From: a bacterium
GTDB taxonomy: Bacteria > Electryoneota > JAOADG01
Length of the DNA stretch: 64,000 nt
Reading direction: 5' to 3'
NCBI GenBank assembly: GCA_963681965.1
Contig: OY820579.1
Span: 736,001 to 800,000 of the forward strand
The stretch's first letter is position 1. Each line of letters starts with the position of its first letter. Shown here piece after piece: positions 1 to 64,000 of this stretch. The notes beneath the pieces were generated by a model. It did not search any database and was not told the DNA's origin. It saw nothing but the letters and a program-made list of their open reading frames with translations. The translations under genes were made by a program, and so were the position numbers.

Positions 1-2
1 CC

Positions 3-1322
3 GGAAGAATTGGTGAAGTCGGTGTATATCCATTATCGGAGAATTTAAAACAACTCGGATTTCGATTGATCCGACTCAAAACCGGAACACCACCTCGCAT
101 TAAAAAAGAAACTGTCGATTTTGATCGCTGTCAGCCACAACCCGGTGACGATACTCCGGTCTTTTTTCATATCCTTTCGAAAACGCCCACACTCCCACAA
201 GTTGGGTGTTGGATTACCCGAACCAACCTTGAAACGCATAAAGAACTTGCCAAGGGATTTGATCGATCCCCCATGTTTACCGGGCGAATCAAAGGAATTG
301 GTCCCCGCTATTGTCCTAGTATCGAAGACAAAGTGAACCGTTTTTCCGATCGAGACAGCCATCAACTGTTTATCGAACCTGAGGGGTTAACACACCCTTG
401 GATATATCTAAACGGATTTTCAACCTCATTGCCGGAAGAAGTGCAGTTGGCTGCACTGCATACAATTCCCGGAATGGAGGTTGCCGAGATCGCTCGTCCG
501 GGGTATGCGGTTGAATACGATGCGATCCCTGCCGATTGTCTGCGATCGACATTTGAAACACGGGTGGTGTCAGGATTGTATTTTGCCGGTCAGATCAACG
601 GTACATCGGGTTATGAAGAGGCTGCTGCGCAAGGTTTTTGGGCAGGTGTAAATGCTGCGCTGAAGATTCGCGGCGACGCTCCGTTTTTTTTGCGACGGGA
701 TGAAGCGTACCTTGGGGTACTGTGTGATGACTTACGACTACGCGTTCCGGAAGAACCGTATCGCATGTTTACTTCGCGTGCGGAATATCGGCTGCTGTTA
801 AGGATCGATACTGTCGGCGAACGGTTGTTGTCGCACGGCGAACGCCTCGGTTTAATCTCATCTGAGGTGCGCGATGCATACCGCGAGCGGGTTGCTATGA
901 TCGCGTCGGGTGTTTCCGATTGTGCCACCAGAAAATATCTGCTTCCGGGTGCGGAGCGTCCAATTACTTGGAAAAGTGCATTGAAGCGTGAGGGGATTAC
1001 GCTTCCGATGTTATTGGCAGAATCGCCGATACCGCTACCCTATACTGAATATCCCGAGCTGGTCACTGCAGTTGAAACTCGGGTACGGTATGAAGGGTAT
1101 TTGTTGCGTGAGCAGAAGCAGGCAGAACGACTTCGAACCGAAGAATCGCGAAAGCTACCGGACGAATTGGACTACTCAACGATCCTTGCACTTTCGGCAG
1201 AAGCGCGAGATCAATTGGGTCGCACTAGACCGAATTCAATCGGTGAAGCAAGTCGCCTCTCGGGAGTGACTCCGGCAGACATATTGGTTTTGCTGACGTA
1301 CATTCGAGCACTTTCGAGGTAG
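3..1322 (+). CDS. mnmG: tRNA uridine-5-carboxymethylaminomethyl modification enzyme MnmG/GidA (5'-partial)
   Basis: Motifs [50 protein letters not shown]; frame is open to the window start. Confidence 0.97.
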
Positions 1323-1389
1323 CGAATCCGTGTACAAATATTCAACACCGAGTGTGAATGAAATGTGGATAAGTCGGGGATAACTAGGA

Positions 1390-1998
1390 ATGGCTTATAG
1401 TTATGAAGATTTAGCGACACTCCTCCGAGAGACGCATTCACTGAATAATGCATCACTTACGAAGCTGCTCAGCTTACAGAATTGCGTGTTTGAACAGCAG
1501 CGTCGGATGAATTTACTTTCTTCCAAAGATGTGAACAATCTGTGGATAACTTTAGCGAATGAATCCTGCTTTGCACTGCCCTTTTTACCCGATTCGGGAT
1601 CAGTACTTGATGTCGGAAGTGGTAATGGAATTCCAGGATTGGTGTTGGCTGTTGTCCGACCGGACCTGCAATTTTCACTTTCGGAGAGTGTGAATAAGAA
1701 AGCAGTTGCATTAGAGCGAATCCGCAGTCAACTCAATCTTCAAAACGTAACTGTACTTTCAGGACCAGTTCAAACCATTAAAAATCAACAATTCAACGTA
1801 ATAACTGCCCGAGCGGTAGCACCATTTCCAACACTTTGGCTGTGGACAACGCAGGTTCGAATGTTGAATACACGATACTTACTCTTCCGAGGATCGACCG
1901 AACTACAAACGACCGAAGCCTATCCGGATGAAATCCAAGAATTCCAAACTGTACCTGCAGGAAATGTCCAACTGTGGATTGGCGATGTCGTTCGGTAA
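1390..1998 (+). CDS. rsmG: 16S rRNA m7G527 methyltransferase RsmG/GidB
   Basis: SAM motif VLDVGSGNGIPG, ITARAVA; directly downstream of gidA. Confidence 0.92.
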   Translation: MAYSYEDLATLLRETHSLNNASLTKLLSLQNCVFEQQRRMNLLSSKDVNNLWITLANESCFALPFLPDSGSVLDVGSGNGIPGLVLAVVRPDLQFSLSESVNKKAVALERIRSQLNLQNVTVLSGPVQTIKNQQFNVITARAVAPFPTLWLWTTQVRMLNTRYLLFRGSTELQTTEAYPDEIQEFQTVPAGNVQLWIGDVVR

Positions 1999-2094
1999 AA
2001 TGCGTGGATTATTGTTAGAGAATTTGAGTTAAGATTGAGGTTTGAACTTGCCGAATGGTGTCGTAAAAAGAATCAGGTTTCTAAAACGAGAAAC

Positions 2095-2115
2095 GCCATC
2101 TCAAAATGAGATGGC
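2095..2115 (-). terminator. Hairpin 3' of tRNA-Ser(CGA)
   Basis: gccatctca-aaa-tgagatggc perfect 9-bp stem. Confidence 0.6.
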
Positions 2116-2121
2116 ATTCTG

Positions 2122-2207
2122 CGGAGAGTGAGGGATTCGAACCCCCGGAAGGCGTAGCCTTCAACGGTTTTCGAGACCGCCCCGTTCGACCGCTCCGGCA
2201 ACTCTCC
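2122..2207 (-). tRNA. tRNA-Ser(CGA)
   Basis: Reverse complement GGAGAGTTGCCGGAGCGG...CT-CGA-AA, long variable arm, GTTCGAATCCCTCACTCTCCG. Confidence 0.96.
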
Positions 2208-2218
2208 GAAAGCGACAT

Positions 2219-2247
2219 ATTATAAGACAATTTCTCGGTCATCGCAA
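2219..2247 (-). promoter_or_regulatory. sigma70-type promoter of tRNA-Ser(CGA)
   Basis: TTGCGA-N17-TATAAT on the minus strand just upstream of the tRNA. Confidence 0.6.
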
Positions 2248-2292
2248 CCGTATCGAAGCTTGCGCCTCTATGGCGCAAAGAAAGTTATTTCT

Positions 2293-3729
2293 GTGACAAC
2301 GATTGTATGGGTTCGGAACGATTTTCGATTTCACGACAACCCGGCACTACTGTATGCAACGCAAGCGGGTGTAGCGCTTCCAGTCTATATCTGGTCGCCG
2401 GAAGAGGCGGGTGACTGGCAACCGGGCGAGGCGTCGCGCTGGTGGCTGAACCACACGCTTGGTCGATTTTCGGAAGCACTCCAGCAACGTGGATCAGCAC
2501 TCTGTTTACGCTGTGGCGATACACTAACTCAATTATTATCGGTTGCGACAGCGATCGGAGCAACAACCGTTGCATGGAACAGACGATACGATCCGATCGG
2601 TCGACAATGCGATGAATGGGTCGAAGCGGGATTGCGGGCATCGGGAATAGACGTCCAGACATTTCCCGGAAATGTGTTAATTGAACCCGATACAATTTCA
2701 ACGAAAGACAGTAAACCGTTTCAGAAATTCACGCCGTTCTGGAACAAATTATCTCAATCGCTCCTCCCCACTCCAGTGGATTCAGTTCCCGATCGAATGC
2801 AATTGCCGCAGCGTCTGCCGGCATCGGTACCACTGGCTGAAATGACGATTCAAATAAATCGGCTATCGTCAGCACACTTGATAAACTTCTGGCGTCCGGG
2901 TGAAGTGGTGGCACTGGAGCGTGTCGAAGAATTTATCGGTTCATCGATCCGGGAGTATGCAGATCAGCGCGATTATCCAGCTCTTGCCGGAACATCGCGC
3001 TTGTCTCCTCACCTTACTTTCGGCGAATTATCGGTGCGGGATTTGTGGCAACGGTTGCTGAATGAAAAAAACGCGATCATAGAAATCGAGCCGATGACGA
3101 ATGTTACCGGTATCGATACTTTTATTAAAGAACTGGCTTGGCGGGAGTTTGCATATCATGTGCTATGGCATTTTCCCCAAACAGTAGACGAGCCGATGAA
3201 TACGAAATTCCGAAATTTTCCATGGCGGACGTCGAAAGAGTTTCTGGAAAAATGGGAGTGTGGTGAGACGGGATATCCGATTGTCGATGCCGGGATGCGC
3301 GAATTATTTCAAACTGGCTGGATGCATAATCGTGTGCGAATGATTGTTGCTTCTTTTTTAACAAAAGATTTGTTGTGTAATTGGGTTGATGGTGCGCGAT
3401 GGTTTTGGGACAAACTAGTTGATGCCGATTTTGCGAACAACTCTTTGGGATGGCAATGGTGTGCCGGATGTGGCGCGGATGCTGCCCCTTACTTCCGGAT
3501 CTTTAATCCGACGGTTCAGAGTCGAAAATTCGACGCCACAGGATCCTATTTAAGACGATTTCTTCCAGAAATCGATACGTTACCTGTAAACGTTATTCAT
3601 GATCCGTGGCAGGCGTCTGGGGCAAATAGAACGATAGGTAACAAAATCCCGGGGATAAAATACCCGACCCCGATCGTAAATCATAGTGATATGCGGAATA
3701 TTGTATTATCTATATATTCAAATACGTAA
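2293..3729 (+). CDS. phrB: Deoxyribodipyrimidine (CPD) photolyase
   Basis: VWVRNDFRFHDNPAL, TSRLSPHLTFGE, GWMHNRVRMIVASFL, APYFRIFNP; GTG start at 2293 preferred. Confidence 0.93.
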   Translation: MTTIVWVRNDFRFHDNPALLYATQAGVALPVYIWSPEEAGDWQPGEASRWWLNHTLGRFSEALQQRGSALCLRCGDTLTQLLSVATAIGATTVAWNRRYDPIGRQCDEWVEAGLRASGIDVQTFPGNVLIEPDTISTKDSKPFQKFTPFWNKLSQSLLPTPVDSVPDRMQLPQRLPASVPLAEMTIQINRLSSAHLINFWRPGEVVALERVEEFIGSSIREYADQRDYPALAGTSRLSPHLTFGELSVRDLWQRLLNEKNAIIEIEPMTNVTGIDTFIKELAWREFAYHVLWHFPQTVDEPMNTKFRNFPWRTSKEFLEKWECGETGYPIVDAGMRELFQTGWMHNRVRMIVASFLTKDLLCNWVDGARWFWDKLVDADFANNSLGWQWCAGCGADAAPYFRIFNPTVQSRKFDATGSYLRRFLPEIDTLPVNVIHDPWQASGANRTIGNKIPGIKYPTPIVNHSDMRNIVLSIYSNT

Positions 3730-3765
3730 GATAAACAAAAAAATCAAATCTCTCTGACAGAAAAT

Positions 3766-4743
3766 CTATTTTTGATTCACTTCTGTGTTTTTTGAGTGAT
3801 CCAGTTCCCACTGCAACTCTTGCTCTTTTTTCTCGGGCAAAATGGAGTAGCCGCGAGTAAAACCGAGAAACAGCATTACGATTGCGAACATCGACATTAA
3901 CCAGACGATTTCCGAATAACTGCGATGTACACTGAGAATGTAGTTCGGAGAGCGTCGCATAAACGTTGGCAAAACGAGATGGAAGACAAGGTTGTCGTCG
4001 CCAAGAAACCCGGCACGTTCGTATTCGACATAGCGATCGACTTTAATCGGTCCTCGGCGATATAGGGTTTTATTTTTGTAGCTGATCCACACAGTAGTAC
4101 GTTCGATGTTGGGAAGATCTTTCACGGTACCCGGTTCGTTAACGCCCACCACCCAGCGCATTGGCGGCAATGCCAACACCGAATCGTAAAGTGGTTTTAG
4201 CGATCGATTCAATTCCGGTCGATAGATTGCCAGACAGCGAAAGAAAACAGTATCGGATCGCGAGAGCGTTTTTAGATTTAGTTGCCAGAGTGAATCATTA
4301 AAGACATCGAAGGAGGATGGTTGCTTGGATGAAAGAATATCGATCGATTTTTTGAGGAACGATTTTGGCGGCAGCGAATCGATAATGGATGTCTCGTCGA
4401 TCGAAAGCTGGTCGCGATATTTGCGACCGGCAACGAAGTGCGAATACCGATTGTAGGGTGCAGGAAGATTCGGAACAACGCGTTTGAAATCGAGAAAACA
4501 TGAATCCGCGAAATACGCTTCGATAGTTGGTTCGGTCGTCGGAGAATGAAGCGGAGTTGCTACCGCAGAAAGATATCGCGACACGAAGTCGATAAAATAT
4601 CGATTCGGTTCGCGATAGGTTTGAGTGGTGTAGAGTTCGGCTTGATCGGTTGAATAAACAATCAACAACGCAACACCACTCAACAGGCAGATTTGTAGAA
4701 CTACCAGTAGGGAAATCCGAATTTTTCGGTGCGGGTGCATCAT
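3766..4743 (-). CDS. Hypothetical membrane protein (N- and C-terminal TM segments)
   Basis: 325-aa ORF with two hydrophobic stretches; no recognised motif. Confidence 0.6.
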   Translation of the reverse strand: MMHPHRKIRISLLVVLQICLLSGVALLIVYSTDQAELYTTQTYREPNRYFIDFVSRYLSAVATPLHSPTTEPTIEAYFADSCFLDFKRVVPNLPAPYNRYSHFVAGRKYRDQLSIDETSIIDSLPPKSFLKKSIDILSSKQPSSFDVFNDSLWQLNLKTLSRSDTVFFRCLAIYRPELNRSLKPLYDSVLALPPMRWVVGVNEPGTVKDLPNIERTTVWISYKNKTLYRRGPIKVDRYVEYERAGFLGDDNLVFHLVLPTFMRRSPNYILSVHRSYSEIVWLMSMFAIVMLFLGFTRGYSILPEKKEQELQWELDHSKNTEVNQK

Positions 4744-4835
4744 GTTGTGGTCGTACTAGTTAACCCTGCTAAGTAATAGCGATTCGCATCAAACCGAAAG
4801 CAAAAAAACTACCTACCCGGAAATCCTAAAAAGAG

Positions 4836-5369
4836 TTATTCGCCAGCGGCATGTTCCAATGTAATTTCACTGATACCAAACCAAAAACCGCTGCCGGTAA
4901 TCGAATCCAATTCTGCTTGAATAATTTCAACATGCGCTTCTTCCATTTCAATCATTCGGGCAAAAATGCTGCGTGCCGCGGCATCGTTGGTGTTGGCGTA
5001 AAAATCCTGATAGAAGCGAACAGCTTTCGACTCGTGGTGTAGTGCGGTTTTCAGGGCGTCGACAGCAGACAAACCGGTTTCGTCGGTGATATGATGTTTC
5101 TTTTCGGCAAATTTGGGACGAATCCGCTCAAGTAGGGTTTTCGGGAGATCTTTCGGGCGAAAGTTGCCGGTTTCCTCCAAGTGGGCATACTGCTCTTCCA
5201 GCAGTTTCATGTGATCGACTTCGTCGAGTGCCAATTGAAGAAACATGTTTTTGCCGCTAACCCCCTCGGTTTTAATCGCATAGCGTAAGTAGCTTTCCAG
5301 CCCCTCTTTTTCGGCAGCGATTGCAAGTCGAAGTGCGCCTAGTGCGTCGGCAGATGGTTCGAAGATCAT
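4836..5369 (-). CDS. Ferritin-like/rubrerythrin family di-iron protein
   Basis: Duplicated E..ExxH ligands (LDEVDH, EMEEAH); G-rich RBS before ATG 5369. Confidence 0.85.
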   Translation of the reverse strand: MIFEPSADALGALRLAIAAEKEGLESYLRYAIKTEGVSGKNMFLQLALDEVDHMKLLEEQYAHLEETGNFRPKDLPKTLLERIRPKFAEKKHHITDETGLSAVDALKTALHHESKAVRFYQDFYANTNDAAARSIFARMIEMEEAHVEIIQAELDSITGSGFWFGISEITLEHAAGE

Positions 5370-5634
5370 GTATACCCCCCTATTCGTTTGCGGCAAGATA
5401 GCGTTTTAATGCTTAAAAGTGCAACACTCTACGGTTGCTGTACAAAAATTGATACAGTTCGGTTAAAAAAGGTTGTTTGGTGCCGGTAACCGATGTATTT
5501 TTTCGTTGTGAAAGCAGCGCATATCGTTTTCGACCGAATCGGTTTTACGATCATGCCTGTTTCTTGAATATACTGATGGAAATTCCTCAATAGATATACG
5601 TATCGACCTTGTCCACTCGAGAAAGGACAATCAG

Positions 5635-8034
5635 ATGTACCGATTGATATTCGTTTTATTGTTATTAGCTCTTGCTGCACTAGTTTTTGCAGCCGAATTT
5701 GAAACGGTTCCGATGCAACGCAGCATGCCGGTTTCAAGTATCGATAGCCGACTTCCGGGCAACGAGTTGCCGCCAACAACTGTTCCCCTCCCCCACATTC
5801 TCGACGACACCCTGCAATCGTGGGATTTTACGTCGCCCCAAGGCTGGACCTTTACCGACGCATCGGACATTGGTACGATGTGGCACCGCGACACCGTTCG
5901 TGGTATTGCCGGCGACAGCGCATGGTGGTGTGGCGATCCGGGTTTGTTCAGTCGCGGTTATGGCGACTATTGGTTCCAGGTTGTTCAAACCCCGATGATC
6001 GATTTAACATCGGCAACCAATCCCACAGTTGGATGTAAATTGTGGTGGGCGCTTGAGAGTGCCGGGTCGTCGATGGGTTATGATGGAGTTACCCTGTGGG
6101 TTTCCACCGATGGTGGTGCCACCTTCCAAGTACTTAACGGTGTCACACCGGCTTACACCTCGTCCCGGCTAAACGCCGCAACTTCGATCTGCTGGAATCT
6201 CGGAGAGAACGTTCCCGGTTATTGCGGCATGTCGAATGGTTATCGAACGGTATCCGCCAGTCTTGCAAGTTATTGTCAAGATTCGGTCGTCGTGCGCTGG
6301 ACATTATTGTCAGATCGCGCGATTTCCGGTGCGTTTCGCGATACACTGATTGGCGCGTATCTCGACTCCGTTCGGATTACCGGTGGCACGCAAACTTACT
6401 TTAGCGACAACGGCAACGCCAGTGCCAATGGTTTACGAGCCGTTCACACACGCGGTTTTGGACACCACTGGGAGTGGTCGAATTCATCATACGTATCGGC
6501 ACCAACTTCGGCGCATTGCTTCGACAATTACGCGAACCAGTTGGGCTGTCTTGTCAGCCCCCCCATCTCGATTCCGATGCGATCGGTGTATTTTACGTTC
6601 TCGGTGAACTGCGACATGCTCGATAGTACTCATGCGGACGATCCCAATGGCAGGCTTCGCCACTACTATCAGGTAGAAGTGCTGGGTCCGGATTCGATCT
6701 GGCATTGGATTACCTCGGACTATATGCGTGGCGGTCACGGTGGGTCGGGATGGTACGATTACGTCCCAGGTAGTGCATATGGCGGAAATACTTCGCTCAA
6801 TTTATCGTTGTGGGCTGGTCAAACCATCAAACTTCGATTTAAAGTGATTACCGATTACGATATTACACCTGCCGGAACCGGTCTTTGGATCGACAATGTT
6901 CGCATTATGGGCGATTCGCGCGAGTTGTATGATCTAGAACCGGTCCACATGTACATTCCGTTCCCGACTACGGTTGGCGTGACTCCGTCGAGTCAGGATT
7001 CATTGCGAATACACAACTTTAGTCGCGGAGTATTGACGAATGTTGCATGGGATATGCGACTGGATACCGCTTGGGTGACGCAAGACACGATCCCGGTAGC
7101 ATTGCCGGATAGCGAATTTATTTACACATTCAGTATTCCACTCACTACTCCGGGCGTGATTCACCCGGCAGTTCGCATACCGATGCCGACCGATCCGGTG
7201 ACTTACAAGTCGCTCTATATGGAAGATGTAATTATCCAACCGGAACATTTCCTCGAAATCGGGTACGATAATCGGTTGTGGACGAAACGCGATACGCTTC
7301 CCGCAAATATGCATTATGCGGAAATGATTGTGCCAAGTTCGGTAGGGGTTTCCGGAACATATCATGTAGCACAAATCCGGTTTGCCACGTTCGGTGGACC
7401 TGCAACCGCAGTCCACGCGAAATTGATGACATCGACTTCGAGTCGACCCGGTGTTACGTTGGTGGACACCCTTGTGACCATTCCCCAGTCGCCGGATTCC
7501 GTGATTACTTGGCATACGGTCGATATTAGTGGTCGCGCCGAATCGCGCAATCGAACCGGTACTTCGTTTGTGGTTCTCACCCCACCCGATGCGCCGTTGG
7601 TAATGCCATATTTGGCAGTAACCGATACACTCGCTTACGGGGGCTCGCGCGCTTATCGCTGGGCAGGCGGAACGGCACGACCGGTATTGAATTCACACGA
7701 TCAGGCAATTCGCGTCGTCGTCGAATGGCCGGTAACCTCGTCGGCACCGGAACATGTAGATGCACCGCTACCAACAACACTAGCACTGTCGGCATACCCC
7801 AATCCATTTAACTCGACAACGCATCTTTCCGTGTCGATTCCGAAGAGTGGAATGGTCGAACTGGCAGTATTCGATGTAACTGGCAGACAAGTCGCATCGC
7901 TTTATCGCGGCAATTTATCGGCAGGAACTTATCGCTATGAATGGCGCGCCGATCGGTATGCTAGCGGCGTCTATTTTGTTCGGATTAATGCCGACAACAC
8001 CGTTAAGATGCAAAAGGTCTCGCTTCTTAAGTAG
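5635..8034 (+). CDS. Secreted protein with immune-inhibitor-A/MAM-like beta domains and T9SS/FlgD-like C-terminal domain
   Basis: Signal peptide; YDGVTLWVSTDGG, GLWIDNVRI; C-terminal AYPNPFN...QKVSLLK. Confidence 0.75.
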   Translation: MYRLIFVLLLLALAALVFAAEFETVPMQRSMPVSSIDSRLPGNELPPTTVPLPHILDDTLQSWDFTSPQGWTFTDASDIGTMWHRDTVRGIAGDSAWWCGDPGLFSRGYGDYWFQVVQTPMIDLTSATNPTVGCKLWWALESAGSSMGYDGVTLWVSTDGGATFQVLNGVTPAYTSSRLNAATSICWNLGENVPGYCGMSNGYRTVSASLASYCQDSVVVRWTLLSDRAISGAFRDTLIGAYLDSVRITGGTQTYFSDNGNASANGLRAVHTRGFGHHWEWSNSSYVSAPTSAHCFDNYANQLGCLVSPPISIPMRSVYFTFSVNCDMLDSTHADDPNGRLRHYYQVEVLGPDSIWHWITSDYMRGGHGGSGWYDYVPGSAYGGNTSLNLSLWAGQTIKLRFKVITDYDITPAGTGLWIDNVRIMGDSRELYDLEPVHMYIPFPTTVGVTPSSQDSLRIHNFSRGVLTNVAWDMRLDTAWVTQDTIPVALPDSEFIYTFSIPLTTPGVIHPAVRIPMPTDPVTYKSLYMEDVIIQPEHFLEIGYDNRLWTKRDTLPANMHYAEMIVPSSVGVSGTYHVAQIRFATFGGPATAVHAKLMTSTSSRPGVTLVDTLVTIPQSPDSVITWHTVDISGRAESRNRTGTSFVVLTPPDAPLVMPYLAVTDTLAYGGSRAYRWAGGTARPVLNSHDQAIRVVVEWPVTSSAPEHVDAPLPTTLALSAYPNPFNSTTHLSVSIPKSGMVELAVFDVTGRQVASLYRGNLSAGTYRYEWRADRYASGVYFVRINADNTVKMQKVSLLK

Positions 8035-8242
8035 AACGTTTTTTAGGCGTTAAATTTCTTTATGTGATGTAGAACACTCATTTATTCGCATAAGCTGGTT
8101 GAAAACGCGAAAAAGTGACCGATATTATAGTGAGGACGTTTTGGGGTAGGTGCTCCCTACCCCAAAGCGGACAAGGTATTGAAAAACGATTGGTAATCGA
8201 TGGCGATGACCGGATGAAATTTCTTTTATATCGAGGTCGATA

Positions 8243-11197
8243 GTGACTCTACGTCGACGCGTTTTCTTCCTGCTAGTTGTAACCCTTGTGTTAATCGCAT
8301 CGTTCGAGTATTTCTTCAACATTTTTCTTTCCAATAAAAATTTCCGAGTATATGAAACCCGCCAAGTTCAACGAAGTATCGATCGCGCTCAAAACGCGCT
8401 CAACCAAGAATTAGAGCACCTTCAGATTTTTGCAACCGATTGGTCGAGTTGGGATGAAACGTACAAATTTGCACAGTCGAGAGATAAAAAATTTGTTGAA
8501 CAAGAGCTGATTACCCAATTTTACATTACTTCGCGGATCAATTATTGTGCGATTATCGATAACAACAACGAGTTTGCCTACGCTCGTGGATACGATTTTT
8601 TAAACAGCACCGACCAAGAGTTTCCCGAACTGACGGCGGAATTTTTCCGCAATTCGGGACTGGTTTTTCCAATTTCCGATAAATTATTATGCAACAAAGG
8701 CATCTTACGGCTTTCAAATTCCGATATGCTTGTCGCTGCACTGCCGATTTTAACCAGTGAAAATAATGGTCCTAGCACCGGAACGCTTATTATGGGTCGG
8801 TTACTGGACAAGACGATGAACGACCGACTGGCGAAGAATATTGAGTTGCAATTTTCATTGGCGCTACAGTCGTCGACGAATGACAGTATTCTACAGCACC
8901 TCCGTACCGAAAAGAAATGGATCGACGATTCGCACACTAACAGCCTGTATAAATCCGGATCGATCGGATATTCGCTTGTCAACGACATTCGCGGAAAACC
9001 GGAATATGTCATTATCGTGGTTGTTCCGAACGAGCTGAAACCGTTACTCGATGCGCAAAATTTTGGCTCGTTTGCCAGCATACTGGTGTTGTTAAGTTTG
9101 TATGGCGCGCTTTGGTTGTTGTTGTCTCAAACAGTACTGAAGCGAGTTGAATCGTTAACCAATCAAGTCTCGCGCATTGGTGAGCAGGCAGAGTCGTCGC
9201 TTCGTACGTCGATTACCGGAAACGACGAGTTATCGATCTTGTCGGGTCGCATTAATTCGATGTTGGAAAATCTGTATCGAGCCGGCGAAACGCTTAACGA
9301 AGCAAATCGCCGATTTCGGGATATTTTATCCAACGTTCGATTGCTGGGTTTTATCCTCAATGCCGAAGGAAAAGTCGAGTTTGTCAATAAATGTGTACAG
9401 GAAATTACCGGTTGGAGCGAAGCGGAATTAATCGGTCAAAGTTGGTTCGAAAAAACGGTTCCCGAGAAATATCGGGATAAGCGATATCGCGATTTTATCG
9501 AATCGATCGCGAGTTCGCGATTTGATTTGCAGCCACTCAGTGAGATTGAAACGCGTAGCGGTGAACGGCGAACGATTTTATTCAATCAAATACCACTTCA
9601 CGACCAAACGGGTCAGATTGTCGGTGTTGCGGTTATTGGCGAGGATATCACCGATCGAATTCTGGCTGAAGCAGAAATCCGTCGTCTGGCAACACTGGTC
9701 GAAGCGTCCACCGAAGCGATTATTATTACCGATCTAGAGACCAACCTGATTTATATCAATCCAGCGTTTACTCGCACATTCGGTTATAGTGCTCAAGAAG
9801 TACTGGGTAGACCATTTGCGCTTTTGCAAAGCGATCGTCACGGTGGAGAATTTTACCACGAAATTTGGCAGACGGTCTCACGCGGCATCGTCTGGAATGG
9901 CGAGTTGTTTGGAAATCGCCGGGGTGGTGGGTCGATCGAATTGGCGATCGCGTTTTTGCCACTGCGCGATCCATCCGGGGAATTGACGCATTATGGAATT
10001 TTTGCCCGCGACGTAACGCAACAAAATGAAATGCAAACCCAATTGAATCGTGCGCAACGATTTGTCGCAATCGGTGAATTGACAGGCGGTATCGCGCACA
10101 ATTTCAACAACGTTTTAACCGTGATCATGGGCAATATCGGATTGGCAAAATTTGCCGAACGCGATCAAGCAAAAACGTGTTTGAGTGAAGCGGAAAACGC
10201 TTGTTTCCGTGCCTCCGACTTGATCAAACAGTTGATGGTATTTAGCCGACGCACGCAAATCGAACGCCTGCCCGTCTCGGTCAACGAATTAATCCGCGAG
10301 GTTACGACGTTGGTGCGCAGCACCTTCGATCGGCGTTTCGAAATTGTTCAGGAATCCCCCAAACCGTTGCGAAAAGTCGATGGCGACGCGTCGCAATTGC
10401 ATCAAGTATTATTGAATATGTGTTTCAATGCAAAGGACGCGCTTTATGCCGTTGCAACCGATTCCAATCGCCAGTTGCGCATCACGCTAAGCGCTCGCGA
10501 AGAAGAGATTGAAAACAAAATTGTCGATGCGGAAGAGCGAAGCGGTAAATTTGTATGCATTACCGTAAGCGATACCGGCTGCGGTATGACATCTGAAGTG
10601 TTGAAGCATATATTTGAACCATTTTATACAACCAAAGAGGTCGGTCAAGGAACCGGTCTGGGGTTATCGACCGCGTTCGGAATTGTAAAACAACACAACG
10701 GTTGGATATCGGCTTCAAGTACGATCAATGTTGGTACAACTTTCCAAATTTATTTACCGACAATGGAAGGCGATACCGCTATCGAAGACGAAGATAAACC
10801 CCCATCGGCGTCGCTCCGCGGAACCGAATCGATATTGCTGATCGAAGACGAAGAAATGGTTCGCAAATACGCACTTCTGTTGTTGCAAGGTCTTGGTTAT
10901 CGAATTACGATTGCGCAGAACGGGTTGGAAGGGTTGAAAATCATCGAACAGCGGAAAGGTGAATTTTCATTAATTATTTTGGATATATCAATGCCGGTGA
11001 TGACCGGGATCGAATTCTTAACACGTGCCGCTACTGTCGATCCAACGATTCGGGTGATATTGGCCAGCGGATTGCCGAAGATCGAGTTAGCGCCAGAGTT
11101 GGAACAGATGGTAATAGGAAGCGTTCCCAAGCCATATCGTCCGGATGAACTTGTGCGGGCGATACGAAAAGCATTGGAAACGAAAAGCGAAACATAA
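8243..11197 (+). CDS. Hybrid histidine kinase (CHASE4-HAMP-PAS-PAS-HisKA-HATPase-REC)
   Basis: DWSSWDETY (CHASE4), GGIAHNFNN H-box, FYTTKEVGQGTGLGL, C-terminal receiver. Confidence 0.9.
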   Translation: MTLRRRVFFLLVVTLVLIASFEYFFNIFLSNKNFRVYETRQVQRSIDRAQNALNQELEHLQIFATDWSSWDETYKFAQSRDKKFVEQELITQFYITSRINYCAIIDNNNEFAYARGYDFLNSTDQEFPELTAEFFRNSGLVFPISDKLLCNKGILRLSNSDMLVAALPILTSENNGPSTGTLIMGRLLDKTMNDRLAKNIELQFSLALQSSTNDSILQHLRTEKKWIDDSHTNSLYKSGSIGYSLVNDIRGKPEYVIIVVVPNELKPLLDAQNFGSFASILVLLSLYGALWLLLSQTVLKRVESLTNQVSRIGEQAESSLRTSITGNDELSILSGRINSMLENLYRAGETLNEANRRFRDILSNVRLLGFILNAEGKVEFVNKCVQEITGWSEAELIGQSWFEKTVPEKYRDKRYRDFIESIASSRFDLQPLSEIETRSGERRTILFNQIPLHDQTGQIVGVAVIGEDITDRILAEAEIRRLATLVEASTEAIIITDLETNLIYINPAFTRTFGYSAQEVLGRPFALLQSDRHGGEFYHEIWQTVSRGIVWNGELFGNRRGGGSIELAIAFLPLRDPSGELTHYGIFARDVTQQNEMQTQLNRAQRFVAIGELTGGIAHNFNNVLTVIMGNIGLAKFAERDQAKTCLSEAENACFRASDLIKQLMVFSRRTQIERLPVSVNELIREVTTLVRSTFDRRFEIVQESPKPLRKVDGDASQLHQVLLNMCFNAKDALYAVATDSNRQLRITLSAREEEIENKIVDAEERSGKFVCITVSDTGCGMTSEVLKHIFEPFYTTKEVGQGTGLGLSTAFGIVKQHNGWISASSTINVGTTFQIYLPTMEGDTAIEDEDKPPSASLRGTESILLIEDEEMVRKYALLLLQGLGYRITIAQNGLEGLKIIEQRKGEFSLIILDISMPVMTGIEFLTRAATVDPTIRVILASGLPKIELAPELEQMVIGSVPKPYRPDELVRAIRKALETKSET

Positions 11198-11325
11198 TGT
11201 CAATTCAGCGAACAAGAATTAGTTCTAATTCAACGATTTAACGTCATATTCGGTCCATCGAGATATTGTATTTTTACTACTAATATTGAGATCGATTTTC
11301 CGAAGAAAAATTTCGAAAGGATGCT

Positions 11326-14271
11326 GTGACTCTTCGCCGGAAAACACTATTGTGGCTAAGCGCCACCTTGATTATCGTTGCAGCAACTCAAGCGGTTTAC
11401 AACTACTACCTCGAGCGCTCCGGGAATTCTAAATTCGAACAAAAAATAATCTCAATCAACACACATCGCGTATCCAACGCGATCCAAGATGAGTTGAACT
11501 TCCTGCATCAACTTCACTACAATTATTCTGCCTGGGACGACGCGTATCGGTTTATCGAAAAACCGGATTCAAATTTCTTAAACTCCGCAATGCCACCATC
11601 GACGATGATTGCGACAAAATTAAGTTACATCGCTTTTCTGAATACTAATCGAGAAATTGTATTGTCATACGGAATAAACTATCACACCGGACAACGACAA
11701 AACTATCGAAAACTATCTGCCGAATACTTCACCAATTATCCTCAACTCACCACTTTCCGCGACGAACACGATGCCAATACCGGTTTGCTGGAAGTCGATG
11801 GAAAACTGTTTATGATGGTTTTCGGTCCAATTGTGAAAAGCGATGGAACAGGTCCGATCCGCGGCACACTAGTATTTGGTCGCGAGATCGATGAAAATTA
11901 CGACGATTCCCTTACTAGAAAAATGCAAATTTCGGTTACTCTTTTTAATCTTTCCGACCGAAAAGCACGTTCGATTTTTTCCGGATCGATTGGGGCGAAT
12001 CTGTCTCAATCCGATATTCACATCGATGCGACCCACCGCGATTCACTCGTCGGTTACCGTGTGTTGAAGGACTTGTTCGGGAATCCGGTCGGATTGTTAA
12101 AATTGCGAACGCCAACCGAGCAGCAGCATCTGAATGGAAAAGGTTTTCTAGTATCGATCACCAACACATTGTTCATTATGACACTGCTGGCATTATTTAT
12201 TTGGTTTTTTTCTCGAACGATTTTGCGTCGAATCGAAATGCTGAATGATGGCGTGAAATTAATCGGTAAAAAAGCAAACCCGCAAATGCGTGTGCGTATC
12301 GATGGAACCGACGAGTTAGGCGAATTGGGACAAAATATCAACGAAATGCTGGAAAACGTTCATCGTGCTCAGGAATATTTACAAGAGACCGAACGGCGGT
12401 TTCGCGGAGCACTCGCGAATATCCGGATGATCGGTGTCATCCTCGATCGTGAAGGTAAGATTATTTATAGCAATCGTTATTTGCAAGAGAGTACCGGCTG
12501 GACTGAAACAGAACTGCTTGGACGCGACTGGTTCGAAACGATTGTACCGGAAGAAACCCGTTCGTCGCGACGATCGGATTATACGACGCGTGTTCAGAAC
12601 GATTCATTTGAAGCGCTATTGGTGCGCGAGATTCAAACGCGACGCGGCGATCGCCGAACGATTGTATTCAACATGTCGGCATTACACGATCGACTGGGGA
12701 GCATTGAAAGCGTATCGCTGATCGGTGAAGATATTACCGACCGACTGATGGCAGAAGCGGAGATTCGTCGACTGGCGATGTTGGTGGAATCGGCGACGGA
12801 AGCCATTGAAATCGCCGATGTCAATGGCGATTACATTTACGTAAATCCTGCTTTCACCAAAATCAGCGGTTATTATCCCGAAGAAGTGCTGGGCGGTAAA
12901 ATGCGCTTGGCGTGGAGTGCTACCGATCAAAACGAAACCAATGAGAAAATTTGGAATACGATCTCATCCGGTGCGGTTTGGAATGGACACCTCAGTGATC
13001 GACGGAAAGAAGGTGGTCCACTCGAATTGGATGCCACGATTGTTCCGTTGCGGAATCCGGTAGGTAAAGTAACGCATTACGGAAAATTTGCACGCGATGT
13101 CACGAAACAAGCCGAATTGCAGCGACAATTGGAACGCGCGCAACGATTCGTTACCGTCGGAGAACTGACTGGAGGAATTGCACACAATTTCAACAACGCA
13201 CTTACAGTGATTATGGGAAACATCGGACTGGCACGGATTGCCGATCGTGACCAAACGATGGCATTCTTGGCTGATGCGGAAAGCGCTTGCATCCGCGCAT
13301 CCGATTTGATCAAGCAGTTGATGATGTTTAGTCGCAGAACGCAAATTGAAAAACGACCGGTTTCAATCGGACAATTATTGGAAGAAGTCGTCAAATTGGT
13401 TCGTTCCACGTTCGATCGCCGAATCGAGATCGAATTGTGCGAAATGCCGGAAATGAAACATATCGGCGGCGACCCCTCGCAGTTGCAACAAGTCTTGTTG
13501 AATATGTGCTTCAACGCCAAAGATGCTCTTCAAGAAGTATCAAGCGACCTGGAACGAGTGTTAAAGATTTCGATTTCCGCATCTGAAATGCAGATATCCG
13601 ACTTATTAATCGATGCCGAGATTCGCAATGGCGATTTTGTCAAAATTACGGTGGAAGATACCGGTTGTGGCATGTCGCAAGAAACGTTGAAACGCGTCTT
13701 CGAACCGTTTTTCACGACTAAGGATGTTGGCAAGGGGACAGGTCTAGGGCTTTCGACGGCATTCGGAATCATCAAACAACACGATGGTTGGATTAACGTT
13801 TCCAGTGCACCGAATGTCGGAACTCGATTCACGATTTTTATACCGGTATTAAAAGAAACACTGGATTCAGCAAAAGCCAGTATTCCGAAACTTGAAATTC
13901 CGCGCGGTACCGAACGATTGCTTTTGGTGGAAGACGAAGAGCTAGTGCGAAAAGTCGGCTGTTCGCTCTTGGAACGAATGGGTTATACCGTGGAAACGGC
14001 TTCGAATGGATTGGAAGCGCTGGAATTATTGGAACCCAATCCTCATCGCTTTGCGTTGATCTTGTTGGATATCTCGATGCCGGTAATGTCCGGCGTCGAA
14101 TTTATGGATCGCGCAATTGTACAATATCCGCATCTGCGCATCGTTGTGTCGAGTGGCGTGCCGCTGGTGAATGTCGATCCGAAGATTGCAACGTTGGTCG
14201 TTGGCACCGTCTCGAAGCCATATCAACCCGTCGAGTTGGCGCAGACGATTCGGCAAATACTCGATCAATAG
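11326..14271 (+). CDS. Hybrid histidine kinase, tandem paralog of the previous gene
   Basis: Same architecture; YSAWDDAY, GGIAHNFNN, FFTTKDVGKGTGLGL. Confidence 0.9.
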   Translation: MTLRRKTLLWLSATLIIVAATQAVYNYYLERSGNSKFEQKIISINTHRVSNAIQDELNFLHQLHYNYSAWDDAYRFIEKPDSNFLNSAMPPSTMIATKLSYIAFLNTNREIVLSYGINYHTGQRQNYRKLSAEYFTNYPQLTTFRDEHDANTGLLEVDGKLFMMVFGPIVKSDGTGPIRGTLVFGREIDENYDDSLTRKMQISVTLFNLSDRKARSIFSGSIGANLSQSDIHIDATHRDSLVGYRVLKDLFGNPVGLLKLRTPTEQQHLNGKGFLVSITNTLFIMTLLALFIWFFSRTILRRIEMLNDGVKLIGKKANPQMRVRIDGTDELGELGQNINEMLENVHRAQEYLQETERRFRGALANIRMIGVILDREGKIIYSNRYLQESTGWTETELLGRDWFETIVPEETRSSRRSDYTTRVQNDSFEALLVREIQTRRGDRRTIVFNMSALHDRLGSIESVSLIGEDITDRLMAEAEIRRLAMLVESATEAIEIADVNGDYIYVNPAFTKISGYYPEEVLGGKMRLAWSATDQNETNEKIWNTISSGAVWNGHLSDRRKEGGPLELDATIVPLRNPVGKVTHYGKFARDVTKQAELQRQLERAQRFVTVGELTGGIAHNFNNALTVIMGNIGLARIADRDQTMAFLADAESACIRASDLIKQLMMFSRRTQIEKRPVSIGQLLEEVVKLVRSTFDRRIEIELCEMPEMKHIGGDPSQLQQVLLNMCFNAKDALQEVSSDLERVLKISISASEMQISDLLIDAEIRNGDFVKITVEDTGCGMSQETLKRVFEPFFTTKDVGKGTGLGLSTAFGIIKQHDGWINVSSAPNVGTRFTIFIPVLKETLDSAKASIPKLEIPRGTERLLLVEDEELVRKVGCSLLERMGYTVETASNGLEALELLEPNPHRFALILLDISMPVMSGVEFMDRAIVQYPHLRIVVSSGVPLVNVDPKIATLVVGTVSKPYQPVELAQTIRQILDQ

Positions 14272-14449
14272 TGCGCGAAGAATAATTCTTCAGGCGAGAT
14301 TTTTCTTTAACTCAATGCGTGTAAACGAGCGCTTTGATATTGATGTTCACCGCTCTTCTCGAATCACAATCTAACAACGACGAAATTTGTCTTGTGAAAT
14401 ATTGTTGATGGTATTAAATTGCTGTGTAACAAGACAGCCTGAGGACAAC

Positions 14450-16042
14450 GTGCAATCCAATCGGACGAATCGATATTACTCTATTCTGGGAATTGAAAAA
14501 GGTGCGTCGAAGTCCGAGGTTCGAGAAGCCTATCTGAAGCGCACCAAAGTCGTTCACCCCGATCGTTTCGATCAAACAACACAACCCGATGAGTGGCGCC
14601 AAGCCAACGATATGCTGTCGGAACTAAATGTCGCCTACCAAACAATCTTAGCCGAATTAGAAACCGATCCTACCAATCCCAACCGATGGAACATAAAATT
14701 CGACGGCAGCGACGAGCCATCGGAAGAAACAAATAATCGCCAATCCAATCATCGCCCATCTCCAACTATTCCATCGGGTATTATCAAGGTCGGCGATCTT
14801 CCCGATTCGGTTTTGAATCAACTACGGAATCGGCAAAAAGGTTTGATCGAAAATCAACTCGCGATCAAATCGAAACGACATCGCGGATATGTACTGAAAA
14901 CCGTTTTAATCGTGTTCTGGACACTAGCACTTGGCTGGGCAACCGATCGTTTTGAGTGGACATCGATATTTCAAATACCATTTCTCATCTGTTCCGTTAT
15001 AATCGGTATGATCTCGGTATATAACGGTATGAAGTTGTGGTTTTGGTTTCACCAAAAACTTAAACCGGGTATTATTGTTACCCCACTTCATTTGGTGGTT
15101 ATCGATGAAGCGGGCTTGATACGCTATAAGTCGCTTGAATTGTTCAACAATATCACGACCAAAAAATATAAATCGTTCAGTGTCAATAGCGGATTGGTTG
15201 CGGCAATCGATTTTGTGAATGAGACTATTTTACTGAATTTGAATTCACGAAAACAGGCGCACAAATTACTGGAAGTGTTGACAATTTTCGCGGCGAATTT
15301 GCGCGATGCAAAATCGCCGGAATTGCACGATTACATAACTTCGAATAACGATTTTGTAAAAGTATCCGGTTTTGCACGATTCGATGAAAATGCGCGTCGG
15401 CATGGGCAACCCTCGGTGGCAATGAGTATTTTGATTGGCGCGATACTCGGTGGCTCGATTTTCGCGACCTGTCTTCATTTAAACAGTATTTATCGACCAA
15501 TCGATGTCTCCGGAACCGGTGATCAAGATTCGGTTGTGTATGTTAAACGCAGCCCTTTAATTCCTCCCAAACCGATTCAACCCGAGAAGACACCCCAACC
15601 GGTTATCCCTAAAAGTCACCCGGACGCAAATTACGCCGCACCCACGACCGGCTATCTGGAGCACAATGGCGCGACCGGAAAGATTCCGTTTAAGTTCCAT
15701 GCGGATGGTGGCGGCATTGACTTTTACATTCGAATCGAAGATGATGCGACTTCAAGTCTCGTTTACAGCCTGTTTGTGCGATCTGGCGAAACATTGCGGG
15801 TCTTATTGCCCGATGGTATGTATCGGCTGAAATATGCTGCAGGCGCGGACTGGTCAAGCGCTTCACAATCGTTTCGTACAGGTGAAATCCAAATGAACGA
15901 TCCCACTCGCTACGCAATGAAAATTCTACCGGGTAGTCCCGCATTCGGAAAGAGTATCGAGATAAAAATTGTCAGCGACCCCAAAAGTAACTCGCGACGA
16001 ATTGCAATTACCGCCTTCGATTTGGTCACAAACGGTCAATAG
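14450..16042 (+). CDS. J-domain (DnaJ-like) membrane protein
   Basis: YYSILG...VHPDRF J-domain with HPD; three TM segments; GTG at 14450 preceded by GAGGA. Confidence 0.75.
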   Translation: MQSNRTNRYYSILGIEKGASKSEVREAYLKRTKVVHPDRFDQTTQPDEWRQANDMLSELNVAYQTILAELETDPTNPNRWNIKFDGSDEPSEETNNRQSNHRPSPTIPSGIIKVGDLPDSVLNQLRNRQKGLIENQLAIKSKRHRGYVLKTVLIVFWTLALGWATDRFEWTSIFQIPFLICSVIIGMISVYNGMKLWFWFHQKLKPGIIVTPLHLVVIDEAGLIRYKSLELFNNITTKKYKSFSVNSGLVAAIDFVNETILLNLNSRKQAHKLLEVLTIFAANLRDAKSPELHDYITSNNDFVKVSGFARFDENARRHGQPSVAMSILIGAILGGSIFATCLHLNSIYRPIDVSGTGDQDSVVYVKRSPLIPPKPIQPEKTPQPVIPKSHPDANYAAPTTGYLEHNGATGKIPFKFHADGGGIDFYIRIEDDATSSLVYSLFVRSGETLRVLLPDGMYRLKYAAGADWSSASQSFRTGEIQMNDPTRYAMKILPGSPAFGKSIEIKIVSDPKSNSRRIAITAFDLVTNGQ

Positions 16043-16556
16043 CGCCACTTTCACACCTATTAATCCGTGACGCCCAAAGGGTGCTTAGACGCCGACCGGG
16101 TCGCATTTTTCTCTCCGCCATTTCTTTGCGCAAGGTTTTATTCAGTATGTCGTCTAATAAGTAACGTGCAGCCCTTCGGTCTTGCAGCGGTCATGGTAAC
16201 AAGATCGGAGCAATCATTCGCACGTTGATCAGTATGCGGGTTTGGTAATATGTCCGAAGAGTTTTTTTTCCTCGCCCGGGAGGCTCTTTGGTGCATTGCC
16301 CAAATCCGCATTTTGACTGTCGGAGTGGATATAACCAGATAAATCCACAACCTGTCGGTAAAAAAATCACCGATAGCATCTAGTCCTGTCGCACTGGGGA
16401 ATAGTTGGTGTTGGGAGAACGGTCTCATAATCTTTCACAATGTGTTCGTGAAGGAAGATATTAATGATTGAAAACGACGAGTGACTTCTAAATGAGAACC
16501 AGTACGAAAGAAATTTCAAAAATAGGGTACATTAAAAAGCGACGAAAGAGGGAATA

Positions 16557-17348
16557 TTAAACTGTAGAGTGTTTTTTGTATTCATTCAAATCGGCATCGG
16601 AAATTTGATCGGCAGGAACAAGTTTATAATGTTTTTCCGAAACGACTTTAACGATTTCGTTTTCAAGCGTTAATTCAAACATAGCAATTAGCTCATTTGA
16701 CATAAATTGAGCGGATACGGGACGATAAGTTAATTTCCCGTATTTTTCAAGACAGAAACCGATATCTTGTTTTGTTTGAATAACGGAAAGTTGATCTTTT
16801 CCACCTTTGGCTTGGACAGGTATGATAAAGTGATTTCCGCTTTTATCGATTCCAATATATAATTCGTCGATTTCGATTTGACCGATTCCTTTTACGGTCG
16901 TACGAAGATGATTTTGTAGAGAATAAGTCGTTATACCTAAAAAAATATCGATCAACCTGTTATATCGAACTTTTGCCAAGAGCGCCTGCTCATCCTCTTT
17001 AGCATAACATACAATTAGTTCCGGAGTCGCGTTTGGAATTTTAATAGTGACTAAATTCGGATTAGGTACGATTCTATTTATACTAACAAGCGAGAATCTG
17101 TACTTGGACCTTCCCGATGACTCAATAATCCACTCTCTTCCCTTCGATGCTTTCTTCCGAATATACTCGGGTAGTTGATTTCGATATCGAAAACTATAGA
17201 TTAAATCTCCGATGTTTTTTGGTAAATTGATTTTTAGTCTTTTTGAGACGGCTTCGATTTCTTCGCGTTCAAACTCGAAATCAGTCAAACCTTTTTGGTA
17301 ATGCGATTTGAAAATTTCTTCGATGATCATTTCATATATATTTAGCAT
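16557..17348 (-). CDS. Putative Type II restriction endonuclease
   Basis: 5 bp downstream of an m5C MTase; PD-(D/E)xK-like EIDE...VQAK segment. Confidence 0.7.
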   Translation of the reverse strand: MLNIYEMIIEEIFKSHYQKGLTDFEFEREEIEAVSKRLKINLPKNIGDLIYSFRYRNQLPEYIRKKASKGREWIIESSGRSKYRFSLVSINRIVPNPNLVTIKIPNATPELIVCYAKEDEQALLAKVRYNRLIDIFLGITTYSLQNHLRTTVKGIGQIEIDELYIGIDKSGNHFIIPVQAKGGKDQLSVIQTKQDIGFCLEKYGKLTYRPVSAQFMSNELIAMFELTLENEIVKVVSEKHYKLVPADQISDADLNEYKKHSTV

Positions 17349-17353
17349 TGAGT

Positions 17354-18643
17354 CTATCCTTTTGTCTCACGCGTTCGTTTGGCAATTACATCTGTGGAAA
17401 CGCCAAAATATTTAGCCGCCGAACTCATCGTTGATTTAAGAAAATGCTCTTCAGCAAGGTCTAAAACAATAGTCGGCTGTTTCGGCTTTCGACCAAGAGC
17501 ATTTATAATAGATCGTGCAACTGCCCTTCCAAGAAGCGGAGGAACCGAGTTGCCAATTTGCCTGAATCCGTGCCATTTGGTTACATGAAATCGAAACCAA
17601 TCTGGATAAGAGTGTAATCTTGCAGCCTCTCGAACGGTTATTACTCGAGGTAGATAGGGATGAATCGGGCGAGGAGAAGTATATGCCCCATGATCGCTTC
17701 CCGTGCCGGCACGAAGCGTATTGCTTACTCCGTTTGGGTCAAGTTTTAAAAAACGACTAATGGGTTCGGTTTTACCGAAAGGAGTTGCACTGAATCGCTC
17801 TTGAGAGATCGTAGTATGTACAGTTCTCATGCTGGATGTCAATATAGAATTATTGAAATGCCTAAGATAACCAAAATTATCACTCTCTTTCAACAACCCA
17901 CGAAGTTTTTTCGAATAAATTGAATTTGAATTGAAATTGCATTCTACATAATCGCGATCTATTAACTCCGGATACATATCGGCGTCGGGAAGATCGCCGA
18001 TTGCCTCCCAAACAGTCGCTTTTCCACCTTGAAGTGGGTAAGATGGTAATTGACAGCCTTTCTTTGCTCCCATCAAAAACAATCTTTTTCGATCTTGAGG
18101 AACACCGTAATCTTTTGCATTTAAAACACGATAGTCTTTCACAACATTGTAACCAAGATCAGCCAAAGATTCGATTACTTCTTCCAGAAAACGTCTATGA
18201 GTACCCAAAGTCAACCCACGAACATTTTCGAATACAAAGTATTTCGGCGACAACTCGCCAATCAATCTCACAAAATGATAAACAAGTTGATTTCTGGGAT
18301 CATCGAGAGCTCGCTTTCCGATCATTGAAAACCCTTGACAAGGAGCACCACCGAAAACGACATCAATTTCGCGCTTTTCTATACCCGCTAGCTTGCGAAC
18401 TTCAGAGCCGTCGATTAATCGAACGTCGCGACAAATTGTGGTAGTCGTTGGAAAATTGAAATGATGAATTGCGCAATGAATCGGGTCGATTTCAACGGCA
18501 GCACAAACGTCGAAGCCTGCCTGTTCGAATCCAAGCGATAACCCTCCGGCTCCGGCAAAAAGGTCTATGCCAATTGGGCGGTCGAATCGATCCAATGTGA
18601 TCGCTGAATTATTCGCAGAGAAAATCGATAATTCTTCTTTCAA
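17354..18643 (-). CDS. DNA (cytosine-5) methyltransferase, probably CGATCG-specific
   Basis: DLFAGAGG, GAPCQGFS, FENV, QDRKR, RQIGNSVPP; resembles M.Ssp6803I/M.XorII type from memory. Confidence 0.93.
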   Translation of the reverse strand: MKEELSIFSANNSAITLDRFDRPIGIDLFAGAGGLSLGFEQAGFDVCAAVEIDPIHCAIHHFNFPTTTTICRDVRLIDGSEVRKLAGIEKREIDVVFGGAPCQGFSMIGKRALDDPRNQLVYHFVRLIGELSPKYFVFENVRGLTLGTHRRFLEEVIESLADLGYNVVKDYRVLNAKDYGVPQDRKRLFLMGAKKGCQLPSYPLQGGKATVWEAIGDLPDADMYPELIDRDYVECNFNSNSIYSKKLRGLLKESDNFGYLRHFNNSILTSSMRTVHTTISQERFSATPFGKTEPISRFLKLDPNGVSNTLRAGTGSDHGAYTSPRPIHPYLPRVITVREAARLHSYPDWFRFHVTKWHGFRQIGNSVPPLLGRAVARSIINALGRKPKQPTIVLDLAEEHFLKSTMSSAAKYFGVSTDVIAKRTRETKG

Positions 18644-19016
18644 GTTTATCCCTTTTCTTCAATTCACATTGCCACACCGTAAGGATTTTCCATCCCAAAC
18701 TACGCAATTCAATTCGATTGGATTTGTCGCGTCGGATATTTTTTTCGAATTTTTCTAACCAGAATATTTTGTTCGATTTTGGAGTTGTTGAATACTTACA
18801 GCCCTTGTGGCGATGCCAGAAACAGCCGTTGATGAAGATTATTTTTCGTTTTGAAACAAAAACCAAATCGGGTTTTCCGGGAAGATCGACACGATGGAGG
18901 CGGTATCGAAAACCAAGAGAAAAGATCATTCCCCGAACGGCAAGTTCCGTTGTTGTGTCCTTTGATCGAACATTGGACATAAGTGCGCTTCTTTGCAATT
19001 TTGTCAAAGCGTCCAT
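18609..19016 (-). CDS. vsr: Very short patch repair endonuclease Vsr
   Basis: RSALMSNVRSKDT, LPGKPD, GCFWHRH, LTVWQC. Confidence 0.95.
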   Translation of the reverse strand: MDALTKLQRSALMSNVRSKDTTTELAVRGMIFSLGFRYRLHRVDLPGKPDLVFVSKRKIIFINGCFWHRHKGCKYSTTPKSNKIFWLEKFEKNIRRDKSNRIELRSLGWKILTVWQCELKKRDKLERRIIDFLCE

Positions 19017-19171
19017 TTAAAAGTACTCGGTTTTGATATTTATGTATTTCGAATTTTACTAAAATACCGATCAAAACCCTCGACAGCAAGACTAAAGAGT
19101 GTTGACTAAAATTGAGAGATAACTTTGAGCCATCAAACCAACTCGACACGCTAAGTCTAATATTTCAAATA

Positions 19172-19393
19172 TCCTCCACGGAATTTGGTTATTCGATTGC
19201 GAAAACCAGCAAAGTCGAATTGCGGCTGTACGATGTTACCGGACGGGAATTGGCGAAACTGGTGGATTTCAATCAAAATCCGGGTGAATACTCTTACCAT
19301 CTTGATGGCAAATCACTCGCCAGCGGCACCTACTTCGTTCGACTGTCCGCAGGCAATTTCTTACAAACTCAGAAGATGGTGTTGTTGAAATAG
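19172..19393 (+). pseudogene. Orphan C-terminal sorting-domain fragment of a secreted protein
   Basis: STEFGYSI...YDVTGRELA...SGTYFVRL...QKMVLLK* with no signal peptide, body or YPNPFN motif. Confidence 0.7.
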
Positions 19394-19658
19394 TGGGTGT
19401 TTTCAATTAAAACCGGATCGGATGGATAATTTGAGAAAAATTTTGTAGATCGTCGCATTTATGGTTGCATCTGTGAAAAAGCATGTATATGTTATTAATA
19501 AGATCCGAATATATCAGAGAAGTTGCTCTGGAAAACGGATGTGAAATCGGTTAATCCGGTTCTTTGGTCTGGTCGTTCTTTGAATCTGTTTGTCTTAACG
19601 TGATTTGAGTAACAGTTATCTACCCCAGCGCGCACTGAAACATTGATTGGAGGAAGCT

Positions 19659-20924
19659 ATGTACTGCAAATTCCGTGTGTACTTCGTTTTCACCCTCATT
19701 TTTGTCGCCACAATTAGTTCTGCCCAAGACAGTTCCGGAATGCATATGATTGCCAGGATTTCTTCAACGGGCTTACCGACGGATGTCTATACCAATAGTG
19801 AAATCGGATATTTGTGCGCGCGGCAATCGACCTTGAAGATCATGAATCTATCCAATCCCTACAACCCTCAATTGATTTCGAACTTTCCATTGGGTACGAG
19901 CTGGGCCAATCACTGCGATGTCGGCGAGACCACCTGTATGGTTGCAAACGGTAATGACGGAATTCGCGCAATCGATATGAGTGAATTTACCCGACCAACT
20001 CAAACGACACTGTTTAGCCTGAATGCGTTTGTTTCCGATGTTGCTTGTATCTTGCCGTGTGTGTTTGCCGCGACTTATCAACGTGGAATCGTCATTGTCA
20101 GCTATGAACACCCGAACAACCCGACCGAAATTGGACGGCTGGCAATCAACGGTGAAGCTTTTAGCGCCCGGTGGCGCGATGGATTGTTGTATGTTGCCTG
20201 CGGTGATGGCGGACTGACGATTGCCGATGTCAACAATCCAGCGGCACCCACACAGTTAAGCCGGTTGCAGACTCCCGGACACGCATATGTTTTGGCGCTG
20301 TACGACAATTACTGTTATATCGCAAACGGCAGCTCAGGGGTTCAGATCATCAATGTCACTAATCCCGTCGCTCCAAGAATCGTAGGAGTGGTTCCTAATC
20401 GCGGCTTGGCAAATCATATCGTAGTATTCGAACAACATCTTTACGTGACCTATTATGGTGGCGGTGTAGCAGTGTATGACCTTTCCGATCCACTTCACCC
20501 CCATATTACCGGGTGGTACAATTACGGTGGATCTACGGTAACGATTACGGCGTGGCGTAACTTTGCACTATCGTCGAATACGAGCGGTTATTACGATATC
20601 TTCAATTGCAGTGACGCGATTGTACCAGTCGAAGAAAAAAAGAATATCGCCCTGCCCCAAGACGCGAGTTTAAATTTTTATCCGAATCCCTTTAACTCCT
20701 CGACGACTGTCCGGTTCGACTTACCGCACCGCGAGCAGGTTTCAGTCTTTGTCACCGATGCGCTAGGGCGGCGGGTAACAACCCTCTGTAATGAAGTATT
20801 GCAACCGGGGTCGCACCAATTGCATTTGAGCGGCAATCAATCGCTCAGCGCAAGCGGTGAGTATTACATCACAATGAAAGCCAAAGATTATTCGATTTCG
20901 AAGAAAGCGGTCTACGTAAAATAG
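19659..20924 (+). CDS. Secreted LVIVD-repeat protein with T9SS-like C-terminal domain
   Basis: Repeated Y.A.G..G..I.DV..P..P units; FYPNPFNS tail. Confidence 0.8.
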   Translation: MYCKFRVYFVFTLIFVATISSAQDSSGMHMIARISSTGLPTDVYTNSEIGYLCARQSTLKIMNLSNPYNPQLISNFPLGTSWANHCDVGETTCMVANGNDGIRAIDMSEFTRPTQTTLFSLNAFVSDVACILPCVFAATYQRGIVIVSYEHPNNPTEIGRLAINGEAFSARWRDGLLYVACGDGGLTIADVNNPAAPTQLSRLQTPGHAYVLALYDNYCYIANGSSGVQIINVTNPVAPRIVGVVPNRGLANHIVVFEQHLYVTYYGGGVAVYDLSDPLHPHITGWYNYGGSTVTITAWRNFALSSNTSGYYDIFNCSDAIVPVEEKKNIALPQDASLNFYPNPFNSSTTVRFDLPHREQVSVFVTDALGRRVTTLCNEVLQPGSHQLHLSGNQSLSASGEYYITMKAKDYSISKKAVYVK

Positions 20925-21117
20925 CGAAGAAGATAGGTATTGCCGATTTCGATCGCCACTGTACAAAATCGGAGATTTCGGATGACTAGCTTCTGGACAC
21001 TTTTTTCGAATTTCAAGGTTTTATTGTTGATTAAACCTCTTATCGCATGTAAATTGTCTAAGAACACAATGAACTGTTTTTAACAATCACTTTCAATACA
21101 TTTCGGCGGAGTAACCG

Positions 21118-24100
21118 ATGATCTTGCACGATATCAGCCGATCCAATAGGATGTTTTGGGTGAAACCAGCGATTGCATTAATTATCAGCTTATGCTTGTT
21201 TTTCACCTCATGTGTCAAAACCCCCGAAGACTCGCAACCCACAACTGGCTCAATTTCCGGTCGCATAACCAACGTGACGTCCAGTCAGTCTATCGCCGAT
21301 GCACAGGTTACCACTATTCCCAGCAGTGTTAGTGTGCTTAGCAATAGTACCGGCAACTTCACGATTGGAAACCTTGAGCCGCGACAGTACACGGTTTATG
21401 CCTCAAAAACCGGTTACGTAACGGCATCGGTCGTCGTTAACGTTATCGCTGGTCAAGTGGCAACTGGAGATATCGCACTCACCGAGGTTTCCCCGGAATT
21501 GGTGGTTAGTACTTCCACACTCGATTTTGGCTCGACCGAAACGTTGATGACGCTTAATCTTCGTAATTCAACCGGGATTGGAACGATTTCCTGGACGGCA
21601 AACAGAACCCGGAATTGGATCCAATTATCGGAGCTACAGGGTTCGATTACCAATCAGGCTCAAACGATAACGGTTCGAGTTTTGCGCGATAGTTTGACTT
21701 CTGGCAACTATAACGGACTGATCAATTTTTCATCGAACGCTGGAAACCCAACCGTTCAAGTGCTGGTCACAATCCCTAATCCGGAATTAACGGTTTCTCC
21801 CTCTCCGCTCGACTTCGGTACAACGCAATCGGCGCTTTCTTTGACCGTACGCAATCAAACGGGTATCGGGAGTATTTCCTGGACGGCAAGCGCAACCCGG
21901 AGTTGGATCCAATTATCGTCTTTGCAGGGTACGGTTACTAATCAAAGCGAAAACGTAACTGTTACGATTTCTCGCACCGGTCTTGCACCGGGTAATTATA
22001 GTGGAGCTATTAATTTCGTATCGAATGCCGGAAATCCGACGGTACAGGTGTTGATCACTATTCCCAATCCGACAAGTCCGCAGCTTTCACTCGATGTTAC
22101 TGCGCTAGATTTCGATTCACTCACGAGTTCGAAACAGATTCGAATTTCCAATACCGGTGTCAGTCAGTTGAATTGGACGATTATCTCCAACCAAACCTGG
22201 TTGACGATACAGCCGAGTTTTGGTTCTACTGCGCCGTCGGGGTATAACACGGTTACAGTAGGGGTTAATCGTGCCGGTCTTACCACCGGTATTTACAATA
22301 GTGGTTCACTGTCAATCACTTCGAACGGCGGCGATATCAATGTAACCATTCAAATGCTGGTTCGACCTCCGATTCTCGCACTGGATGCAACTGTACTGGG
22401 TTTCGATTCGCTTACCACCGCAAAACAGGTTCGGATCTACAATCGAGGTTCGAGTAGTTTGAATTGGTCGATTGTTTCCAACCAACCCTGGTTAACCGTT
22501 CAACCATCTTCTGGATCGACCGCTGTCGCGGGCTACAGTGTAGTGTCTGCCAACGTCGACCGCACCGGTTTGGCTGCGGGAGTATACAATAACGGTACTC
22601 TGACCTTCTCGTCTAACGGTGGCGAAATTGTTGCAAACATTCAAATGACGGTATTACCCGATCGACCTGTGGCACCGTCTAACTTAGCCGCAATATTCAC
22701 TACTGCTAGAACAATCACATTGTCTTGGACAGACAACTCGAGCAATGAGGAAGGCTTTCAGATCGAGCGTCGTATTTCGACACAACCGGCATTCGTTTCG
22801 ATTGCGACCGTTACTGCAAATTCGGTCTCCTATGCCGACACTGGACTGACACCACACACAACTTATTATTATCGGGTTTGTGCATTCAACCAGACAGTAA
22901 CATCGACATATACCAATTCTGCTTATGCGACGATCGGGAACATCGTCCCCGATCAACCATTTGGACCGTCTCCCAACGATGCAACTAATCTAGCGTGTAA
23001 TGGCACATTGCGGTGGTCAGGTACCGACCCCGACCTTGACACGCTGAGATACGATGTGTATCTGGGAAATAGTTCGCCAATTCCATTGTTCGTGTCCAAC
23101 ACGACTTCAACATCTGCTGCCTTTTCCGGTTTATACGCCAATACGAACTATACATGGCGGATTGTTGCCAAAGACAATTACAGTGGAATAACCAATGGAC
23201 CAGTGTGGAACTTTACAACTGGAGCGCCCATCGGAACAACTTTTTCGATCGGAATTAGTCCTAACACAAATCAAGAAGGACGTTCCGTTGTTCAATCCGC
23301 CGATGGTGGATACGCCTGTACGGGATTTACCGGAACGCCGCCCTACGATTACGATATGTGGGCGGCAAAATATAGCGAAACAGGAACGCAAGTGTGGTCC
23401 AGAACCTTCGGTCGAAGCGGATACGATCGCGGAAATGCGATTCTTGCCACCCCCGATGGCGGCTTTTTAATTGTCGGTGAAACCTCGTCGTACGGGCACG
23501 GAAATTCCGATGTGTGGCTTGTAAAGCTAACATCGACAGGCGATACTTCATGGACTCGGGCACTTGGAGGTTCCGATCAAGATGTCGGATGGTCGGTGAT
23601 TTTATCGCGGACGAACGAATTTGTAATTGCTGGATTTACTTACTCATATGGTAATGATGCGCAATTATATTTACTTAAAACGAATCAAGCCGGTCAGGAA
23701 ATTTGGCATCAAACGTTTGGTGGAGTCAACTTTGATGCTGGATGTTCTGTTATTGAAGCTTCAGATGGTGGGTATGTAGTATCAGGTGTAAGTCGAAATA
23801 CACAAGGCAATGCTTCGTGGTGGATGATTAAAACGAATAGCAGTGGCACTTATCAATGGGGAAACACCTACGGATCGACGAATTCCGGATACAGCTATTC
23901 GGTGAAGCAAACATTCAACGGTGATTTCGTGTTGACCGGTGAAGGTTATTCTACGTCTGGAGATCGCGGATTGTGGGTTATTCGAACGGATAATTCGGGA
24001 AATCAACTTTGGCTGCGGCAATTCGGCGGAACTGGCAATGATTTTGGCAACGGCATCGCCACAACAGCCGACGGTGGAATGATTGTCGCCGGATCGACGG

Positions 24101-24330
24101 AATCGTCCGGTGCCGGTGGATCCGATCTCTTTTTAGTCAAATTGAACGCGGGCGGCGATTCACTTTGGTCACGGGTATACGGTGGTACCGGTACCGATCG
24201 AGGGGTAACAGTTCAACAGACTCGAGACAACGGTTATATCGTGATTGGAAGTCAAACCGGAACTGGCTCTAACACGAATATTTGGCTATTGAAGACCGAT
24301 CCAAATGGCAACGTTGCCGGAATGCGATAA
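21118..24330 (+). CDS. Large lipoprotein: carboxypeptidase-regulatory-like domain, 4 BACON-like repeats, FN3, beta-propeller
   Basis: Lipobox-like FTSC; LDFG...W...WI.LS repeats; WTDNSSNEEGF FN3; DGG...G...D.W..K....G...W repeats. Confidence 0.8.
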   Translation: MILHDISRSNRMFWVKPAIALIISLCLFFTSCVKTPEDSQPTTGSISGRITNVTSSQSIADAQVTTIPSSVSVLSNSTGNFTIGNLEPRQYTVYASKTGYVTASVVVNVIAGQVATGDIALTEVSPELVVSTSTLDFGSTETLMTLNLRNSTGIGTISWTANRTRNWIQLSELQGSITNQAQTITVRVLRDSLTSGNYNGLINFSSNAGNPTVQVLVTIPNPELTVSPSPLDFGTTQSALSLTVRNQTGIGSISWTASATRSWIQLSSLQGTVTNQSENVTVTISRTGLAPGNYSGAINFVSNAGNPTVQVLITIPNPTSPQLSLDVTALDFDSLTSSKQIRISNTGVSQLNWTIISNQTWLTIQPSFGSTAPSGYNTVTVGVNRAGLTTGIYNSGSLSITSNGGDINVTIQMLVRPPILALDATVLGFDSLTTAKQVRIYNRGSSSLNWSIVSNQPWLTVQPSSGSTAVAGYSVVSANVDRTGLAAGVYNNGTLTFSSNGGEIVANIQMTVLPDRPVAPSNLAAIFTTARTITLSWTDNSSNEEGFQIERRISTQPAFVSIATVTANSVSYADTGLTPHTTYYYRVCAFNQTVTSTYTNSAYATIGNIVPDQPFGPSPNDATNLACNGTLRWSGTDPDLDTLRYDVYLGNSSPIPLFVSNTTSTSAAFSGLYANTNYTWRIVAKDNYSGITNGPVWNFTTGAPIGTTFSIGISPNTNQEGRSVVQSADGGYACTGFTGTPPYDYDMWAAKYSETGTQVWSRTFGRSGYDRGNAILATPDGGFLIVGETSSYGHGNSDVWLVKLTSTGDTSWTRALGGSDQDVGWSVILSRTNEFVIAGFTYSYGNDAQLYLLKTNQAGQEIWHQTFGGVNFDAGCSVIEASDGGYVVSGVSRNTQGNASWWMIKTNSSGTYQWGNTYGSTNSGYSYSVKQTFNGDFVLTGEGYSTSGDRGLWVIRTDNSGNQLWLRQFGGTGNDFGNGIATTADGGMIVAGSTESSGAGGSDLFLVKLNAGGDSLWSRVYGGTGTDRGVTVQQTRDNGYIVIGSQTGTGSNTNIWLLKTDPNGNVAGMR

Positions 24331-24364
24331 CAATCACTAGACGTTCGCGATAGTATCATTCGAT

Positions 24365-25216
24365 TTGTCGATTAGAATGGAGATAATCTTGTTCCAAGGA
24401 GTGATCTGGATACAGCGATGGTTTTGCGCTTCGACACTGCTCCTGTTGGTTGCATTCGGGCTAGTTAGTGCTGCACCGCGATGGACAACGGTGAAACCGT
24501 TGGGTAAAAGCCATGTTTATGCGGTTGGATTGGGCGAAAGCCGAGCGTCACTTGTTGATGCCCGTAAGGCGGCAATTACTAGCGCTATCGGCGCATTCAA
24601 CACTACCCAAGGCGTGACCTTAACGAATCGAATCCAATTGACGAAAATTGAGGATTCAACGTCCTATCGGGAAGCGGTCGTTGATGAATTGGAAGTGAAA
24701 GGCATTTCCAGCACATTAACGGGAGTGCAGATTGTTGAAACTTATATCGATTGTAATTCCTCACCGTTCCGCGTTTGGGCACTGATTTCGATGCCGGGAC
24801 AAAATCAAATTTCCCATTTGGCACCGGTTTGGCGAAGCGCAATTGTACCCGGATGGGGACAATATTACCAAGGTTATAAAATGCGTGGTGTCGGGCTTCT
24901 ACTTGCCGAAACCGCATCGATTGGCGGCGCTTTTTTCTCATCGAACGAATACTCTAGTCGGAAATCGAAAGCCAATAAATCGGTTGTGAAATCGACCCGC
25001 GACGAATACAATAAGCAAGCCGATATGTACTATCAAATGAATGTCGTGTGTGTATGCGTTGCAGTTGCGAGCTATGCCTTGAATATGGCGGATGTGCTCC
25101 TGCAATCGCCGAATCGATCGGATTTATATTATGCCGTTACTGCAACACCCGGGAGCCGTGACGTTTCACCGAAAGTTGCAATATCGCTTTCCATACCCTT
25201 TCAACTGAATAACTAA
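24365..25216 (+). CDS. Membrane protein with LPP20-like and DUF5683-like segments
   Basis: YAVGLGES...ARKAA; RSAIVPGWGQYY; start uncertain. Confidence 0.65.
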   Translation: MSIRMEIILFQGVIWIQRWFCASTLLLLVAFGLVSAAPRWTTVKPLGKSHVYAVGLGESRASLVDARKAAITSAIGAFNTTQGVTLTNRIQLTKIEDSTSYREAVVDELEVKGISSTLTGVQIVETYIDCNSSPFRVWALISMPGQNQISHLAPVWRSAIVPGWGQYYQGYKMRGVGLLLAETASIGGAFFSSNEYSSRKSKANKSVVKSTRDEYNKQADMYYQMNVVCVCVAVASYALNMADVLLQSPNRSDLYYAVTATPGSRDVSPKVAISLSIPFQLNN

Positions 25217-25244
25217 TTTTTCTACTAACACGCCGGAGGAGATC

Positions 25245-25799
25245 ATGTCTAGATTTACTACTGTTATTATTGCAACAATCGCGTTTGCTTTGTTGGCTGG
25301 GTGCGGTCCGAAGGGGCTCCAAAAAACCTCAATTTCGGGCGAACCGGAATGGTATCGAAAACCTCCGGTAAACAAAGACTTCATGTATGGAGCTTATTCG
25401 GCAACATCGCAGGATATGCAGCTAGCATGCGATAAAGCCGCTGCGGGAGCACGCGCCGATATCGGTAAGCAAGTGGAAGTAAAAATCCAAGGAATGGAAA
25501 AACGCTTCAACGAAGAAACCGGAATTGGTAATGACGCGCAATTGTTGCAACAATTTACGCAAGCTACCAAAGTAATCGTCAATGCGACTCTGCAAAACAC
25601 GATTATCAAAGAGAAAATTACGCGTCGTGATGGCGACAACTGGCGCGCATACGTGTTGATCGAATATCCGGTAGCCGACGCCAATGCTTCGATGCTAAAG
25701 GAATTGAAGAAGAATGAGGTTTTGTTAACCCGTCTACGTTCATCCGAAGCATTCAAAGAATTAGAGAACGACGTCGCTAAAGATCAACCCAAAAAATAA
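25245..25799 (+). CDS. LPP20-family lipoprotein
   Basis: Lipobox LAGC; PEWY..P, A.S.DMQLA.DKA...AR; GGAGGAG RBS. Confidence 0.75.
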   Translation: MSRFTTVIIATIAFALLAGCGPKGLQKTSISGEPEWYRKPPVNKDFMYGAYSATSQDMQLACDKAAAGARADIGKQVEVKIQGMEKRFNEETGIGNDAQLLQQFTQATKVIVNATLQNTIIKEKITRRDGDNWRAYVLIEYPVADANASMLKELKKNEVLLTRLRSSEAFKELENDVAKDQPKK

Positions 25800-25815
25800 A
25801 ATTGTCTTGATTTCA

Positions 25816-25853
25816 CTGTGGGAAGCGATTAAACTCGCTTCCCATAGTTTTTT
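25816..25853 (+). terminator. Rho-independent terminator
   Basis: tgggaagcga-ttaaac-tcgcttccca followed by T-run. Confidence 0.75.
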
Positions 25854-26044
25854 GGTTCCGGTATACCGGAATTCACGAATACTGTAACCACTTCACGAGT
25901 ATAGTATAACTGTCGCTCACACCGAGTGTATCCGATACAATTCTGCCGGCGAAGTCAAAGAAGTACTCGACCTCTCCTTGCACAATGCAACCATCCCAAA
26001 CCTGTCTTCGAAAGCAATTTCGAACAAATGAAGTGTGTAATTAC

Positions 26045-26162
26045 TATAGTGGTTCTTGAAAATAAGTTGTCATAATTCGCTGTCAGGCTTCGCCTGACCT
26101 GCGGGCGGATGCGGGGATCCGCCCCTACTACCGATAACAACTTATTTTCAAGAGATACTATA
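26045..26162. mobile_element. MITE (~118 bp) with IS630-like ends and internal REP-like hairpins
   Basis: Left end TATAGTGGTTCTTGAAAATAAGTTGT; reverse complement of right end TATAGTATCTCTTGAAAATAAGTTGT; TA at both ends. Confidence 0.75.
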
Positions 26163-27252
26163 CCGTTTCTCATAAATAGTGTCGCATTGTTTCTTATCTT
26201 TATTTCATGCGACCTTTATCTCCTAATCCTGCGAATGGTACTTTGGACGAGATCGAAGAAGCCCTTCGTTGTTCGGTTGACCATGACGAGCACTGTCGCT
26301 TTCAAGGGATTAAAATGCTCTTGTTAGGGTTACCGGACAATCAAGTTTGTCAAGTGTTGTCGGTTGTACCGCGATCTTTACAGCGGTGGGTTCAGCATTG
26401 GAACGCCGGTGGCATTGACCGTTTGAAACGGATACCGCGACCGGGACGACCGCGCAAAGCTAACAAAGAACAACGGTTTCTGGTTGTCGATTGGCTTACC
26501 CATCCCGAGCAGCACGGACAGACACACTGGACACTACGCAAGTTGCATGGCGTATTGCGTAGCGAACTACGCATCGAATTGGGCTATTCCACGCTCGCCC
26601 GTCTTGTTCGCGATGAACGATTTGCCTTGAATATGCCGCGATCCTGGCCGGCAAAACAGGATGCCGAGGCCCGGTTGGCTTTCACAGAACTGCTGTCGTC
26701 GCTGCTTGCCAGCGATCCCAATCGGATTTGGTTCTACGACGAAAGCGGCATTACCGGCGATCCACGCCCGCGCCGACGCTGGATGCGGAAAGGAGAACGA
26801 CAAACGGTTCCCTTTACCGGCACCCATTTGCGGGAAAACATTTTGGGCGCGGTACAACCCTTATCCGGTCGGTTGTTTTCGCTGCAAATGCCGGAAGTGG
26901 ATCGGGAACTGTTCCAGATTTTCCTTGACCACTTCGCCGAATATACCAAGGGCGAAAGGGTAACAATGGTGCTGGACAATGCCAGTTGGCACAAGGTTAA
27001 ATCGTTAAACTGGCATCATATTCAACCAATATTCTTGCCACCCTATTCACCCGATCTCAACCCGATAGAACGATTGTGGTTGTATATCAAAGAGCATTAC
27101 TTCAACCATTGGTACAGCAAGTCCAGAGAAGAACTAAGAGATCGGGTAACATGGGCAATACAACAGCTACTCAATCAACCAGAAATTGTAAAATCTGTAA
27201 CACGAGTGTGAGAGTAAATCACAATGCGACACGATTTTCAAGAAATGGTATA
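26159..27252 (+). mobile_element. IS630-family insertion sequence
   Basis: Imperfect 32-bp TIRs tataccgtttctcataaatagtgtcgcattgt / acaatgcgacacgattttcaagaaatggtata; TA at both ends. Confidence 0.92.
26207..27211 (+). CDS. IS630 DDE transposase (single uninterrupted ORF)
   Basis: HTH with GRPRK, FYDESG, LDNASWH, PPYSPDLNPIERLW. Confidence 0.95.
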   Translation: MRPLSPNPANGTLDEIEEALRCSVDHDEHCRFQGIKMLLLGLPDNQVCQVLSVVPRSLQRWVQHWNAGGIDRLKRIPRPGRPRKANKEQRFLVVDWLTHPEQHGQTHWTLRKLHGVLRSELRIELGYSTLARLVRDERFALNMPRSWPAKQDAEARLAFTELLSSLLASDPNRIWFYDESGITGDPRPRRRWMRKGERQTVPFTGTHLRENILGAVQPLSGRLFSLQMPEVDRELFQIFLDHFAEYTKGERVTMVLDNASWHKVKSLNWHHIQPIFLPPYSPDLNPIERLWLYIKEHYFNHWYSKSREELRDRVTWAIQQLLNQPEIVKSVTRV

Positions 27253-27259
27253 TAACGCG

Positions 27260-28147
27260 TCAAATAACTCTAACCCCTTTTAATTGTCGTTTGATGCCGC
27301 GATGGAATTTGTATTTCGGATAACCTACGATCATCGCTAGGACAACCTCATTGTCTTCGGGAAGAGACCAGCGTTGTTTGAGTGGTTTCGAACGATTCAC
27401 AATCGGTCCGACAATTTCCAGAAGTGTCGTTCCAAGCCCTAGTGCGTGTGCCGCGAGCATCGCGTAGGTGGCAGCGATAACGGCATTGGCGCGGAACGCT
27501 ACTTCCCATTTGTTGGCATGGAATAACATGACCACCGGGGCATGATAGGTATAACAGTCGGATTTATCTTGTTTGTACCGTCGATTGGCGTCGGCAACAA
27601 CCTCGAGAATATGCGTTTGAATTGAATGATAATCGATCGCTCCGGCACTCAATCGGACAAATTGACGTGCAATCGGATTCTTCATCGAATTTACCAACCA
27701 ATCATAATCTTTGCGCAGAGTATCGAACAAGATGTCCCGTTCGGCAGCGTTTTCAATTACCAAAACTTCAGTGGTGTGGGGCGGAAAACCCATGGGCGCG
27801 GTCGCAGTCGCTTCGAGAATTTGATCGATCTTCGATCGTTCGACTGAACGGTCTTTGAAAAGCCGGATCGATCTTCGACTCATGAGTAAGTTTTGGAACT
27901 GTCCGAATTGTAGCGATGGGTCGCTTAGTGCAGGAAAATCCGCTTTGTTAAAACTGGAGTGCGTTAGTGCGTCGTTGGGGCATACGGCGACGCATAGTCC
28001 ACAAAAGATACAATGCCCGGAACGTTCCGGGATGGTTGTTGCGTGCCCATTCGTAACAGCGATTACGAATTTGCCGCAGGACTCGACACAGGCGCCGCAC
28101 CCTTTACAGGCGTCGGTAGTAGTATGCATTTCGGGTTGGTTGTGCAT
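27260..28147 (-). CDS. Nitroreductase with N-terminal 2x[4Fe-4S] ferredoxin domain
   Basis: CKGCGACVESC, CIFCGLCVAVCP, RRSIRLF, AAHALGLGT. Confidence 0.9.
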   Translation of the reverse strand: MHNQPEMHTTTDACKGCGACVESCGKFVIAVTNGHATTIPERSGHCIFCGLCVAVCPNDALTHSSFNKADFPALSDPSLQFGQFQNLLMSRRSIRLFKDRSVERSKIDQILEATATAPMGFPPHTTEVLVIENAAERDILFDTLRKDYDWLVNSMKNPIARQFVRLSAGAIDYHSIQTHILEVVADANRRYKQDKSDCYTYHAPVVMLFHANKWEVAFRANAVIAATYAMLAAHALGLGTTLLEIVGPIVNRSKPLKQRWSLPEDNEVVLAMIVGYPKYKFHRGIKRQLKGVRVI

Positions 28148-28172
28148 AAAAAGTCGTCCGATTAGTCTTAGT

Positions 28173-28395
28173 TCACTTTAGTAGAACAATTTTGCGGGAC
28201 TGCGAGAACTTGCCGGCGTGTATTTGCACGAAGTAGGTTCCCGACGATAAAGATGCGCCGTCAAAGGCAATGCGATGCGCTCCCGGCTAGATTTGCGGTA
28301 GTACCGCTGTTTTGATTCGTCCATCAGACTGCCAGAGCGGAAATCGGAAACACCAAAAGGACTAAGAGGTAGTATTGAGAGTGAAGTGTTTTCAT
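28173..28395 (-). pseudogene. Internally deleted remnant of a secreted YCF48-like/T9SS-CTD gene
   Basis: MKTLHSQYYLLVLLVFPISALAV* then WTNQ/NSGTTANL, joined to PGAHRIAFDGASLSSGTYFVQIHAGKFSQSRKIVLLK*. Confidence 0.7.
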
Positions 28396-28566
28396 AAACT
28401 CAATTCCTTTGGCGAGTTATGTCAAAAGTAATCAAGTTCAAATTCGCGAACAAGATAAACAGAGATGTTTTAGAAAATGCCTCGACCGAAAATAATTCGC
28501 TCGAGGCATTGGTGCTTGACTTAATTGGTGGCGGTAAAAAAAGTTATTCGAGTTTTTAAGCTTGTA

Positions 28567-30747
28567 CTACTTCAGCAACACCATTTTCCTCGTTTGCATG
28601 AAATCGCCTGATCGCATCTGTACAAAGTAGGTTCCCGAAGGCAACGACGTGCCATCGAAAGTAATGGTGTAATTTCCCGGTTGGCGATAGCCGTGGTACA
28701 ACGTCTGAACTTGGCGACCCGAGATGTCGAACACTCGCAACTCGACGACTCCCGGCTTAGGAAGATTATAGGAGATCGAGGTCGTGGGGTTGAAGGGATT
28801 GGGATAGTTAGGTAAAAGTGTAAATTGATGTGGTGTGTTGTTACCGTTGTGTTCGGGTACACTACTAACATTCCCGCCGACTGATTTAAGAATCGTGCCG
28901 TTTGCACCAACCACCCACCCCGTCGTTTCGTTACAAAACCCGATATCGTATAACGGTTGATGTGTATTACTGGCGACAATTTCCCATAGTACCCCACCAT
29001 CAGTCGTTTTGAGAATAGTGCCATTTTGACCAGTGATCCAACCAGTATTGGCATCGAGAAATCGAATTTTCCTTAGCGTGTTGGTAGTAGGACTCTGTAC
29101 TCCAGTCCAAGTCGATCCGCCATTGGTCGTATGGAATATGATACCGCTGTCGCTAACGCACAAACCGTTAAAACTATCGATGAAACAGATATCGTACAAC
29201 ATTGGCAACGTTTCGAGCGATTGAGGCTGCCAACTAGCACCCCCGTTGGTTGTGTGAAGAATGATACCCAGTGATGTATCATCGAAACCGACAACCCACC
29301 CGATATTGGAATCGATAAAATAAACACCGGAATAGTATAGCCAGCGGTTGTAAAATTGCATGGTCCACGAAGTACCACTATTCGTCGTGTGAAGAATCGC
29401 ACCGCGAGCGCCAACCGCCCAGCCATTGCAGGTGTCGACGAAGGTGACACTTTTCATAAACACATCGAATCCACAATAAATACGCTCCCAGATATTTCCA
29501 CCGTCGGTCGTTCGAAATACATAACCGGAATCGCCAACAATCCATCCGTGATTTTGATCGATCCAATCGATCGAATTGAGCTTTTGATTGGAGTCGAGCG
29601 TTTGCGATTGCCAATCGGTGCCGCCATTGCTAGTCGAGAAGAGCTTGCCGGAATCGCCAACCGCGAATGCAGAATTGCTATCAATCACGGCAACGCTATA
29701 AATGTTACCGATGGGAGCGGGGTTGAACCAAGACCGCCCCGAATTTGTCGTCTTGATTATCGTTCCGCCACTTCCTACACACCAACCGGCGTTGTTGTCG
29801 AAAAACGTAAGGTCATTCAGGTCGTCAACTGGAGGATACGGCGTACATTGCTGCCAATTTGTGCCACTATTGGTCGTATGGAGGAATATATCGCCGGCTG
29901 GAGAATAATCTGAACAGATAATCCAACCATTATTCATATCGGTAAATCGAATGCGTTGACTCCAAAGATTGGTGCCACTGATTTGATGCGACCACGTAAC
30001 GCCACCATCGGTCGTATGAATAATCGTACCGAAAGCGCCGACAACCCAACCGTTACTCGAATCGGTAAATGCAACATCTGTAAACCATAGTTGAGAATCA
30101 CGGAGTTGTCGAGACCAAGTCGTCCCTCCGTCCGTCGTGCGATGAATAACTCCGAATCCATTAGCATCAGCCCAACTATCACCACCCACCACCCAGCCGT
30201 GAAGTGAATCGGTAAAGGTGACTCTTAACAAAAAATCGGAGTTGTTTTGTAATTGAGGATTCCAAGTGACGCCGCCATTGGATGTGTGGAGTAGGTAGCT
30301 GTGGAAACCGTTGTGAAGGGAGCCGCAAACGATCCAGCCATTCTGGTTATCGATGAATGCAACGTGATAATACACACTCGATGCTTCAAGTTGTGGTATC
30401 CATGAGTTGCCACCATCAGTGGTACTAAGGACGACACCGGTTGAGGAATCGCTATTGATCGTGCCGCCGACGATCCATCCGGTCAACGAATCGACAAATA
30501 CGATATTCGATAATTGCAAATTGGGCCAGCTCGTTTGTTGAATCCACGAGACACCGCCATTGGATGTGTGCATAATATTGCCGGTACTGGTTACCGACCA
30601 TCCAGAATTTGGAGTTATGAATTTTACCGCAGTAAAATTGGTAAAATGTGATGGCGGGTTTTGCCATTCCCAGCCGTCTGCCAATGCTGCGACTGGAGCG
30701 ATGAAACAAATTAAGAGTATTAATAATCTCGGTGAGAATTTTATCAT
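28567..30747 (-). CDS. Secreted YCF48/BNR-repeat beta-propeller protein with T9SS-like C-terminal domain
   Basis: Many F.D...GW.VG..G.I..T.DGG..W repeats; NYPNPFNP...RKMVLLK. Confidence 0.88.
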   Translation of the reverse strand: MIKFSPRLLILLICFIAPVAALADGWEWQNPPSHFTNFTAVKFITPNSGWSVTSTGNIMHTSNGGVSWIQQTSWPNLQLSNIVFVDSLTGWIVGGTINSDSSTGVVLSTTDGGNSWIPQLEASSVYYHVAFIDNQNGWIVCGSLHNGFHSYLLHTSNGGVTWNPQLQNNSDFLLRVTFTDSLHGWVVGGDSWADANGFGVIHRTTDGGTTWSRQLRDSQLWFTDVAFTDSSNGWVVGAFGTIIHTTDGGVTWSHQISGTNLWSQRIRFTDMNNGWIICSDYSPAGDIFLHTTNSGTNWQQCTPYPPVDDLNDLTFFDNNAGWCVGSGGTIIKTTNSGRSWFNPAPIGNIYSVAVIDSNSAFAVGDSGKLFSTSNGGTDWQSQTLDSNQKLNSIDWIDQNHGWIVGDSGYVFRTTDGGNIWERIYCGFDVFMKSVTFVDTCNGWAVGARGAILHTTNSGTSWTMQFYNRWLYYSGVYFIDSNIGWVVGFDDTSLGIILHTTNGGASWQPQSLETLPMLYDICFIDSFNGLCVSDSGIIFHTTNGGSTWTGVQSPTTNTLRKIRFLDANTGWITGQNGTILKTTDGGVLWEIVASNTHQPLYDIGFCNETTGWVVGANGTILKSVGGNVSSVPEHNGNNTPHQFTLLPNYPNPFNPTTSISYNLPKPGVVELRVFDISGRQVQTLYHGYRQPGNYTITFDGTSLPSGTYFVQMRSGDFMQTRKMVLLK

Positions 30748-31031
30748 AGAACCTCCGGTCGGTACGTTATTTCTAGTCTGAGAGAAGCTGAGGCAGGTAC
30801 AATATATCTTAATTCAAAATTCGAAGATACTTGAAGAAAAATTAACTGAACATAATTTGTACAGTTGTCTTTGTTTTCGACAGTAGCGACTTTTGGAGTG
30901 TCGCGTTTTGAAACGAACGGACAGCTCGCCTCCATCGTATCAAAAGGGGTATACAAGCGATTTGCGGAGATTGAATGAAACTAATTCTTAAACCGATACT
31001 AACTATAATTCATGTTGTCTGCTTGCAAAAA

Positions 31032-31058
31032 TAAAGTATCGAGTGAAGTGGTCGATAA
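31032..31058 (+). promoter_or_regulatory. Candidate sigma28 (FliA) promoter
   Basis: TAAA-N15-GTCGATAA (consensus TAAA-N15-GCCGATAA). Confidence 0.55.
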
Positions 31059-31103
31059 AAGAAGTGATGAATTTCTAAATATAAATTTCGGGGTCATATT
31101 TAA

Positions 31104-31349
31104 ATGAGTTTGGGTATTACCTCTCTTTCGGGTGGAATGGCGGCAGCGACACGGGCGGTAGATGTCGTAGCTGCACAATTGGAAGATAGTATTCGAGCAA
31201 TTGCCGGTAATACTATCGATAGTTCCGGTTCACAAGGCGATTCAGTGGCGATCTCCGAACCGGCGATGGCGATGTACAAAGCATCAATGGAAAGTCAACA
31301 GATGGTTGGCGATTTCGTTCAGCAATCGCTGGAGAGTATTCAGAAGTAA
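31104..31349 (+). CDS. Small hypothetical protein, possibly flagellar regulon
   Basis: 81-aa ORF with its own candidate promoter and terminator; DSVAIS motif. Confidence 0.65.
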   Translation: MSLGITSLSGGMAAATRAVDVVAAQLEDSIRAIAGNTIDSSGSQGDSVAISEPAMAMYKASMESQQMVGDFVQQSLESIQK

Positions 31350-31371
31350 GCGCGGATGCGTGAATCGAAGC

Positions 31372-31402
31372 AAAAAGGTTCCACGAAAGTGGAACCTCTT
31401 TT
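31372..31402. terminator. Bidirectional terminator
   Basis: aaaaaggttccac-gaaa-gtggaacctctttt between convergent genes. Confidence 0.8.
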
Positions 31403-31469
31403 GTATTTATCGAAAGGCGTACTTGTACAGAGTAGTATTTGCATCAATCGAGTAATGACCTCCCGATGA

Positions 31470-32042
31470 TCATTTCGGTTGCGATGTGGCGGCGACTTTA
31501 CCTTCTTTGAGAACATATTTCGAGGTATAGACGTAATCGCCTTGGTTGGTATTATCGTTCGATGCTGCGTTACAAGCAACGTAAAAATATACTTCCCCAT
31601 TCCCCGACGACGGTGCAATCCACTTGAATACCCATTGCGCTCTCCCCTTGACCATTCCTGCGAATGTACCTGCCCGTTTATGCTTGATGTACTGGGGGGC
31701 ATCCTTGCCTGAGGTTGAAACTTGTGTCAGATCGTTCTCCAGCACCACGATCTCACCGGCGCGCTTATTCGGGTTGTTGTTCAAGTACGCGGTCGCCTCA
31801 AATCCGAACCGGCTTTGATTGATTTGGTTCAATTCAATTTCGATAATGTAGGCTTTGCCGGGTTCGTAAAACTCCGTCGGCAGTCCATCTACCATCAACG
31901 CTCCTGCTCCGGAATTGAGCGCAAATGAATTGTGGCACTGATTGCAGGTTGTCGGGTTGCCGACGACACTATCCGGCGGACCCGCCGAAAAAGCAAAGGC
32001 TTGGGAAACAAGAAGAAAAGAGAGTAAAATGGATATTCGCAT
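31470..32042 (-). CDS. Secreted Reeler/choice-of-anchor-V-like protein with CxxCH motif
   Basis: Signal peptide; TCNQCH; W.F.W.AP...G.V.FY..NA..GD; GGAGGA RBS. Confidence 0.7.
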   Translation of the reverse strand: MRISILLSFLLVSQAFAFSAGPPDSVVGNPTTCNQCHNSFALNSGAGALMVDGLPTEFYEPGKAYIIEIELNQINQSRFGFEATAYLNNNPNKRAGEIVVLENDLTQVSTSGKDAPQYIKHKRAGTFAGMVKGRAQWVFKWIAPSSGNGEVYFYVACNAASNDNTNQGDYVYTSKYVLKEGKVAATSQPK

Positions 32043-32219
32043 AGATCCTCCCGATCGGGAAAGTGAAGTGTGTGTTATCACACTTGATAAGGTTGTACGA
32101 AATCCGACAGGTAAGTGTGAGCCAATAATTGCATTTCCGAAACACAAAGTGCTCTGAAAATGTGTATTGACCTTGAATAATGCTTGGATGTATTTCGATT
32201 TTCCGTTAGTTTATAGCCT

Positions 32220-33671
32220 ATGACCGATACTCCGACACCGACCCCGGAAGCGATCCAGACGTTGCTCAAAGAAGGATCGCAACACCGTTCCGAAGGGCAC
32301 TTTGAGGAAGCGCGGATGCGTTTTCTCGCTGCCCGCGAAGCTGCGGAAGGATTGTATAATGTCGCAATGGTATCGGAAGCCTCATTGTCACTTGGCAGGC
32401 TGTTTGCCGAGCGCGGCGATTTCGATTCCGCATTCACGAATTTATCGCGAGCACTTGACGGATTTCGATCGATTGCCAATATTCAACGAATTGGTCTATC
32501 CCTCCTTTCACTCGGGAATATCTTTCGGATTAAAGGCAACTACGAAGAAGCGATTCAACATTTCAACGAAGCGCTAGAGCATTTTCATGCTTCGAAAGAC
32601 CGCAGTAATGTTGCCAACATTACCGCCAACTTTGCGCTGATTGCGCTGGCAATCGGCGATTTCAATAAATCCATTCAACAATTTGAACAAGCGATTGCCA
32701 TCGCCCGGGAAATTAACTCCCCCTCGATGGAGATGTCGTTTACCGTAGGATATGTCAAAGTTCTTCAAGAATGCGGACGCTCCGAAGAAGCATTGGAGAA
32801 GAGTGAATACTCCTTGAACTTGGCGCGGCAATATGGTGATAAACGTGAAATTGCCAATGCCCTGGGTGGTGTCGGCTATGTCGCACTTGAAAACAATCAA
32901 TGGCAGCGGTCACTCGATGCGTTTCGCGAATCGCTTGAGCTTATGCGTGAGGTCGGGTCTGATTGGTTAACAGCAATCACGCTGAACAATATCGGTGTGG
33001 TTTTAAAAGCGGTTGGCGATGCCGGTGAGGCACAAAAATCTTTTCTAGAAGCGTTGAAAATCCATCGACAAATCGGAGCGCAAAACGGTGCTGCACATAC
33101 ATTAATGTCGCTTGGTGAGATTGCATTTTGTGACGGTCGCCCTGAAGAAGCATATCATTTGATCCACGAATCGCTCGAATTATCGCGAAACCTCAAATTG
33201 CAGTATCTGATTAACGTCGGCACCTCGGCACTGGCACTGATTGCCTATAGCCAGGAAGATTACGGTCAGGCAATGCTATTGTACGAATCGCTGTTAACGC
33301 AAATCGATCCTGCCAATAATCTCGCATTGTTGCTGGAATCGTACGGATTTCTTTCGCTGATTTGTATCCGCGAAAATAAACTTGCGAAAGCCGAATCCTA
33401 TTTAGGGAAAGCCATCGTCGCTACAACCGAATATCGAACCAGTGAAGCCGCACCAATATTGGCGTTGGCACAATTGGAATTGTCGCTGATGCAAAATTCG
33501 CCCGACGCGGTATCGCAAGCACTGTCAAGTTACACAACTGTCTATCAATATCGCACCAACAATCATATCGGTCGCTTGAATTTCGGTGGCTTCTACGTGG
33601 AAATGTTACAGAAACGCCTTTTGTCGTTAGGCATGACCGAAGACGATCTTTCGCGAACCGGGAAGCGCTAG
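32220..33671 (+). CDS. Tetratricopeptide-repeat protein
   Basis: Repeated LG......G.Y..A...F..AL units. Confidence 0.85.
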   Translation: MTDTPTPTPEAIQTLLKEGSQHRSEGHFEEARMRFLAAREAAEGLYNVAMVSEASLSLGRLFAERGDFDSAFTNLSRALDGFRSIANIQRIGLSLLSLGNIFRIKGNYEEAIQHFNEALEHFHASKDRSNVANITANFALIALAIGDFNKSIQQFEQAIAIAREINSPSMEMSFTVGYVKVLQECGRSEEALEKSEYSLNLARQYGDKREIANALGGVGYVALENNQWQRSLDAFRESLELMREVGSDWLTAITLNNIGVVLKAVGDAGEAQKSFLEALKIHRQIGAQNGAAHTLMSLGEIAFCDGRPEEAYHLIHESLELSRNLKLQYLINVGTSALALIAYSQEDYGQAMLLYESLLTQIDPANNLALLLESYGFLSLICIRENKLAKAESYLGKAIVATTEYRTSEAAPILALAQLELSLMQNSPDAVSQALSSYTTVYQYRTNNHIGRLNFGGFYVEMLQKRLLSLGMTEDDLSRTGKR

Positions 33672-33716
33672 CACAGTGTTGTTATTACGGCTAGACCCAC
33701 TTATTCAGAGATTGAG

Positions 33717-34133
33717 ATGGCAGCGAAACAGAATCTGGTAGAATGGTCCGACCAATTCTCCGTACACATTGCAGCAATCGATGAGGAACATAAACATCTA
33801 TTCGATTTATTGAATATTGTCAACTCGGCAATTGTCTATGGCAAAGGAAAAGAGATCCTCGAGTATGCGCTAACGGAATTGATAATCTATACTGAATTAC
33901 ATTTTCAGCACGAAGAAGCCGCGATGGAAAAATATGGATACCCAGGATTGGCGATGCATCGCATCGAACACAAGCATTTGATCGATCAGGTTCATGGATA
34001 TATAAAGAAGTATCATGACGGAATACTCGGCGTCACCGAATTCACGATCTTTATCAAAGGGTGGTTGATTAACCACATCGAGCGCGACGATTTACACTTC
34101 GGTAATTACTTGCTAGGAAAAGGCGTTGTTTAA
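33717..34133 (+). CDS. Bacteriohemerythrin
   Basis: IDEEHKHL, HFQHEE, HRIEH, WLINHI..DD. Confidence 0.93.
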   Translation: MAAKQNLVEWSDQFSVHIAAIDEEHKHLFDLLNIVNSAIVYGKGKEILEYALTELIIYTELHFQHEEAAMEKYGYPGLAMHRIEHKHLIDQVHGYIKKYHDGILGVTEFTIFIKGWLINHIERDDLHFGNYLLGKGVV

Positions 34134-34182
34134 CTGAGTATTCGATCGTATTCTCCAACTGTGACGATCGCGTGATAAATAG

Positions 34183-34211
34183 AAAAAGCGCACCTTCGAA
34201 GGGTGCGCTTT
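34183..34211. terminator. Bidirectional terminator
   Basis: aaagcgcacc-ttcgaa-gggtgcgcttt. Confidence 0.8.
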
Positions 34212-34234
34212 GTTCTTGAATATCGATTCTAGCA

Positions 34235-35149
34235 CTAGGAAACGACTTTGTATAAAAGACCCCAGATATTCGCTTTGTAGACGTCGTCGGCACGATGAAC
34301 AGAGTTATCGGCAAGGAAGTCGACATACAGCAATCGCTTGGATAATTCGGTCATTGTCGGAATATACGCGACCACTTCCCACGTTCCGGTGGTTGGTGAA
34401 TGGAAGGGTAGTCGTTGGTAAGCGTGATTGCCGTTCGGATAATAATGAATTTGTCCATAATACGAATCGGTACTGGTAGTCGTGACGCGAAGCATCAGCG
34501 AATCGCCGCGCTGAAAGTTCGGAAGATTATCGCTAGTCTGCCAGAAATTGACGGCATCGGTAACGATGGAGCCTGTCTGCGTCCAATCCGAAGTCCCGTT
34601 ACCCTTTCGGAACCACGTCACCGAAGCGATGTATGGCGAAGTGACAGATTCCGTTATAGCCGTCATCGTGGTTACAGCGACTAATTTCCAATTATGAGCA
34701 CGGTGAAATGTTTTTCCGATTCGGATGTAACTAGCTTTCTGTAAATAGGCATCGCGATACGGTTTATCGATTGTATCGGTTGCGGTAACCAATCGCAATA
34801 CCCCGGCGATGGTCCAGTTAACTTCCACCGAGGCGGTGTCTTCAGTCGAGTTGTAGGTTGTTGAAATGGTCTTCGAAACGACACGCATATGGATGCGTCC
34901 CCATTTGACAGGAACGATCGTAGTATCGGTACCAGTGGCGCTGGTATCGTCGCCGACTGATAAAATACCGTCGGAACCACCGATGTCACCCGCCGAAAAC
35001 GAAGAACTGTCTTCATTGGCGATTAATTCGCTGATTTGCTGGGTGTCGCTTCCCGGTGAAGCCGTTGGGCTGGTTGAATTTTTCGAACAACCATAGCCTA
35101 ATATGAGTAAGCCGAGTAGGCATACTACAATAAGTCGTTGAAATCGCAT
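34235..35149 (-). CDS. Hypothetical lipoprotein
   Basis: Lipobox-like GYGC followed by an S/T/P linker. Confidence 0.7.
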   Translation of the reverse strand: MRFQRLIVVCLLGLLILGYGCSKNSTSPTASPGSDTQQISELIANEDSSSFSAGDIGGSDGILSVGDDTSATGTDTTIVPVKWGRIHMRVVSKTISTTYNSTEDTASVEVNWTIAGVLRLVTATDTIDKPYRDAYLQKASYIRIGKTFHRAHNWKLVAVTTMTAITESVTSPYIASVTWFRKGNGTSDWTQTGSIVTDAVNFWQTSDNLPNFQRGDSLMLRVTTTSTDSYYGQIHYYPNGNHAYQRLPFHSPTTGTWEVVAYIPTMTELSKRLLYVDFLADNSVHRADDVYKANIWGLLYKVVS

Positions 35150-35320
35150 AGTGATCTCCCCTCTACAAACAAATACATGCTATCAAATGCGGTCACTATT
35201 GAATCGACACCTGTACTGCGGGGAAGATTAATACCGGAAATTAATTAGTGATAGTATGTAATTATCAATAATGATTTTAATGAATTAGTGCGTCTAATTA
35301 AATGCTAAACTGCGTATTGG

Positions 35321-35548
35321 CTACAATTTGTTACGTATTAGTAAGTATGTGTTCAAAAGCAACAACAACATGAGTACGAGATATGAAACGATTTCAATTC
35401 TGGTTCCTTGAAAGTTTTCGTTGTAGCCATTGTACAAGATCCAACAAAACAGTACTAAATTGCCTGTAATCGCTATTTTGCGGAGGATGGGACGAATTGA
35501 ATTTTCCGACAACATGTTTACACTCACCGGTTGTGAAAAAATATTCAC
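35321..35548 (-). CDS. Small two-TM membrane protein
   Basis: GNLVLFCWILYNG..E.F.GT..E...; start uncertain. Confidence 0.55.
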   Translation of the reverse strand: MNIFSQPVSVNMLSENSIRPILRKIAITGNLVLFCWILYNGYNENFQGTRIEIVSYLVLMLLLLLNTYLLIRNKL

Positions 35549-35598
35549 GGATTAATGTCGCTTTCTGTCACGAAATTTAAAATTGTGATAATTAGGTA

Positions 35599-35997
35599 AT
35601 GGAGATGAAAATGGAACGGATTACCCCCAATTCTATTGCTGAGTATATCGCCGGGTTTCCGGAACCGGTACGTAGTATCTTGGCGCGGATTCGAATTGCG
35701 ATCGGTAAAGCGGCACCGGCAGCAGAAGAAACCATCAGTTATCAAATGCCGGCGTTTTCGCAGAATGGAATCCTGGTCTACTTCGCTGCCTGCAAACATC
35801 ACATCGGGTTTTATCCCACGGCATCCGGTATGGCTGCTTTCCAGAATGAATTATCGCAATATCCAAGTTCCAAGGGGGCGGTGAGATTTCCACTAGATCA
35901 ACCGATTCCTTATGGGCTGATTCGTAAAATTGTCCAATACCGGGTGAAGGAAAATCTAGAAAAGTCTTCGACCAAAGCGAAAAAACGAAAAGCATAA
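35599..35997 (+). CDS. DUF1801/YdhG-like protein
   Basis: AEETISYQMPAF, HIGFYP, SKGAVRFPLDQPIP. Confidence 0.88.
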   Translation: MEMKMERITPNSIAEYIAGFPEPVRSILARIRIAIGKAAPAAEETISYQMPAFSQNGILVYFAACKHHIGFYPTASGMAAFQNELSQYPSSKGAVRFPLDQPIPYGLIRKIVQYRVKENLEKSSTKAKKRKA

Positions 35998-36029
35998 CGA
36001 TCGGCGACAATCGAATAGAATTTGAATAA

Positions 36030-36641
36030 TTATTTCTCGATCAGGTATCGAACGATCGGTCGATGATTCGAACGGCGGGCAACCTCGACGAATCCGACCC
36101 GGGTGAATGCGGGTAAGAGACCCGAGAACACAAATGGAGCGGGGAGGGCAGTGGTATAATCGTTTGGATACGCCTCGACGATTTTCGCCCCGTGAGATTT
36201 GGCATAATCTACTGCTGCTACGATTAATTTGCTCGAGACCCCTTTTCCACGATAAGCTTTCGTGATGAAAAAGCAGACAATCGACCATACCAGTTGATCG
36301 TCGATTGGCGCAAAGATCCGTGATCGCTGTAAAGTAGAAAATGCCTCGCGCGGTGCAATGGCACACCATCCGATTGCTTCCGAGCCATGACAGATGAGGA
36401 TGCCGACCGGATGCTTAGCATCGACGAGTAGTTTCATCGCAGACCGGTTATTATCCCCGCGATTGGCATCGAATTCGCGCTTCGATAGTCGCCAATGCAT
36501 ACACCAGCAGCCACTGCAGGCACCTCGTGCACCAAACAGCCGACAGAAATCTTCCCAGCGCTCACTTGTTAAAGCGTGATTAGTCAAGTCTGATTCGGTT
36601 ATCGAAATGAGTTGCTGCGATTCTGTCATTGGCGTTTTCAT
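36030..36641 (-). CDS. GNAT acetyltransferase (YoaP-like)
   Basis: GCWCMHWR, WSIVCFFI...RGKGV, VEAYP. Confidence 0.88.
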   Translation of the reverse strand: MKTPMTESQQLISITESDLTNHALTSERWEDFCRLFGARGACSGCWCMHWRLSKREFDANRGDNNRSAMKLLVDAKHPVGILICHGSEAIGWCAIAPREAFSTLQRSRIFAPIDDQLVWSIVCFFITKAYRGKGVSSKLIVAAVDYAKSHGAKIVEAYPNDYTTALPAPFVFSGLLPAFTRVGFVEVARRSNHRPIVRYLIEK

Positions 36642-36687
36642 CGGTTTTCGTCACAAGACCCGAGATTATCGAATACTACAAATTAGC

Positions 36688-37599
36688 TTACGCTAGTCTA
36701 AATTCATAACAGGAAATTTCACACTTTTTTTTGTATCCTAGCGTTTCAAGCGATTGTGCCAAGGGAAAGTTCAGTGTGTCGATATCCCCGATAATTTGCT
36801 CACTTCCTGCAGTAAGCAATATTTCCGTTCCCTTGTGCAATAGTTCAAGCCCGTATCCTTTCCCGCGTTCTTGGGGAACGACCCCGAGATAGTTTATTGC
36901 GCCTAATTTTGGTGAAAAAATTTGTGGTACCACCAAACCAACGGGAATATTGTCAGGCGCTATCCCGATCTGCCATAATTCGGGGCGATAATCCAAATCT
37001 TTCAGAATATTAAAGTAGCTTTCTGCTGCCCGATAGGTCCCTAAATTCTTCATATTCATTAAATCGCCACGGTCAAGCGTATTTGTCGTCACATTCTCGA
37101 TAAGTGTAATAAAAAAATCATTACTAAGTTGTAAAAGCGATTGATAGATCAGCGTGCCGCCAATTTCAGGTAGCGCGTGATGAGAAGAAAAATCGAAGCG
37201 CCACTTCTCCTGAAAGCAACACATCCCTGCAGCTTCCAAACATGCGCGTCTTATGATCGCGTTGTCATCAGTAGACTCGATCCGTGCTTCAATATGTTTT
37301 ACCGAATGACGACCTAACGCGTTGAAGCTAGCGATCAAAATCCGACTTCCAATTTCGCGACTTCCTGCGGTTGTCGGGAGTAACAAATCCCAAAGCGCTA
37401 CTTCTTCCGGCAGCGACGGAAAGAGCAAATAAACCGCACCGCCAACAAAATTACTATCCTCCTCGGCAACAAAACAATATTCCGGAGAACTCCTCTGATC
37501 GATCCAGAGTGTCTGAAGTTTCGATTGAAGATTTGCAGGTGATGGCGATAGTTGTGCGAACTTCGCCAAATCATTCTGCTTAATGGTCCTAACGAGCAT
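36688..37599 (-). CDS. Tandem-domain GNAT acetyltransferase
   Basis: YLGVVPQERGKGYG, DTLNFPLA..LE.LGY. Confidence 0.8.
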   Translation of the reverse strand: MLVRTIKQNDLAKFAQLSPSPANLQSKLQTLWIDQRSSPEYCFVAEEDSNFVGGAVYLLFPSLPEEVALWDLLLPTTAGSREIGSRILIASFNALGRHSVKHIEARIESTDDNAIIRRACLEAAGMCCFQEKWRFDFSSHHALPEIGGTLIYQSLLQLSNDFFITLIENVTTNTLDRGDLMNMKNLGTYRAAESYFNILKDLDYRPELWQIGIAPDNIPVGLVVPQIFSPKLGAINYLGVVPQERGKGYGLELLHKGTEILLTAGSEQIIGDIDTLNFPLAQSLETLGYKKKCEISCYEFRLA

Positions 37600-37680
37600 C
37601 TAATCGTCTCGATCGCGAAGCGTGTACTTCCATTTTTTTTTGCGGCTCTCAGTTAAAATCCTTGACTGGCAAGTATTGGA

Positions 37681-37717
37681 AAAAAAGCAACCACCCCACT
37701 TTGCTGAGGTGGTTGCT
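37681..37717 (-). terminator. Rho-independent terminator
   Basis: aaaaaagcaaccacc...ggtggttgct downstream of the 37738 gene. Confidence 0.7.
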
Positions 37718-37737
37718 GTCGAAGATAAAAAAAATCT

Positions 37738-39780
37738 TTACTTACTCAAGGTCATCTTCTTTGCACTCTTGAAACTACCGGTCTCAAGTTGATAAAAGTA
37801 CATCCCCGGTGGTAGACTACTTGCATCAAACACAACCCGATAAGTATTCGGTTTTTGAAATTGATTCACCAATGTCGCAACTTCGCGACCAAGTACATCG
37901 TGAATTGTCAGATGAACCATCTCGGCGTTTTTAATCCCATAGGTAATTCTAGTACTCGGATTGAATGGATTGGGATAATTTTGAGCTAAGGAATACTTGA
38001 GAGGAAGTATCCCTAGTGCCGCAGCAGATGGTGTGGCTGAAGCAACCAGCGAGTGAATACTTTCGGATCCGTCGAATGCAATATCAACGATGTGATAATA
38101 ATAAGTGATCTCATTTTGGACGCGGCGATCCGAGTACGTATAATCATGCGAATTTGCACATGTTCCGTTGCCGGGAATCTGAACAATTAATTCGCCTTGA
38201 ATATTGCGCTCATGAGATCGGTATAGGTTGAAATGGTGATTGTTATATTCAGATTCGGTTCTCCACCTCAGATTCACTCTCGAGTCGCCACCAACAGCGA
38301 TAAATGACGTCATTTCTACCGGAAGAGTTCCACCACCACCGAGTACCCAAGTTGAGAAGTTGGTTACATTCAATATCTGTGCCCGGTACACATTCGGAGT
38401 ACCAGCTTGAAACAGAGTAACAGCGGCGACATAAGAATGTTCTAGCATCCCCGTCGTACTATTGAAGCTTGTACTGGGCAAATTTGAGGGAACAACAAGA
38501 GGAAGCAATCCTGCGGGAATTTGGTCGTCGGTAAAGTACAAATCGAGTGTTGCCGAGTAATTGGCTCCTCCGGTTAATTCAATATTCCAGAATCTGCCGA
38601 TCGTTAAGTTTGCTGGAATCGGTTGTGTGATTATCGGTGGAACCGTTGATGTATATGATAGCGAAACTTGTGTAGGGTTGCCGGATGCATTCAGAGGAAA
38701 ATCAATAACAACTGGAGGTAGATTTCCCGTTTGCGGATCAGGTGGAAATGATGGTGACCATGGTGAACTGTCGCCCGAACCGGTCTCTGTTTGATTCATG
38801 GAATAATCGGCAACAATTCGCGTTGTCGTTCGCGTGCATGAGGCAGTTACCAAAGGATTTGATTGTGAGGCTGCTTGCAAGGTAAAGCCATCCGTTGCAC
38901 TCGTTGCGCCGTGCGGAATGGAAACTTCCACCCATATCGAAAAATTACCGCTTGCAGAAATTGGTCCGACAGTTGAAATTAGATTTCCACCGACTCCGTC
39001 CATTATACGACTGTTCCAACTATTCCCCGACAAGGTCAAGTTATATGAATCACTACTGCCACCAGAGTTTGATCCATTGAACTGGTAATTGACGATCGTT
39101 CCGCCGTAACCTGAACTGTTCGCGGTAATCGGCGCCATCGAAACCCCAGCCGTCGAATAGGAGAACTTCGCTTCGGTAATTGTCTGGTATACCCAGACCG
39201 TATTTGACAGAGGAATTGTCGAGCCGGCAATATTTATTGCGCATCGCCAAGGTCCGCTATTCACTGTCGTTGCCCACATTGTTCTTCCAGCTGCCCGCGC
39301 TCCTTCCCAGATGCAGATCACCATCAGATTGCTGCTTCCGCCGTTGTAAACAAACGAACCACCATTCTGATTAAAAGTGAACGTCTGGTAACCGGTGGTG
39401 TTGTTAATGTTTTGGGTCGTGGAACGGTAAACGAGAGTTGCACCGGAAAGTAACGTCGACCAATTAGGATTGGATGAAAAATTGGTCACTGTTGTTTCTT
39501 TTACATAGATGTTAAGAGTTGAATTATTAGTGGTTAATCCCGATCCAGAAAGAATGCGCCAAGAGATGTCGGTGAGTGTTAACGGAAAAGAAACGCTCCC
39601 AAATTCCGAAGGATAGTAAATATTTGCAGAATTGGAAAAGGTCTCGGAAGAGTAATTCGACACGGATATTGGAGGTACTTGTTGACCGGTCGATCCGGGG
39701 CATACTGTTACAGTTGCACTTAAAGCCGCATACGAAAAAAATGCCATCACAAGAATAAAATAAATGAGTTTGTGTTTCAT
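37738..39780 (-). CDS. Secreted protein with LPVE Ig-like module and T9SS-like C-terminal domain
   Basis: Signal peptide; LPVEMTSF...; NYPNPFNPST...KKMTLSK. Confidence 0.8.
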   Translation of the reverse strand: MKHKLIYFILVMAFFSYAALSATVTVCPGSTGQQVPPISVSNYSSETFSNSANIYYPSEFGSVSFPLTLTDISWRILSGSGLTTNNSTLNIYVKETTVTNFSSNPNWSTLLSGATLVYRSTTQNINNTTGYQTFTFNQNGGSFVYNGGSSNLMVICIWEGARAAGRTMWATTVNSGPWRCAINIAGSTIPLSNTVWVYQTITEAKFSYSTAGVSMAPITANSSGYGGTIVNYQFNGSNSGGSSDSYNLTLSGNSWNSRIMDGVGGNLISTVGPISASGNFSIWVEVSIPHGATSATDGFTLQAASQSNPLVTASCTRTTTRIVADYSMNQTETGSGDSSPWSPSFPPDPQTGNLPPVVIDFPLNASGNPTQVSLSYTSTVPPIITQPIPANLTIGRFWNIELTGGANYSATLDLYFTDDQIPAGLLPLVVPSNLPSTSFNSTTGMLEHSYVAAVTLFQAGTPNVYRAQILNVTNFSTWVLGGGGTLPVEMTSFIAVGGDSRVNLRWRTESEYNNHHFNLYRSHERNIQGELIVQIPGNGTCANSHDYTYSDRRVQNEITYYYHIVDIAFDGSESIHSLVASATPSAAALGILPLKYSLAQNYPNPFNPSTRITYGIKNAEMVHLTIHDVLGREVATLVNQFQKPNTYRVVFDASSLPPGMYFYQLETGSFKSAKKMTLSK

Positions 39781-40551
39781 TTACATTCTCCCAATTGGTA
39801 TGATGGAGCTATTGAATCAAACGTTTGACCTCATAGTGAACAACATTCAGTGAATAAGTAAGGATATTAGACTGGTGGAGTCGTCGGGTGAGTGCGTGCA
39901 ACTAGAAATTAGAATAAAGGGCAACATCCCACAAGTAAAATCTAGCTTTTTGTGAAAATATTCGTCGCTAGAGATACAAACTGGGCGGCATGTGTTCAAT
40001 TATTGTAAGTTGTTGTAATTGTAATTTATTGCCCATGAACGCTAGAGAAGTATACTAAATTCCTAATCGGTAACTTCTGTTTTCACCGGTTAAAAAAAGG
40101 AAAAAAGCAGAAAATATTCCGAAGACATTGTGCCATGAAGCGAGTAAGGAACATTAAATGCGAGTGTGATATTAGCTAAAAAAGACAATTCGCGACATGA
40201 ACTAGAAGTACGAAGCGATCATTAAGCTCGCTTCAAATTTCAGGAAACCTTCCACGAGAAATTTTAGTAGACTAGCGAATTCGATACTAATGTTAATCTG
40301 CTATATTGCCTCATCAAACAATAATGCTGGTGTGAGAAAATCTGGCAATAGATCTTCAGAATTGACTATGACTAGCCGTTGTTAATGGGTAAGGTTAGAG
40401 AAAACGCTGAAACCCAATAATTAACCGTTACCCGACACTAACCGTAAAGTGTTGGATAATTAGAAAAAAGATTGAATGGATCTTGTTTCGGGCGGAAAGC
40501 ACAACCAAATTCGTACTTTTGAGTAGTGCATCATCCCGATAAGGAGGTAAA

Positions 40552-40998
40552 ATGCCAATTTCTTTCCCGCAGCCCTATCTTCACGATCACCCGCCGGTAG
40601 CGAATGTCAACGATTTGTTTCTTGAGAAATTGACGCTGGGACAAAAGGCGGCTGATCGCATTGCACAGATTGTCGGTTCGTGGACATTCATCATCGTTCA
40701 ATCCTGTGTGTTATTTGTTTGGGCAGTATTGAATATTGTTGCTTGGACAAACCATTGGGATCCGTATCCATTTATTCTGATGAATCTTTTCCTGTCTCTG
40801 CAGGCGGCTTACACCGCTCCGATGTTGATGATGAGTCAAAATCGGTTAGCGATGAAGGACCGACTTGAGGCGCACAATGATTTCTTGATCAATCAAAAGG
40901 CTGAACAGGAAGTGCGCATCATCCTCGATCATCTCACCGCACAGGATTCCGCGATTGAGGAGATTCTATTGAAACTGGTGGATAAAGAAAAGAAATAG
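40552..40998 (+). CDS. DUF1003 membrane protein
   Basis: GSWTFI, WDPYPFILMNLFLSLQAAYTAP..MMSQNR; AAGGAGG RBS. Confidence 0.92.
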   Translation: MPISFPQPYLHDHPPVANVNDLFLEKLTLGQKAADRIAQIVGSWTFIIVQSCVLFVWAVLNIVAWTNHWDPYPFILMNLFLSLQAAYTAPMLMMSQNRLAMKDRLEAHNDFLINQKAEQEVRIILDHLTAQDSAIEEILLKLVDKEKK

Positions 40999-41098
40999 CT
41001 GCTATTCACACGAGATCAGACATTATGTTCGGAACGTGTATTGCATCATTTTGTATGGTCTGGGCTTAATTAATAGTCGAAAGAGAATTGGTTAAGAC

Positions 41099-41160
41099 AG
41101 GGTATCAGGGTAATCCAAAAATCCTTGTATCGTGCGGAGTCTCGCGGAGATTCGAACTCT
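41099..41160 (-). repeat. R7: degenerate tRNA-Ser 3' end + terminator copy
   Basis: gggtatcagg-gtaat-ccaaaaatcc...gtgcggagtctcgcggagattcgaactctc vs tRNA gtgcggagagtgggggattcgaaccctc. Confidence 0.65.
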
Positions 41161-41516
41161 CAGTGCAGATAAACCATACTTCGTACTAATAAACTACAGT
41201 GATCTATCACTAGTCAACGTTCAAGTAATCAAGATATTCTGCTTTCAGATATCTAAAACTACAATCATCGAATTGGACACTTGACATAAAATTTCCCTTA
41301 ATCAGATGGAAAAATCCGAATTTGTATCTAATTTGAGACAGTAACTTGGTCGGGAACCCGTATCGATTCATGCTTACTGATTTCGCCGATAACTTCACAC
41401 ACTTCTTTCGAACCGTTCCAACATTCGATCGTAGCGTAAAAAAATGTGCATTTGGAAAACATCCGTTGATACTCTTTGCCAGTTTAGTTTAATAGAAATT
41501 GGAATGGAGGGTTGTT

Positions 41517-42689
41517 ATGCGGTCGGTATTTTTCATTATTCTCATTGTTCTGATAACCTCTTCTGAATTGCCCGCGCAGCACTGGGTAATGCAAACTTCT
41601 CCCAATCGAACCCGGTTGAATCGAGTTGCATTTGTCGATACAAGTAATGGCTGGGCGGTTGGCAACTCGGGGTTGATTATCCATACCTCGAATCATGGTA
41701 TCAGTTGGAATATCCAAACCAGCAATACCCCAAAGACGCTGCGAGATCTAGCATTCGTTAGTCCATCAACCGGATGGGTAGTCGGCGACAGTGGTTTGAT
41801 CTTACACACTACCGACAGCGGGAATAGTTGGAATCCGCAGATTAGCGGCACATTGAATTTTCTCAATGGTGTGGATTTTGTCGATTCGCTATACGGGTGG
41901 ACAGTCGGTACGAGTTGGATCGGAGATACGACCAGTGTAATATTGCATACCACCGATGGTGGCAATGTTTGGTCTCGACAATTCTGCGGTTCCGTCGATG
42001 CACTCACTTCCATTCAATTCATCGACCGCGACCATGGTTGGATGTCGCACGATCGTGGTGCCGTGTATCGAACCCAGAATGGCGGCAGCACCTGGCGGGG
42101 TTGCTTTATCGAATGGTCGCTTTTCATGTCGTTGTACCAAGTATCGATGGTCGATTGCGATCATGGTTGGGTTGTGGGTGGCAATGGCGGTATGGTTTTA
42201 CACTCATTCAATGTCGATAGTATCTGGCGTCGCCAACCGAGTGGGATGCTGTATTATTTTTCGGGAGTTGCTAGTATCGACACCAATACTTGCTGGGTGG
42301 TTGGCGAAAATGGCAACATCCGGCACACGCTGAATGGCGGAACCACTTGGCTTCGAGACACGATCGGCATAACAAGAAATATTCGCGGAGTATCTTTTAT
42401 CGATGCGATGAATGGTTGGGCGGTCGGGGACAGTGGAACGATTTTATACTACCATCGTGCTCCGCTGCAAGTCCCTCAGAATTTTACGATCGCAGCCGAT
42501 ACACCGGCAGTAAATCTTAGCTGGTCGGCGGTTCCGGGGGCGGGAATCCAGTATAATATTTATCGTGAAGACGTGCCCTATCACTCATTTCATACTTTGG
42601 TGGGAACGACTTCGGATACGACTTACTTAGACTTAATACAGCCCGCAACGACTTGTCACTATTATGTTGTTCGAGCATATGCACCGTGA
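41517..42689 (+). CDS. Secreted YCF48/BNR beta-propeller protein with C-terminal FN3-like domain
   Basis: GW.VG.SG.I.HT..GG..W repeats; VNLSWSAV...YNIYR. Confidence 0.85.
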   Translation: MRSVFFIILIVLITSSELPAQHWVMQTSPNRTRLNRVAFVDTSNGWAVGNSGLIIHTSNHGISWNIQTSNTPKTLRDLAFVSPSTGWVVGDSGLILHTTDSGNSWNPQISGTLNFLNGVDFVDSLYGWTVGTSWIGDTTSVILHTTDGGNVWSRQFCGSVDALTSIQFIDRDHGWMSHDRGAVYRTQNGGSTWRGCFIEWSLFMSLYQVSMVDCDHGWVVGGNGGMVLHSFNVDSIWRRQPSGMLYYFSGVASIDTNTCWVVGENGNIRHTLNGGTTWLRDTIGITRNIRGVSFIDAMNGWAVGDSGTILYYHRAPLQVPQNFTIAADTPAVNLSWSAVPGAGIQYNIYREDVPYHSFHTLVGTTSDTTYLDLIQPATTCHYYVVRAYAP

Positions 42690-42757
42690 GAGACTGTCTG
42701 TTTTAATTGAACAAGATTCGGAAGTGGAGTGAAAAAATTATAGAAAAATTGGATGAA

Positions 42758-43210
42758 TCAGTGTGGCGATACGGTCGGGGATCGACCGGAAATTTGATTC
42801 CGAGAACGTTTCACCGCTCTCTTGGTTTTTGTGTTTCGTTTTGGTGTGGTGTTGAAGAGATAGTGTATGGGAATTCCCAATCCCTCATGAAGTTTCGCAA
42901 TCATCATCTTGCTGAGATTTCGATGACCGGACAACACTTCATAAACCCTGCTACGTGAACCGATAAATGGTTCCAAGTCGCGATTGGTTAATCCTTGCTG
43001 TTCCATAACAAATTTGATCAGGTCGACGGGACTCACATTGACCGTTTTTAGCGAGCTGTGTTCATCATCATAACGTTGCATCAGAACGGCAATCAGTTCT
43101 ATGGTATCTGCTTCCGGCGAATTGGGTAGTGGATTGAGTGCAATCAAGCGATCCAGCTCGACGAGTGCCGCCTGATACTCTTCCGGGGTTTTAATTAGTT
43201 TCAGCACCAT
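42758..43210 (-). CDS. higA: HigA-family HTH antitoxin
   Basis: IKTPEEYQAAL, MEQQGLT..DL..IGSRSRVYEVL.G.R.LS..MI..L. Confidence 0.9.
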   Translation of the reverse strand: MVLKLIKTPEEYQAALVELDRLIALNPLPNSPEADTIELIAVLMQRYDDEHSSLKTVNVSPVDLIKFVMEQQGLTNRDLEPFIGSRSRVYEVLSGHRNLSKMMIAKLHEGLGIPIHYLFNTTPKRNTKTKRAVKRSRNQISGRSPTVSPH

Positions 43211-43218
43211 TTCGATGG

Positions 43219-43506
43219 TTACTCCAAGCGCAGTTTGTCGTACTCGGCATGAGTGCCGATCCAAACAATCCGAACGACATTTGCCACGTAGATCGCTTGC
43301 ACAATCAATCGATGTTTATTACCGCGAACATTGAAAATGACCCGATTATCGTGTAGAAAACTCGCTGTTGCAAAGCGCTGTTTGATTTCATGGCTAGTTT
43401 TCCATTTGGCTTCCGAAACCAGCAACACCCAAGCTTTCAGCGCAACTGCCGCATCGGGATGTGATCTTGCATATTGATCGAGTATTGTTCGGTTCGCGAT
43501 CAGCAT
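43219..43506 (-). CDS. higB: HigB-family toxin
   Basis: RVIFNVRGNKHRLIV, WIGTHAEYDK. Confidence 0.92.
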   Translation of the reverse strand: MLIANRTILDQYARSHPDAAVALKAWVLLVSEAKWKTSHEIKQRFATASFLHDNRVIFNVRGNKHRLIVQAIYVANVVRIVWIGTHAEYDKLRLE

Positions 43507-43511
43507 AATCT

Positions 43512-43540
43512 AATATACGGTGTTCCCATATTGGGAACAA
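43512..43540 (-). promoter_or_regulatory. higBA promoter with operator palindrome, probably leaderless
   Basis: TTGTTC-N17-TATATT ending 5 nt before ATG; palindrome tgttccca-tat-tgggaaca at 43521-43539. Confidence 0.7.
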
Positions 43541-43553
43541 GTCGGTTTCAGTC

Positions 43554-43592
43554 AAAAAAGAAACCGTGTTTCAGAACAACACCCTGAAACCC
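43554..43592 (-). repeat. R6: degenerate tRNA-terminator hairpin copy
   Basis: aaaaaag...gtgtttcaga-acaacac-cctgaaaccc. Confidence 0.6.
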
Positions 43593-43649
43593 AGTTTTAT
43601 TCTTATGATTGATTTCAAGAAACGCACGACGTTCACCCACCACCCCTCC

Positions 43650-44573
43650 TTATCCCATCATCGGCAGGAGTTGTTCGATCCGATTGATCGCTGCAGCTTC
43701 GATCTGTTGCGCTTCCTTCAGCAGCTCTATCTTCTTTTCGCTAGATATTGACTTGTCGCTGACCTGATACAAGGCTTCGGCGATTTGCGTGTAATCCGCG
43801 ATAAAAGGTTCCGTGACTGCGGCAAACAGCGGATACTTCGTGCCGATTTCCTGAAAATACTTCACTGCGAGTTTTCGACTTTCGGTCCACACCATTCCGT
43901 TCCACCAGTTTCCATGCTCGCTACCGTGACCGGACTCGACCCCTTTGATCCAGTTGGCATATGCGCCACTTCCAGTCGCATAGGGTGCATGTGAATACTT
44001 TTGCGGGTTGCGATGGAAATCGACTGCCAGCTTGAGGCTATCGCGGATCACGGTGAGTTCTTTGGCAGGCGTTGCTTTCGCAAACGAGAAGAACTCGACG
44101 TGACATTCGTCTTTTATTTCCTCCCAACTACCGAACGTCAGATGCGCCGGTGGAAAATCGGTCACTTGCGGCGCCCACGGCTGTGCGGTCAAGAAACCGG
44201 TGTCGTCGTACCCGGTGATCAGTTGATGCTCCATATTGCTGAGTGAACAAGGGATTCCCTGATCGAGCTTTTCAATCAACAGCGCGTCGAGTTGTTGCCG
44301 TTCTTCCAACGAATTGTTCATCGTATACGATCCGTGGACGGACATCACGATCCCGAGGTTCTCGATCCGCCGAATTGTTTCGCGCATATCCCAGCAGTAC
44401 GGTCCGCTGGGACAAATCTCCTCATGCACATTCATCAGAAACGCGAATCCGCTGCCACCAAACAACCAGGGGGTACTGACCTCGATCTTGAAATAATCGC
44501 TGACACCATGCAGTACTCCGATCAACGTGGAACAATAAGGTGGCATCGTAAGATTTGGTAGGTTTTTTGTCAT
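43650..44573 (-). CDS. Hypothetical protein (possibly BtrH/peptidase-C39-like fold)
   Basis: WLFGGSGFAF, CPSGPYCW, ITGYDD; function not recognised. Confidence 0.65.
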   Translation of the reverse strand: MTKNLPNLTMPPYCSTLIGVLHGVSDYFKIEVSTPWLFGGSGFAFLMNVHEEICPSGPYCWDMRETIRRIENLGIVMSVHGSYTMNNSLEERQQLDALLIEKLDQGIPCSLSNMEHQLITGYDDTGFLTAQPWAPQVTDFPPAHLTFGSWEEIKDECHVEFFSFAKATPAKELTVIRDSLKLAVDFHRNPQKYSHAPYATGSGAYANWIKGVESGHGSEHGNWWNGMVWTESRKLAVKYFQEIGTKYPLFAAVTEPFIADYTQIAEALYQVSDKSISSEKKIELLKEAQQIEAAAINRIEQLLPMMG

Positions 44574-44656
44574 GACGGTTTCCTCGGTATGATTACTTTA
44601 TAAAATAACTAATCGCGATAAAAGACTCAACCTGTGAAATACGATTCTCATCAAAA

Positions 44657-45643
44657 TTACTGCGGTGGACTAACCAAAGTGATTACGACATTTCCTTTTT
44701 TGTGTCCAAGGTCGACATAGCGATGCGCTTCAGCAATTTGCTCTAACGGGTATCGTCGATCGATCACGGCTCGATATTTACTCTGTTCGAATAAATCCTT
44801 CAGGATACTTAGATCGGATATTTTTTCGCTGTGCGAACGTAAACCGGTTGCGTGAAATTTTGCTTTCTTGCTTCCGGCAATCGAGGTCATTAGGACACTT
44901 ACTATCATTCCGAATGATATCCCTGCCTCGAGAAAAATCCCATTCGCTTCCAATGAACGTTTGCACTGCGAAAAAGAAATCTTGCCCACAGTATCGAAGA
45001 TGATGTGGTATTTCTCACCACTCTTGCTAAAATCTTCTTTGGTATAGTCGATCACTTTATCCGCGCCGATGGATTTAACCAACTCCAGATTTGTTCCACT
45101 ACACACTCCCGTGACTTCCGCGCCGAAGAATTTGGCTAGTTGCACGGCGGCAGTGCCGACACTACCGGAAGCGCCATAAATTAGAACCTTTTGCCCACTC
45201 TGGATTTTTCCCTTATCTCGCAAAAAAGGCAATGCGGTTAAGACACCATCGACGCTGGCAGCAGCTTCTTCAAAAGAAATGCTGACGGGCTTAATAGTAA
45301 GTTCGCCGTTTTCAGGTAGACAGATGTATTCTGCATTGGCGCCAAATTTGGGACCGGTAGATCCGAAAACTTGGTCGCCGTTTTTGAAACGGGTCACATT
45401 ACTTCCAATTGCAACGATCTCACCGCCGAACTCTTCGCCAAGAGTATTCAATTTTGGTTTTGTGAAACCCATAAATAATCTTGAGATAAATGGCTTTCCC
45501 TGTCGGAAAATACATTCAGTGGCTGTGACTGTTGTTGCGTGAATTTTTATCAACACTTCGTTGGGCTTCGGAGTTGGTTGATCCACTTCGCGGATCTGGA
45601 TGACATCTGGTGACCCATACTTGGTGACTATCGCTATTTTCAT
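44657..45643 (-). CDS. NAD(P)-dependent MDR-family oxidoreductase (quinone reductase-like)
   Basis: KYGSPDV, VLIYGASGSVGTAAVQLAK, GHKKGNVVI. Confidence 0.92.
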   Translation of the reverse strand: MKIAIVTKYGSPDVIQIREVDQPTPKPNEVLIKIHATTVTATECIFRQGKPFISRLFMGFTKPKLNTLGEEFGGEIVAIGSNVTRFKNGDQVFGSTGPKFGANAEYICLPENGELTIKPVSISFEEAAASVDGVLTALPFLRDKGKIQSGQKVLIYGASGSVGTAAVQLAKFFGAEVTGVCSGTNLELVKSIGADKVIDYTKEDFSKSGEKYHIIFDTVGKISFSQCKRSLEANGIFLEAGISFGMIVSVLMTSIAGSKKAKFHATGLRSHSEKISDLSILKDLFEQSKYRAVIDRRYPLEQIAEAHRYVDLGHKKGNVVITLVSPPQ

Positions 45644-45793
45644 GCCGCTATTTTTCCAAATTAGAAGTATTCAGGAGACGACTATTCTCGCACCGGATTC
45701 ATTTTGCTAAGTCGATGATTTGTATTTTGATACTGTAAGTTAAGTGGAGTTAATAAACTGGTTGGTTGCACTACTTCTCCTCGTATTCTAAAT

Positions 45794-45857
45794 GGATTGC
45801 AGGGATAAGTCCTGAAACCCCTCAAAATCTGGAGCGGAGGTCTTCTAGGATTGAGAA
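45794..45857 (-). repeat. R5: degenerate tRNA-Ser 3' end + terminator copy
   Basis: ggattgcagg-gataagt-cctgaaaccc...atctggagcggagg vs tRNA flank atctggtgcggaga. Confidence 0.7.
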
Positions 45858-45891
45858 TTTTCAGTAGATTGAGGTCATTCCTTCGGTATGT

Positions 45892-46803
45892 TTACAAGCC
45901 CAAAGCTTCTAAGATCGGCTTCTCATATTCACCATCTTCTCCCGGATAACGTAAATTCTGCGCGCCATTGTCAACGGCAATCTGGCGAAGGATACTCTCT
46001 CCTGCCGGCATTGATCGTGGTTCGATCGAATAAACAGGGTCTGCAAACGCTTCCTCAGGATCGATAATCATCCAACCATTCGAATGGTACATCGCGATAA
46101 TATCCTTAAGGAAAAACGCGTTAATTTGGTTGTGATGTAACAGAAGGATGTGCTTAACCGATCTGCCGAGATACTTTTGTGACAGACTGTCGTAGAAGAC
46201 TGAGCGATTCCAAAGGTGATTAAGATAGGCGGTTTTTAATTTCTGTAGATCATAATCAGGAGTTTGTGTGAGACGCTTTACCATCCAATCGTCATAGAAC
46301 CAATCGCTGGCGTCAATCGAGACGGGCGCTGATCGGTAATCAATCGACTTCATAAATTGGCGGAATTGATCGCGTTTATCGAGTGTGTTTCCCTCTTTCA
46401 AGTAAGTAAATCGGAAGAGTTTCCGGTACCCATAAAGCTTCGAGATGGCAGAATCGCAACCGAGTACTTCCTTTTCGTAATCCTCAAGTGACACTTTTTG
46501 GCTGTTAAAGTACGGGTGATGCACCGTGTGATTTCCGATCAGATGTCCCTCGATACCCCATTGCCGGATCAATTTCATTTGCAGAGCGCCACCGTTCCGG
46601 ATAGTAACGAATAAAATGGCTTTTACACTGTCGGCATGAAGTTGCGAAAGAATGGCATTATTCCGGGCAGTGACGGAGACGCCTGCGCGATCCGCCATTA
46701 GGGGTCCGTCGTCAAAAGTGAATGCGATGGATCGAGCAGATACGGATGAACAAATACAGATACAGGTTACAAGAGCACATACCGAATGGAGGAAAAATCG
46801 CAT
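45892..46803 (-). CDS. Polysaccharide deacetylase (NodB family), secreted
   Basis: TFDDGP, GNHT.HHP, FRFTYL, ILLLH. Confidence 0.9.
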   Translation of the reverse strand: MRFFLHSVCALVTCICICSSVSARSIAFTFDDGPLMADRAGVSVTARNNAILSQLHADSVKAILFVTIRNGGALQMKLIRQWGIEGHLIGNHTVHHPYFNSQKVSLEDYEKEVLGCDSAISKLYGYRKLFRFTYLKEGNTLDKRDQFRQFMKSIDYRSAPVSIDASDWFYDDWMVKRLTQTPDYDLQKLKTAYLNHLWNRSVFYDSLSQKYLGRSVKHILLLHHNQINAFFLKDIIAMYHSNGWMIIDPEEAFADPVYSIEPRSMPAGESILRQIAVDNGAQNLRYPGEDGEYEKPILEALGL

Positions 46804-47180
46804 TGAATTCTCACGCTAATCGAATATTAATGATCACTGGTAAGATAATGAAGTCAGATTGCGAATTAAACATTATTCAGAAATTAAGTTAAACCGATCC
46901 AGCACTACTAGAAGCGAATGCACGTTGAGGTAGAAAAAAATCTTAATCCGATTTAATCGTCACTCCGATCTCGCTTTGCGTTAATGATCGAGTTGTTTTT
47001 CCGACGGCAACATCTGCCTTTGCCGAGATTCGGTCTCTAACAATAAATACTGCATTGGTATCTGTGCCCTTTCGATCCAATCGCTCGCGTATCCCATCAG
47101 TATCTCCCTCCTTATCTTAAATTCTGACTAAATTTTTGGGATTGTGAATCGGAGGGGGCAACTCAAGAGGGAAGACTGGA

Positions 47181-48299
47181 TCAAGACTGTTCAATCAGTT
47201 TTGGAAGTGTTATTGATACAGTTGTTCCTTGCCCTATCTGACTTTTAATTACTAAACTCCCTTGATATAGCTCCGTTAGTTCGCGAGCAATAACTAAACC
47301 CAACCCTAAACCCTGCTGTTCAAACGTTTCACGATCGAATTGATTAAATGAATTGACGCATTCTATTTGTTCAGGTAGCATGCCTCGTCCGACATCTGAA
47401 ACCTGTATTAATATAGTATTTCCTAAATCATGAGTTGTTACAACAACCATCGATGAAGTATTAGAGAATTTTAACGCGTTATCTAGAATTTCTTCAAGTA
47501 TTTTTTTTAAATGAATTGATGAAATCCGTAGAATGTAATCCTGAATAATTAGCCTTATGTCATTCGGGCGTTGATATTGTTTCATCAAAGACGTTGAAAT
47601 TGTCGTTATTATGTCGATCAACGAAGTCAATCCATCAGATATTAAATTCTCAACGCAAATAGTATTCAATTTCCAGTAATAAAGTTGATTCATTAATAGA
47701 ACATTCTCTAACATATGAAGAAGTCGCTGACCAGACCGATAAATCCGATTACCAAATTTTGGAATATCATCTGATGGAATATTGTTAACCTGCATCATAA
47801 CTTGAGCATACCCAAGAATCGAGCTAAGGGGAGTCCGAAACTCATGGGGAAGCGTGTAGAAGATCATATTCCTAACTTCTTTGAACTGAACGTCATAATA
47901 ATCCTGTAGAGAGTCCCTTTTTTTTAACTGTGTTGCCACACAATCAACAAGCTCCTGCACAGTCAGTGGTTTTATCAGGTAATCGTCCGCACCTAAGTAC
48001 ATTCCATGTCGAATTTCATGTTTCTCTCCGCGGCTTGTAAGGAACACAAACGGGATATTGTCGAAATAGTGTTTCTCTTTTAGCTTTTTCAAGAACGAAT
48101 AACCATCCATTATAGGCATGCTGATATCACACAGAATCATTTTCGGGTTTGAGGCGTCTAATCGCTCCAACCCTTCCTCTCCATTCTGGGCTTGGATGAT
48201 TTTATACCCAGCAAACTCAAGTGTTTGAACGATAAGTTGACGCGTCTCATCTTCATCGTCAACGACAAGAATCAACGATTTTTCACTGACTGGTTTCAT
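47181..48299 (-). CDS. Hybrid receiver-histidine kinase
   Basis: VVDDE, CDISMP, LPHEFRTPL, DNALKFS, GLGLGL. Confidence 0.9.
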   Translation of the reverse strand: MKPVSEKSLILVVDDEDETRQLIVQTLEFAGYKIIQAQNGEEGLERLDASNPKMILCDISMPIMDGYSFLKKLKEKHYFDNIPFVFLTSRGEKHEIRHGMYLGADDYLIKPLTVQELVDCVATQLKKRDSLQDYYDVQFKEVRNMIFYTLPHEFRTPLSSILGYAQVMMQVNNIPSDDIPKFGNRIYRSGQRLLHMLENVLLMNQLYYWKLNTICVENLISDGLTSLIDIITTISTSLMKQYQRPNDIRLIIQDYILRISSIHLKKILEEILDNALKFSNTSSMVVVTTHDLGNTILIQVSDVGRGMLPEQIECVNSFNQFDRETFEQQGLGLGLVIARELTELYQGSLVIKSQIGQGTTVSITLPKLIEQS

Positions 48300-48410
48300 T
48301 ACTTGAACTCCAAATTGCCATGAAATTCCAATGACCATATTTACGTGTAAAGTCGCTGCGATCTTCTATTTCCGGACAGGAATTTCGCAAACCTGTGTGT
48401 CATATCATCT

Positions 48411-48830
48411 TCATGGAACGAGATGGCACTCGCCCTTGTGTTTATTGTAAGCGATGTGCGCATCATTGATAGCCTGTAACAACTCTTTACATGCAAAAGG
48501 CTTCTTTAAAAAATAAAAGATATGACTTAGATTTATAGCTTTAGTTAGAACGTTGTAATCTGCAATTCCGGAGATAACCACACGAATGACATTGGGATAT
48601 TCGACACGAACTTTTTGTAAAAGTTCGACTCCATCCATGCCGGGCATATGAAAGTCGCTTATAATGATCTCAAAGGGGCTCTCGGATAAAATTTTCAGAG
48701 CCGCAGTTCCGTCAGCAGCAAAGGATGCTTCCAACTTTTCGATTTCAGCGAAACCACGATACAATTGCAAGAATATCTCTTCATCATCGACAAAGAGAAC
48801 TTTCGGGGTCGTGTTTGTTTCACTCATCAT
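48411..48830 (-). CDS. Single-domain response regulator
   Basis: LFVDDE, SDFHMP, KPF. Confidence 0.88.
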   Translation of the reverse strand: MMSETNTTPKVLFVDDEEIFLQLYRGFAEIEKLEASFAADGTAALKILSESPFEIIISDFHMPGMDGVELLQKVRVEYPNVIRVVISGIADYNVLTKAINLSHIFYFLKKPFACKELLQAINDAHIAYNKHKGECHLVP

Positions 48831-48934
48831 ATTGACCTCAGTGGTATTTCAACATCTCCATTGCGAACTCGGAGCAAATCAACCATTCGTTGCTTTTGTG
48901 AAAACAAAATGAGTCCTTTGCCCAAATATGACAA

Positions 48935-49294
48935 TTATTTATATTGATCGAGCACATTAAACAGATCTCGAAGGTTAAACGGCTTCGGTAATAGATGTTC
49001 AACAGTCCCATTTTGAACTGCCTCGACAACTTCAGGCGATCCTTCGAAGCCGGTTGCTAGAATCCGTTTTATTCCTGGGAAGCTCAATTTCACATAGGCT
49101 AACAGCTCGGTTCCCGTCATATCTGACATGTTATGATCCGCCACAATTACATCGATTTTATTTTCTTGCAGCGTCGTCACTGCTTTTTTACACTCCGATT
49201 CGAAGTAAGCGTGTAAATTGAACGAACTAGCGTATGTTCGATAAAAGTTAAGCATGATGTCTTCATCGTCTACGAATAAAATGCTCTCGCTCAT
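48935..49294 (-). CDS. Single-domain response regulator
   Basis: LFVDDE, ADHNMS, KPF. Confidence 0.88.
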   Translation of the reverse strand: MSESILFVDDEDIMLNFYRTYASSFNLHAYFESECKKAVTTLQENKIDVIVADHNMSDMTGTELLAYVKLSFPGIKRILATGFEGSPEVVEAVQNGTVEHLLPKPFNLRDLFNVLDQYK

Positions 49295-49298
49295 TTCG

Positions 49299-52103
49299 CT
49301 ATCTCCTTACCGGCTCGATCGAAAAGTTGACGGGTAATACACTTTCAGGTAACACTACTGTAAAAGTAGTTTCACCCGGAACCGAGGAAATATTCAACTT
49401 TCCACCGTGCTTATTTAGTATCTGTTTGATCGAGTAAATTCCCAACCCAGTGCCGCTACCATGTCCTTTGGCAGTTTCATCCTGTCCCTTGGTTGTATAA
49501 AAAGGTTCTCCTAATCTTGCTAAAGCGTCAGGTAATATCCCACAACCGTTATCATGCACTGAGAACCAAACTGTTTTCTCAGATTCCGTTTTACCACTCG
49601 AAATATTTATCACCCGATGTTTGATATTAAAAAGAGCATCGCGTGCATTGCTTACCAAGTTCAGAAAACACTGCCCGATCTCACTACCTTTAGCATGTAC
49701 GTGTAGCGGAGAATCGTGTAGAGATACCGTGAACTGAATGTTGTGCTTCAAATCGAGATCAGCTTTTAGAAGTGCGGTATCAGTCATTATAATCTGATTC
49801 AAATCTACGATTCCAGACGAATCTTTGCTGTTAATGAGATGGTACTGCATAATCTCGTTGATAATTTCCTCAATTCGTGTCGTTCCCAACAGTATATTAT
49901 CAAGACCGGATAGTGTTTGCTCGATGGAGGAACGATGTCCGTTAGTTTGTGAAGTTGTAGATTCAAGTTGGCTATTCAAGGTCAATTGCATCAGTGAAGC
50001 CTGCATCGTGATAATCCCAAGCGGCGAACGCAAATTGTGAGTAATTCCTGATGCGAGCAGTCCAACCTGAGATAGGTGGAACTGTTTGTTCAATTCCTGT
50101 TCGAGTCGTATTCGTTGAGTAGTAAGCTGTTTCAGTTCAGTGATGTCATCGATGCTGGATAGAATTAATTGTTCGTTGTTTATCTTCACGATCTGGGCGG
50201 AAAAGAGGCATGTAATATTTCTCCCTCCCTTAACTTTGAAAACCACTTCCCGACCAACAATAGCATTACCTGCCCGAAGTGTTTCAACGATGCGTTTTCG
50301 TTCTTCTGTATCGACCCACAAATCCAATCCTAATGAAGAATTTCCAAACACCTCCTCTTTCGAGTATCCAGTAATCTTGTAGAACGCGTCGTTTACTTCG
50401 ATAAATTTACTAGTCTCAGGGTGTGTGATTGCGATGGCATAGGGCGAAGTTTGAAATGCCTTGGAGTACCTCTCTTCACTTTGGCGAAGTAAAGCATCGG
50501 AGTGTTTAAGCTCTCTAATCGCATTCATTCTTATCGAAATATCTCGGATGTTACATTGAATGACCTTTTTATTGTTGACCAGATAAACATTACTGACAAA
50601 TTCCACATCAATTGTTCGCTTGTCAGCGGTTTCAAGTGGCATATTCTCGTAACGGACATATTCATTTTGTTGCAGTTCCATGAAGTTCTCTTGATTGGCG
50701 ATTATATCCTTAAAGAATCCCAGCTCCCAAACTCTTTTGCCGAGAAATACTTCGTGCGAAAAACCAAGTAAGTCAACAAGGAATTGATTCACATCTACGA
50801 TCATTCCAGTTTCAGCATCGAGGATCAAAATTCCATCCTTCGCACTCTCAAAGAGACGTCGGTATTGATTTTCTGAAATTCGAAGTGCTTTTTCTGCAAC
50901 CACTCGCTCCGTGATATTGCGGATATTGCATTGAATCACCTTCTTGTTGTCTACGAGATAGACATTACTGACGAACTCGACTTCGATTTTCCGACCGTCA
51001 ACGGTTTCTAGCGGCATGTTCTCATACCGAACATATTCCTTCTGTTGCAGTTCCAGGAAATTTACTTCGTTTGCGATTAAATCCTTGAAGAAGCCCAGCT
51101 CCCAAATCTTTTTTCCGAGAAACGCCTCATGGGTGTATCCCAGAAGCTCCATCAAGTATGGATTTACGTCTTCAATCATGCCTGTTTCAGAATCGAGTAT
51201 CAGGATTCCATCCTTCGCGCTTTCAAATAACCGTCGATACTTAACCTCAGAAGCACGAAGAGCTACTTCTACTAGATTGCGATTTGTGATATCGCGAAAG
51301 ATGATGCATGTCTTTTCTTGACCTTGGCTTGATTTATAGATCACGGAAGTTACTTCTGCTTCGAAGGTTTCACCGTTACCACGTAAGAGAGTCAATTCCT
51401 CTCTGAATCTCCCGGTCTTTTCTCTTTTTGCCAAAGCGGATGCGAGTCTGGGATCGGACTGATCAACGAGCCCTTTCCGGTTATCCTTGCATATTTCTGC
51501 CTCTGTTCGCATTAAAATTCGACAAGCGGCGGGATTGGCAGTAATAACATTCCCGTCAACTGTCGTCTCTAAAATGGCATCGTCGCTTGATTCGAAAATC
51601 ATCCGAAAGCGCTCCTCGCTTTCGCGAAGCGAATCTTCCATTATCTTGCGTTCGATCAATTCTTCGGTCATTTGCTGGTTAGCCTGTATCAGCTCAGTTG
51701 ATTTTTCTTCAAGTGCGACTCTTACTTGGCTTAGTTGAAGTTGAATTTTTACCCGTGCCAACAACTCCTTGGTTCGGAAGGGTTTTGATACGTAGTCTAC
51801 TGCGCCGAGTCGAAATCCATCAATCCACTCTTGCGGTTCGGCAATGGCACTAATCATTATGATTGGAATGGCTTTGGTCTTTTCCTGGGCTTTGAGCTGT
51901 CGACATACCTCAAGACCACTCATATCTTGCATTCGGATGTCCAGCAATATGAGATCCGGGAGATGCGATGCAATTGAAGTTAATGCCAACTCGCCACTAT
52001 CTGCGGGCAATACATGATACCCTTCCAAGGTTAAAACCTTTACAAGAAGCGCCAACGAATCTGTCATGCCGTCTACAGCGAGAATAATTGGTTTACTTTG
52101 CAT
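49299..52103 (-). CDS. REC-4xPAS-histidine kinase
   Basis: N-terminal receiver (LLDIRM), PAS repeats, ITHNLRSPL, FYTTKG...GTGLG. Confidence 0.9.
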   Translation of the reverse strand: MQSKPIILAVDGMTDSLALLVKVLTLEGYHVLPADSGELALTSIASHLPDLILLDIRMQDMSGLEVCRQLKAQEKTKAIPIIMISAIAEPQEWIDGFRLGAVDYVSKPFRTKELLARVKIQLQLSQVRVALEEKSTELIQANQQMTEELIERKIMEDSLRESEERFRMIFESSDDAILETTVDGNVITANPAACRILMRTEAEICKDNRKGLVDQSDPRLASALAKREKTGRFREELTLLRGNGETFEAEVTSVIYKSSQGQEKTCIIFRDITNRNLVEVALRASEVKYRRLFESAKDGILILDSETGMIEDVNPYLMELLGYTHEAFLGKKIWELGFFKDLIANEVNFLELQQKEYVRYENMPLETVDGRKIEVEFVSNVYLVDNKKVIQCNIRNITERVVAEKALRISENQYRRLFESAKDGILILDAETGMIVDVNQFLVDLLGFSHEVFLGKRVWELGFFKDIIANQENFMELQQNEYVRYENMPLETADKRTIDVEFVSNVYLVNNKKVIQCNIRDISIRMNAIRELKHSDALLRQSEERYSKAFQTSPYAIAITHPETSKFIEVNDAFYKITGYSKEEVFGNSSLGLDLWVDTEERKRIVETLRAGNAIVGREVVFKVKGGRNITCLFSAQIVKINNEQLILSSIDDITELKQLTTQRIRLEQELNKQFHLSQVGLLASGITHNLRSPLGIITMQASLMQLTLNSQLESTTSQTNGHRSSIEQTLSGLDNILLGTTRIEEIINEIMQYHLINSKDSSGIVDLNQIIMTDTALLKADLDLKHNIQFTVSLHDSPLHVHAKGSEIGQCFLNLVSNARDALFNIKHRVINISSGKTESEKTVWFSVHDNGCGILPDALARLGEPFYTTKGQDETAKGHGSGTGLGIYSIKQILNKHGGKLNISSVPGETTFTVVLPESVLPVNFSIEPVRR

Positions 52104-52251
52104 GAGATTTATCCTTTAAATGTACAGATTGGAGATGATATGGCTTTAGGAATTCAGAATTTTTGAATACAGTAGTTGTTTCGACAGTTGGTGAAGATCA
52201 CTGCCTAATTCTGGATTTACTTTCATTATTCTTTCGATCACTCCAGCGATT

Positions 52252-52515
52252 CTAGTTACCACTAGACAGCATCCCAGTGACCCATGCGGCATACATTGCA
52301 ACAATCACAACAGCCAGGTAGAATGTTACCCCAATAATGCGAGTTTCTAATACGTCCAGAACGTACTTCCGGACTAAAATTTCCAACACCAGCGCAAGAA
52401 AAAGTATGTCTGCATTCCGGAGTACTTTCCTTCATAGAAGGTGCACTTCACTTGTCATCGAGTAAACTCTATCGGTCGTGTGGTTGTGACTATTGCTTTT
52501 CGACAGTCAATTCAT
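52252..52515 (-). pseudogene. Decayed membrane-sensor fragment (DUF4118-like)
   Basis: In-frame with internal stops: ...ILFLALVLEILVRKYVLDVLETRIIGVTFYLAVVIVAMYAAWVTGMLSSGN*. Confidence 0.45.
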
Positions 52516-52736
52516 CCTAACAATCGGATTCATATCAAGTAAAAAAGATGGTTCTGGGACAGGGGAGTAACTGGAAGTTAGGTTTATCGCGAAACCCAAT
52601 TGCAACTCGGTCGAAGGACGGTTTAGAATAAACTATACACTATCATCAAAGTGATACGAGACTTTTACTGCTTTTGGGGAGAGTACGTGTGATTGGGGGA
52701 ACCGACTAGATTGTTACAGTTGTCACCGCACGATGA

Positions 52737-53021
52737 CTACTTGATATCTTTCATCGATAGTGCCAATGAAACAATGATTATGACGGCGAAGACGATTTGC
52801 AGCTTTTTGTTCAGTCTGGGATTTCGGTCTTCTAGAAACGCGTAACCTAATGACATCGATGTAAAACCAATAAAGCCTATTGCCGGCAGATACGATTTAT
52901 CGACAAGACTAAATATTGCCATCGCAAGAAAGAAAATTACACCACAAATGTAGATGATTTTTCCCACTTTGGATTTCTCGATATCCTGTTTCCAGATCGA
53001 TTGTTTTTCCATCTTTTCCAT
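52737..53021 (-). CDS. Small three-TM membrane protein
   Basis: GGAG RBS; three hydrophobic helices. Confidence 0.65.
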   Translation of the reverse strand: MEKMEKQSIWKQDIEKSKVGKIIYICGVIFFLAMAIFSLVDKSYLPAIGFIGFTSMSLGYAFLEDRNPRLNKKLQIVFAVIIIVSLALSMKDIK

Positions 53022-53136
53022 AATGGCTCCCGATTATTCAGACACGTTCATGCATTGTTCAATATAATAAATCGATCGATTTGGAACCATAAATTCGAAT
53101 TTACTTGACAATTCTGTTCGACCGATACCAATCAAC

Positions 53137-53195
53137 AAAAAGGGTTTCGGGACAATATCCTGAAACCCTTATGCATTGCGGAGATTGGTGGATTC
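53137..53195 (-). repeat. R4: tRNA-Ser 3' end + terminator copy
   Basis: aaaaagggtttcggg-acaatat-cctgaaacccttat...tgcggagattggtggattc. Confidence 0.85.
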
Positions 53196-53207
53196 TGGTT
53201 TCGGTCG

Positions 53208-54281
53208 CTACTTGGTCAAGATCATTTTCTTGGTAGTCGTAAAGTTACGAGTCGACAACGTGTAAAAGTAGTTACCGGTCGGCAGACCGGTCGCATTGAA
53301 CTCAACTTTATAGGTGTTGGGCGTGTGAATGCCGTTCACGAGTTCTGCGACCGATTGACCCGTTTCATTGAATACCGACAGCTTCACTAGACCAGTCTCG
53401 TGGATGCTGTAGGTAATGCTGGTGGACGGGTTGAAAGGGTTGGGGTAATTCTGAGCCAGATTGTATTTGATCGGGATTTCACCCAGCGCCTTGACTGCTG
53501 GCGTCGCATTGATGACAAATCGACTCATTTTTTCGATACCATCAAGCGATACGTCGGCAATACGATAATAATAAGTGGTTCCATTGATAACGCGAGTGTC
53601 TTCGAAGGAATATTCATTGGGTGTGGAAGATGTGCCATGTCCAGTCACCTGCGTAAGCAATTCGCCGGTTGCATCTGCAGTGGTTGAGCGATAGAGGTTG
53701 AAATGCGCGTTGTTGATTTCGGTCTCGGTTCGCCAGCGGAGCATGACTTGGTGATCGGCACCCACGGCAGTAAACGACGTCATTTCTACCGGAAGCACAT
53801 TGTTGTTGAATTCGAGCTCCGCTAAATGAAATGTACCTGAATAATAGGTGCCGGTCGATAGCTTGATTTCCCAGATGCCGTTCGGATTTACACCATTGAA
53901 AAGAAAATTCAAATTGCCACCGGTGTTGTAGAATCCGGTAAACGGACTTGCGCCGGCATTCATCGCTATCGGAGAACCGTCCCAAAACACGGTATTCGTC
54001 AGATTTACTCCATTAGACAAATTCAGGACTACTTGTTCGGCACGACCCGGCGCTTTAATCAGTAGCGTCAACTGTCCGATCTGATCGTAGGTCACGTTCA
54101 GTCGGACTTTCAAACTGGTGATTGCCGTGATTGGCGTCGAGACGTTGACGAAGACATGTCCCATGTTGTAAGTACGGATCTGGTCGGATGCGGTTGAACT
54201 GAACATCGGTGTAAAAGATGCAGCCATCGCAATTGTACTGCTGAAAAGCACGGCAAGTATCGCAAATCTAACAAGCTTCAT
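53208..54281 (-). CDS. Secreted proprotein-convertase P-domain-like protein with LPVE module and T9SS-like C-terminal domain
   Basis: F.G.NPNG.W.I; LPVEMTSF; NYPNPFNPST...KKMILTK. Confidence 0.8.
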   Translation of the reverse strand: MKLVRFAILAVLFSSTIAMAASFTPMFSSTASDQIRTYNMGHVFVNVSTPITAITSLKVRLNVTYDQIGQLTLLIKAPGRAEQVVLNLSNGVNLTNTVFWDGSPIAMNAGASPFTGFYNTGGNLNFLFNGVNPNGIWEIKLSTGTYYSGTFHLAELEFNNNVLPVEMTSFTAVGADHQVMLRWRTETEINNAHFNLYRSTTADATGELLTQVTGHGTSSTPNEYSFEDTRVINGTTYYYRIADVSLDGIEKMSRFVINATPAVKALGEIPIKYNLAQNYPNPFNPSTSITYSIHETGLVKLSVFNETGQSVAELVNGIHTPNTYKVEFNATGLPTGNYFYTLSTRNFTTTKKMILTK

Positions 54282-54379
54282 AATTGCTCCTCTAGGTTGT
54301 TCGGTTGAATTTAAGATCGTCGGTTATTACTTATATCGATTCAATCGGCTGGGAGCTTTATTGAGGTTGGTAAAACCAC

Positions 54380-54448
54380 AAAAAAAAGGCTTCAGGACGA
54401 TATCCTGAAACCAATTAACAATGCGGAGAGACTTCCGGGGATTCGAAT
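54380..54448 (-). repeat. R3: tRNA-Ser 3' end + terminator copy
   Basis: aaaaaaaggcttcagg-acgatat-cctgaaacc...tgcggagagacttccggggattcgaa. Confidence 0.88.
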
Positions 54449-54462
54449 CTTGGTTGGCGAAA

Positions 54463-54951
54463 TTATTCCCCGTTGAACGCTCGCTCGAGCACGGCAATAT
54501 CCAATTTTTTCATCGGGAACATCGCTTGTGCCATTCGATTCACTTTCTGTGGATCGGGATCGCTGAACATTTCACCCAGTTGGTGTGGGACGATCTGCCA
54601 CGACAAACCGAACCGATCGATCAACCAGCCGCATTGACTCTCTTGACCACCGTCGGCAGTCAGCTTGTTCCACAATTCATCGATTTCTGCCTGCGAATCG
54701 CACTCGACATGGAGTGAAAATGCTTCGTTCAATTTGTAATGCGGACCGCCATCGATTGCCATATAGGTCACCCCGTCCAACTCGAACAGTGCCGTGAGCA
54801 CTTTCCCCTTCATCTCCGGCATGAAGTCACCATAACGCGTGATCGATATGATGCGGGAATTTTGGAACAGCGATACATAGAAATTGATCGCTTCTTCGGC
54901 GTTACGGTCGAACCAGAGAAAGGGGGTAATTTTCTGTTTCATGGTAAGCAT
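54463..54951 (-). CDS. VOC family protein (PhnB/3-dmu-9 3-methyltransferase-like)
   Basis: QKITPFLWF, CGWLIDRFGLSWQIVP, MKKLDIA. Confidence 0.92.
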   Translation of the reverse strand: MLTMKQKITPFLWFDRNAEEAINFYVSLFQNSRIISITRYGDFMPEMKGKVLTALFELDGVTYMAIDGGPHYKLNEAFSLHVECDSQAEIDELWNKLTADGGQESQCGWLIDRFGLSWQIVPHQLGEMFSDPDPQKVNRMAQAMFPMKKLDIAVLERAFNGE

Positions 54952-55288
54952 TCCAGTTAGATGATTGAAAAAATGTAATACGATATATTCGGAAAGCAGA
55001 CAAACCAGTTTGCGCTATCTCGATCACTGCCATTTGTGATTTTAGTTCAGTATTAATATATAAGTGGTTATTAAAGCTTATATTGCGCACATTATTACAT
55101 CAAAACCAAATACCTTAAACGTTTTATTGCCAGAAAGCCAAAATTTAACTAAATTAGTTAATGCTTAACTGAATTTGAAGAAAAAAGATAAAATATAATC
55201 ACTATAACCAAACTTGTTTAATAAATTTAGATGGCATTGCCGCGCATTTAAACAAAATAAAGAGAGCTTAACTGTTTTAGAGGTAAAG

Positions 55289-56815
55289 ATGAACGATTTA
55301 ACTCTTGCCGATGAATCAACCAGACCGTTAGGTTATGTGGCACTCTGCCATCGATACCAGATCGATCCGGTAACCTTGTGGCACGAATCGTTTGTGTCCC
55401 GAAGTGGAGTACATAGTAAGCTTGATCATGATGATAAGATAACAGAGATCTTTCCGTTACAGTACGATCCGGGGGATCGGGATTGCGACCAACTTGCATT
55501 CGCTCTGAAATATGATGGTGTGAATCTCGCCCTTCTGACTCAACTTTTTGCGAGAATGCCAGTATCCGAGCTGGTTGCGTACATACAAGAAACACCGCTC
55601 GGCAAGTTTCGTCGGCAGATCTGGTACTTCTATGAGTTTCTAACGGGAAACCGGCTCCCAATCGATGATCTGCCACCACGAGGCGGGTATGTTGACTTAC
55701 TCGATCCAGAGGTGTATTACACGATCTCGCCAACCACCCCAATCCGTCGTCAACGTATCAACGAGAATTTGCTCGGAGATCGCCGGTTCTGTCCGATCAT
55801 TCGCAAATCGGATACGTTAAAGAAGCACAATGATACGGATTTCCGCAAGAAGATGGACGAAATTGTTGCTCAATATCCCAAAGATCTACTCACCCGGGCG
55901 ATGAGCTACTCGTTTACAAAAGAAACAAAATCATCGTTCGAATTGGAAAAAATCACCCCTTCGGTTCCGAAAACGGAGCGGTTCGTTGCACTTCTGCTTG
56001 ATGCCGAGCGGGTAGATTATTGTGTGAAGAGTCAACTGATCGAATTGCAAAATCGAATCGTCGACAATCGATATCGACAAACGGATTATCGTAGCGATCA
56101 GAACTACATCGGTGAGATAATCGATTCTGGTCGCGAACGAGTACATTATGTCTGTCCCAAGCCGGCGCATATTCATGAGCTTATGGCTGGTCTTCTCACT
56201 AGTCATTTGCGACTAGAGAAGGGAGGTGTACCCCCTATCGTACATGCGGCGATCGTTGCCTTTGGTTTTGTTTATCTGCACCCCTTCGACGATGGCAATG
56301 GTCGTATTCACCGCTTTCTAATCCATAATGTGTTAGCCCGGCGCGGCATTACTCCACCGGGTATGATCTTTCCCATTTCCGCGGTGCTGGTAAACAATAA
56401 ACACGATTACGATCATGCCTTGGAAGTACTCTCGAAACCGATCATGAGTGTCGTCGATTACAAGTTGGATGAAGATGGGTGTATGAGTGTTGAAAACGAC
56501 ATCTCGTATTTCTATCGTTACATGGACCTTACGGTCCAAACCGAGTATCTGCATCGTTTCATACAGATTGCGATCGAATGTGAGGTAGTACAGGAGTTGG
56601 CATTTCTCGTAAATTACGATGTCGTCAAGGAACGCATTCAGGATGTTGTGGATATGCCTGAACGTAAGCTCAATCTGTTTATCAGAATTTGCCGCGAGAA
56701 TCGTGGTCGCTTGTCGAAAGCGAAGCGTAATGATCACTTCGACGAGCTGAGCGACGAAGATGTCGCGAAGTTAGAGGCAATTATACGCGAAGGTTTTACC
56801 GTAGAGGAAATGTAA
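55289..56815 (+). CDS. Fic-domain protein
   Basis: HPFDDGNGRIHR canonical Fic motif; KETKSSFELE; GAGG RBS before ATG 55289. Confidence 0.9.
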   Translation: MNDLTLADESTRPLGYVALCHRYQIDPVTLWHESFVSRSGVHSKLDHDDKITEIFPLQYDPGDRDCDQLAFALKYDGVNLALLTQLFARMPVSELVAYIQETPLGKFRRQIWYFYEFLTGNRLPIDDLPPRGGYVDLLDPEVYYTISPTTPIRRQRINENLLGDRRFCPIIRKSDTLKKHNDTDFRKKMDEIVAQYPKDLLTRAMSYSFTKETKSSFELEKITPSVPKTERFVALLLDAERVDYCVKSQLIELQNRIVDNRYRQTDYRSDQNYIGEIIDSGRERVHYVCPKPAHIHELMAGLLTSHLRLEKGGVPPIVHAAIVAFGFVYLHPFDDGNGRIHRFLIHNVLARRGITPPGMIFPISAVLVNNKHDYDHALEVLSKPIMSVVDYKLDEDGCMSVENDISYFYRYMDLTVQTEYLHRFIQIAIECEVVQELAFLVNYDVVKERIQDVVDMPERKLNLFIRICRENRGRLSKAKRNDHFDELSDEDVAKLEAIIREGFTVEEM

Positions 56816-56934
56816 AAAAATGGGTGAGTGTCGTCTCACCAGCTCTAATTTTGCCGCGTGATGTGGTCGAATTACTGACCGTCCTTCAATGCGACCCTTT
56901 CTGATAGTAAATCTGTAAGTAGTATCCTAAACAC

Positions 56935-56969
56935 AAAAAAGGGCTTCAGGAACCGGTCCTGAAACCCTT
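56935..56969 (-). repeat. R2: tRNA-terminator hairpin copy
   Basis: aaaaaagggcttcagg-aaccggt-cctgaaaccctt; arms identical to those at the tRNA. Confidence 0.88.
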
Positions 56970-56994
56970 GTACGACGAAGCATCATCGACGAAT

Positions 56995-57423
56995 TCACGA
57001 GTCGGTGGATGACCTGTTTGCATACTTGCGATACGCCTCGCGCCCCTCGGAATTCCACCAGGCATCATATCCCTTCCAATCCTCGATCTCGTCGTCGTCG
57101 CCATTACCGCGGCGGGACGGTTTGTGAATTGAGATACCCGGTGCCTCGATACTCACTTCTTCATGATCGCAACACTCGTGTTTGTGTTTCCATTTACCGT
57201 GGTGATTCATGCTGCCGAACAGGAATCTGCCCAGTATCATCAAACCGAATGCCTGCCAATAGGTGATTTGCTTCAGCGCGAACAGATCCGGCATCAGCCA
57301 GTTCCACAACCACATCACCACGAATCCGAATACCAATGCGAAAATCACTGCGGCGAAGACTCCACCGACTACTTTCACCGCGAATCGCGGCTTGTGGCGA
57401 TGTACATGAATATGAGCGTTCAT
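56995..57423 (-). CDS. Membrane protein coupled to the ECF sigma (candidate anti-sigma)
   Basis: ATGA overlap with sigma stop; VVMWLWNWLMPDLF..ITYWQA.G; His/Cys-rich tail. Confidence 0.75.
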   Translation of the reverse strand: MNAHIHVHRHKPRFAVKVVGGVFAAVIFALVFGFVVMWLWNWLMPDLFALKQITYWQAFGLMILGRFLFGSMNHHGKWKHKHECCDHEEVSIEAPGISIHKPSRRGNGDDDEIEDWKGYDAWWNSEGREAYRKYANRSSTDS

Positions 57424-57977
57424 TTTGTTTGATCCTCTTCGATTAAATCTGCCAATGCTTTTTGTAACGACGCCTCTGCCCGGTGTTTGCGCGAGAGCAG
57501 GGTCCCGATGGGGATGTGCCACAACTCCGACAATTCCCGGAACGCATACCCATCCAATTCCGTCGCAACCCAAACGGCACGTTGTTTGGGCTCCAACTGA
57601 TCCAGTGCCGCCACCAATCGTCGTTGGGTCTCCCGCTGATTCAGTACCGTTTGCATATCGTACTGCAATGCGGGATGCGTCTCCTCCAGCGAAGGCTTGC
57701 CTTCCGGGGGAACTTGGCTTAATGAGACTTGGTGCTTCCGATGACGGAGATAGTCGATTGTCCGAAATTGAATCGATCGGTAGATGTATGCGCCGAGGTT
57801 TTCGATTCGTTCACCGATATCTACCTGATTGAAGAGATCGATCATCAAGCCGCTGACAATGTCCTCGACTTCCATCGTCGACAAAGATTCATACTTCGCC
57901 CGGAATGTTTTCACCAGCTTCTGATATTGGTTGCTGAAGAATTGGCTAAGGTTGTTGTGTTGTTCTTGTTTGGTCAT
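57420..57977 (-). CDS. ECF RNA polymerase sigma factor
   Basis: EDIV, YIYRSI..R.ID..R, region 4 IPIGTLLSRKHRA. Confidence 0.9.
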   Translation of the reverse strand: MTKQEQHNNLSQFFSNQYQKLVKTFRAKYESLSTMEVEDIVSGLMIDLFNQVDIGERIENLGAYIYRSIQFRTIDYLRHRKHQVSLSQVPPEGKPSLEETHPALQYDMQTVLNQRETQRRLVAALDQLEPKQRAVWVATELDGYAFRELSELWHIPIGTLLSRKHRAEASLQKALADLIEEDQTK

Positions 57978-58168
57978 GTCTCGGTTATGATCTCATCCTC
58001 TATCGGTATGACGAATCAGCGAGGGTATTTATTGCATCAGAGATTTTACTGAAGTTAGGATAAAAAACAGCGTGGGAGAACTAGCGTCGGTGCTTCGAAG
58101 TAACTCGCGCGCATGGGGAGATAGAAATCTCGATTCATTTTGGCGGAATAATTAGTTGACAACGACCT

Positions 58169-58222
58169 AAAAAAAGGACTTCAGGACACGATCTTGGAAC
58201 TCTGATCCGGTATGGATATTCG
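58169..58222 (-). repeat. R1: degenerate tRNA-terminator copy
   Basis: aaaaaaaggacttcagg-acacgat-cttggaactc. Confidence 0.7.
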
Positions 58223-58351
58223 CGATGTGTTCCGTTTCGGGTATCTGGCATTTTTAAAAACCATATTGATATAACAAACGAATATAACTTATATTACGTA
58301 CGTTATTTCAGGGTTTTTATCCACAACCAAACATCAGTCTATGGAGGGTTC

Positions 58352-58993
58352 ATGAGAAAATTAGCTATGTTGGTCGTTCTGTTCACAATTGCAATGACCG
58401 CAATGACAGCTAACGCTAAAATCGGTTTCGACGTTGGACTTCGTCTTAGTTCGCTGGGATACGGTGTCGAAGTCAGTAAAACGGTTTTTAAGAAATTAGA
58501 CACCCGTGCCACGTTCCAACTGGGAAGTTATCAAACGGATGGCACGATCGAATCGAAAGAGTTGAAGTACGACACGAAGTTTAATTTGTCGTCGTGGAGT
58601 CTCTTGGCCGATTATCACGTTTTTGGGGGCAACTTCTTTACCACTGTCGGCGTGATCGGTAATGGTAATAAGATCGACGCTACAGTGGGCCCATCCGCAT
58701 CGCGTCGGATCGGTAGCCGAACTTATACAGCCACAGAGCAGGGATCACTGACCGCGAATATCACGTGGCCTTCGATGGCCCCTTACGTTGGTGTCGGCTT
58801 TGGCGGACAACAGTCAAATGAGGGTCATTGGCGATTCGAGTTGGGTGCGATGTTTCAAGGTTCTCCCAAAGTCAGCATGAGTGGTACCGGAATGATTGCA
58901 CCGTCCGCCGCTAACGCTCCCACTTTGGAAGACGATCTCGCCGGCGCCAAGACTTGGCTTGTCACAAGTATCAGCTACCGGTTCAGCCTCTAA
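58352..58993 (+). CDS. Outer-membrane beta-barrel protein
   Basis: Signal peptide; SSLGYG.E, APYVGVGF, ELGAMFQGSP, C-terminal SYRF. Confidence 0.8.
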   Translation: MRKLAMLVVLFTIAMTAMTANAKIGFDVGLRLSSLGYGVEVSKTVFKKLDTRATFQLGSYQTDGTIESKELKYDTKFNLSSWSLLADYHVFGGNFFTTVGVIGNGNKIDATVGPSASRRIGSRTYTATEQGSLTANITWPSMAPYVGVGFGGQQSNEGHWRFELGAMFQGSPKVSMSGTGMIAPSAANAPTLEDDLAGAKTWLVTSISYRFSL

Positions 58994-59014
58994 GCTTGGA
59001 AAGGAACAATACAC

Positions 59015-60085
59015 ATGAAAACGAAAAAAATAACTCTGCTGTTTACTCTGGTGGGTGCGTTGTTGCTCCTCGCGATGGGCTGCTCGGTTAAGAATCCCAA
59101 CGACAGCTTCAATCTCCTGGTGGAAGGCTCTTTTGAAAAAGCGATTATGGATAGCCTTCAGACGTCTGCTACCGGCTTGGATACAACACTCGTAACGAAT
59201 CAGCGGCTGATTGGGACAAGTTCATCAGACGAAACAAATGCTACGGGCGTTATCGTCGTTCCACTGTCAATGACTTTAGCACGAAGCATTGCAGCTCTTC
59301 TTCACAGTGGTAGTAGTTTAATACAAATCATTAGCGGTTCTGTTATTAACAATTCGACCAATTCTTTAGACTTCTTTGTGTACTTGGATACGAGCAGTAC
59401 GTATGGTACCGGGATTTCAGCTCGCACGAGTTCGAAAATTTGTAGCTTACACGTGAATGTGGGTACTTCAAGTGAAATGCTTGAAAATGGGACGTATTTT
59501 AATACTACTTTCAACTCGTCAATGCTGGGTAGTAGGAACAACCCGCGCCTTGTGTTTCTGTACCTTGTGGTGATTGGAAACCCAACTGCGGATCTCACAA
59601 TTGAAACGATGCGTTTAACAGTACCACCAAATATTGCTGTTATCGGTAACGTAACTCCCAATGATGTGAGTCAATACACACTGGAGGACTTGTCTGAGAT
59701 CGGGTTGGGTGGTACAATTAGGGCAGGTGCTGGTTCTGCGAACAATGTTGACTCACTTCTCGTTACCTTTGCCTGCAAATCGGGCACTGGTACCGATACG
59801 ACGATAACCGGTTTAACAACGATTGGATCTGTCATAGCTCGCCGTACAGACTACACAACCAATGGTTTCATTGTATCAATCGATTCACTCTCGAGTCAAA
59901 TCCTCGGTAACGCTACGGGAAGGGCTGCATTGATGGCACGCTTTCGGGAGTTATTCCCCCCCACAAGTCTTGGGAGTTTCTTCCGGGTTGACATCACTGC
60001 TTACCACAGAAACTCGTCTCAAGTGATGCCTTTTCATGTCAACGATCTTCGCATTATCACGAATGCACAGGTTAGGCGAAACTAA
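59015..60085 (+). CDS. Hypothetical lipoprotein
   Basis: Lipobox AMGC; Ser/Thr-rich beta-type sequence. Confidence 0.7.
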   Translation: MKTKKITLLFTLVGALLLLAMGCSVKNPNDSFNLLVEGSFEKAIMDSLQTSATGLDTTLVTNQRLIGTSSSDETNATGVIVVPLSMTLARSIAALLHSGSSLIQIISGSVINNSTNSLDFFVYLDTSSTYGTGISARTSSKICSLHVNVGTSSEMLENGTYFNTTFNSSMLGSRNNPRLVFLYLVVIGNPTADLTIETMRLTVPPNIAVIGNVTPNDVSQYTLEDLSEIGLGGTIRAGAGSANNVDSLLVTFACKSGTGTDTTITGLTTIGSVIARRTDYTTNGFIVSIDSLSSQILGNATGRAALMARFRELFPPTSLGSFFRVDITAYHRNSSQVMPFHVNDLRIITNAQVRRN

Positions 60086-60109
60086 CGGAACCCACCTATA
60101 ATCGTGAAG

Positions 60110-60136
60110 CGGGTCGGAGATACTCCGACCCGTTTT
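60110..60136 (+). terminator. Rho-independent terminator
   Basis: cgggtcggag-ata-ctccgacccg-tttt. Confidence 0.8.
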
Positions 60137-60167
60137 CATTGAAAACTCGATCTTATTTTTACGCCCT

Positions 60168-60200
60168 AAAAAAGGGCTTCAGGATAATTTCCTGAAACCC
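60168..60200 (-). terminator. Terminator of the tRNA-Ser cluster (R0, template of the repeats)
   Basis: Minus strand GGGTTTCAGG-AAATTAT-CCTGAAGCCC-TTTTTT. Confidence 0.85.
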
Positions 60201-60210
60201 TTATCTGGTG

Positions 60211-60297
60211 CGGAGAGTGGGGGATTCGAACCCTCGGTACGGTTTCCCGTACGCACGCCTTCCAAGCGTGTGCCTTAAACCACTCGGCCAACTCTCC
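60211..60297 (-). tRNA. tRNA-Ser(GGA)
   Basis: GGAGAGTTGGCCGAGTGG...TT-GGA-AG...GTTCGAATCCCCCACTCTCCG. Confidence 0.96.
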
Positions 60298-60302
60298 AAT
60301 AC

Positions 60303-60416
60303 GGGTGTTGGGTGGTAGGTGGTGGGTGATGGGAAAAAGAAAAAAAGGGGGATCGGTATCAGTCACCCGACACCTATCACCCACACCACAGAACCTACAA
60401 CCTACTACCTATCCTA
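60303..60416. repeat. Heptamer-repeat inverted unit 1 (empty)
   Basis: gggtgtt gggtggt aggtggt gggtgat ... acccgac acctatc acccac / acctaca acctact acctatc. Confidence 0.75.
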
Positions 60417-60419
60417 AAG

Positions 60420-60508
<89 letters not shown>

Positions 60509-60513
60509 AAATC

Positions 60514-60643
60514 GGGGAATGGGGGATAGGGGGTGGTGATTAGGAAAAAGATAAAGAGGAAAACCGGAAGATAACATCGTATCTTAACATGTTTTCGTTG
60601 GATTATCTTTGTCCCGAAACCGAAACCCTAAGCCCTAATACCC
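60514..60643. repeat. Heptamer-repeat inverted unit 2 (empty)
   Basis: ggggaat gggggat agggggt ... cccgaaa ccgaaac cctaagc cctaata ccc. Confidence 0.6.
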
Positions 60644-60654
60644 AGCTTGTTGCG

Positions 60655-60738
60655 CGGAGGAGGAGGGACTCGAACCCCCATGCGCTTTCACGCGGCGGTT
60701 TTCAAGACCGCTGCCTTACCAATTAGGACTACTCCTCC
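60655..60738 (-). tRNA. tRNA-Ser(TGA)
   Basis: GGAGGAGTAGTCCTAATTGG...CT-TGA-AA...GTTCGAGTCCCTCCTCCTCCG. Confidence 0.95.
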
Positions 60739-60747
60739 AAGCGTTCT

Positions 60748-60776
60748 AAGTTAGAAGGTCGAATCGGCAAAGTCAA
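60748..60776 (-). promoter_or_regulatory. Promoter of the tRNA-Ser cluster
   Basis: TTGACT-N17-TAACTT just upstream of tRNA-Ser(TGA). Confidence 0.55.
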
Positions 60777-60833
60777 CACGACAGGGATTGGGTGTTGGGT
60801 GGTAGGTGATGGGTGGTTGGAGAAAGATACAAG

Positions 60834-61253
60834 ATGATCGTTCAGAATTTTAAAGAATTGCGCGTCTGGCAGGCTGCGATGGACTTGGCTGAAGCGATTT
60901 ATCGCGTGACAAACACCTTTCCGGGGACCGAACAATTCGGTCTCAGTCAACAAATGCGCCGATCGGCAATATCCGTCCCATCCAATATTTCAGAAGGCTT
61001 CGTCAGAGAACATTTGAAAGAGTACATTCACTTTTTGTCAATCGCACAAGGATCTTTGGCGGAACTAGAAACCCAACTCCAATTGTCTCACCGAGTTTGT
61101 TTTATCAATGATACTGATTTTGAAAATATTAGCATTAAAATCGAGATGTTAGCCAAACAACTTAGATCTCAGCGAAAAGCGCTGTCGAAGAAATCGACCA
61201 ATCAGGACGTTTCTTTAACCCATAACCCACAACCCACAACCCACGACCTATGA
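60834..61253 (+). CDS. Four-helix-bundle protein (23S rRNA IVS / S23-like family)
   Basis: FKELRVWQ.AM, FP..E.FGL.QQMRRSA.SVPSNI.EG, F.SIAQGSL.ELETQL; GGAG RBS before ATG 60834. Confidence 0.93.
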   Translation: MIVQNFKELRVWQAAMDLAEAIYRVTNTFPGTEQFGLSQQMRRSAISVPSNISEGFVREHLKEYIHFLSIAQGSLAELETQLQLSHRVCFINDTDFENISIKIEMLAKQLRSQRKALSKKSTNQDVSLTHNPQPTTHDL

Positions 61254-62515
61254 TCCTTACCAGATACCTACTCAAAGAGCATATCGCGCCATTCTTCTAT
61301 TCGCTGGCGCTAATCGTGTTCATCTTCGTTCTGAACCTGCTTTTCCAAATGCTGGGCAAGGTGGTCGGCAAGGGACTCGATATGATGGTGATTCTCGAGT
61401 TCTTTGCACTCAACCTCGCGTGGATCGCCTCGCTCGCCATCCCGATGTCGGTACTTGTCAGTGTATTGATGGCGTTTGCCCGGTTCTCCGCCGATATGGA
61501 GATTACCGCGCTGCGCGCTGCCGGCGTGTCGTTATTCCGCTTGTTGCGTCCGGTGTTGATTGCCGGATTCGTGGTTGCGCTCGGGTTGGTCTATTTCAAT
61601 GGTTGGATGTTACCACAATTCAATTACCGCCTCAAAGAGCTGAACAATGCAATCTCGCGCAAACGACCGATACTAGCGCTAGAACCAGGCGTATTCAATT
61701 TCGATCTTGGTCGATTTGTCATGCTTGCCGATTCGATCAGCAATAAAGACAATAAAATGATGTCGCTGTTGATTTCCGACGAGAGTCAACCCGATAAAAA
61801 TGTCACGATTCGCGCCGATCACGGAACCTTGAAATTCTCGGCAGAAGCCCGCGCCTTTTTGTTCACGATGGTGAATGGCGAAATGCATCGCTACAAATGG
61901 CGCACCCCGTTGAATTATGAAATCACGAAATACGACAGTGCCATCGTAAAAATCGAAGCGCCGGGAGCGCTATTCGAACGCTCGGAATCGCAATACCGCT
62001 CGGATCGCGAGTTGACAATTCCAATGATGATGCAACGCCGGAAGGATATTATCGCTGCCGGGAATCCCGAGCCAAAGGTATGGAATTCGTTGATTGTCGA
62101 GATCCACAAAAAGTTTTCGATTCCGGCTGCCTGCATTCTGTTCGTGCTGATCGCAGTACCGCTTGGTGCACGACTTCAGCGTGGTGGCATCGGTTTGTCG
62201 GCGGGAGCAAGTACTTTCTTCTTCCTGATCTACTGGGTGTTTCTGATTGGCGGCGAGGATTATGCCGATCGGGGATTGCTTGCGCCGTGGCTGGCAATGT
62301 GGTTGCCGAATATCTTAATGGGAATCATCGGTATTGGACTGATGGTGACTACGGTGAAGCAGGGTACGGCACTGAAACTTGTTCCATCGTTCTTGCATCG
62401 AAAACGAACCGAAGCGGAAATCGAGAAAGACGAAACATTCGATCGTGAGACGGCGGAACGTCTGCTGCGTGCGGCGAAAGAGCGCGAAAAACCAACCGAT
62501 GGAGCGGCGAAATGA
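61250..62515 (+). CDS. lptF: LPS export permease LptF
   Basis: RFSADMEITALRAAGVS, EIHKKFSIP.AC, WLPN. Confidence 0.9.
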   Translation: MILTRYLLKEHIAPFFYSLALIVFIFVLNLLFQMLGKVVGKGLDMMVILEFFALNLAWIASLAIPMSVLVSVLMAFARFSADMEITALRAAGVSLFRLLRPVLIAGFVVALGLVYFNGWMLPQFNYRLKELNNAISRKRPILALEPGVFNFDLGRFVMLADSISNKDNKMMSLLISDESQPDKNVTIRADHGTLKFSAEARAFLFTMVNGEMHRYKWRTPLNYEITKYDSAIVKIEAPGALFERSESQYRSDRELTIPMMMQRRKDIIAAGNPEPKVWNSLIVEIHKKFSIPAACILFVLIAVPLGARLQRGGIGLSAGASTFFFLIYWVFLIGGEDYADRGLLAPWLAMWLPNILMGIIGIGLMVTTVKQGTALKLVPSFLHRKRTEAEIEKDETFDRETAERLLRAAKEREKPTDGAAK

Positions 62516-63591
62516 CAATTCTTACCCGGTTCCTGTTCGGTCGCTTTATTCGCATTCTACTGTTTGCATTGGCTGCCGCAGTTGTGGTTTTTTTGGTGGT
62601 AGACCTTATCGAGAATATGGATAAATTCCTCGATAAAAACGTTGCTCCAACGATTATTTTCGAATACTACTATCTTTACATCCCGTACATTGCCTACCTC
62701 GTATTTCCCGTGGCGATGATTCTGGCAACGCTGTCGACGATCGGCGGATTGATCAATACCCACGAACTAGTCGCGATGCGTGCATCCGGCGTTTCACTGT
62801 GGTGGGTATCGGTACGGCTGATTGCATTGAGCATTGTCATTGCAATCGGATTGTTCTGGTTCGGCGAATACCTGATGCCGAAATTGAATCAACAGCGCAT
62901 GGAAATCTGGCGCGTTCAAGTAAAGAAGTTGCCGAAGAAGTCGACGGTACGTTCCGACCGAATCTATATGCTTGAGGGTCAAGGGCGTTTCTTTCATCTT
63001 GAGCAGTGGAACGAGATCACGAATATCGGTTTGCGACCGACTGTTCAGATTGCCGAGGGAAACACACTCCTCGAGCGGATCGACGCCGAAAAAGCGCATT
63101 GGGACACGACGACCGGCTGGACATTTTCAAATGGTGTCACCCGACGGTGGGAAAACGGAGTTGAAAAAGTTGAACCGTTCCTCGATAAAAAAATGCCCGG
63201 AATGACGTTGACACCCGTTTCATTTTCCGATCTTTCGGTACGTCCGGAAGAGATGGGTTTTGACGATCTGAAACGCTTTATACAGCGGTTGAATGAAACC
63301 GGTAGCGAAACGACGCGCTGGATGGTGGAGTTGTGGAGCAAGTTGGCTGCCGCTGCGGCAGCGATTGTGATTGTATTGCTTGGCGTCCCGATCGCTGCAG
63401 TCCAACGGCGCAGTGGAGTCATTCTCTCATTTGGAATCGGACTATTTGTCAGCTTTGTGTTTTACGGCATGATTCAAATTGCGAAGATCTATGGCTACTC
63501 CGGGCAACTCTCGCCATTTATCTCGTCGTGGCTGGCGAATTTTGTTTTTGCAATTGTCGGCATCTTTATGTTGGCACGGGTCCGAAAGTAA
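62512..63591 (+). CDS. lptG: LPS export permease LptG
   Basis: ELVAMRASGVS, RPEEM, WLAN; overlaps lptF stop. Confidence 0.9.
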   Translation: MTILTRFLFGRFIRILLFALAAAVVVFLVVDLIENMDKFLDKNVAPTIIFEYYYLYIPYIAYLVFPVAMILATLSTIGGLINTHELVAMRASGVSLWWVSVRLIALSIVIAIGLFWFGEYLMPKLNQQRMEIWRVQVKKLPKKSTVRSDRIYMLEGQGRFFHLEQWNEITNIGLRPTVQIAEGNTLLERIDAEKAHWDTTTGWTFSNGVTRRWENGVEKVEPFLDKKMPGMTLTPVSFSDLSVRPEEMGFDDLKRFIQRLNETGSETTRWMVELWSKLAAAAAAIVIVLLGVPIAAVQRRSGVILSFGIGLFVSFVFYGMIQIAKIYGYSGQLSPFISSWLANFVFAIVGIFMLARVRK

Positions 63592-63620
63592 TAGGCGATT
63601 ATCAATGATTTCAGTGAGCG

Positions 63621-63650
63621 AAAAAGGGGCAACATTCGTTGCCCCTTCTT
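63621..63650. terminator. Bidirectional terminator
   Basis: aaggggcaac-attc-gttgcccctt. Confidence 0.8.
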
Positions 63651-63673
63651 ATTGATTGCAAGATGTAAAAGCC

Positions 63674-63955
63674 TTACTTGCCCTTCGCAACCATCGTCTT
63701 GAATGCCTTGCCTGCGACAAAGCGGGGGACTTTCTTCTTCGGAATGTTGATTTCTTTGCCGGTCTGCGGATTGCGACCTTTGCGCGCTTTGCGCTCGGCC
63801 ATACTGTATGTTCCGAAACCAACCAAAGTCACTTCCTTGCCCTTCGCTACTTCCTTTTCAACGGAGCCGATGAAGGCATTGAGGCACTCTTCTGCTTGCT
63901 TCTTGCTGACGTCTGCTGCGGTGGCAATCGCGGCGACCAATTCTGCTTTATTCAT
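63674..63955 (-). CDS. hup: DNA-binding protein HU
   Basis: MNKAELV, LVGFGT, RKGRNPQTGKEI.IP; GGAGG RBS. Confidence 0.96.
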   Translation of the reverse strand: MNKAELVAAIATAADVSKKQAEECLNAFIGSVEKEVAKGKEVTLVGFGTYSMAERKARKGRNPQTGKEINIPKKKVPRFVAGKAFKTMVAKGK

Positions 63956-64000
63956 TATTCCTCCTCTTTTTGATGACATCGTTGTCGGTTGCTTGTCCCG

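Follow-up and report, generated by a model that had tools for sequence, protein, structure and literature searches.

A probable tRNA-Ser(GGA)-seeded genomic island with integrative elements in a fossil tandem array

The locus described here is probably a tRNA-seeded genomic island, in which integrative elements stacked at tRNA-Ser(GGA) persist as a fossil tandem array. Within the window, i.e. the whole stretch of 64,000 nucleotides that was analysed, a unit of ~85 nt recurs between 41.1 and 60.2 kb (~19 kb), with all copies in one orientation relative to the tRNA. In each unit, the terminal ~35 nt of tRNA-Ser(GGA) are followed by a short linker, a hairpin of terminator type and a T-run. The intact tRNA gene, the single GGA isoacceptor gene of the genome according to ARAGORN, provides the target for integration (attB side), and the array is seeded from it. 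Its own unit, R0, lies 3' of the tRNA on the minus strand and contains a hairpin at 60170-60200 (arms of 11 nt, loop of 5 nt), followed by the T-run. Gene and hairpin are as described in the original prediction, which had also named positions 58169, 56935, 54380, 53137, 45794, 43554 and 41099 as further copies; all seven hold the unit in the same orientation. The proposed division into copies retaining tRNA sequence (R3, R4, R5 and R7) and copies retaining mainly the hairpin (R1, R2 and R6) agrees with where the matches begin, namely at tRNA position ~40 in R3, 60 in R7, 71 in R4, 83 in R5 and 84 in R1, with the hairpin alone kept in R2 and R6. The left edges of the copies are spread over tRNA positions 40 to 98; the right edge is fixed at the end of the T-run.

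With R0 (91 nt) as its only query, nhmmer retrieved R1, R3, R4 and R7 from the 4.24-Mb genome (E<0.01), the last with a genome-wide E of 7e-4; the sole match beyond the array was the 3' end of tRNA-Ser(GCT). A second iteration added R2 and the 3' end of tRNA-Ser(CGA), likewise a real gene. Leave-one-out profiles, a test that does not reuse a copy as its own evidence, retrieved R0 (E 9e-12) and R1 to R4 (Table 1) and missed R5, R6 and R7 (E 0.83 for R7) genome-wide; the top match away from the eight sites was never better than E 0.22. By these sequence searches, six copies (R0-R4 and R7) are statistically solid. R5 and R6 are graded as tentative, because they are not significant genome-wide and rest on local context, i.e. 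position and orientation; R5 gains extra support from a 12/13 match to the acceptor end and linker. The copies are 50-83% alike and differ in their loops. Copies farther from the tRNA are not progressively more divergent from R0: the fourth copy, R4, is the closest, and the first, R1, is among the most decayed. A scan for the hairpin pattern in species-representative genomes yielded 21 loci, one of which, in a congener (G001), is related; the others are palindromes in unrelated taxa.

Table 1. Features of the array, ordered outward from the tRNA (positions in the window)
Feature	Position	Strand	Evidence
tRNA-Ser(GGA), intact	60210..60297	-	ARAGORN; Rfam tRNA model 51 bits
R0: linker, hairpin and T-run now serving the intact tRNA	60160..60209	-	fold -28.8 kcal/mol, z -6.8
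Cassette A: two ORFs, both directed toward the tRNA	58262..60159	+	
A: second ORF	59015-60085	+	no family match
A: outer-membrane beta-barrel-like ORF	58352-58993	+	weak CarO-type NCBIfam match, E 6.5e-8, far under cut-off
R1: diverged; acceptor end, linker, hairpin, T-run	58162..58247	-	41/55 identical to R0; leave-one-out E 1e-3; fold z -0.36
Cassette B: ECF sigma factor and overlapping partner	56995..57977	-	
B: ECF sigma factor	57420-57977	-	Pfam Sigma70_r2, r4_2; NCBIfam sigma70-ECF 60 bits vs cut-off 42.9
B: 192-aa partner, overlaps sigma gene	56995-57573	-	putative anti-sigma factor
R2: hairpin and T-run intact (56935-56974), then degenerate arm-type repeat pair (about 56890-56930)	56890..56974	-	30/35 identical to R0; leave-one-out E 4e-6; fold z -3.5
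Cassette C: Fic-domain gene and VOC gene	54463..56815	both	
C: Fic-domain protein, candidate defence family PDC-S24	55214-56815	+	Pfam; PADLOC PDC-S24 559 bits
C: VOC / 3-dmu-9_3-mt family protein	54463-54951	-	Pfam
R3: longest tRNA fragment (from ~position 40, indels), linker, hairpin, T-run	54380..54484	-	74/104 identical; leave-one-out E 4.5e-8; fold z -6.1
Cassette D: single gene, secreted protein with type IX secretion C-terminal sorting domain	53208..54281	-	Pfam Por_Secre_tail; TIGR04183
R4: closest copy to R0; T-arm, acceptor, linker, hairpin, T-run	53137..53210	-	49/59 identical; leave-one-out E 2e-11; fold z -4.4
Cassette E: 38-42% G+C	45892..53021	-	Pfam; composition
E: PAS-rich hybrid histidine kinase	49299-52103	-	Pfam
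E: receiver-kinase	47181-48338	-	Pfam
E: polysaccharide deacetylase	45892-46803	-	Pfam
E: remaining members (94-aa ORF, two receiver proteins)	within 45892..53021	-	Pfam, ORFs
R5 (tentative): acceptor end, linker, damaged hairpin	45790..45839	-	39/50 identical; leave-one-out E 1.5; fold z -0.9
Cassette F: oxidoreductase and 307-aa protein	43650..45643	-	
F: zinc-type quinone oxidoreductase	44657-45643	-	Pfam ADH_N, ADH_zinc_N_2; TIGR02824 under cut-off
F: 307-aa protein	43650-44573	-	no family match
R6 (tentative): hairpin alone, remodelled yet folding	43558..43592	-	25/35 identical; leave-one-out E 6.4; fold z -2.6; in terminator-scan list
Cassette G	41499..43506	both	Pfam
G: HigB-like toxin	43219-43506	-	Pfam
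G: HTH antitoxin	42758-43264	-	Pfam
G: YCF48/BNR-type propeller protein	41499-42689	+	Pfam
R7: last copy, distal end of array; T-arm, acceptor, linker, decayed hairpin	41093..41168	-	54/72 identical; single-sequence nhmmer E 7e-4; fold z -0.1

The hairpin that recurs has an almost perfect terminator stem. It folds strongly only in R0, R2, R3, R4 and R6 (z -2.6 to -6.8; 0/200 shuffles as good), and R1, R5 and R7 show no strong fold (z -0.1 to -0.9; 200 shuffles). A strong fold is present in four of the five copies behind a minus-strand gene (R2, R3, R4, R6) and lost in both copies behind a plus-strand gene (R1, R7), a distribution that over seven sites gives p ~0.14 (Fisher's one-sided test, hand calculation). 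In five copies, R2-R6, the hairpin is located 28-72 nt downstream of a minus-strand stop codon; the original prediction, which gave ~10-60 bp for five copies, is roughly right.

The seven cassettes between the repeats measure 1.2-7.3 kb and carry one to six genes each on either strand, as operons separated from the repeats by spacers of 48-190 nt. Pfam returned zero matches for the ORFs of cassette A and no IS within the array, and the partner of the sigma factor in cassette B is possibly an anti-sigma factor. Among 79 genomes of the phylum, the host's included, the Fic protein of cassette C is present in 3, and none of the three family relatives has it. In PADLOC, cassette G matches PD-Lambda-2 A, with a B match limited to the N-terminal third of the profile.

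The array had been called integron-like, built from integrase-less circles inserted in trans. A true integron is not supported: IntI is absent from the genome (best 64 bits vs cut-off 265), an Rfam scan of 40000-64000 shows three tRNA genes and one family below its gathering score that overlaps them, with nothing attC-like, and the cassettes contain operons that occupy either strand. The term therefore holds as an analogy alone. As expected from the original prediction, the window lacks an integrase domain; the genome has 11 PF00589 matches, all located elsewhere. A tblastn search of the window with 12 integrases gave a best E of 0.09, and comparing integrase 5' regions with the DNA after the eight copies (p >= 0.028) revealed no detectable remnant. 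The suggested search for an orphan enzyme led to no integrase of the host genome (G000) that could be assigned to tRNA-Ser(GGA); the closest host relative of the integrase found at this site in the sister genus adjoins the 5' half of a tRNA-Pro.

In that sister-genus genome (G003), a tyrosine integrase (PF00589, E 5e-35) comes right after the conserved LptF / tRNA-Ser(TGA, GCT, GGA) flank, and behind it lies a truncated HsdR. The next block starts with a 79-nt tRNA fragment, one base off at the last position, and contains a single Mrr gene without integrase (~1 kb). It is followed by a perfect 46-nt fragment (fragment 2) that continues into the linker and hairpin seen in R0, and further out by an NnrU-like gene, beyond which lies an older hairpin-bearing fragment. 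The adjacent integrase and the fresh tRNA fragments identify tRNA-Ser(GGA), as read from the sequence, as an active integration site in G003. The hairpin of fragment 2 is followed by a direct pair of arm-type repeats and by ~20 codons left from a decayed integrase gene. This stretch can be aligned with the arm sites and 5' coding region of the integrase of G003 itself (p 0.001) and with a 51%-identical integrase of the host genome (p 0.0003). The stretch after the R2 hairpin matches the arm region in G003 (p <= 0.00025 for fragment 2, 0.0012 for fragment 3), and the stretch after R1 resembles that behind fragment 3 (p 0.008). Such homology is marginal after R3, R4 and R5 (p 0.05-0.1) and absent after R0, R6 and R7. 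Exact pairs of the arm motif GCTAAC number seven in the host genome, and five of them are located at att sites of its integrase islands at tRNA-Arg(ACG) and tRNA-Arg(TCT). R0 itself is nearer to fragment 2 than to the congener's trailer. R2 and fragment 2, the two cassette starts that remain readable, resemble the integrase-proximal arm of an element with its integrase, and the element family, judging by these alignments, carries the hairpin in its integrase arm.

The content 3' of tRNA-Ser(GGA) differs among all readable relatives, with a Pyr_excise glycosylase in the congener and restriction genes in G003; the family relatives are three distant genomes, of which two have a break here. tRNA-Ser(GGA)-like fragments are found in at least 10 of the 78 other genomes of the phylum. 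The genome-wide searches and the G003 site support serial integration at this tRNA, with the repeats as its probable tRNA-Ser(GGA)-specific att remnants, and this part of the original prediction stands. The host genome also carries tRNA-targeting integrase islands elsewhere, at tRNA-His, Arg(ACG), Arg(TCT) and Pro(GGG), and their repeats are perfect.

The array would have formed as elements of one tyrosine-integrase family entered the 3' part of tRNA-Ser(GGA) serially. Every arriving element would have rebuilt the tRNA from its own copy of the 3' end and supplied a trailer of linker, terminator hairpin, T-run and two arm-type integrase sites, followed by the integrase gene; each insertion would have shoved the earlier tRNA tail, and all behind it, farther from the tRNA. 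Afterwards, integrase genes and arm sites would have been deleted and the displaced tRNA tails would have decayed, with useful cargo operons being kept. The hairpin may be the best-preserved part because it now terminates the preceding cassette operon where this is transcribed in the same direction, with selection presumably retaining the hairpins. The integrase 5' remnant in G003 and the arm-like cassette starts point to integrase loss after integration, and we infer that each of the seven cassettes originally had an integrase of its own. Seven clean integrase losses are, however, assumed rather than seen. Simple stacking in place with neutral decay would predict a divergence gradient, and that none is observed counts against the fossil-array reading.

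Alternatively, the cassettes may never have possessed an integrase and were captured in trans at the tRNA as CIME-like mini-elements or small circles of cargo and att region, by the integrase of a resident or incoming element. The seven cassettes are indeed compact and intact and show no trace of an integrase, and the Mrr block in G003 looks recent since its bounding fragments are one base off and perfect. Two further segments of the host genome lack an integrase and have tRNA-tail-plus-trailer repeats on either side, of 158 nt (two mismatches) at tRNA-Val(TAC) and 169 nt at tRNA-Thr(CGT), and eleven tyrosine recombinases are available in trans. CIMEs are known from the literature, as is the way they accrete with arriving elements (PMC5704250). 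Against capture in trans, CIMEs are by definition decayed elements themselves (PMC5704250), the readable cassette starts resemble integrase-proximal arms and one of them keeps an integrase 5' remnant, 0/7 cassettes share a 9-mer between their two ends (chance ~11% per pair), no host integrase is tied to tRNA-Ser(GGA), and the copies are too dissimilar, loops included, to recombine with each other now. We thus consider this scenario unlikely, and the in-trans circles of the original prediction are unsupported. The low similarity of the repeats also makes present-day mobility of the cassettes unlikely.

Still less probable is a local spread of tail and terminator segments by duplication, homologous recombination or IS-mediated rearrangement. 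It would fit the variable left edges and the extension of the repeats beyond the tRNA end into the trailer. Classic att identity blocks of the host genome differ in this respect: relative to the end of the tRNA, they stop within 7 nt at His, exactly there at Arg(TCT) and within 2 nt at Pro(GGG). Further, the tRNA-Val(TAC) repeat stops exactly at an IS3-family element present in 10 copies in the genome. However, the array is devoid of IS, the right edge is constant, every copy is oriented alike, and integrase-linked events occurred at the same site in G003. Moreover, if the trailer belongs to the integrase arm, long repeats are explained without a separate mechanism. A generic terminator or REP-type repeat, with tRNA-like stretches arising by chance, has practically no probability left and is refuted by the whole-genome searches: four kinds of search (regex, profile, single-sequence, leave-one-out) found no copy beyond the eight sites in 4.24 Mb, in line with the original expectation, the unit lacks a GTAG head, and the tRNA-derived part is significant by itself in R3, R4 and R7.

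The fossil array resembles the genomic islands of Prochlorococcus, where, in the sections of the account considered here, neighbouring elements are parted only by partial tRNAs and newcomers drive older elements inward, leaving scattered partial tRNAs and fragmented integrases (bioRxiv 10.1101/2020.12.28.424599). As in these islands and tycheposons, an intact tRNA marks one end, blocks are parted only by its partial copies, newer arrivals would lie beside the tRNA with older material farther in, and partial tRNAs are scattered amid accessory and defence-type cargo. Unlike there, the window has no integrase, fragmented integrase, replication or packaging gene and no sign of current activity, the host is a bacterium with type IX secretion whose phylum is small and poorly sampled, and the displaced unit includes an element-borne terminator hairpin that is better kept than the tRNA part. 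Streptococcal CIMEs, as presented in the part of the source used, share the loss of integration and transfer genes, att-derived repeats at the 3' end of the target gene and tandem stacking, but keep functional attL and attR and are mobilisable by a related integrase (PMC5704250); here, decayed arm sites and diverged repeats make mobilisation unlikely, and a conjugative context is missing. Two Klebsiella pneumoniae islands in one tRNA-Leu, mapped by an Islander-type approach, likewise share a tRNA target whose attR fragment may be damaged, although, as far as that report was consulted, they retain integrases and span 11-21 kb (PMC4048246), in contrast to the small integrase-less blocks here.

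The array also shares with integrons and CALINs a row of compact blocks, and what is typical of these, compact gene blocks at one platform with a recurring hairpin-forming site and toxin-antitoxin and VOC-type cargo, is found here as well. It differs in lacking IntI, attI and attC, in a repeat made of tRNA tail and transcription terminator, and in cassettes of one to six genes on either strand whose spacers could hold their own promoters.

The mode of growth suggested for this locus is already known as tRNA-seeded island growth or CIME/accretion. CIME stacks as usually described comprise two or three blocks, and the seven blocks at tRNA-Ser(GGA) are more.

One of the four tRNA-Ser genes in the window (bases 736001-800000 of one 4.24-Mb contig) is tRNA-Ser(GGA), the sole GGA isoacceptor among the 47 tRNAs of the genome. 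It carries the repeat unit at its intact site (R0): the tRNA 3' tail, a linker, a terminator hairpin and a T-run. As claimed in the original prediction, units of the same orientation were found at all seven named positions (R1-R7, numbered with growing distance from the tRNA). At the block boundaries they repeat the 3' part of the tRNA in its own orientation, with the displaced copies R1-R4 and R7 solid and R5 and R6 tentative. When aligned to the tRNA and its trailer, the copies share a constant right edge at the end of the T-run and differ in their left edge. Strong folding is kept in R0, R2, R3, R4 and R6 and lost in R1, R5 and R7. The array repeats are 50-83% alike, and their divergence shows no gradient with position along the array.

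Directly upstream of each of the three tandem tRNA-Ser genes we observed a G/T-rich block (74-79% identity), which may represent a common promoter or leader region. Its relevance to the array was dropped, as the genome holds 42 such tracts with just two near tRNAs. Matches to RF04351 (plastid psbI-rps4 3' UTR) over the tRNA-Ser genes stay under the gathering score and are, almost certainly, artefacts caused by tRNA-Ser sequence within the model.

Between the copies lie seven blocks (A-G) of 1.2-7.3 kb each, in which the cassettes carry one to six genes and both strands are used. The Fic gene is present in three of 79 phylum genomes, the window's own genome counted. The HigB-like/HTH pair gave PADLOC PD-Lambda-2 A and B matches; since the B match is confined to the first third of the profile, the pair is probably an ordinary toxin-antitoxin module rather than the three-gene defence system. 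A direct repeat of 300 nt (76% identity, spacing 375 nt) inside a hybrid histidine kinase gene corresponds to duplicated PAS domains.

Features of the tRNA-Ser(GGA) array, of the corresponding locus in the sister-genus genome G003 and of other tRNA loci in the window's own genome (G000; C1, its contig). Positions without prefix are those of the window.
Feature	Position	Strand	Description
tRNA-Ser(GGA)	60210-60297	-	Intact; adjoins tRNA-Ser(GCT) and tRNA-Ser(TGA)
R0 trailer	60170-60200	-	3' of tRNA-Ser(GGA); short linker, then hairpin (11-nt arms, 5-nt loop), T-run
R1			Homology from tRNA position 84 (alignment to tRNA and trailer)
R2, R6			Hairpin alone matches (same alignment)
R3			Homology from tRNA position about 40 (same alignment)
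R4			Homology from tRNA position 71 (same alignment)
R5			Homology from tRNA position 83 (same alignment)
R7			Homology from tRNA position 60 (same alignment)
G/T-rich blocks	60284-60348, 60483-60559, 60764-60813		Upstream of tandem tRNA-Ser genes
RF04351 matches	60420-60473, 60211-60253	+	Over tRNA-Ser genes
Block A			Outer-membrane barrel-like protein; protein without known identity
Block B			ECF sigma factor; partner protein
Block C			Fic protein (candidate defence family PDC-S24, 559 bits); VOC-type protein
Block D			Single protein with type IX secretion sorting domain
Block E			Low-G+C two-component cluster; polysaccharide deacetylase
Block F			Quinone oxidoreductase; protein without known identity
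Block G			HigB/HTH toxin-antitoxin pair; YCF48-type propeller protein
HigB-like/HTH pair	42758-43506		PADLOC matches
Direct repeat	50539-51213		In hybrid histidine kinase gene
G003, 1			Downstream of tRNA-Ser(GGA): tyrosine integrase and truncated HsdR
G003, 2			79-nt tRNA fragment (fragment 1), one base off the tRNA, at the last position
G003, 3			Mrr gene without integrase
G003, 4			46-nt perfect fragment (fragment 2) joined to R0-type linker and hairpin
G003, 5			NnrU-like gene
G003, 6			Older fragment (fragment 3) and hairpin
tRNA-Pro(GGG) locus	G000:C1:2869019-2886585		Integrase relative
tRNA-Arg(ACG) island, far end	G000:C1:2154978-2155216		tRNA fragments
tRNA-Val(TAC) segment	G000:C1:2949612-2954359		tRNA and copy
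tRNA-Thr(CGT) segment	G000:C1:3367469-3391470		tRNA and diverged copy

The unit is restricted to this locus. With a hairpin regular expression allowing four substitutions, all convincing copies in the genome lay in the window, and the other matches were unrelated palindromes; a hairpin match at genome position 2886247, within an integrase coding region, was attributed to chance. Searching the genome with a profile of all eight copies gave nothing further at E<0.01. As this search is circular, single-sequence nhmmer and leave-one-out profiles were added as non-circular tests. Used as single query against the genome, R0 recovered R1, R3, R4 and R7 at E<0.01 and outside the array matched only the 3' end of tRNA-Ser(GCT), while the next iteration added R2 and the 3' end of tRNA-Ser(CGA). 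The leave-one-out profiles recovered R0-R4 (E 1e-3 to 9e-12), missed R5 (E 1.5), R6 (E 6.4) and R7 (E 0.83), and gave no site beyond the eight better than E 0.22 across the genome. Six copies are thus well supported by these non-circular searches, while R5 and R6 gain credibility only from their context. The whole-genome profile scan proposed in the original prediction, run together with the other searches, thus returned no copies outside the array. In one genome per bacterial species, the hairpin pattern occurred at 21 loci, one of them related, namely the tRNA-Ser locus of the congener. A REP/BIME-type repeat or a generic terminator is ruled out by the zero copies elsewhere in the genome and by the single related locus among the species genomes.

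The family comprises just three other genomes (G001-G003), all distant. All three retain the proximal flank (LptG, LptF, a 23S-IVP protein and the tRNA-Ser cluster), while the first genes downstream differ between the window's genome, the congener G001 and G003. The congener has the hairpin, then a pyrimidine-dimer glycosylase gene that is not in the window, and then the contig end. G003 was the only locus at which the suggested synteny comparison was feasible, and there tRNA-Ser(GGA) fragments do bound integrase-less blocks. The G003 gene order shows that tRNA-Ser(GGA) is a live integration site in the family, at which small integrase-less blocks are already taking shape. Internal tRNA-Ser(GGA)-like 3' fragments occur in at least 10 of the 78 other phylum genomes among the matches listed, and in one of these genomes (G068) two fragments 2.7 kb apart flank a phage remnant without integrase. 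G001 and G003 have a scrambled gene order near the array, which tblastx showed for G001 around DUF1003 and the ECF pair. Outside the tRNA units, the array DNA gave only short matches to G001-G003 (64-76% identity), and a neighbouring 20-kb control region matched equally poorly, so that DNA synteny cannot separate island from backbone here. An LptF scan for closer relatives in metagenomes yielded four loci at 27-35% identity, none of them useful.

The window contains no recombinase gene and, by tblastn, no remnant of one, and DNA alignment revealed no integrase 5' remnant after any window copy; the earlier statement that neither an integrase nor an attC site is visible in the window holds, as nothing attC-like was found either, with Rfam scanned over 40000-64000. 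In G003, a 10-nt motif that contains GCTAAC occurs twice, as a direct repeat, behind the hairpin of fragment 2 and again ahead of the integrase start codon. Seven exact GCTAAC pairs occur in the window's genome, five of them at att sites of the tRNA-Arg(ACG) and tRNA-Arg(TCT) integrase islands. By analogy with lambda-type integrases we take these pairs for arm-type sites and regard the GCTAAC repeats as putative arm-type integrase sites. The stretch 3' of fragment 2 aligns with the arm sites and the first ~20 codons of the G003 integrase (p = 0.001) and likewise with those of a relative of this enzyme, 51% identical, encoded in the window's genome (p = 0.0003), a significance at the DNA level alone, since tblastn at fragment 2 reported no N-terminal integrase match. 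These alignments indicate that the integrase-less block headed by fragment 2 originated as an element with an integrase. Within the window, the sequence following the R2 hairpin matches the arm region of fragment 2 (p <= 0.00025), and that following R1 matches G003 fragment 3 (p = 0.008). Arm-region likeness is marginal for R3, R4 and R5 and absent for R0, R6 and R7, with none of these six reaching p 0.05. Private arm motifs at both ends of the same cassette were not found among the window cassettes. An integrase start codon read by eye after R4 was dropped (p 0.06-0.1 for the arm region, 0.1 or worse for the integrase 5' DNA). The same applies to the hairpin, with its 11-nt arms and short spacer, as an Xer/dif-like core site seen by eye: the loops differ among the copies, and nothing supports it.

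Several other tRNA loci of the window's genome bear related arrangements. The closest relative that the G003 tRNA-Ser integrase has in this genome lies, with a type I restriction system, beside the 5' half of a tRNA-Pro(GGG). The matching 3' fragment is inverted and adjoins the intact tRNA-Pro(GGG) 17 kb off, an arrangement resembling an inversion by an integrase acting on two att sites. The far end of the tRNA-Arg(ACG) island carries a perfect tRNA fragment of 42 nt and, about 125 nt further on, a second, strongly diverged tRNA-like fragment. In the arm region 3' of the latter (three GCTAAC), the last 64 aligned nt are identical to the arm by the active integrase; a decayed core here adjoins perfect arms. 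tRNA-Val(TAC) has a 158-nt copy with two mismatches 4.6 kb on, spanning tRNA position 24 to 106 nt beyond the gene, terminator hairpin included. The interval contains an IS3-family element, of which the genome has 10 copies, and a gene for a T9SS-secreted DUF7948 protein, with no integrase, and the proximal repeat stops exactly at the IS end. This segment looks like either a younger equivalent of the Ser array or a site where an IS-mediated event deleted an integrase. tRNA-Thr(CGT) is repeated 23.8 kb downstream as a diverged 169-nt copy, made up of its 3' part and 113 nt of trailer. The segment encodes T9SS beta-helix proteins, a chemoreceptor and a NiFe-hydrogenase-like cluster, and an integrase was not found there.

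The array probably belongs to an already known kind, the tRNA island grown by tandem accretion. Its growth model matches that put forward for Prochlorococcus islands, and likewise those of tandem tRNA islands and of CIME accretion. A CIME lacks integration and transfer genes but keeps functional attL and attR. In the array, recombination genes are absent, the flanking repeats are decayed (50-83% alike) and paired end motifs are missing. The integrase that a tRNA-targeted island has by the tRNA or in its blocks is absent in the window but present at tRNA-Ser(GGA) of G003.

On integration at a tRNA, all sequence past the crossover in the restored gene is derived from the element, which must therefore supply a functional 3' end for the tRNA together with a terminator. 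The best reading of the linker and hairpin common to the copies is that they belong to the integrase-proximal arm of one element family; R0 resembles G003 fragment 2 more than it does the congener's trailer, which fits an element-borne arm. Each newcomer would place its own cargo between the tRNA and the tail, hairpin and arm of its predecessor, and the displaced hairpin would end up at the end of the newer block. The fold is strong in four of the five hairpins towards which the newer block is transcribed and in neither of the two others, a pattern suggestive, at seven sites only, of reuse of the displaced hairpin as operon terminator. Seven integrases would, we infer, have been lost from the cassettes, and the array looks inactive today because its repeats are 50-83% alike.

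The array had originally been described as integron-like. In integrons, which have an IntI integrase with attI and a Pc promoter, attC sites bound mostly promoterless, co-oriented single-gene cassettes, whereas the repeat of the array is a tRNA tail with a near-perfect terminator stem and a T-run. The designation was abandoned, as the genome encodes no IntI (best TIGR02249 match 64 bits against a cut-off of 265, outside the window), nothing resembling attC turned up, and the cassettes, of one to six genes, contain operons on both strands. A tycheposon was rejected as well, given that the 18 cassette ORFs scanned held no tyrosine recombinase, replication or packaging module. Alternatively, the blocks could represent a working capture system in which cargo-only cassettes, equipped with just the tail, the hairpin and the arm sites as a handle for transport, are inserted, excised and reordered at tRNA-Ser(GGA), tRNA-Val and tRNA-Thr by integrases acting in trans, and thus a tRNA-based functional analogue of the integron. 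We consider this improbable. Some room for it stems from the lack of an age gradient along the array, from all seven cassettes being free of integrase traces, and from the near-perfect repeats that flank the integrase-less Mrr block of G003 and the tRNA-Val block. Some room for capture in trans, as in CIME accretion, is also left by the inferred nature of the seven integrase losses, by the lack of paired end motifs and by the tRNA-Val and tRNA-Thr segments. If true, the att hairpin would double as cassette terminator in a capture system; the mechanism would be new only if integrase-less cassettes were proven to be mobilised in trans.

Read as a tRNA island grown by tandem accretion, the locus shows a flexible island built and then domesticated in a little-studied type IX secretion phylum. 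One tRNA would have been the landing pad; the vectors would have been lost and the cargo retained, including an ECF sigma pair, a two-component cluster, a Fic candidate defence gene, a toxin-antitoxin pair and secreted proteins. For annotation, decayed tRNA tails with a common hairpin can mark old horizontally acquired modules that have no remaining integrase. Most instructive are two features beyond the textbook picture: the element would carry its own terminator for the repaired tRNA, and this terminator is seemingly reused to end the adjacent cargo operon.
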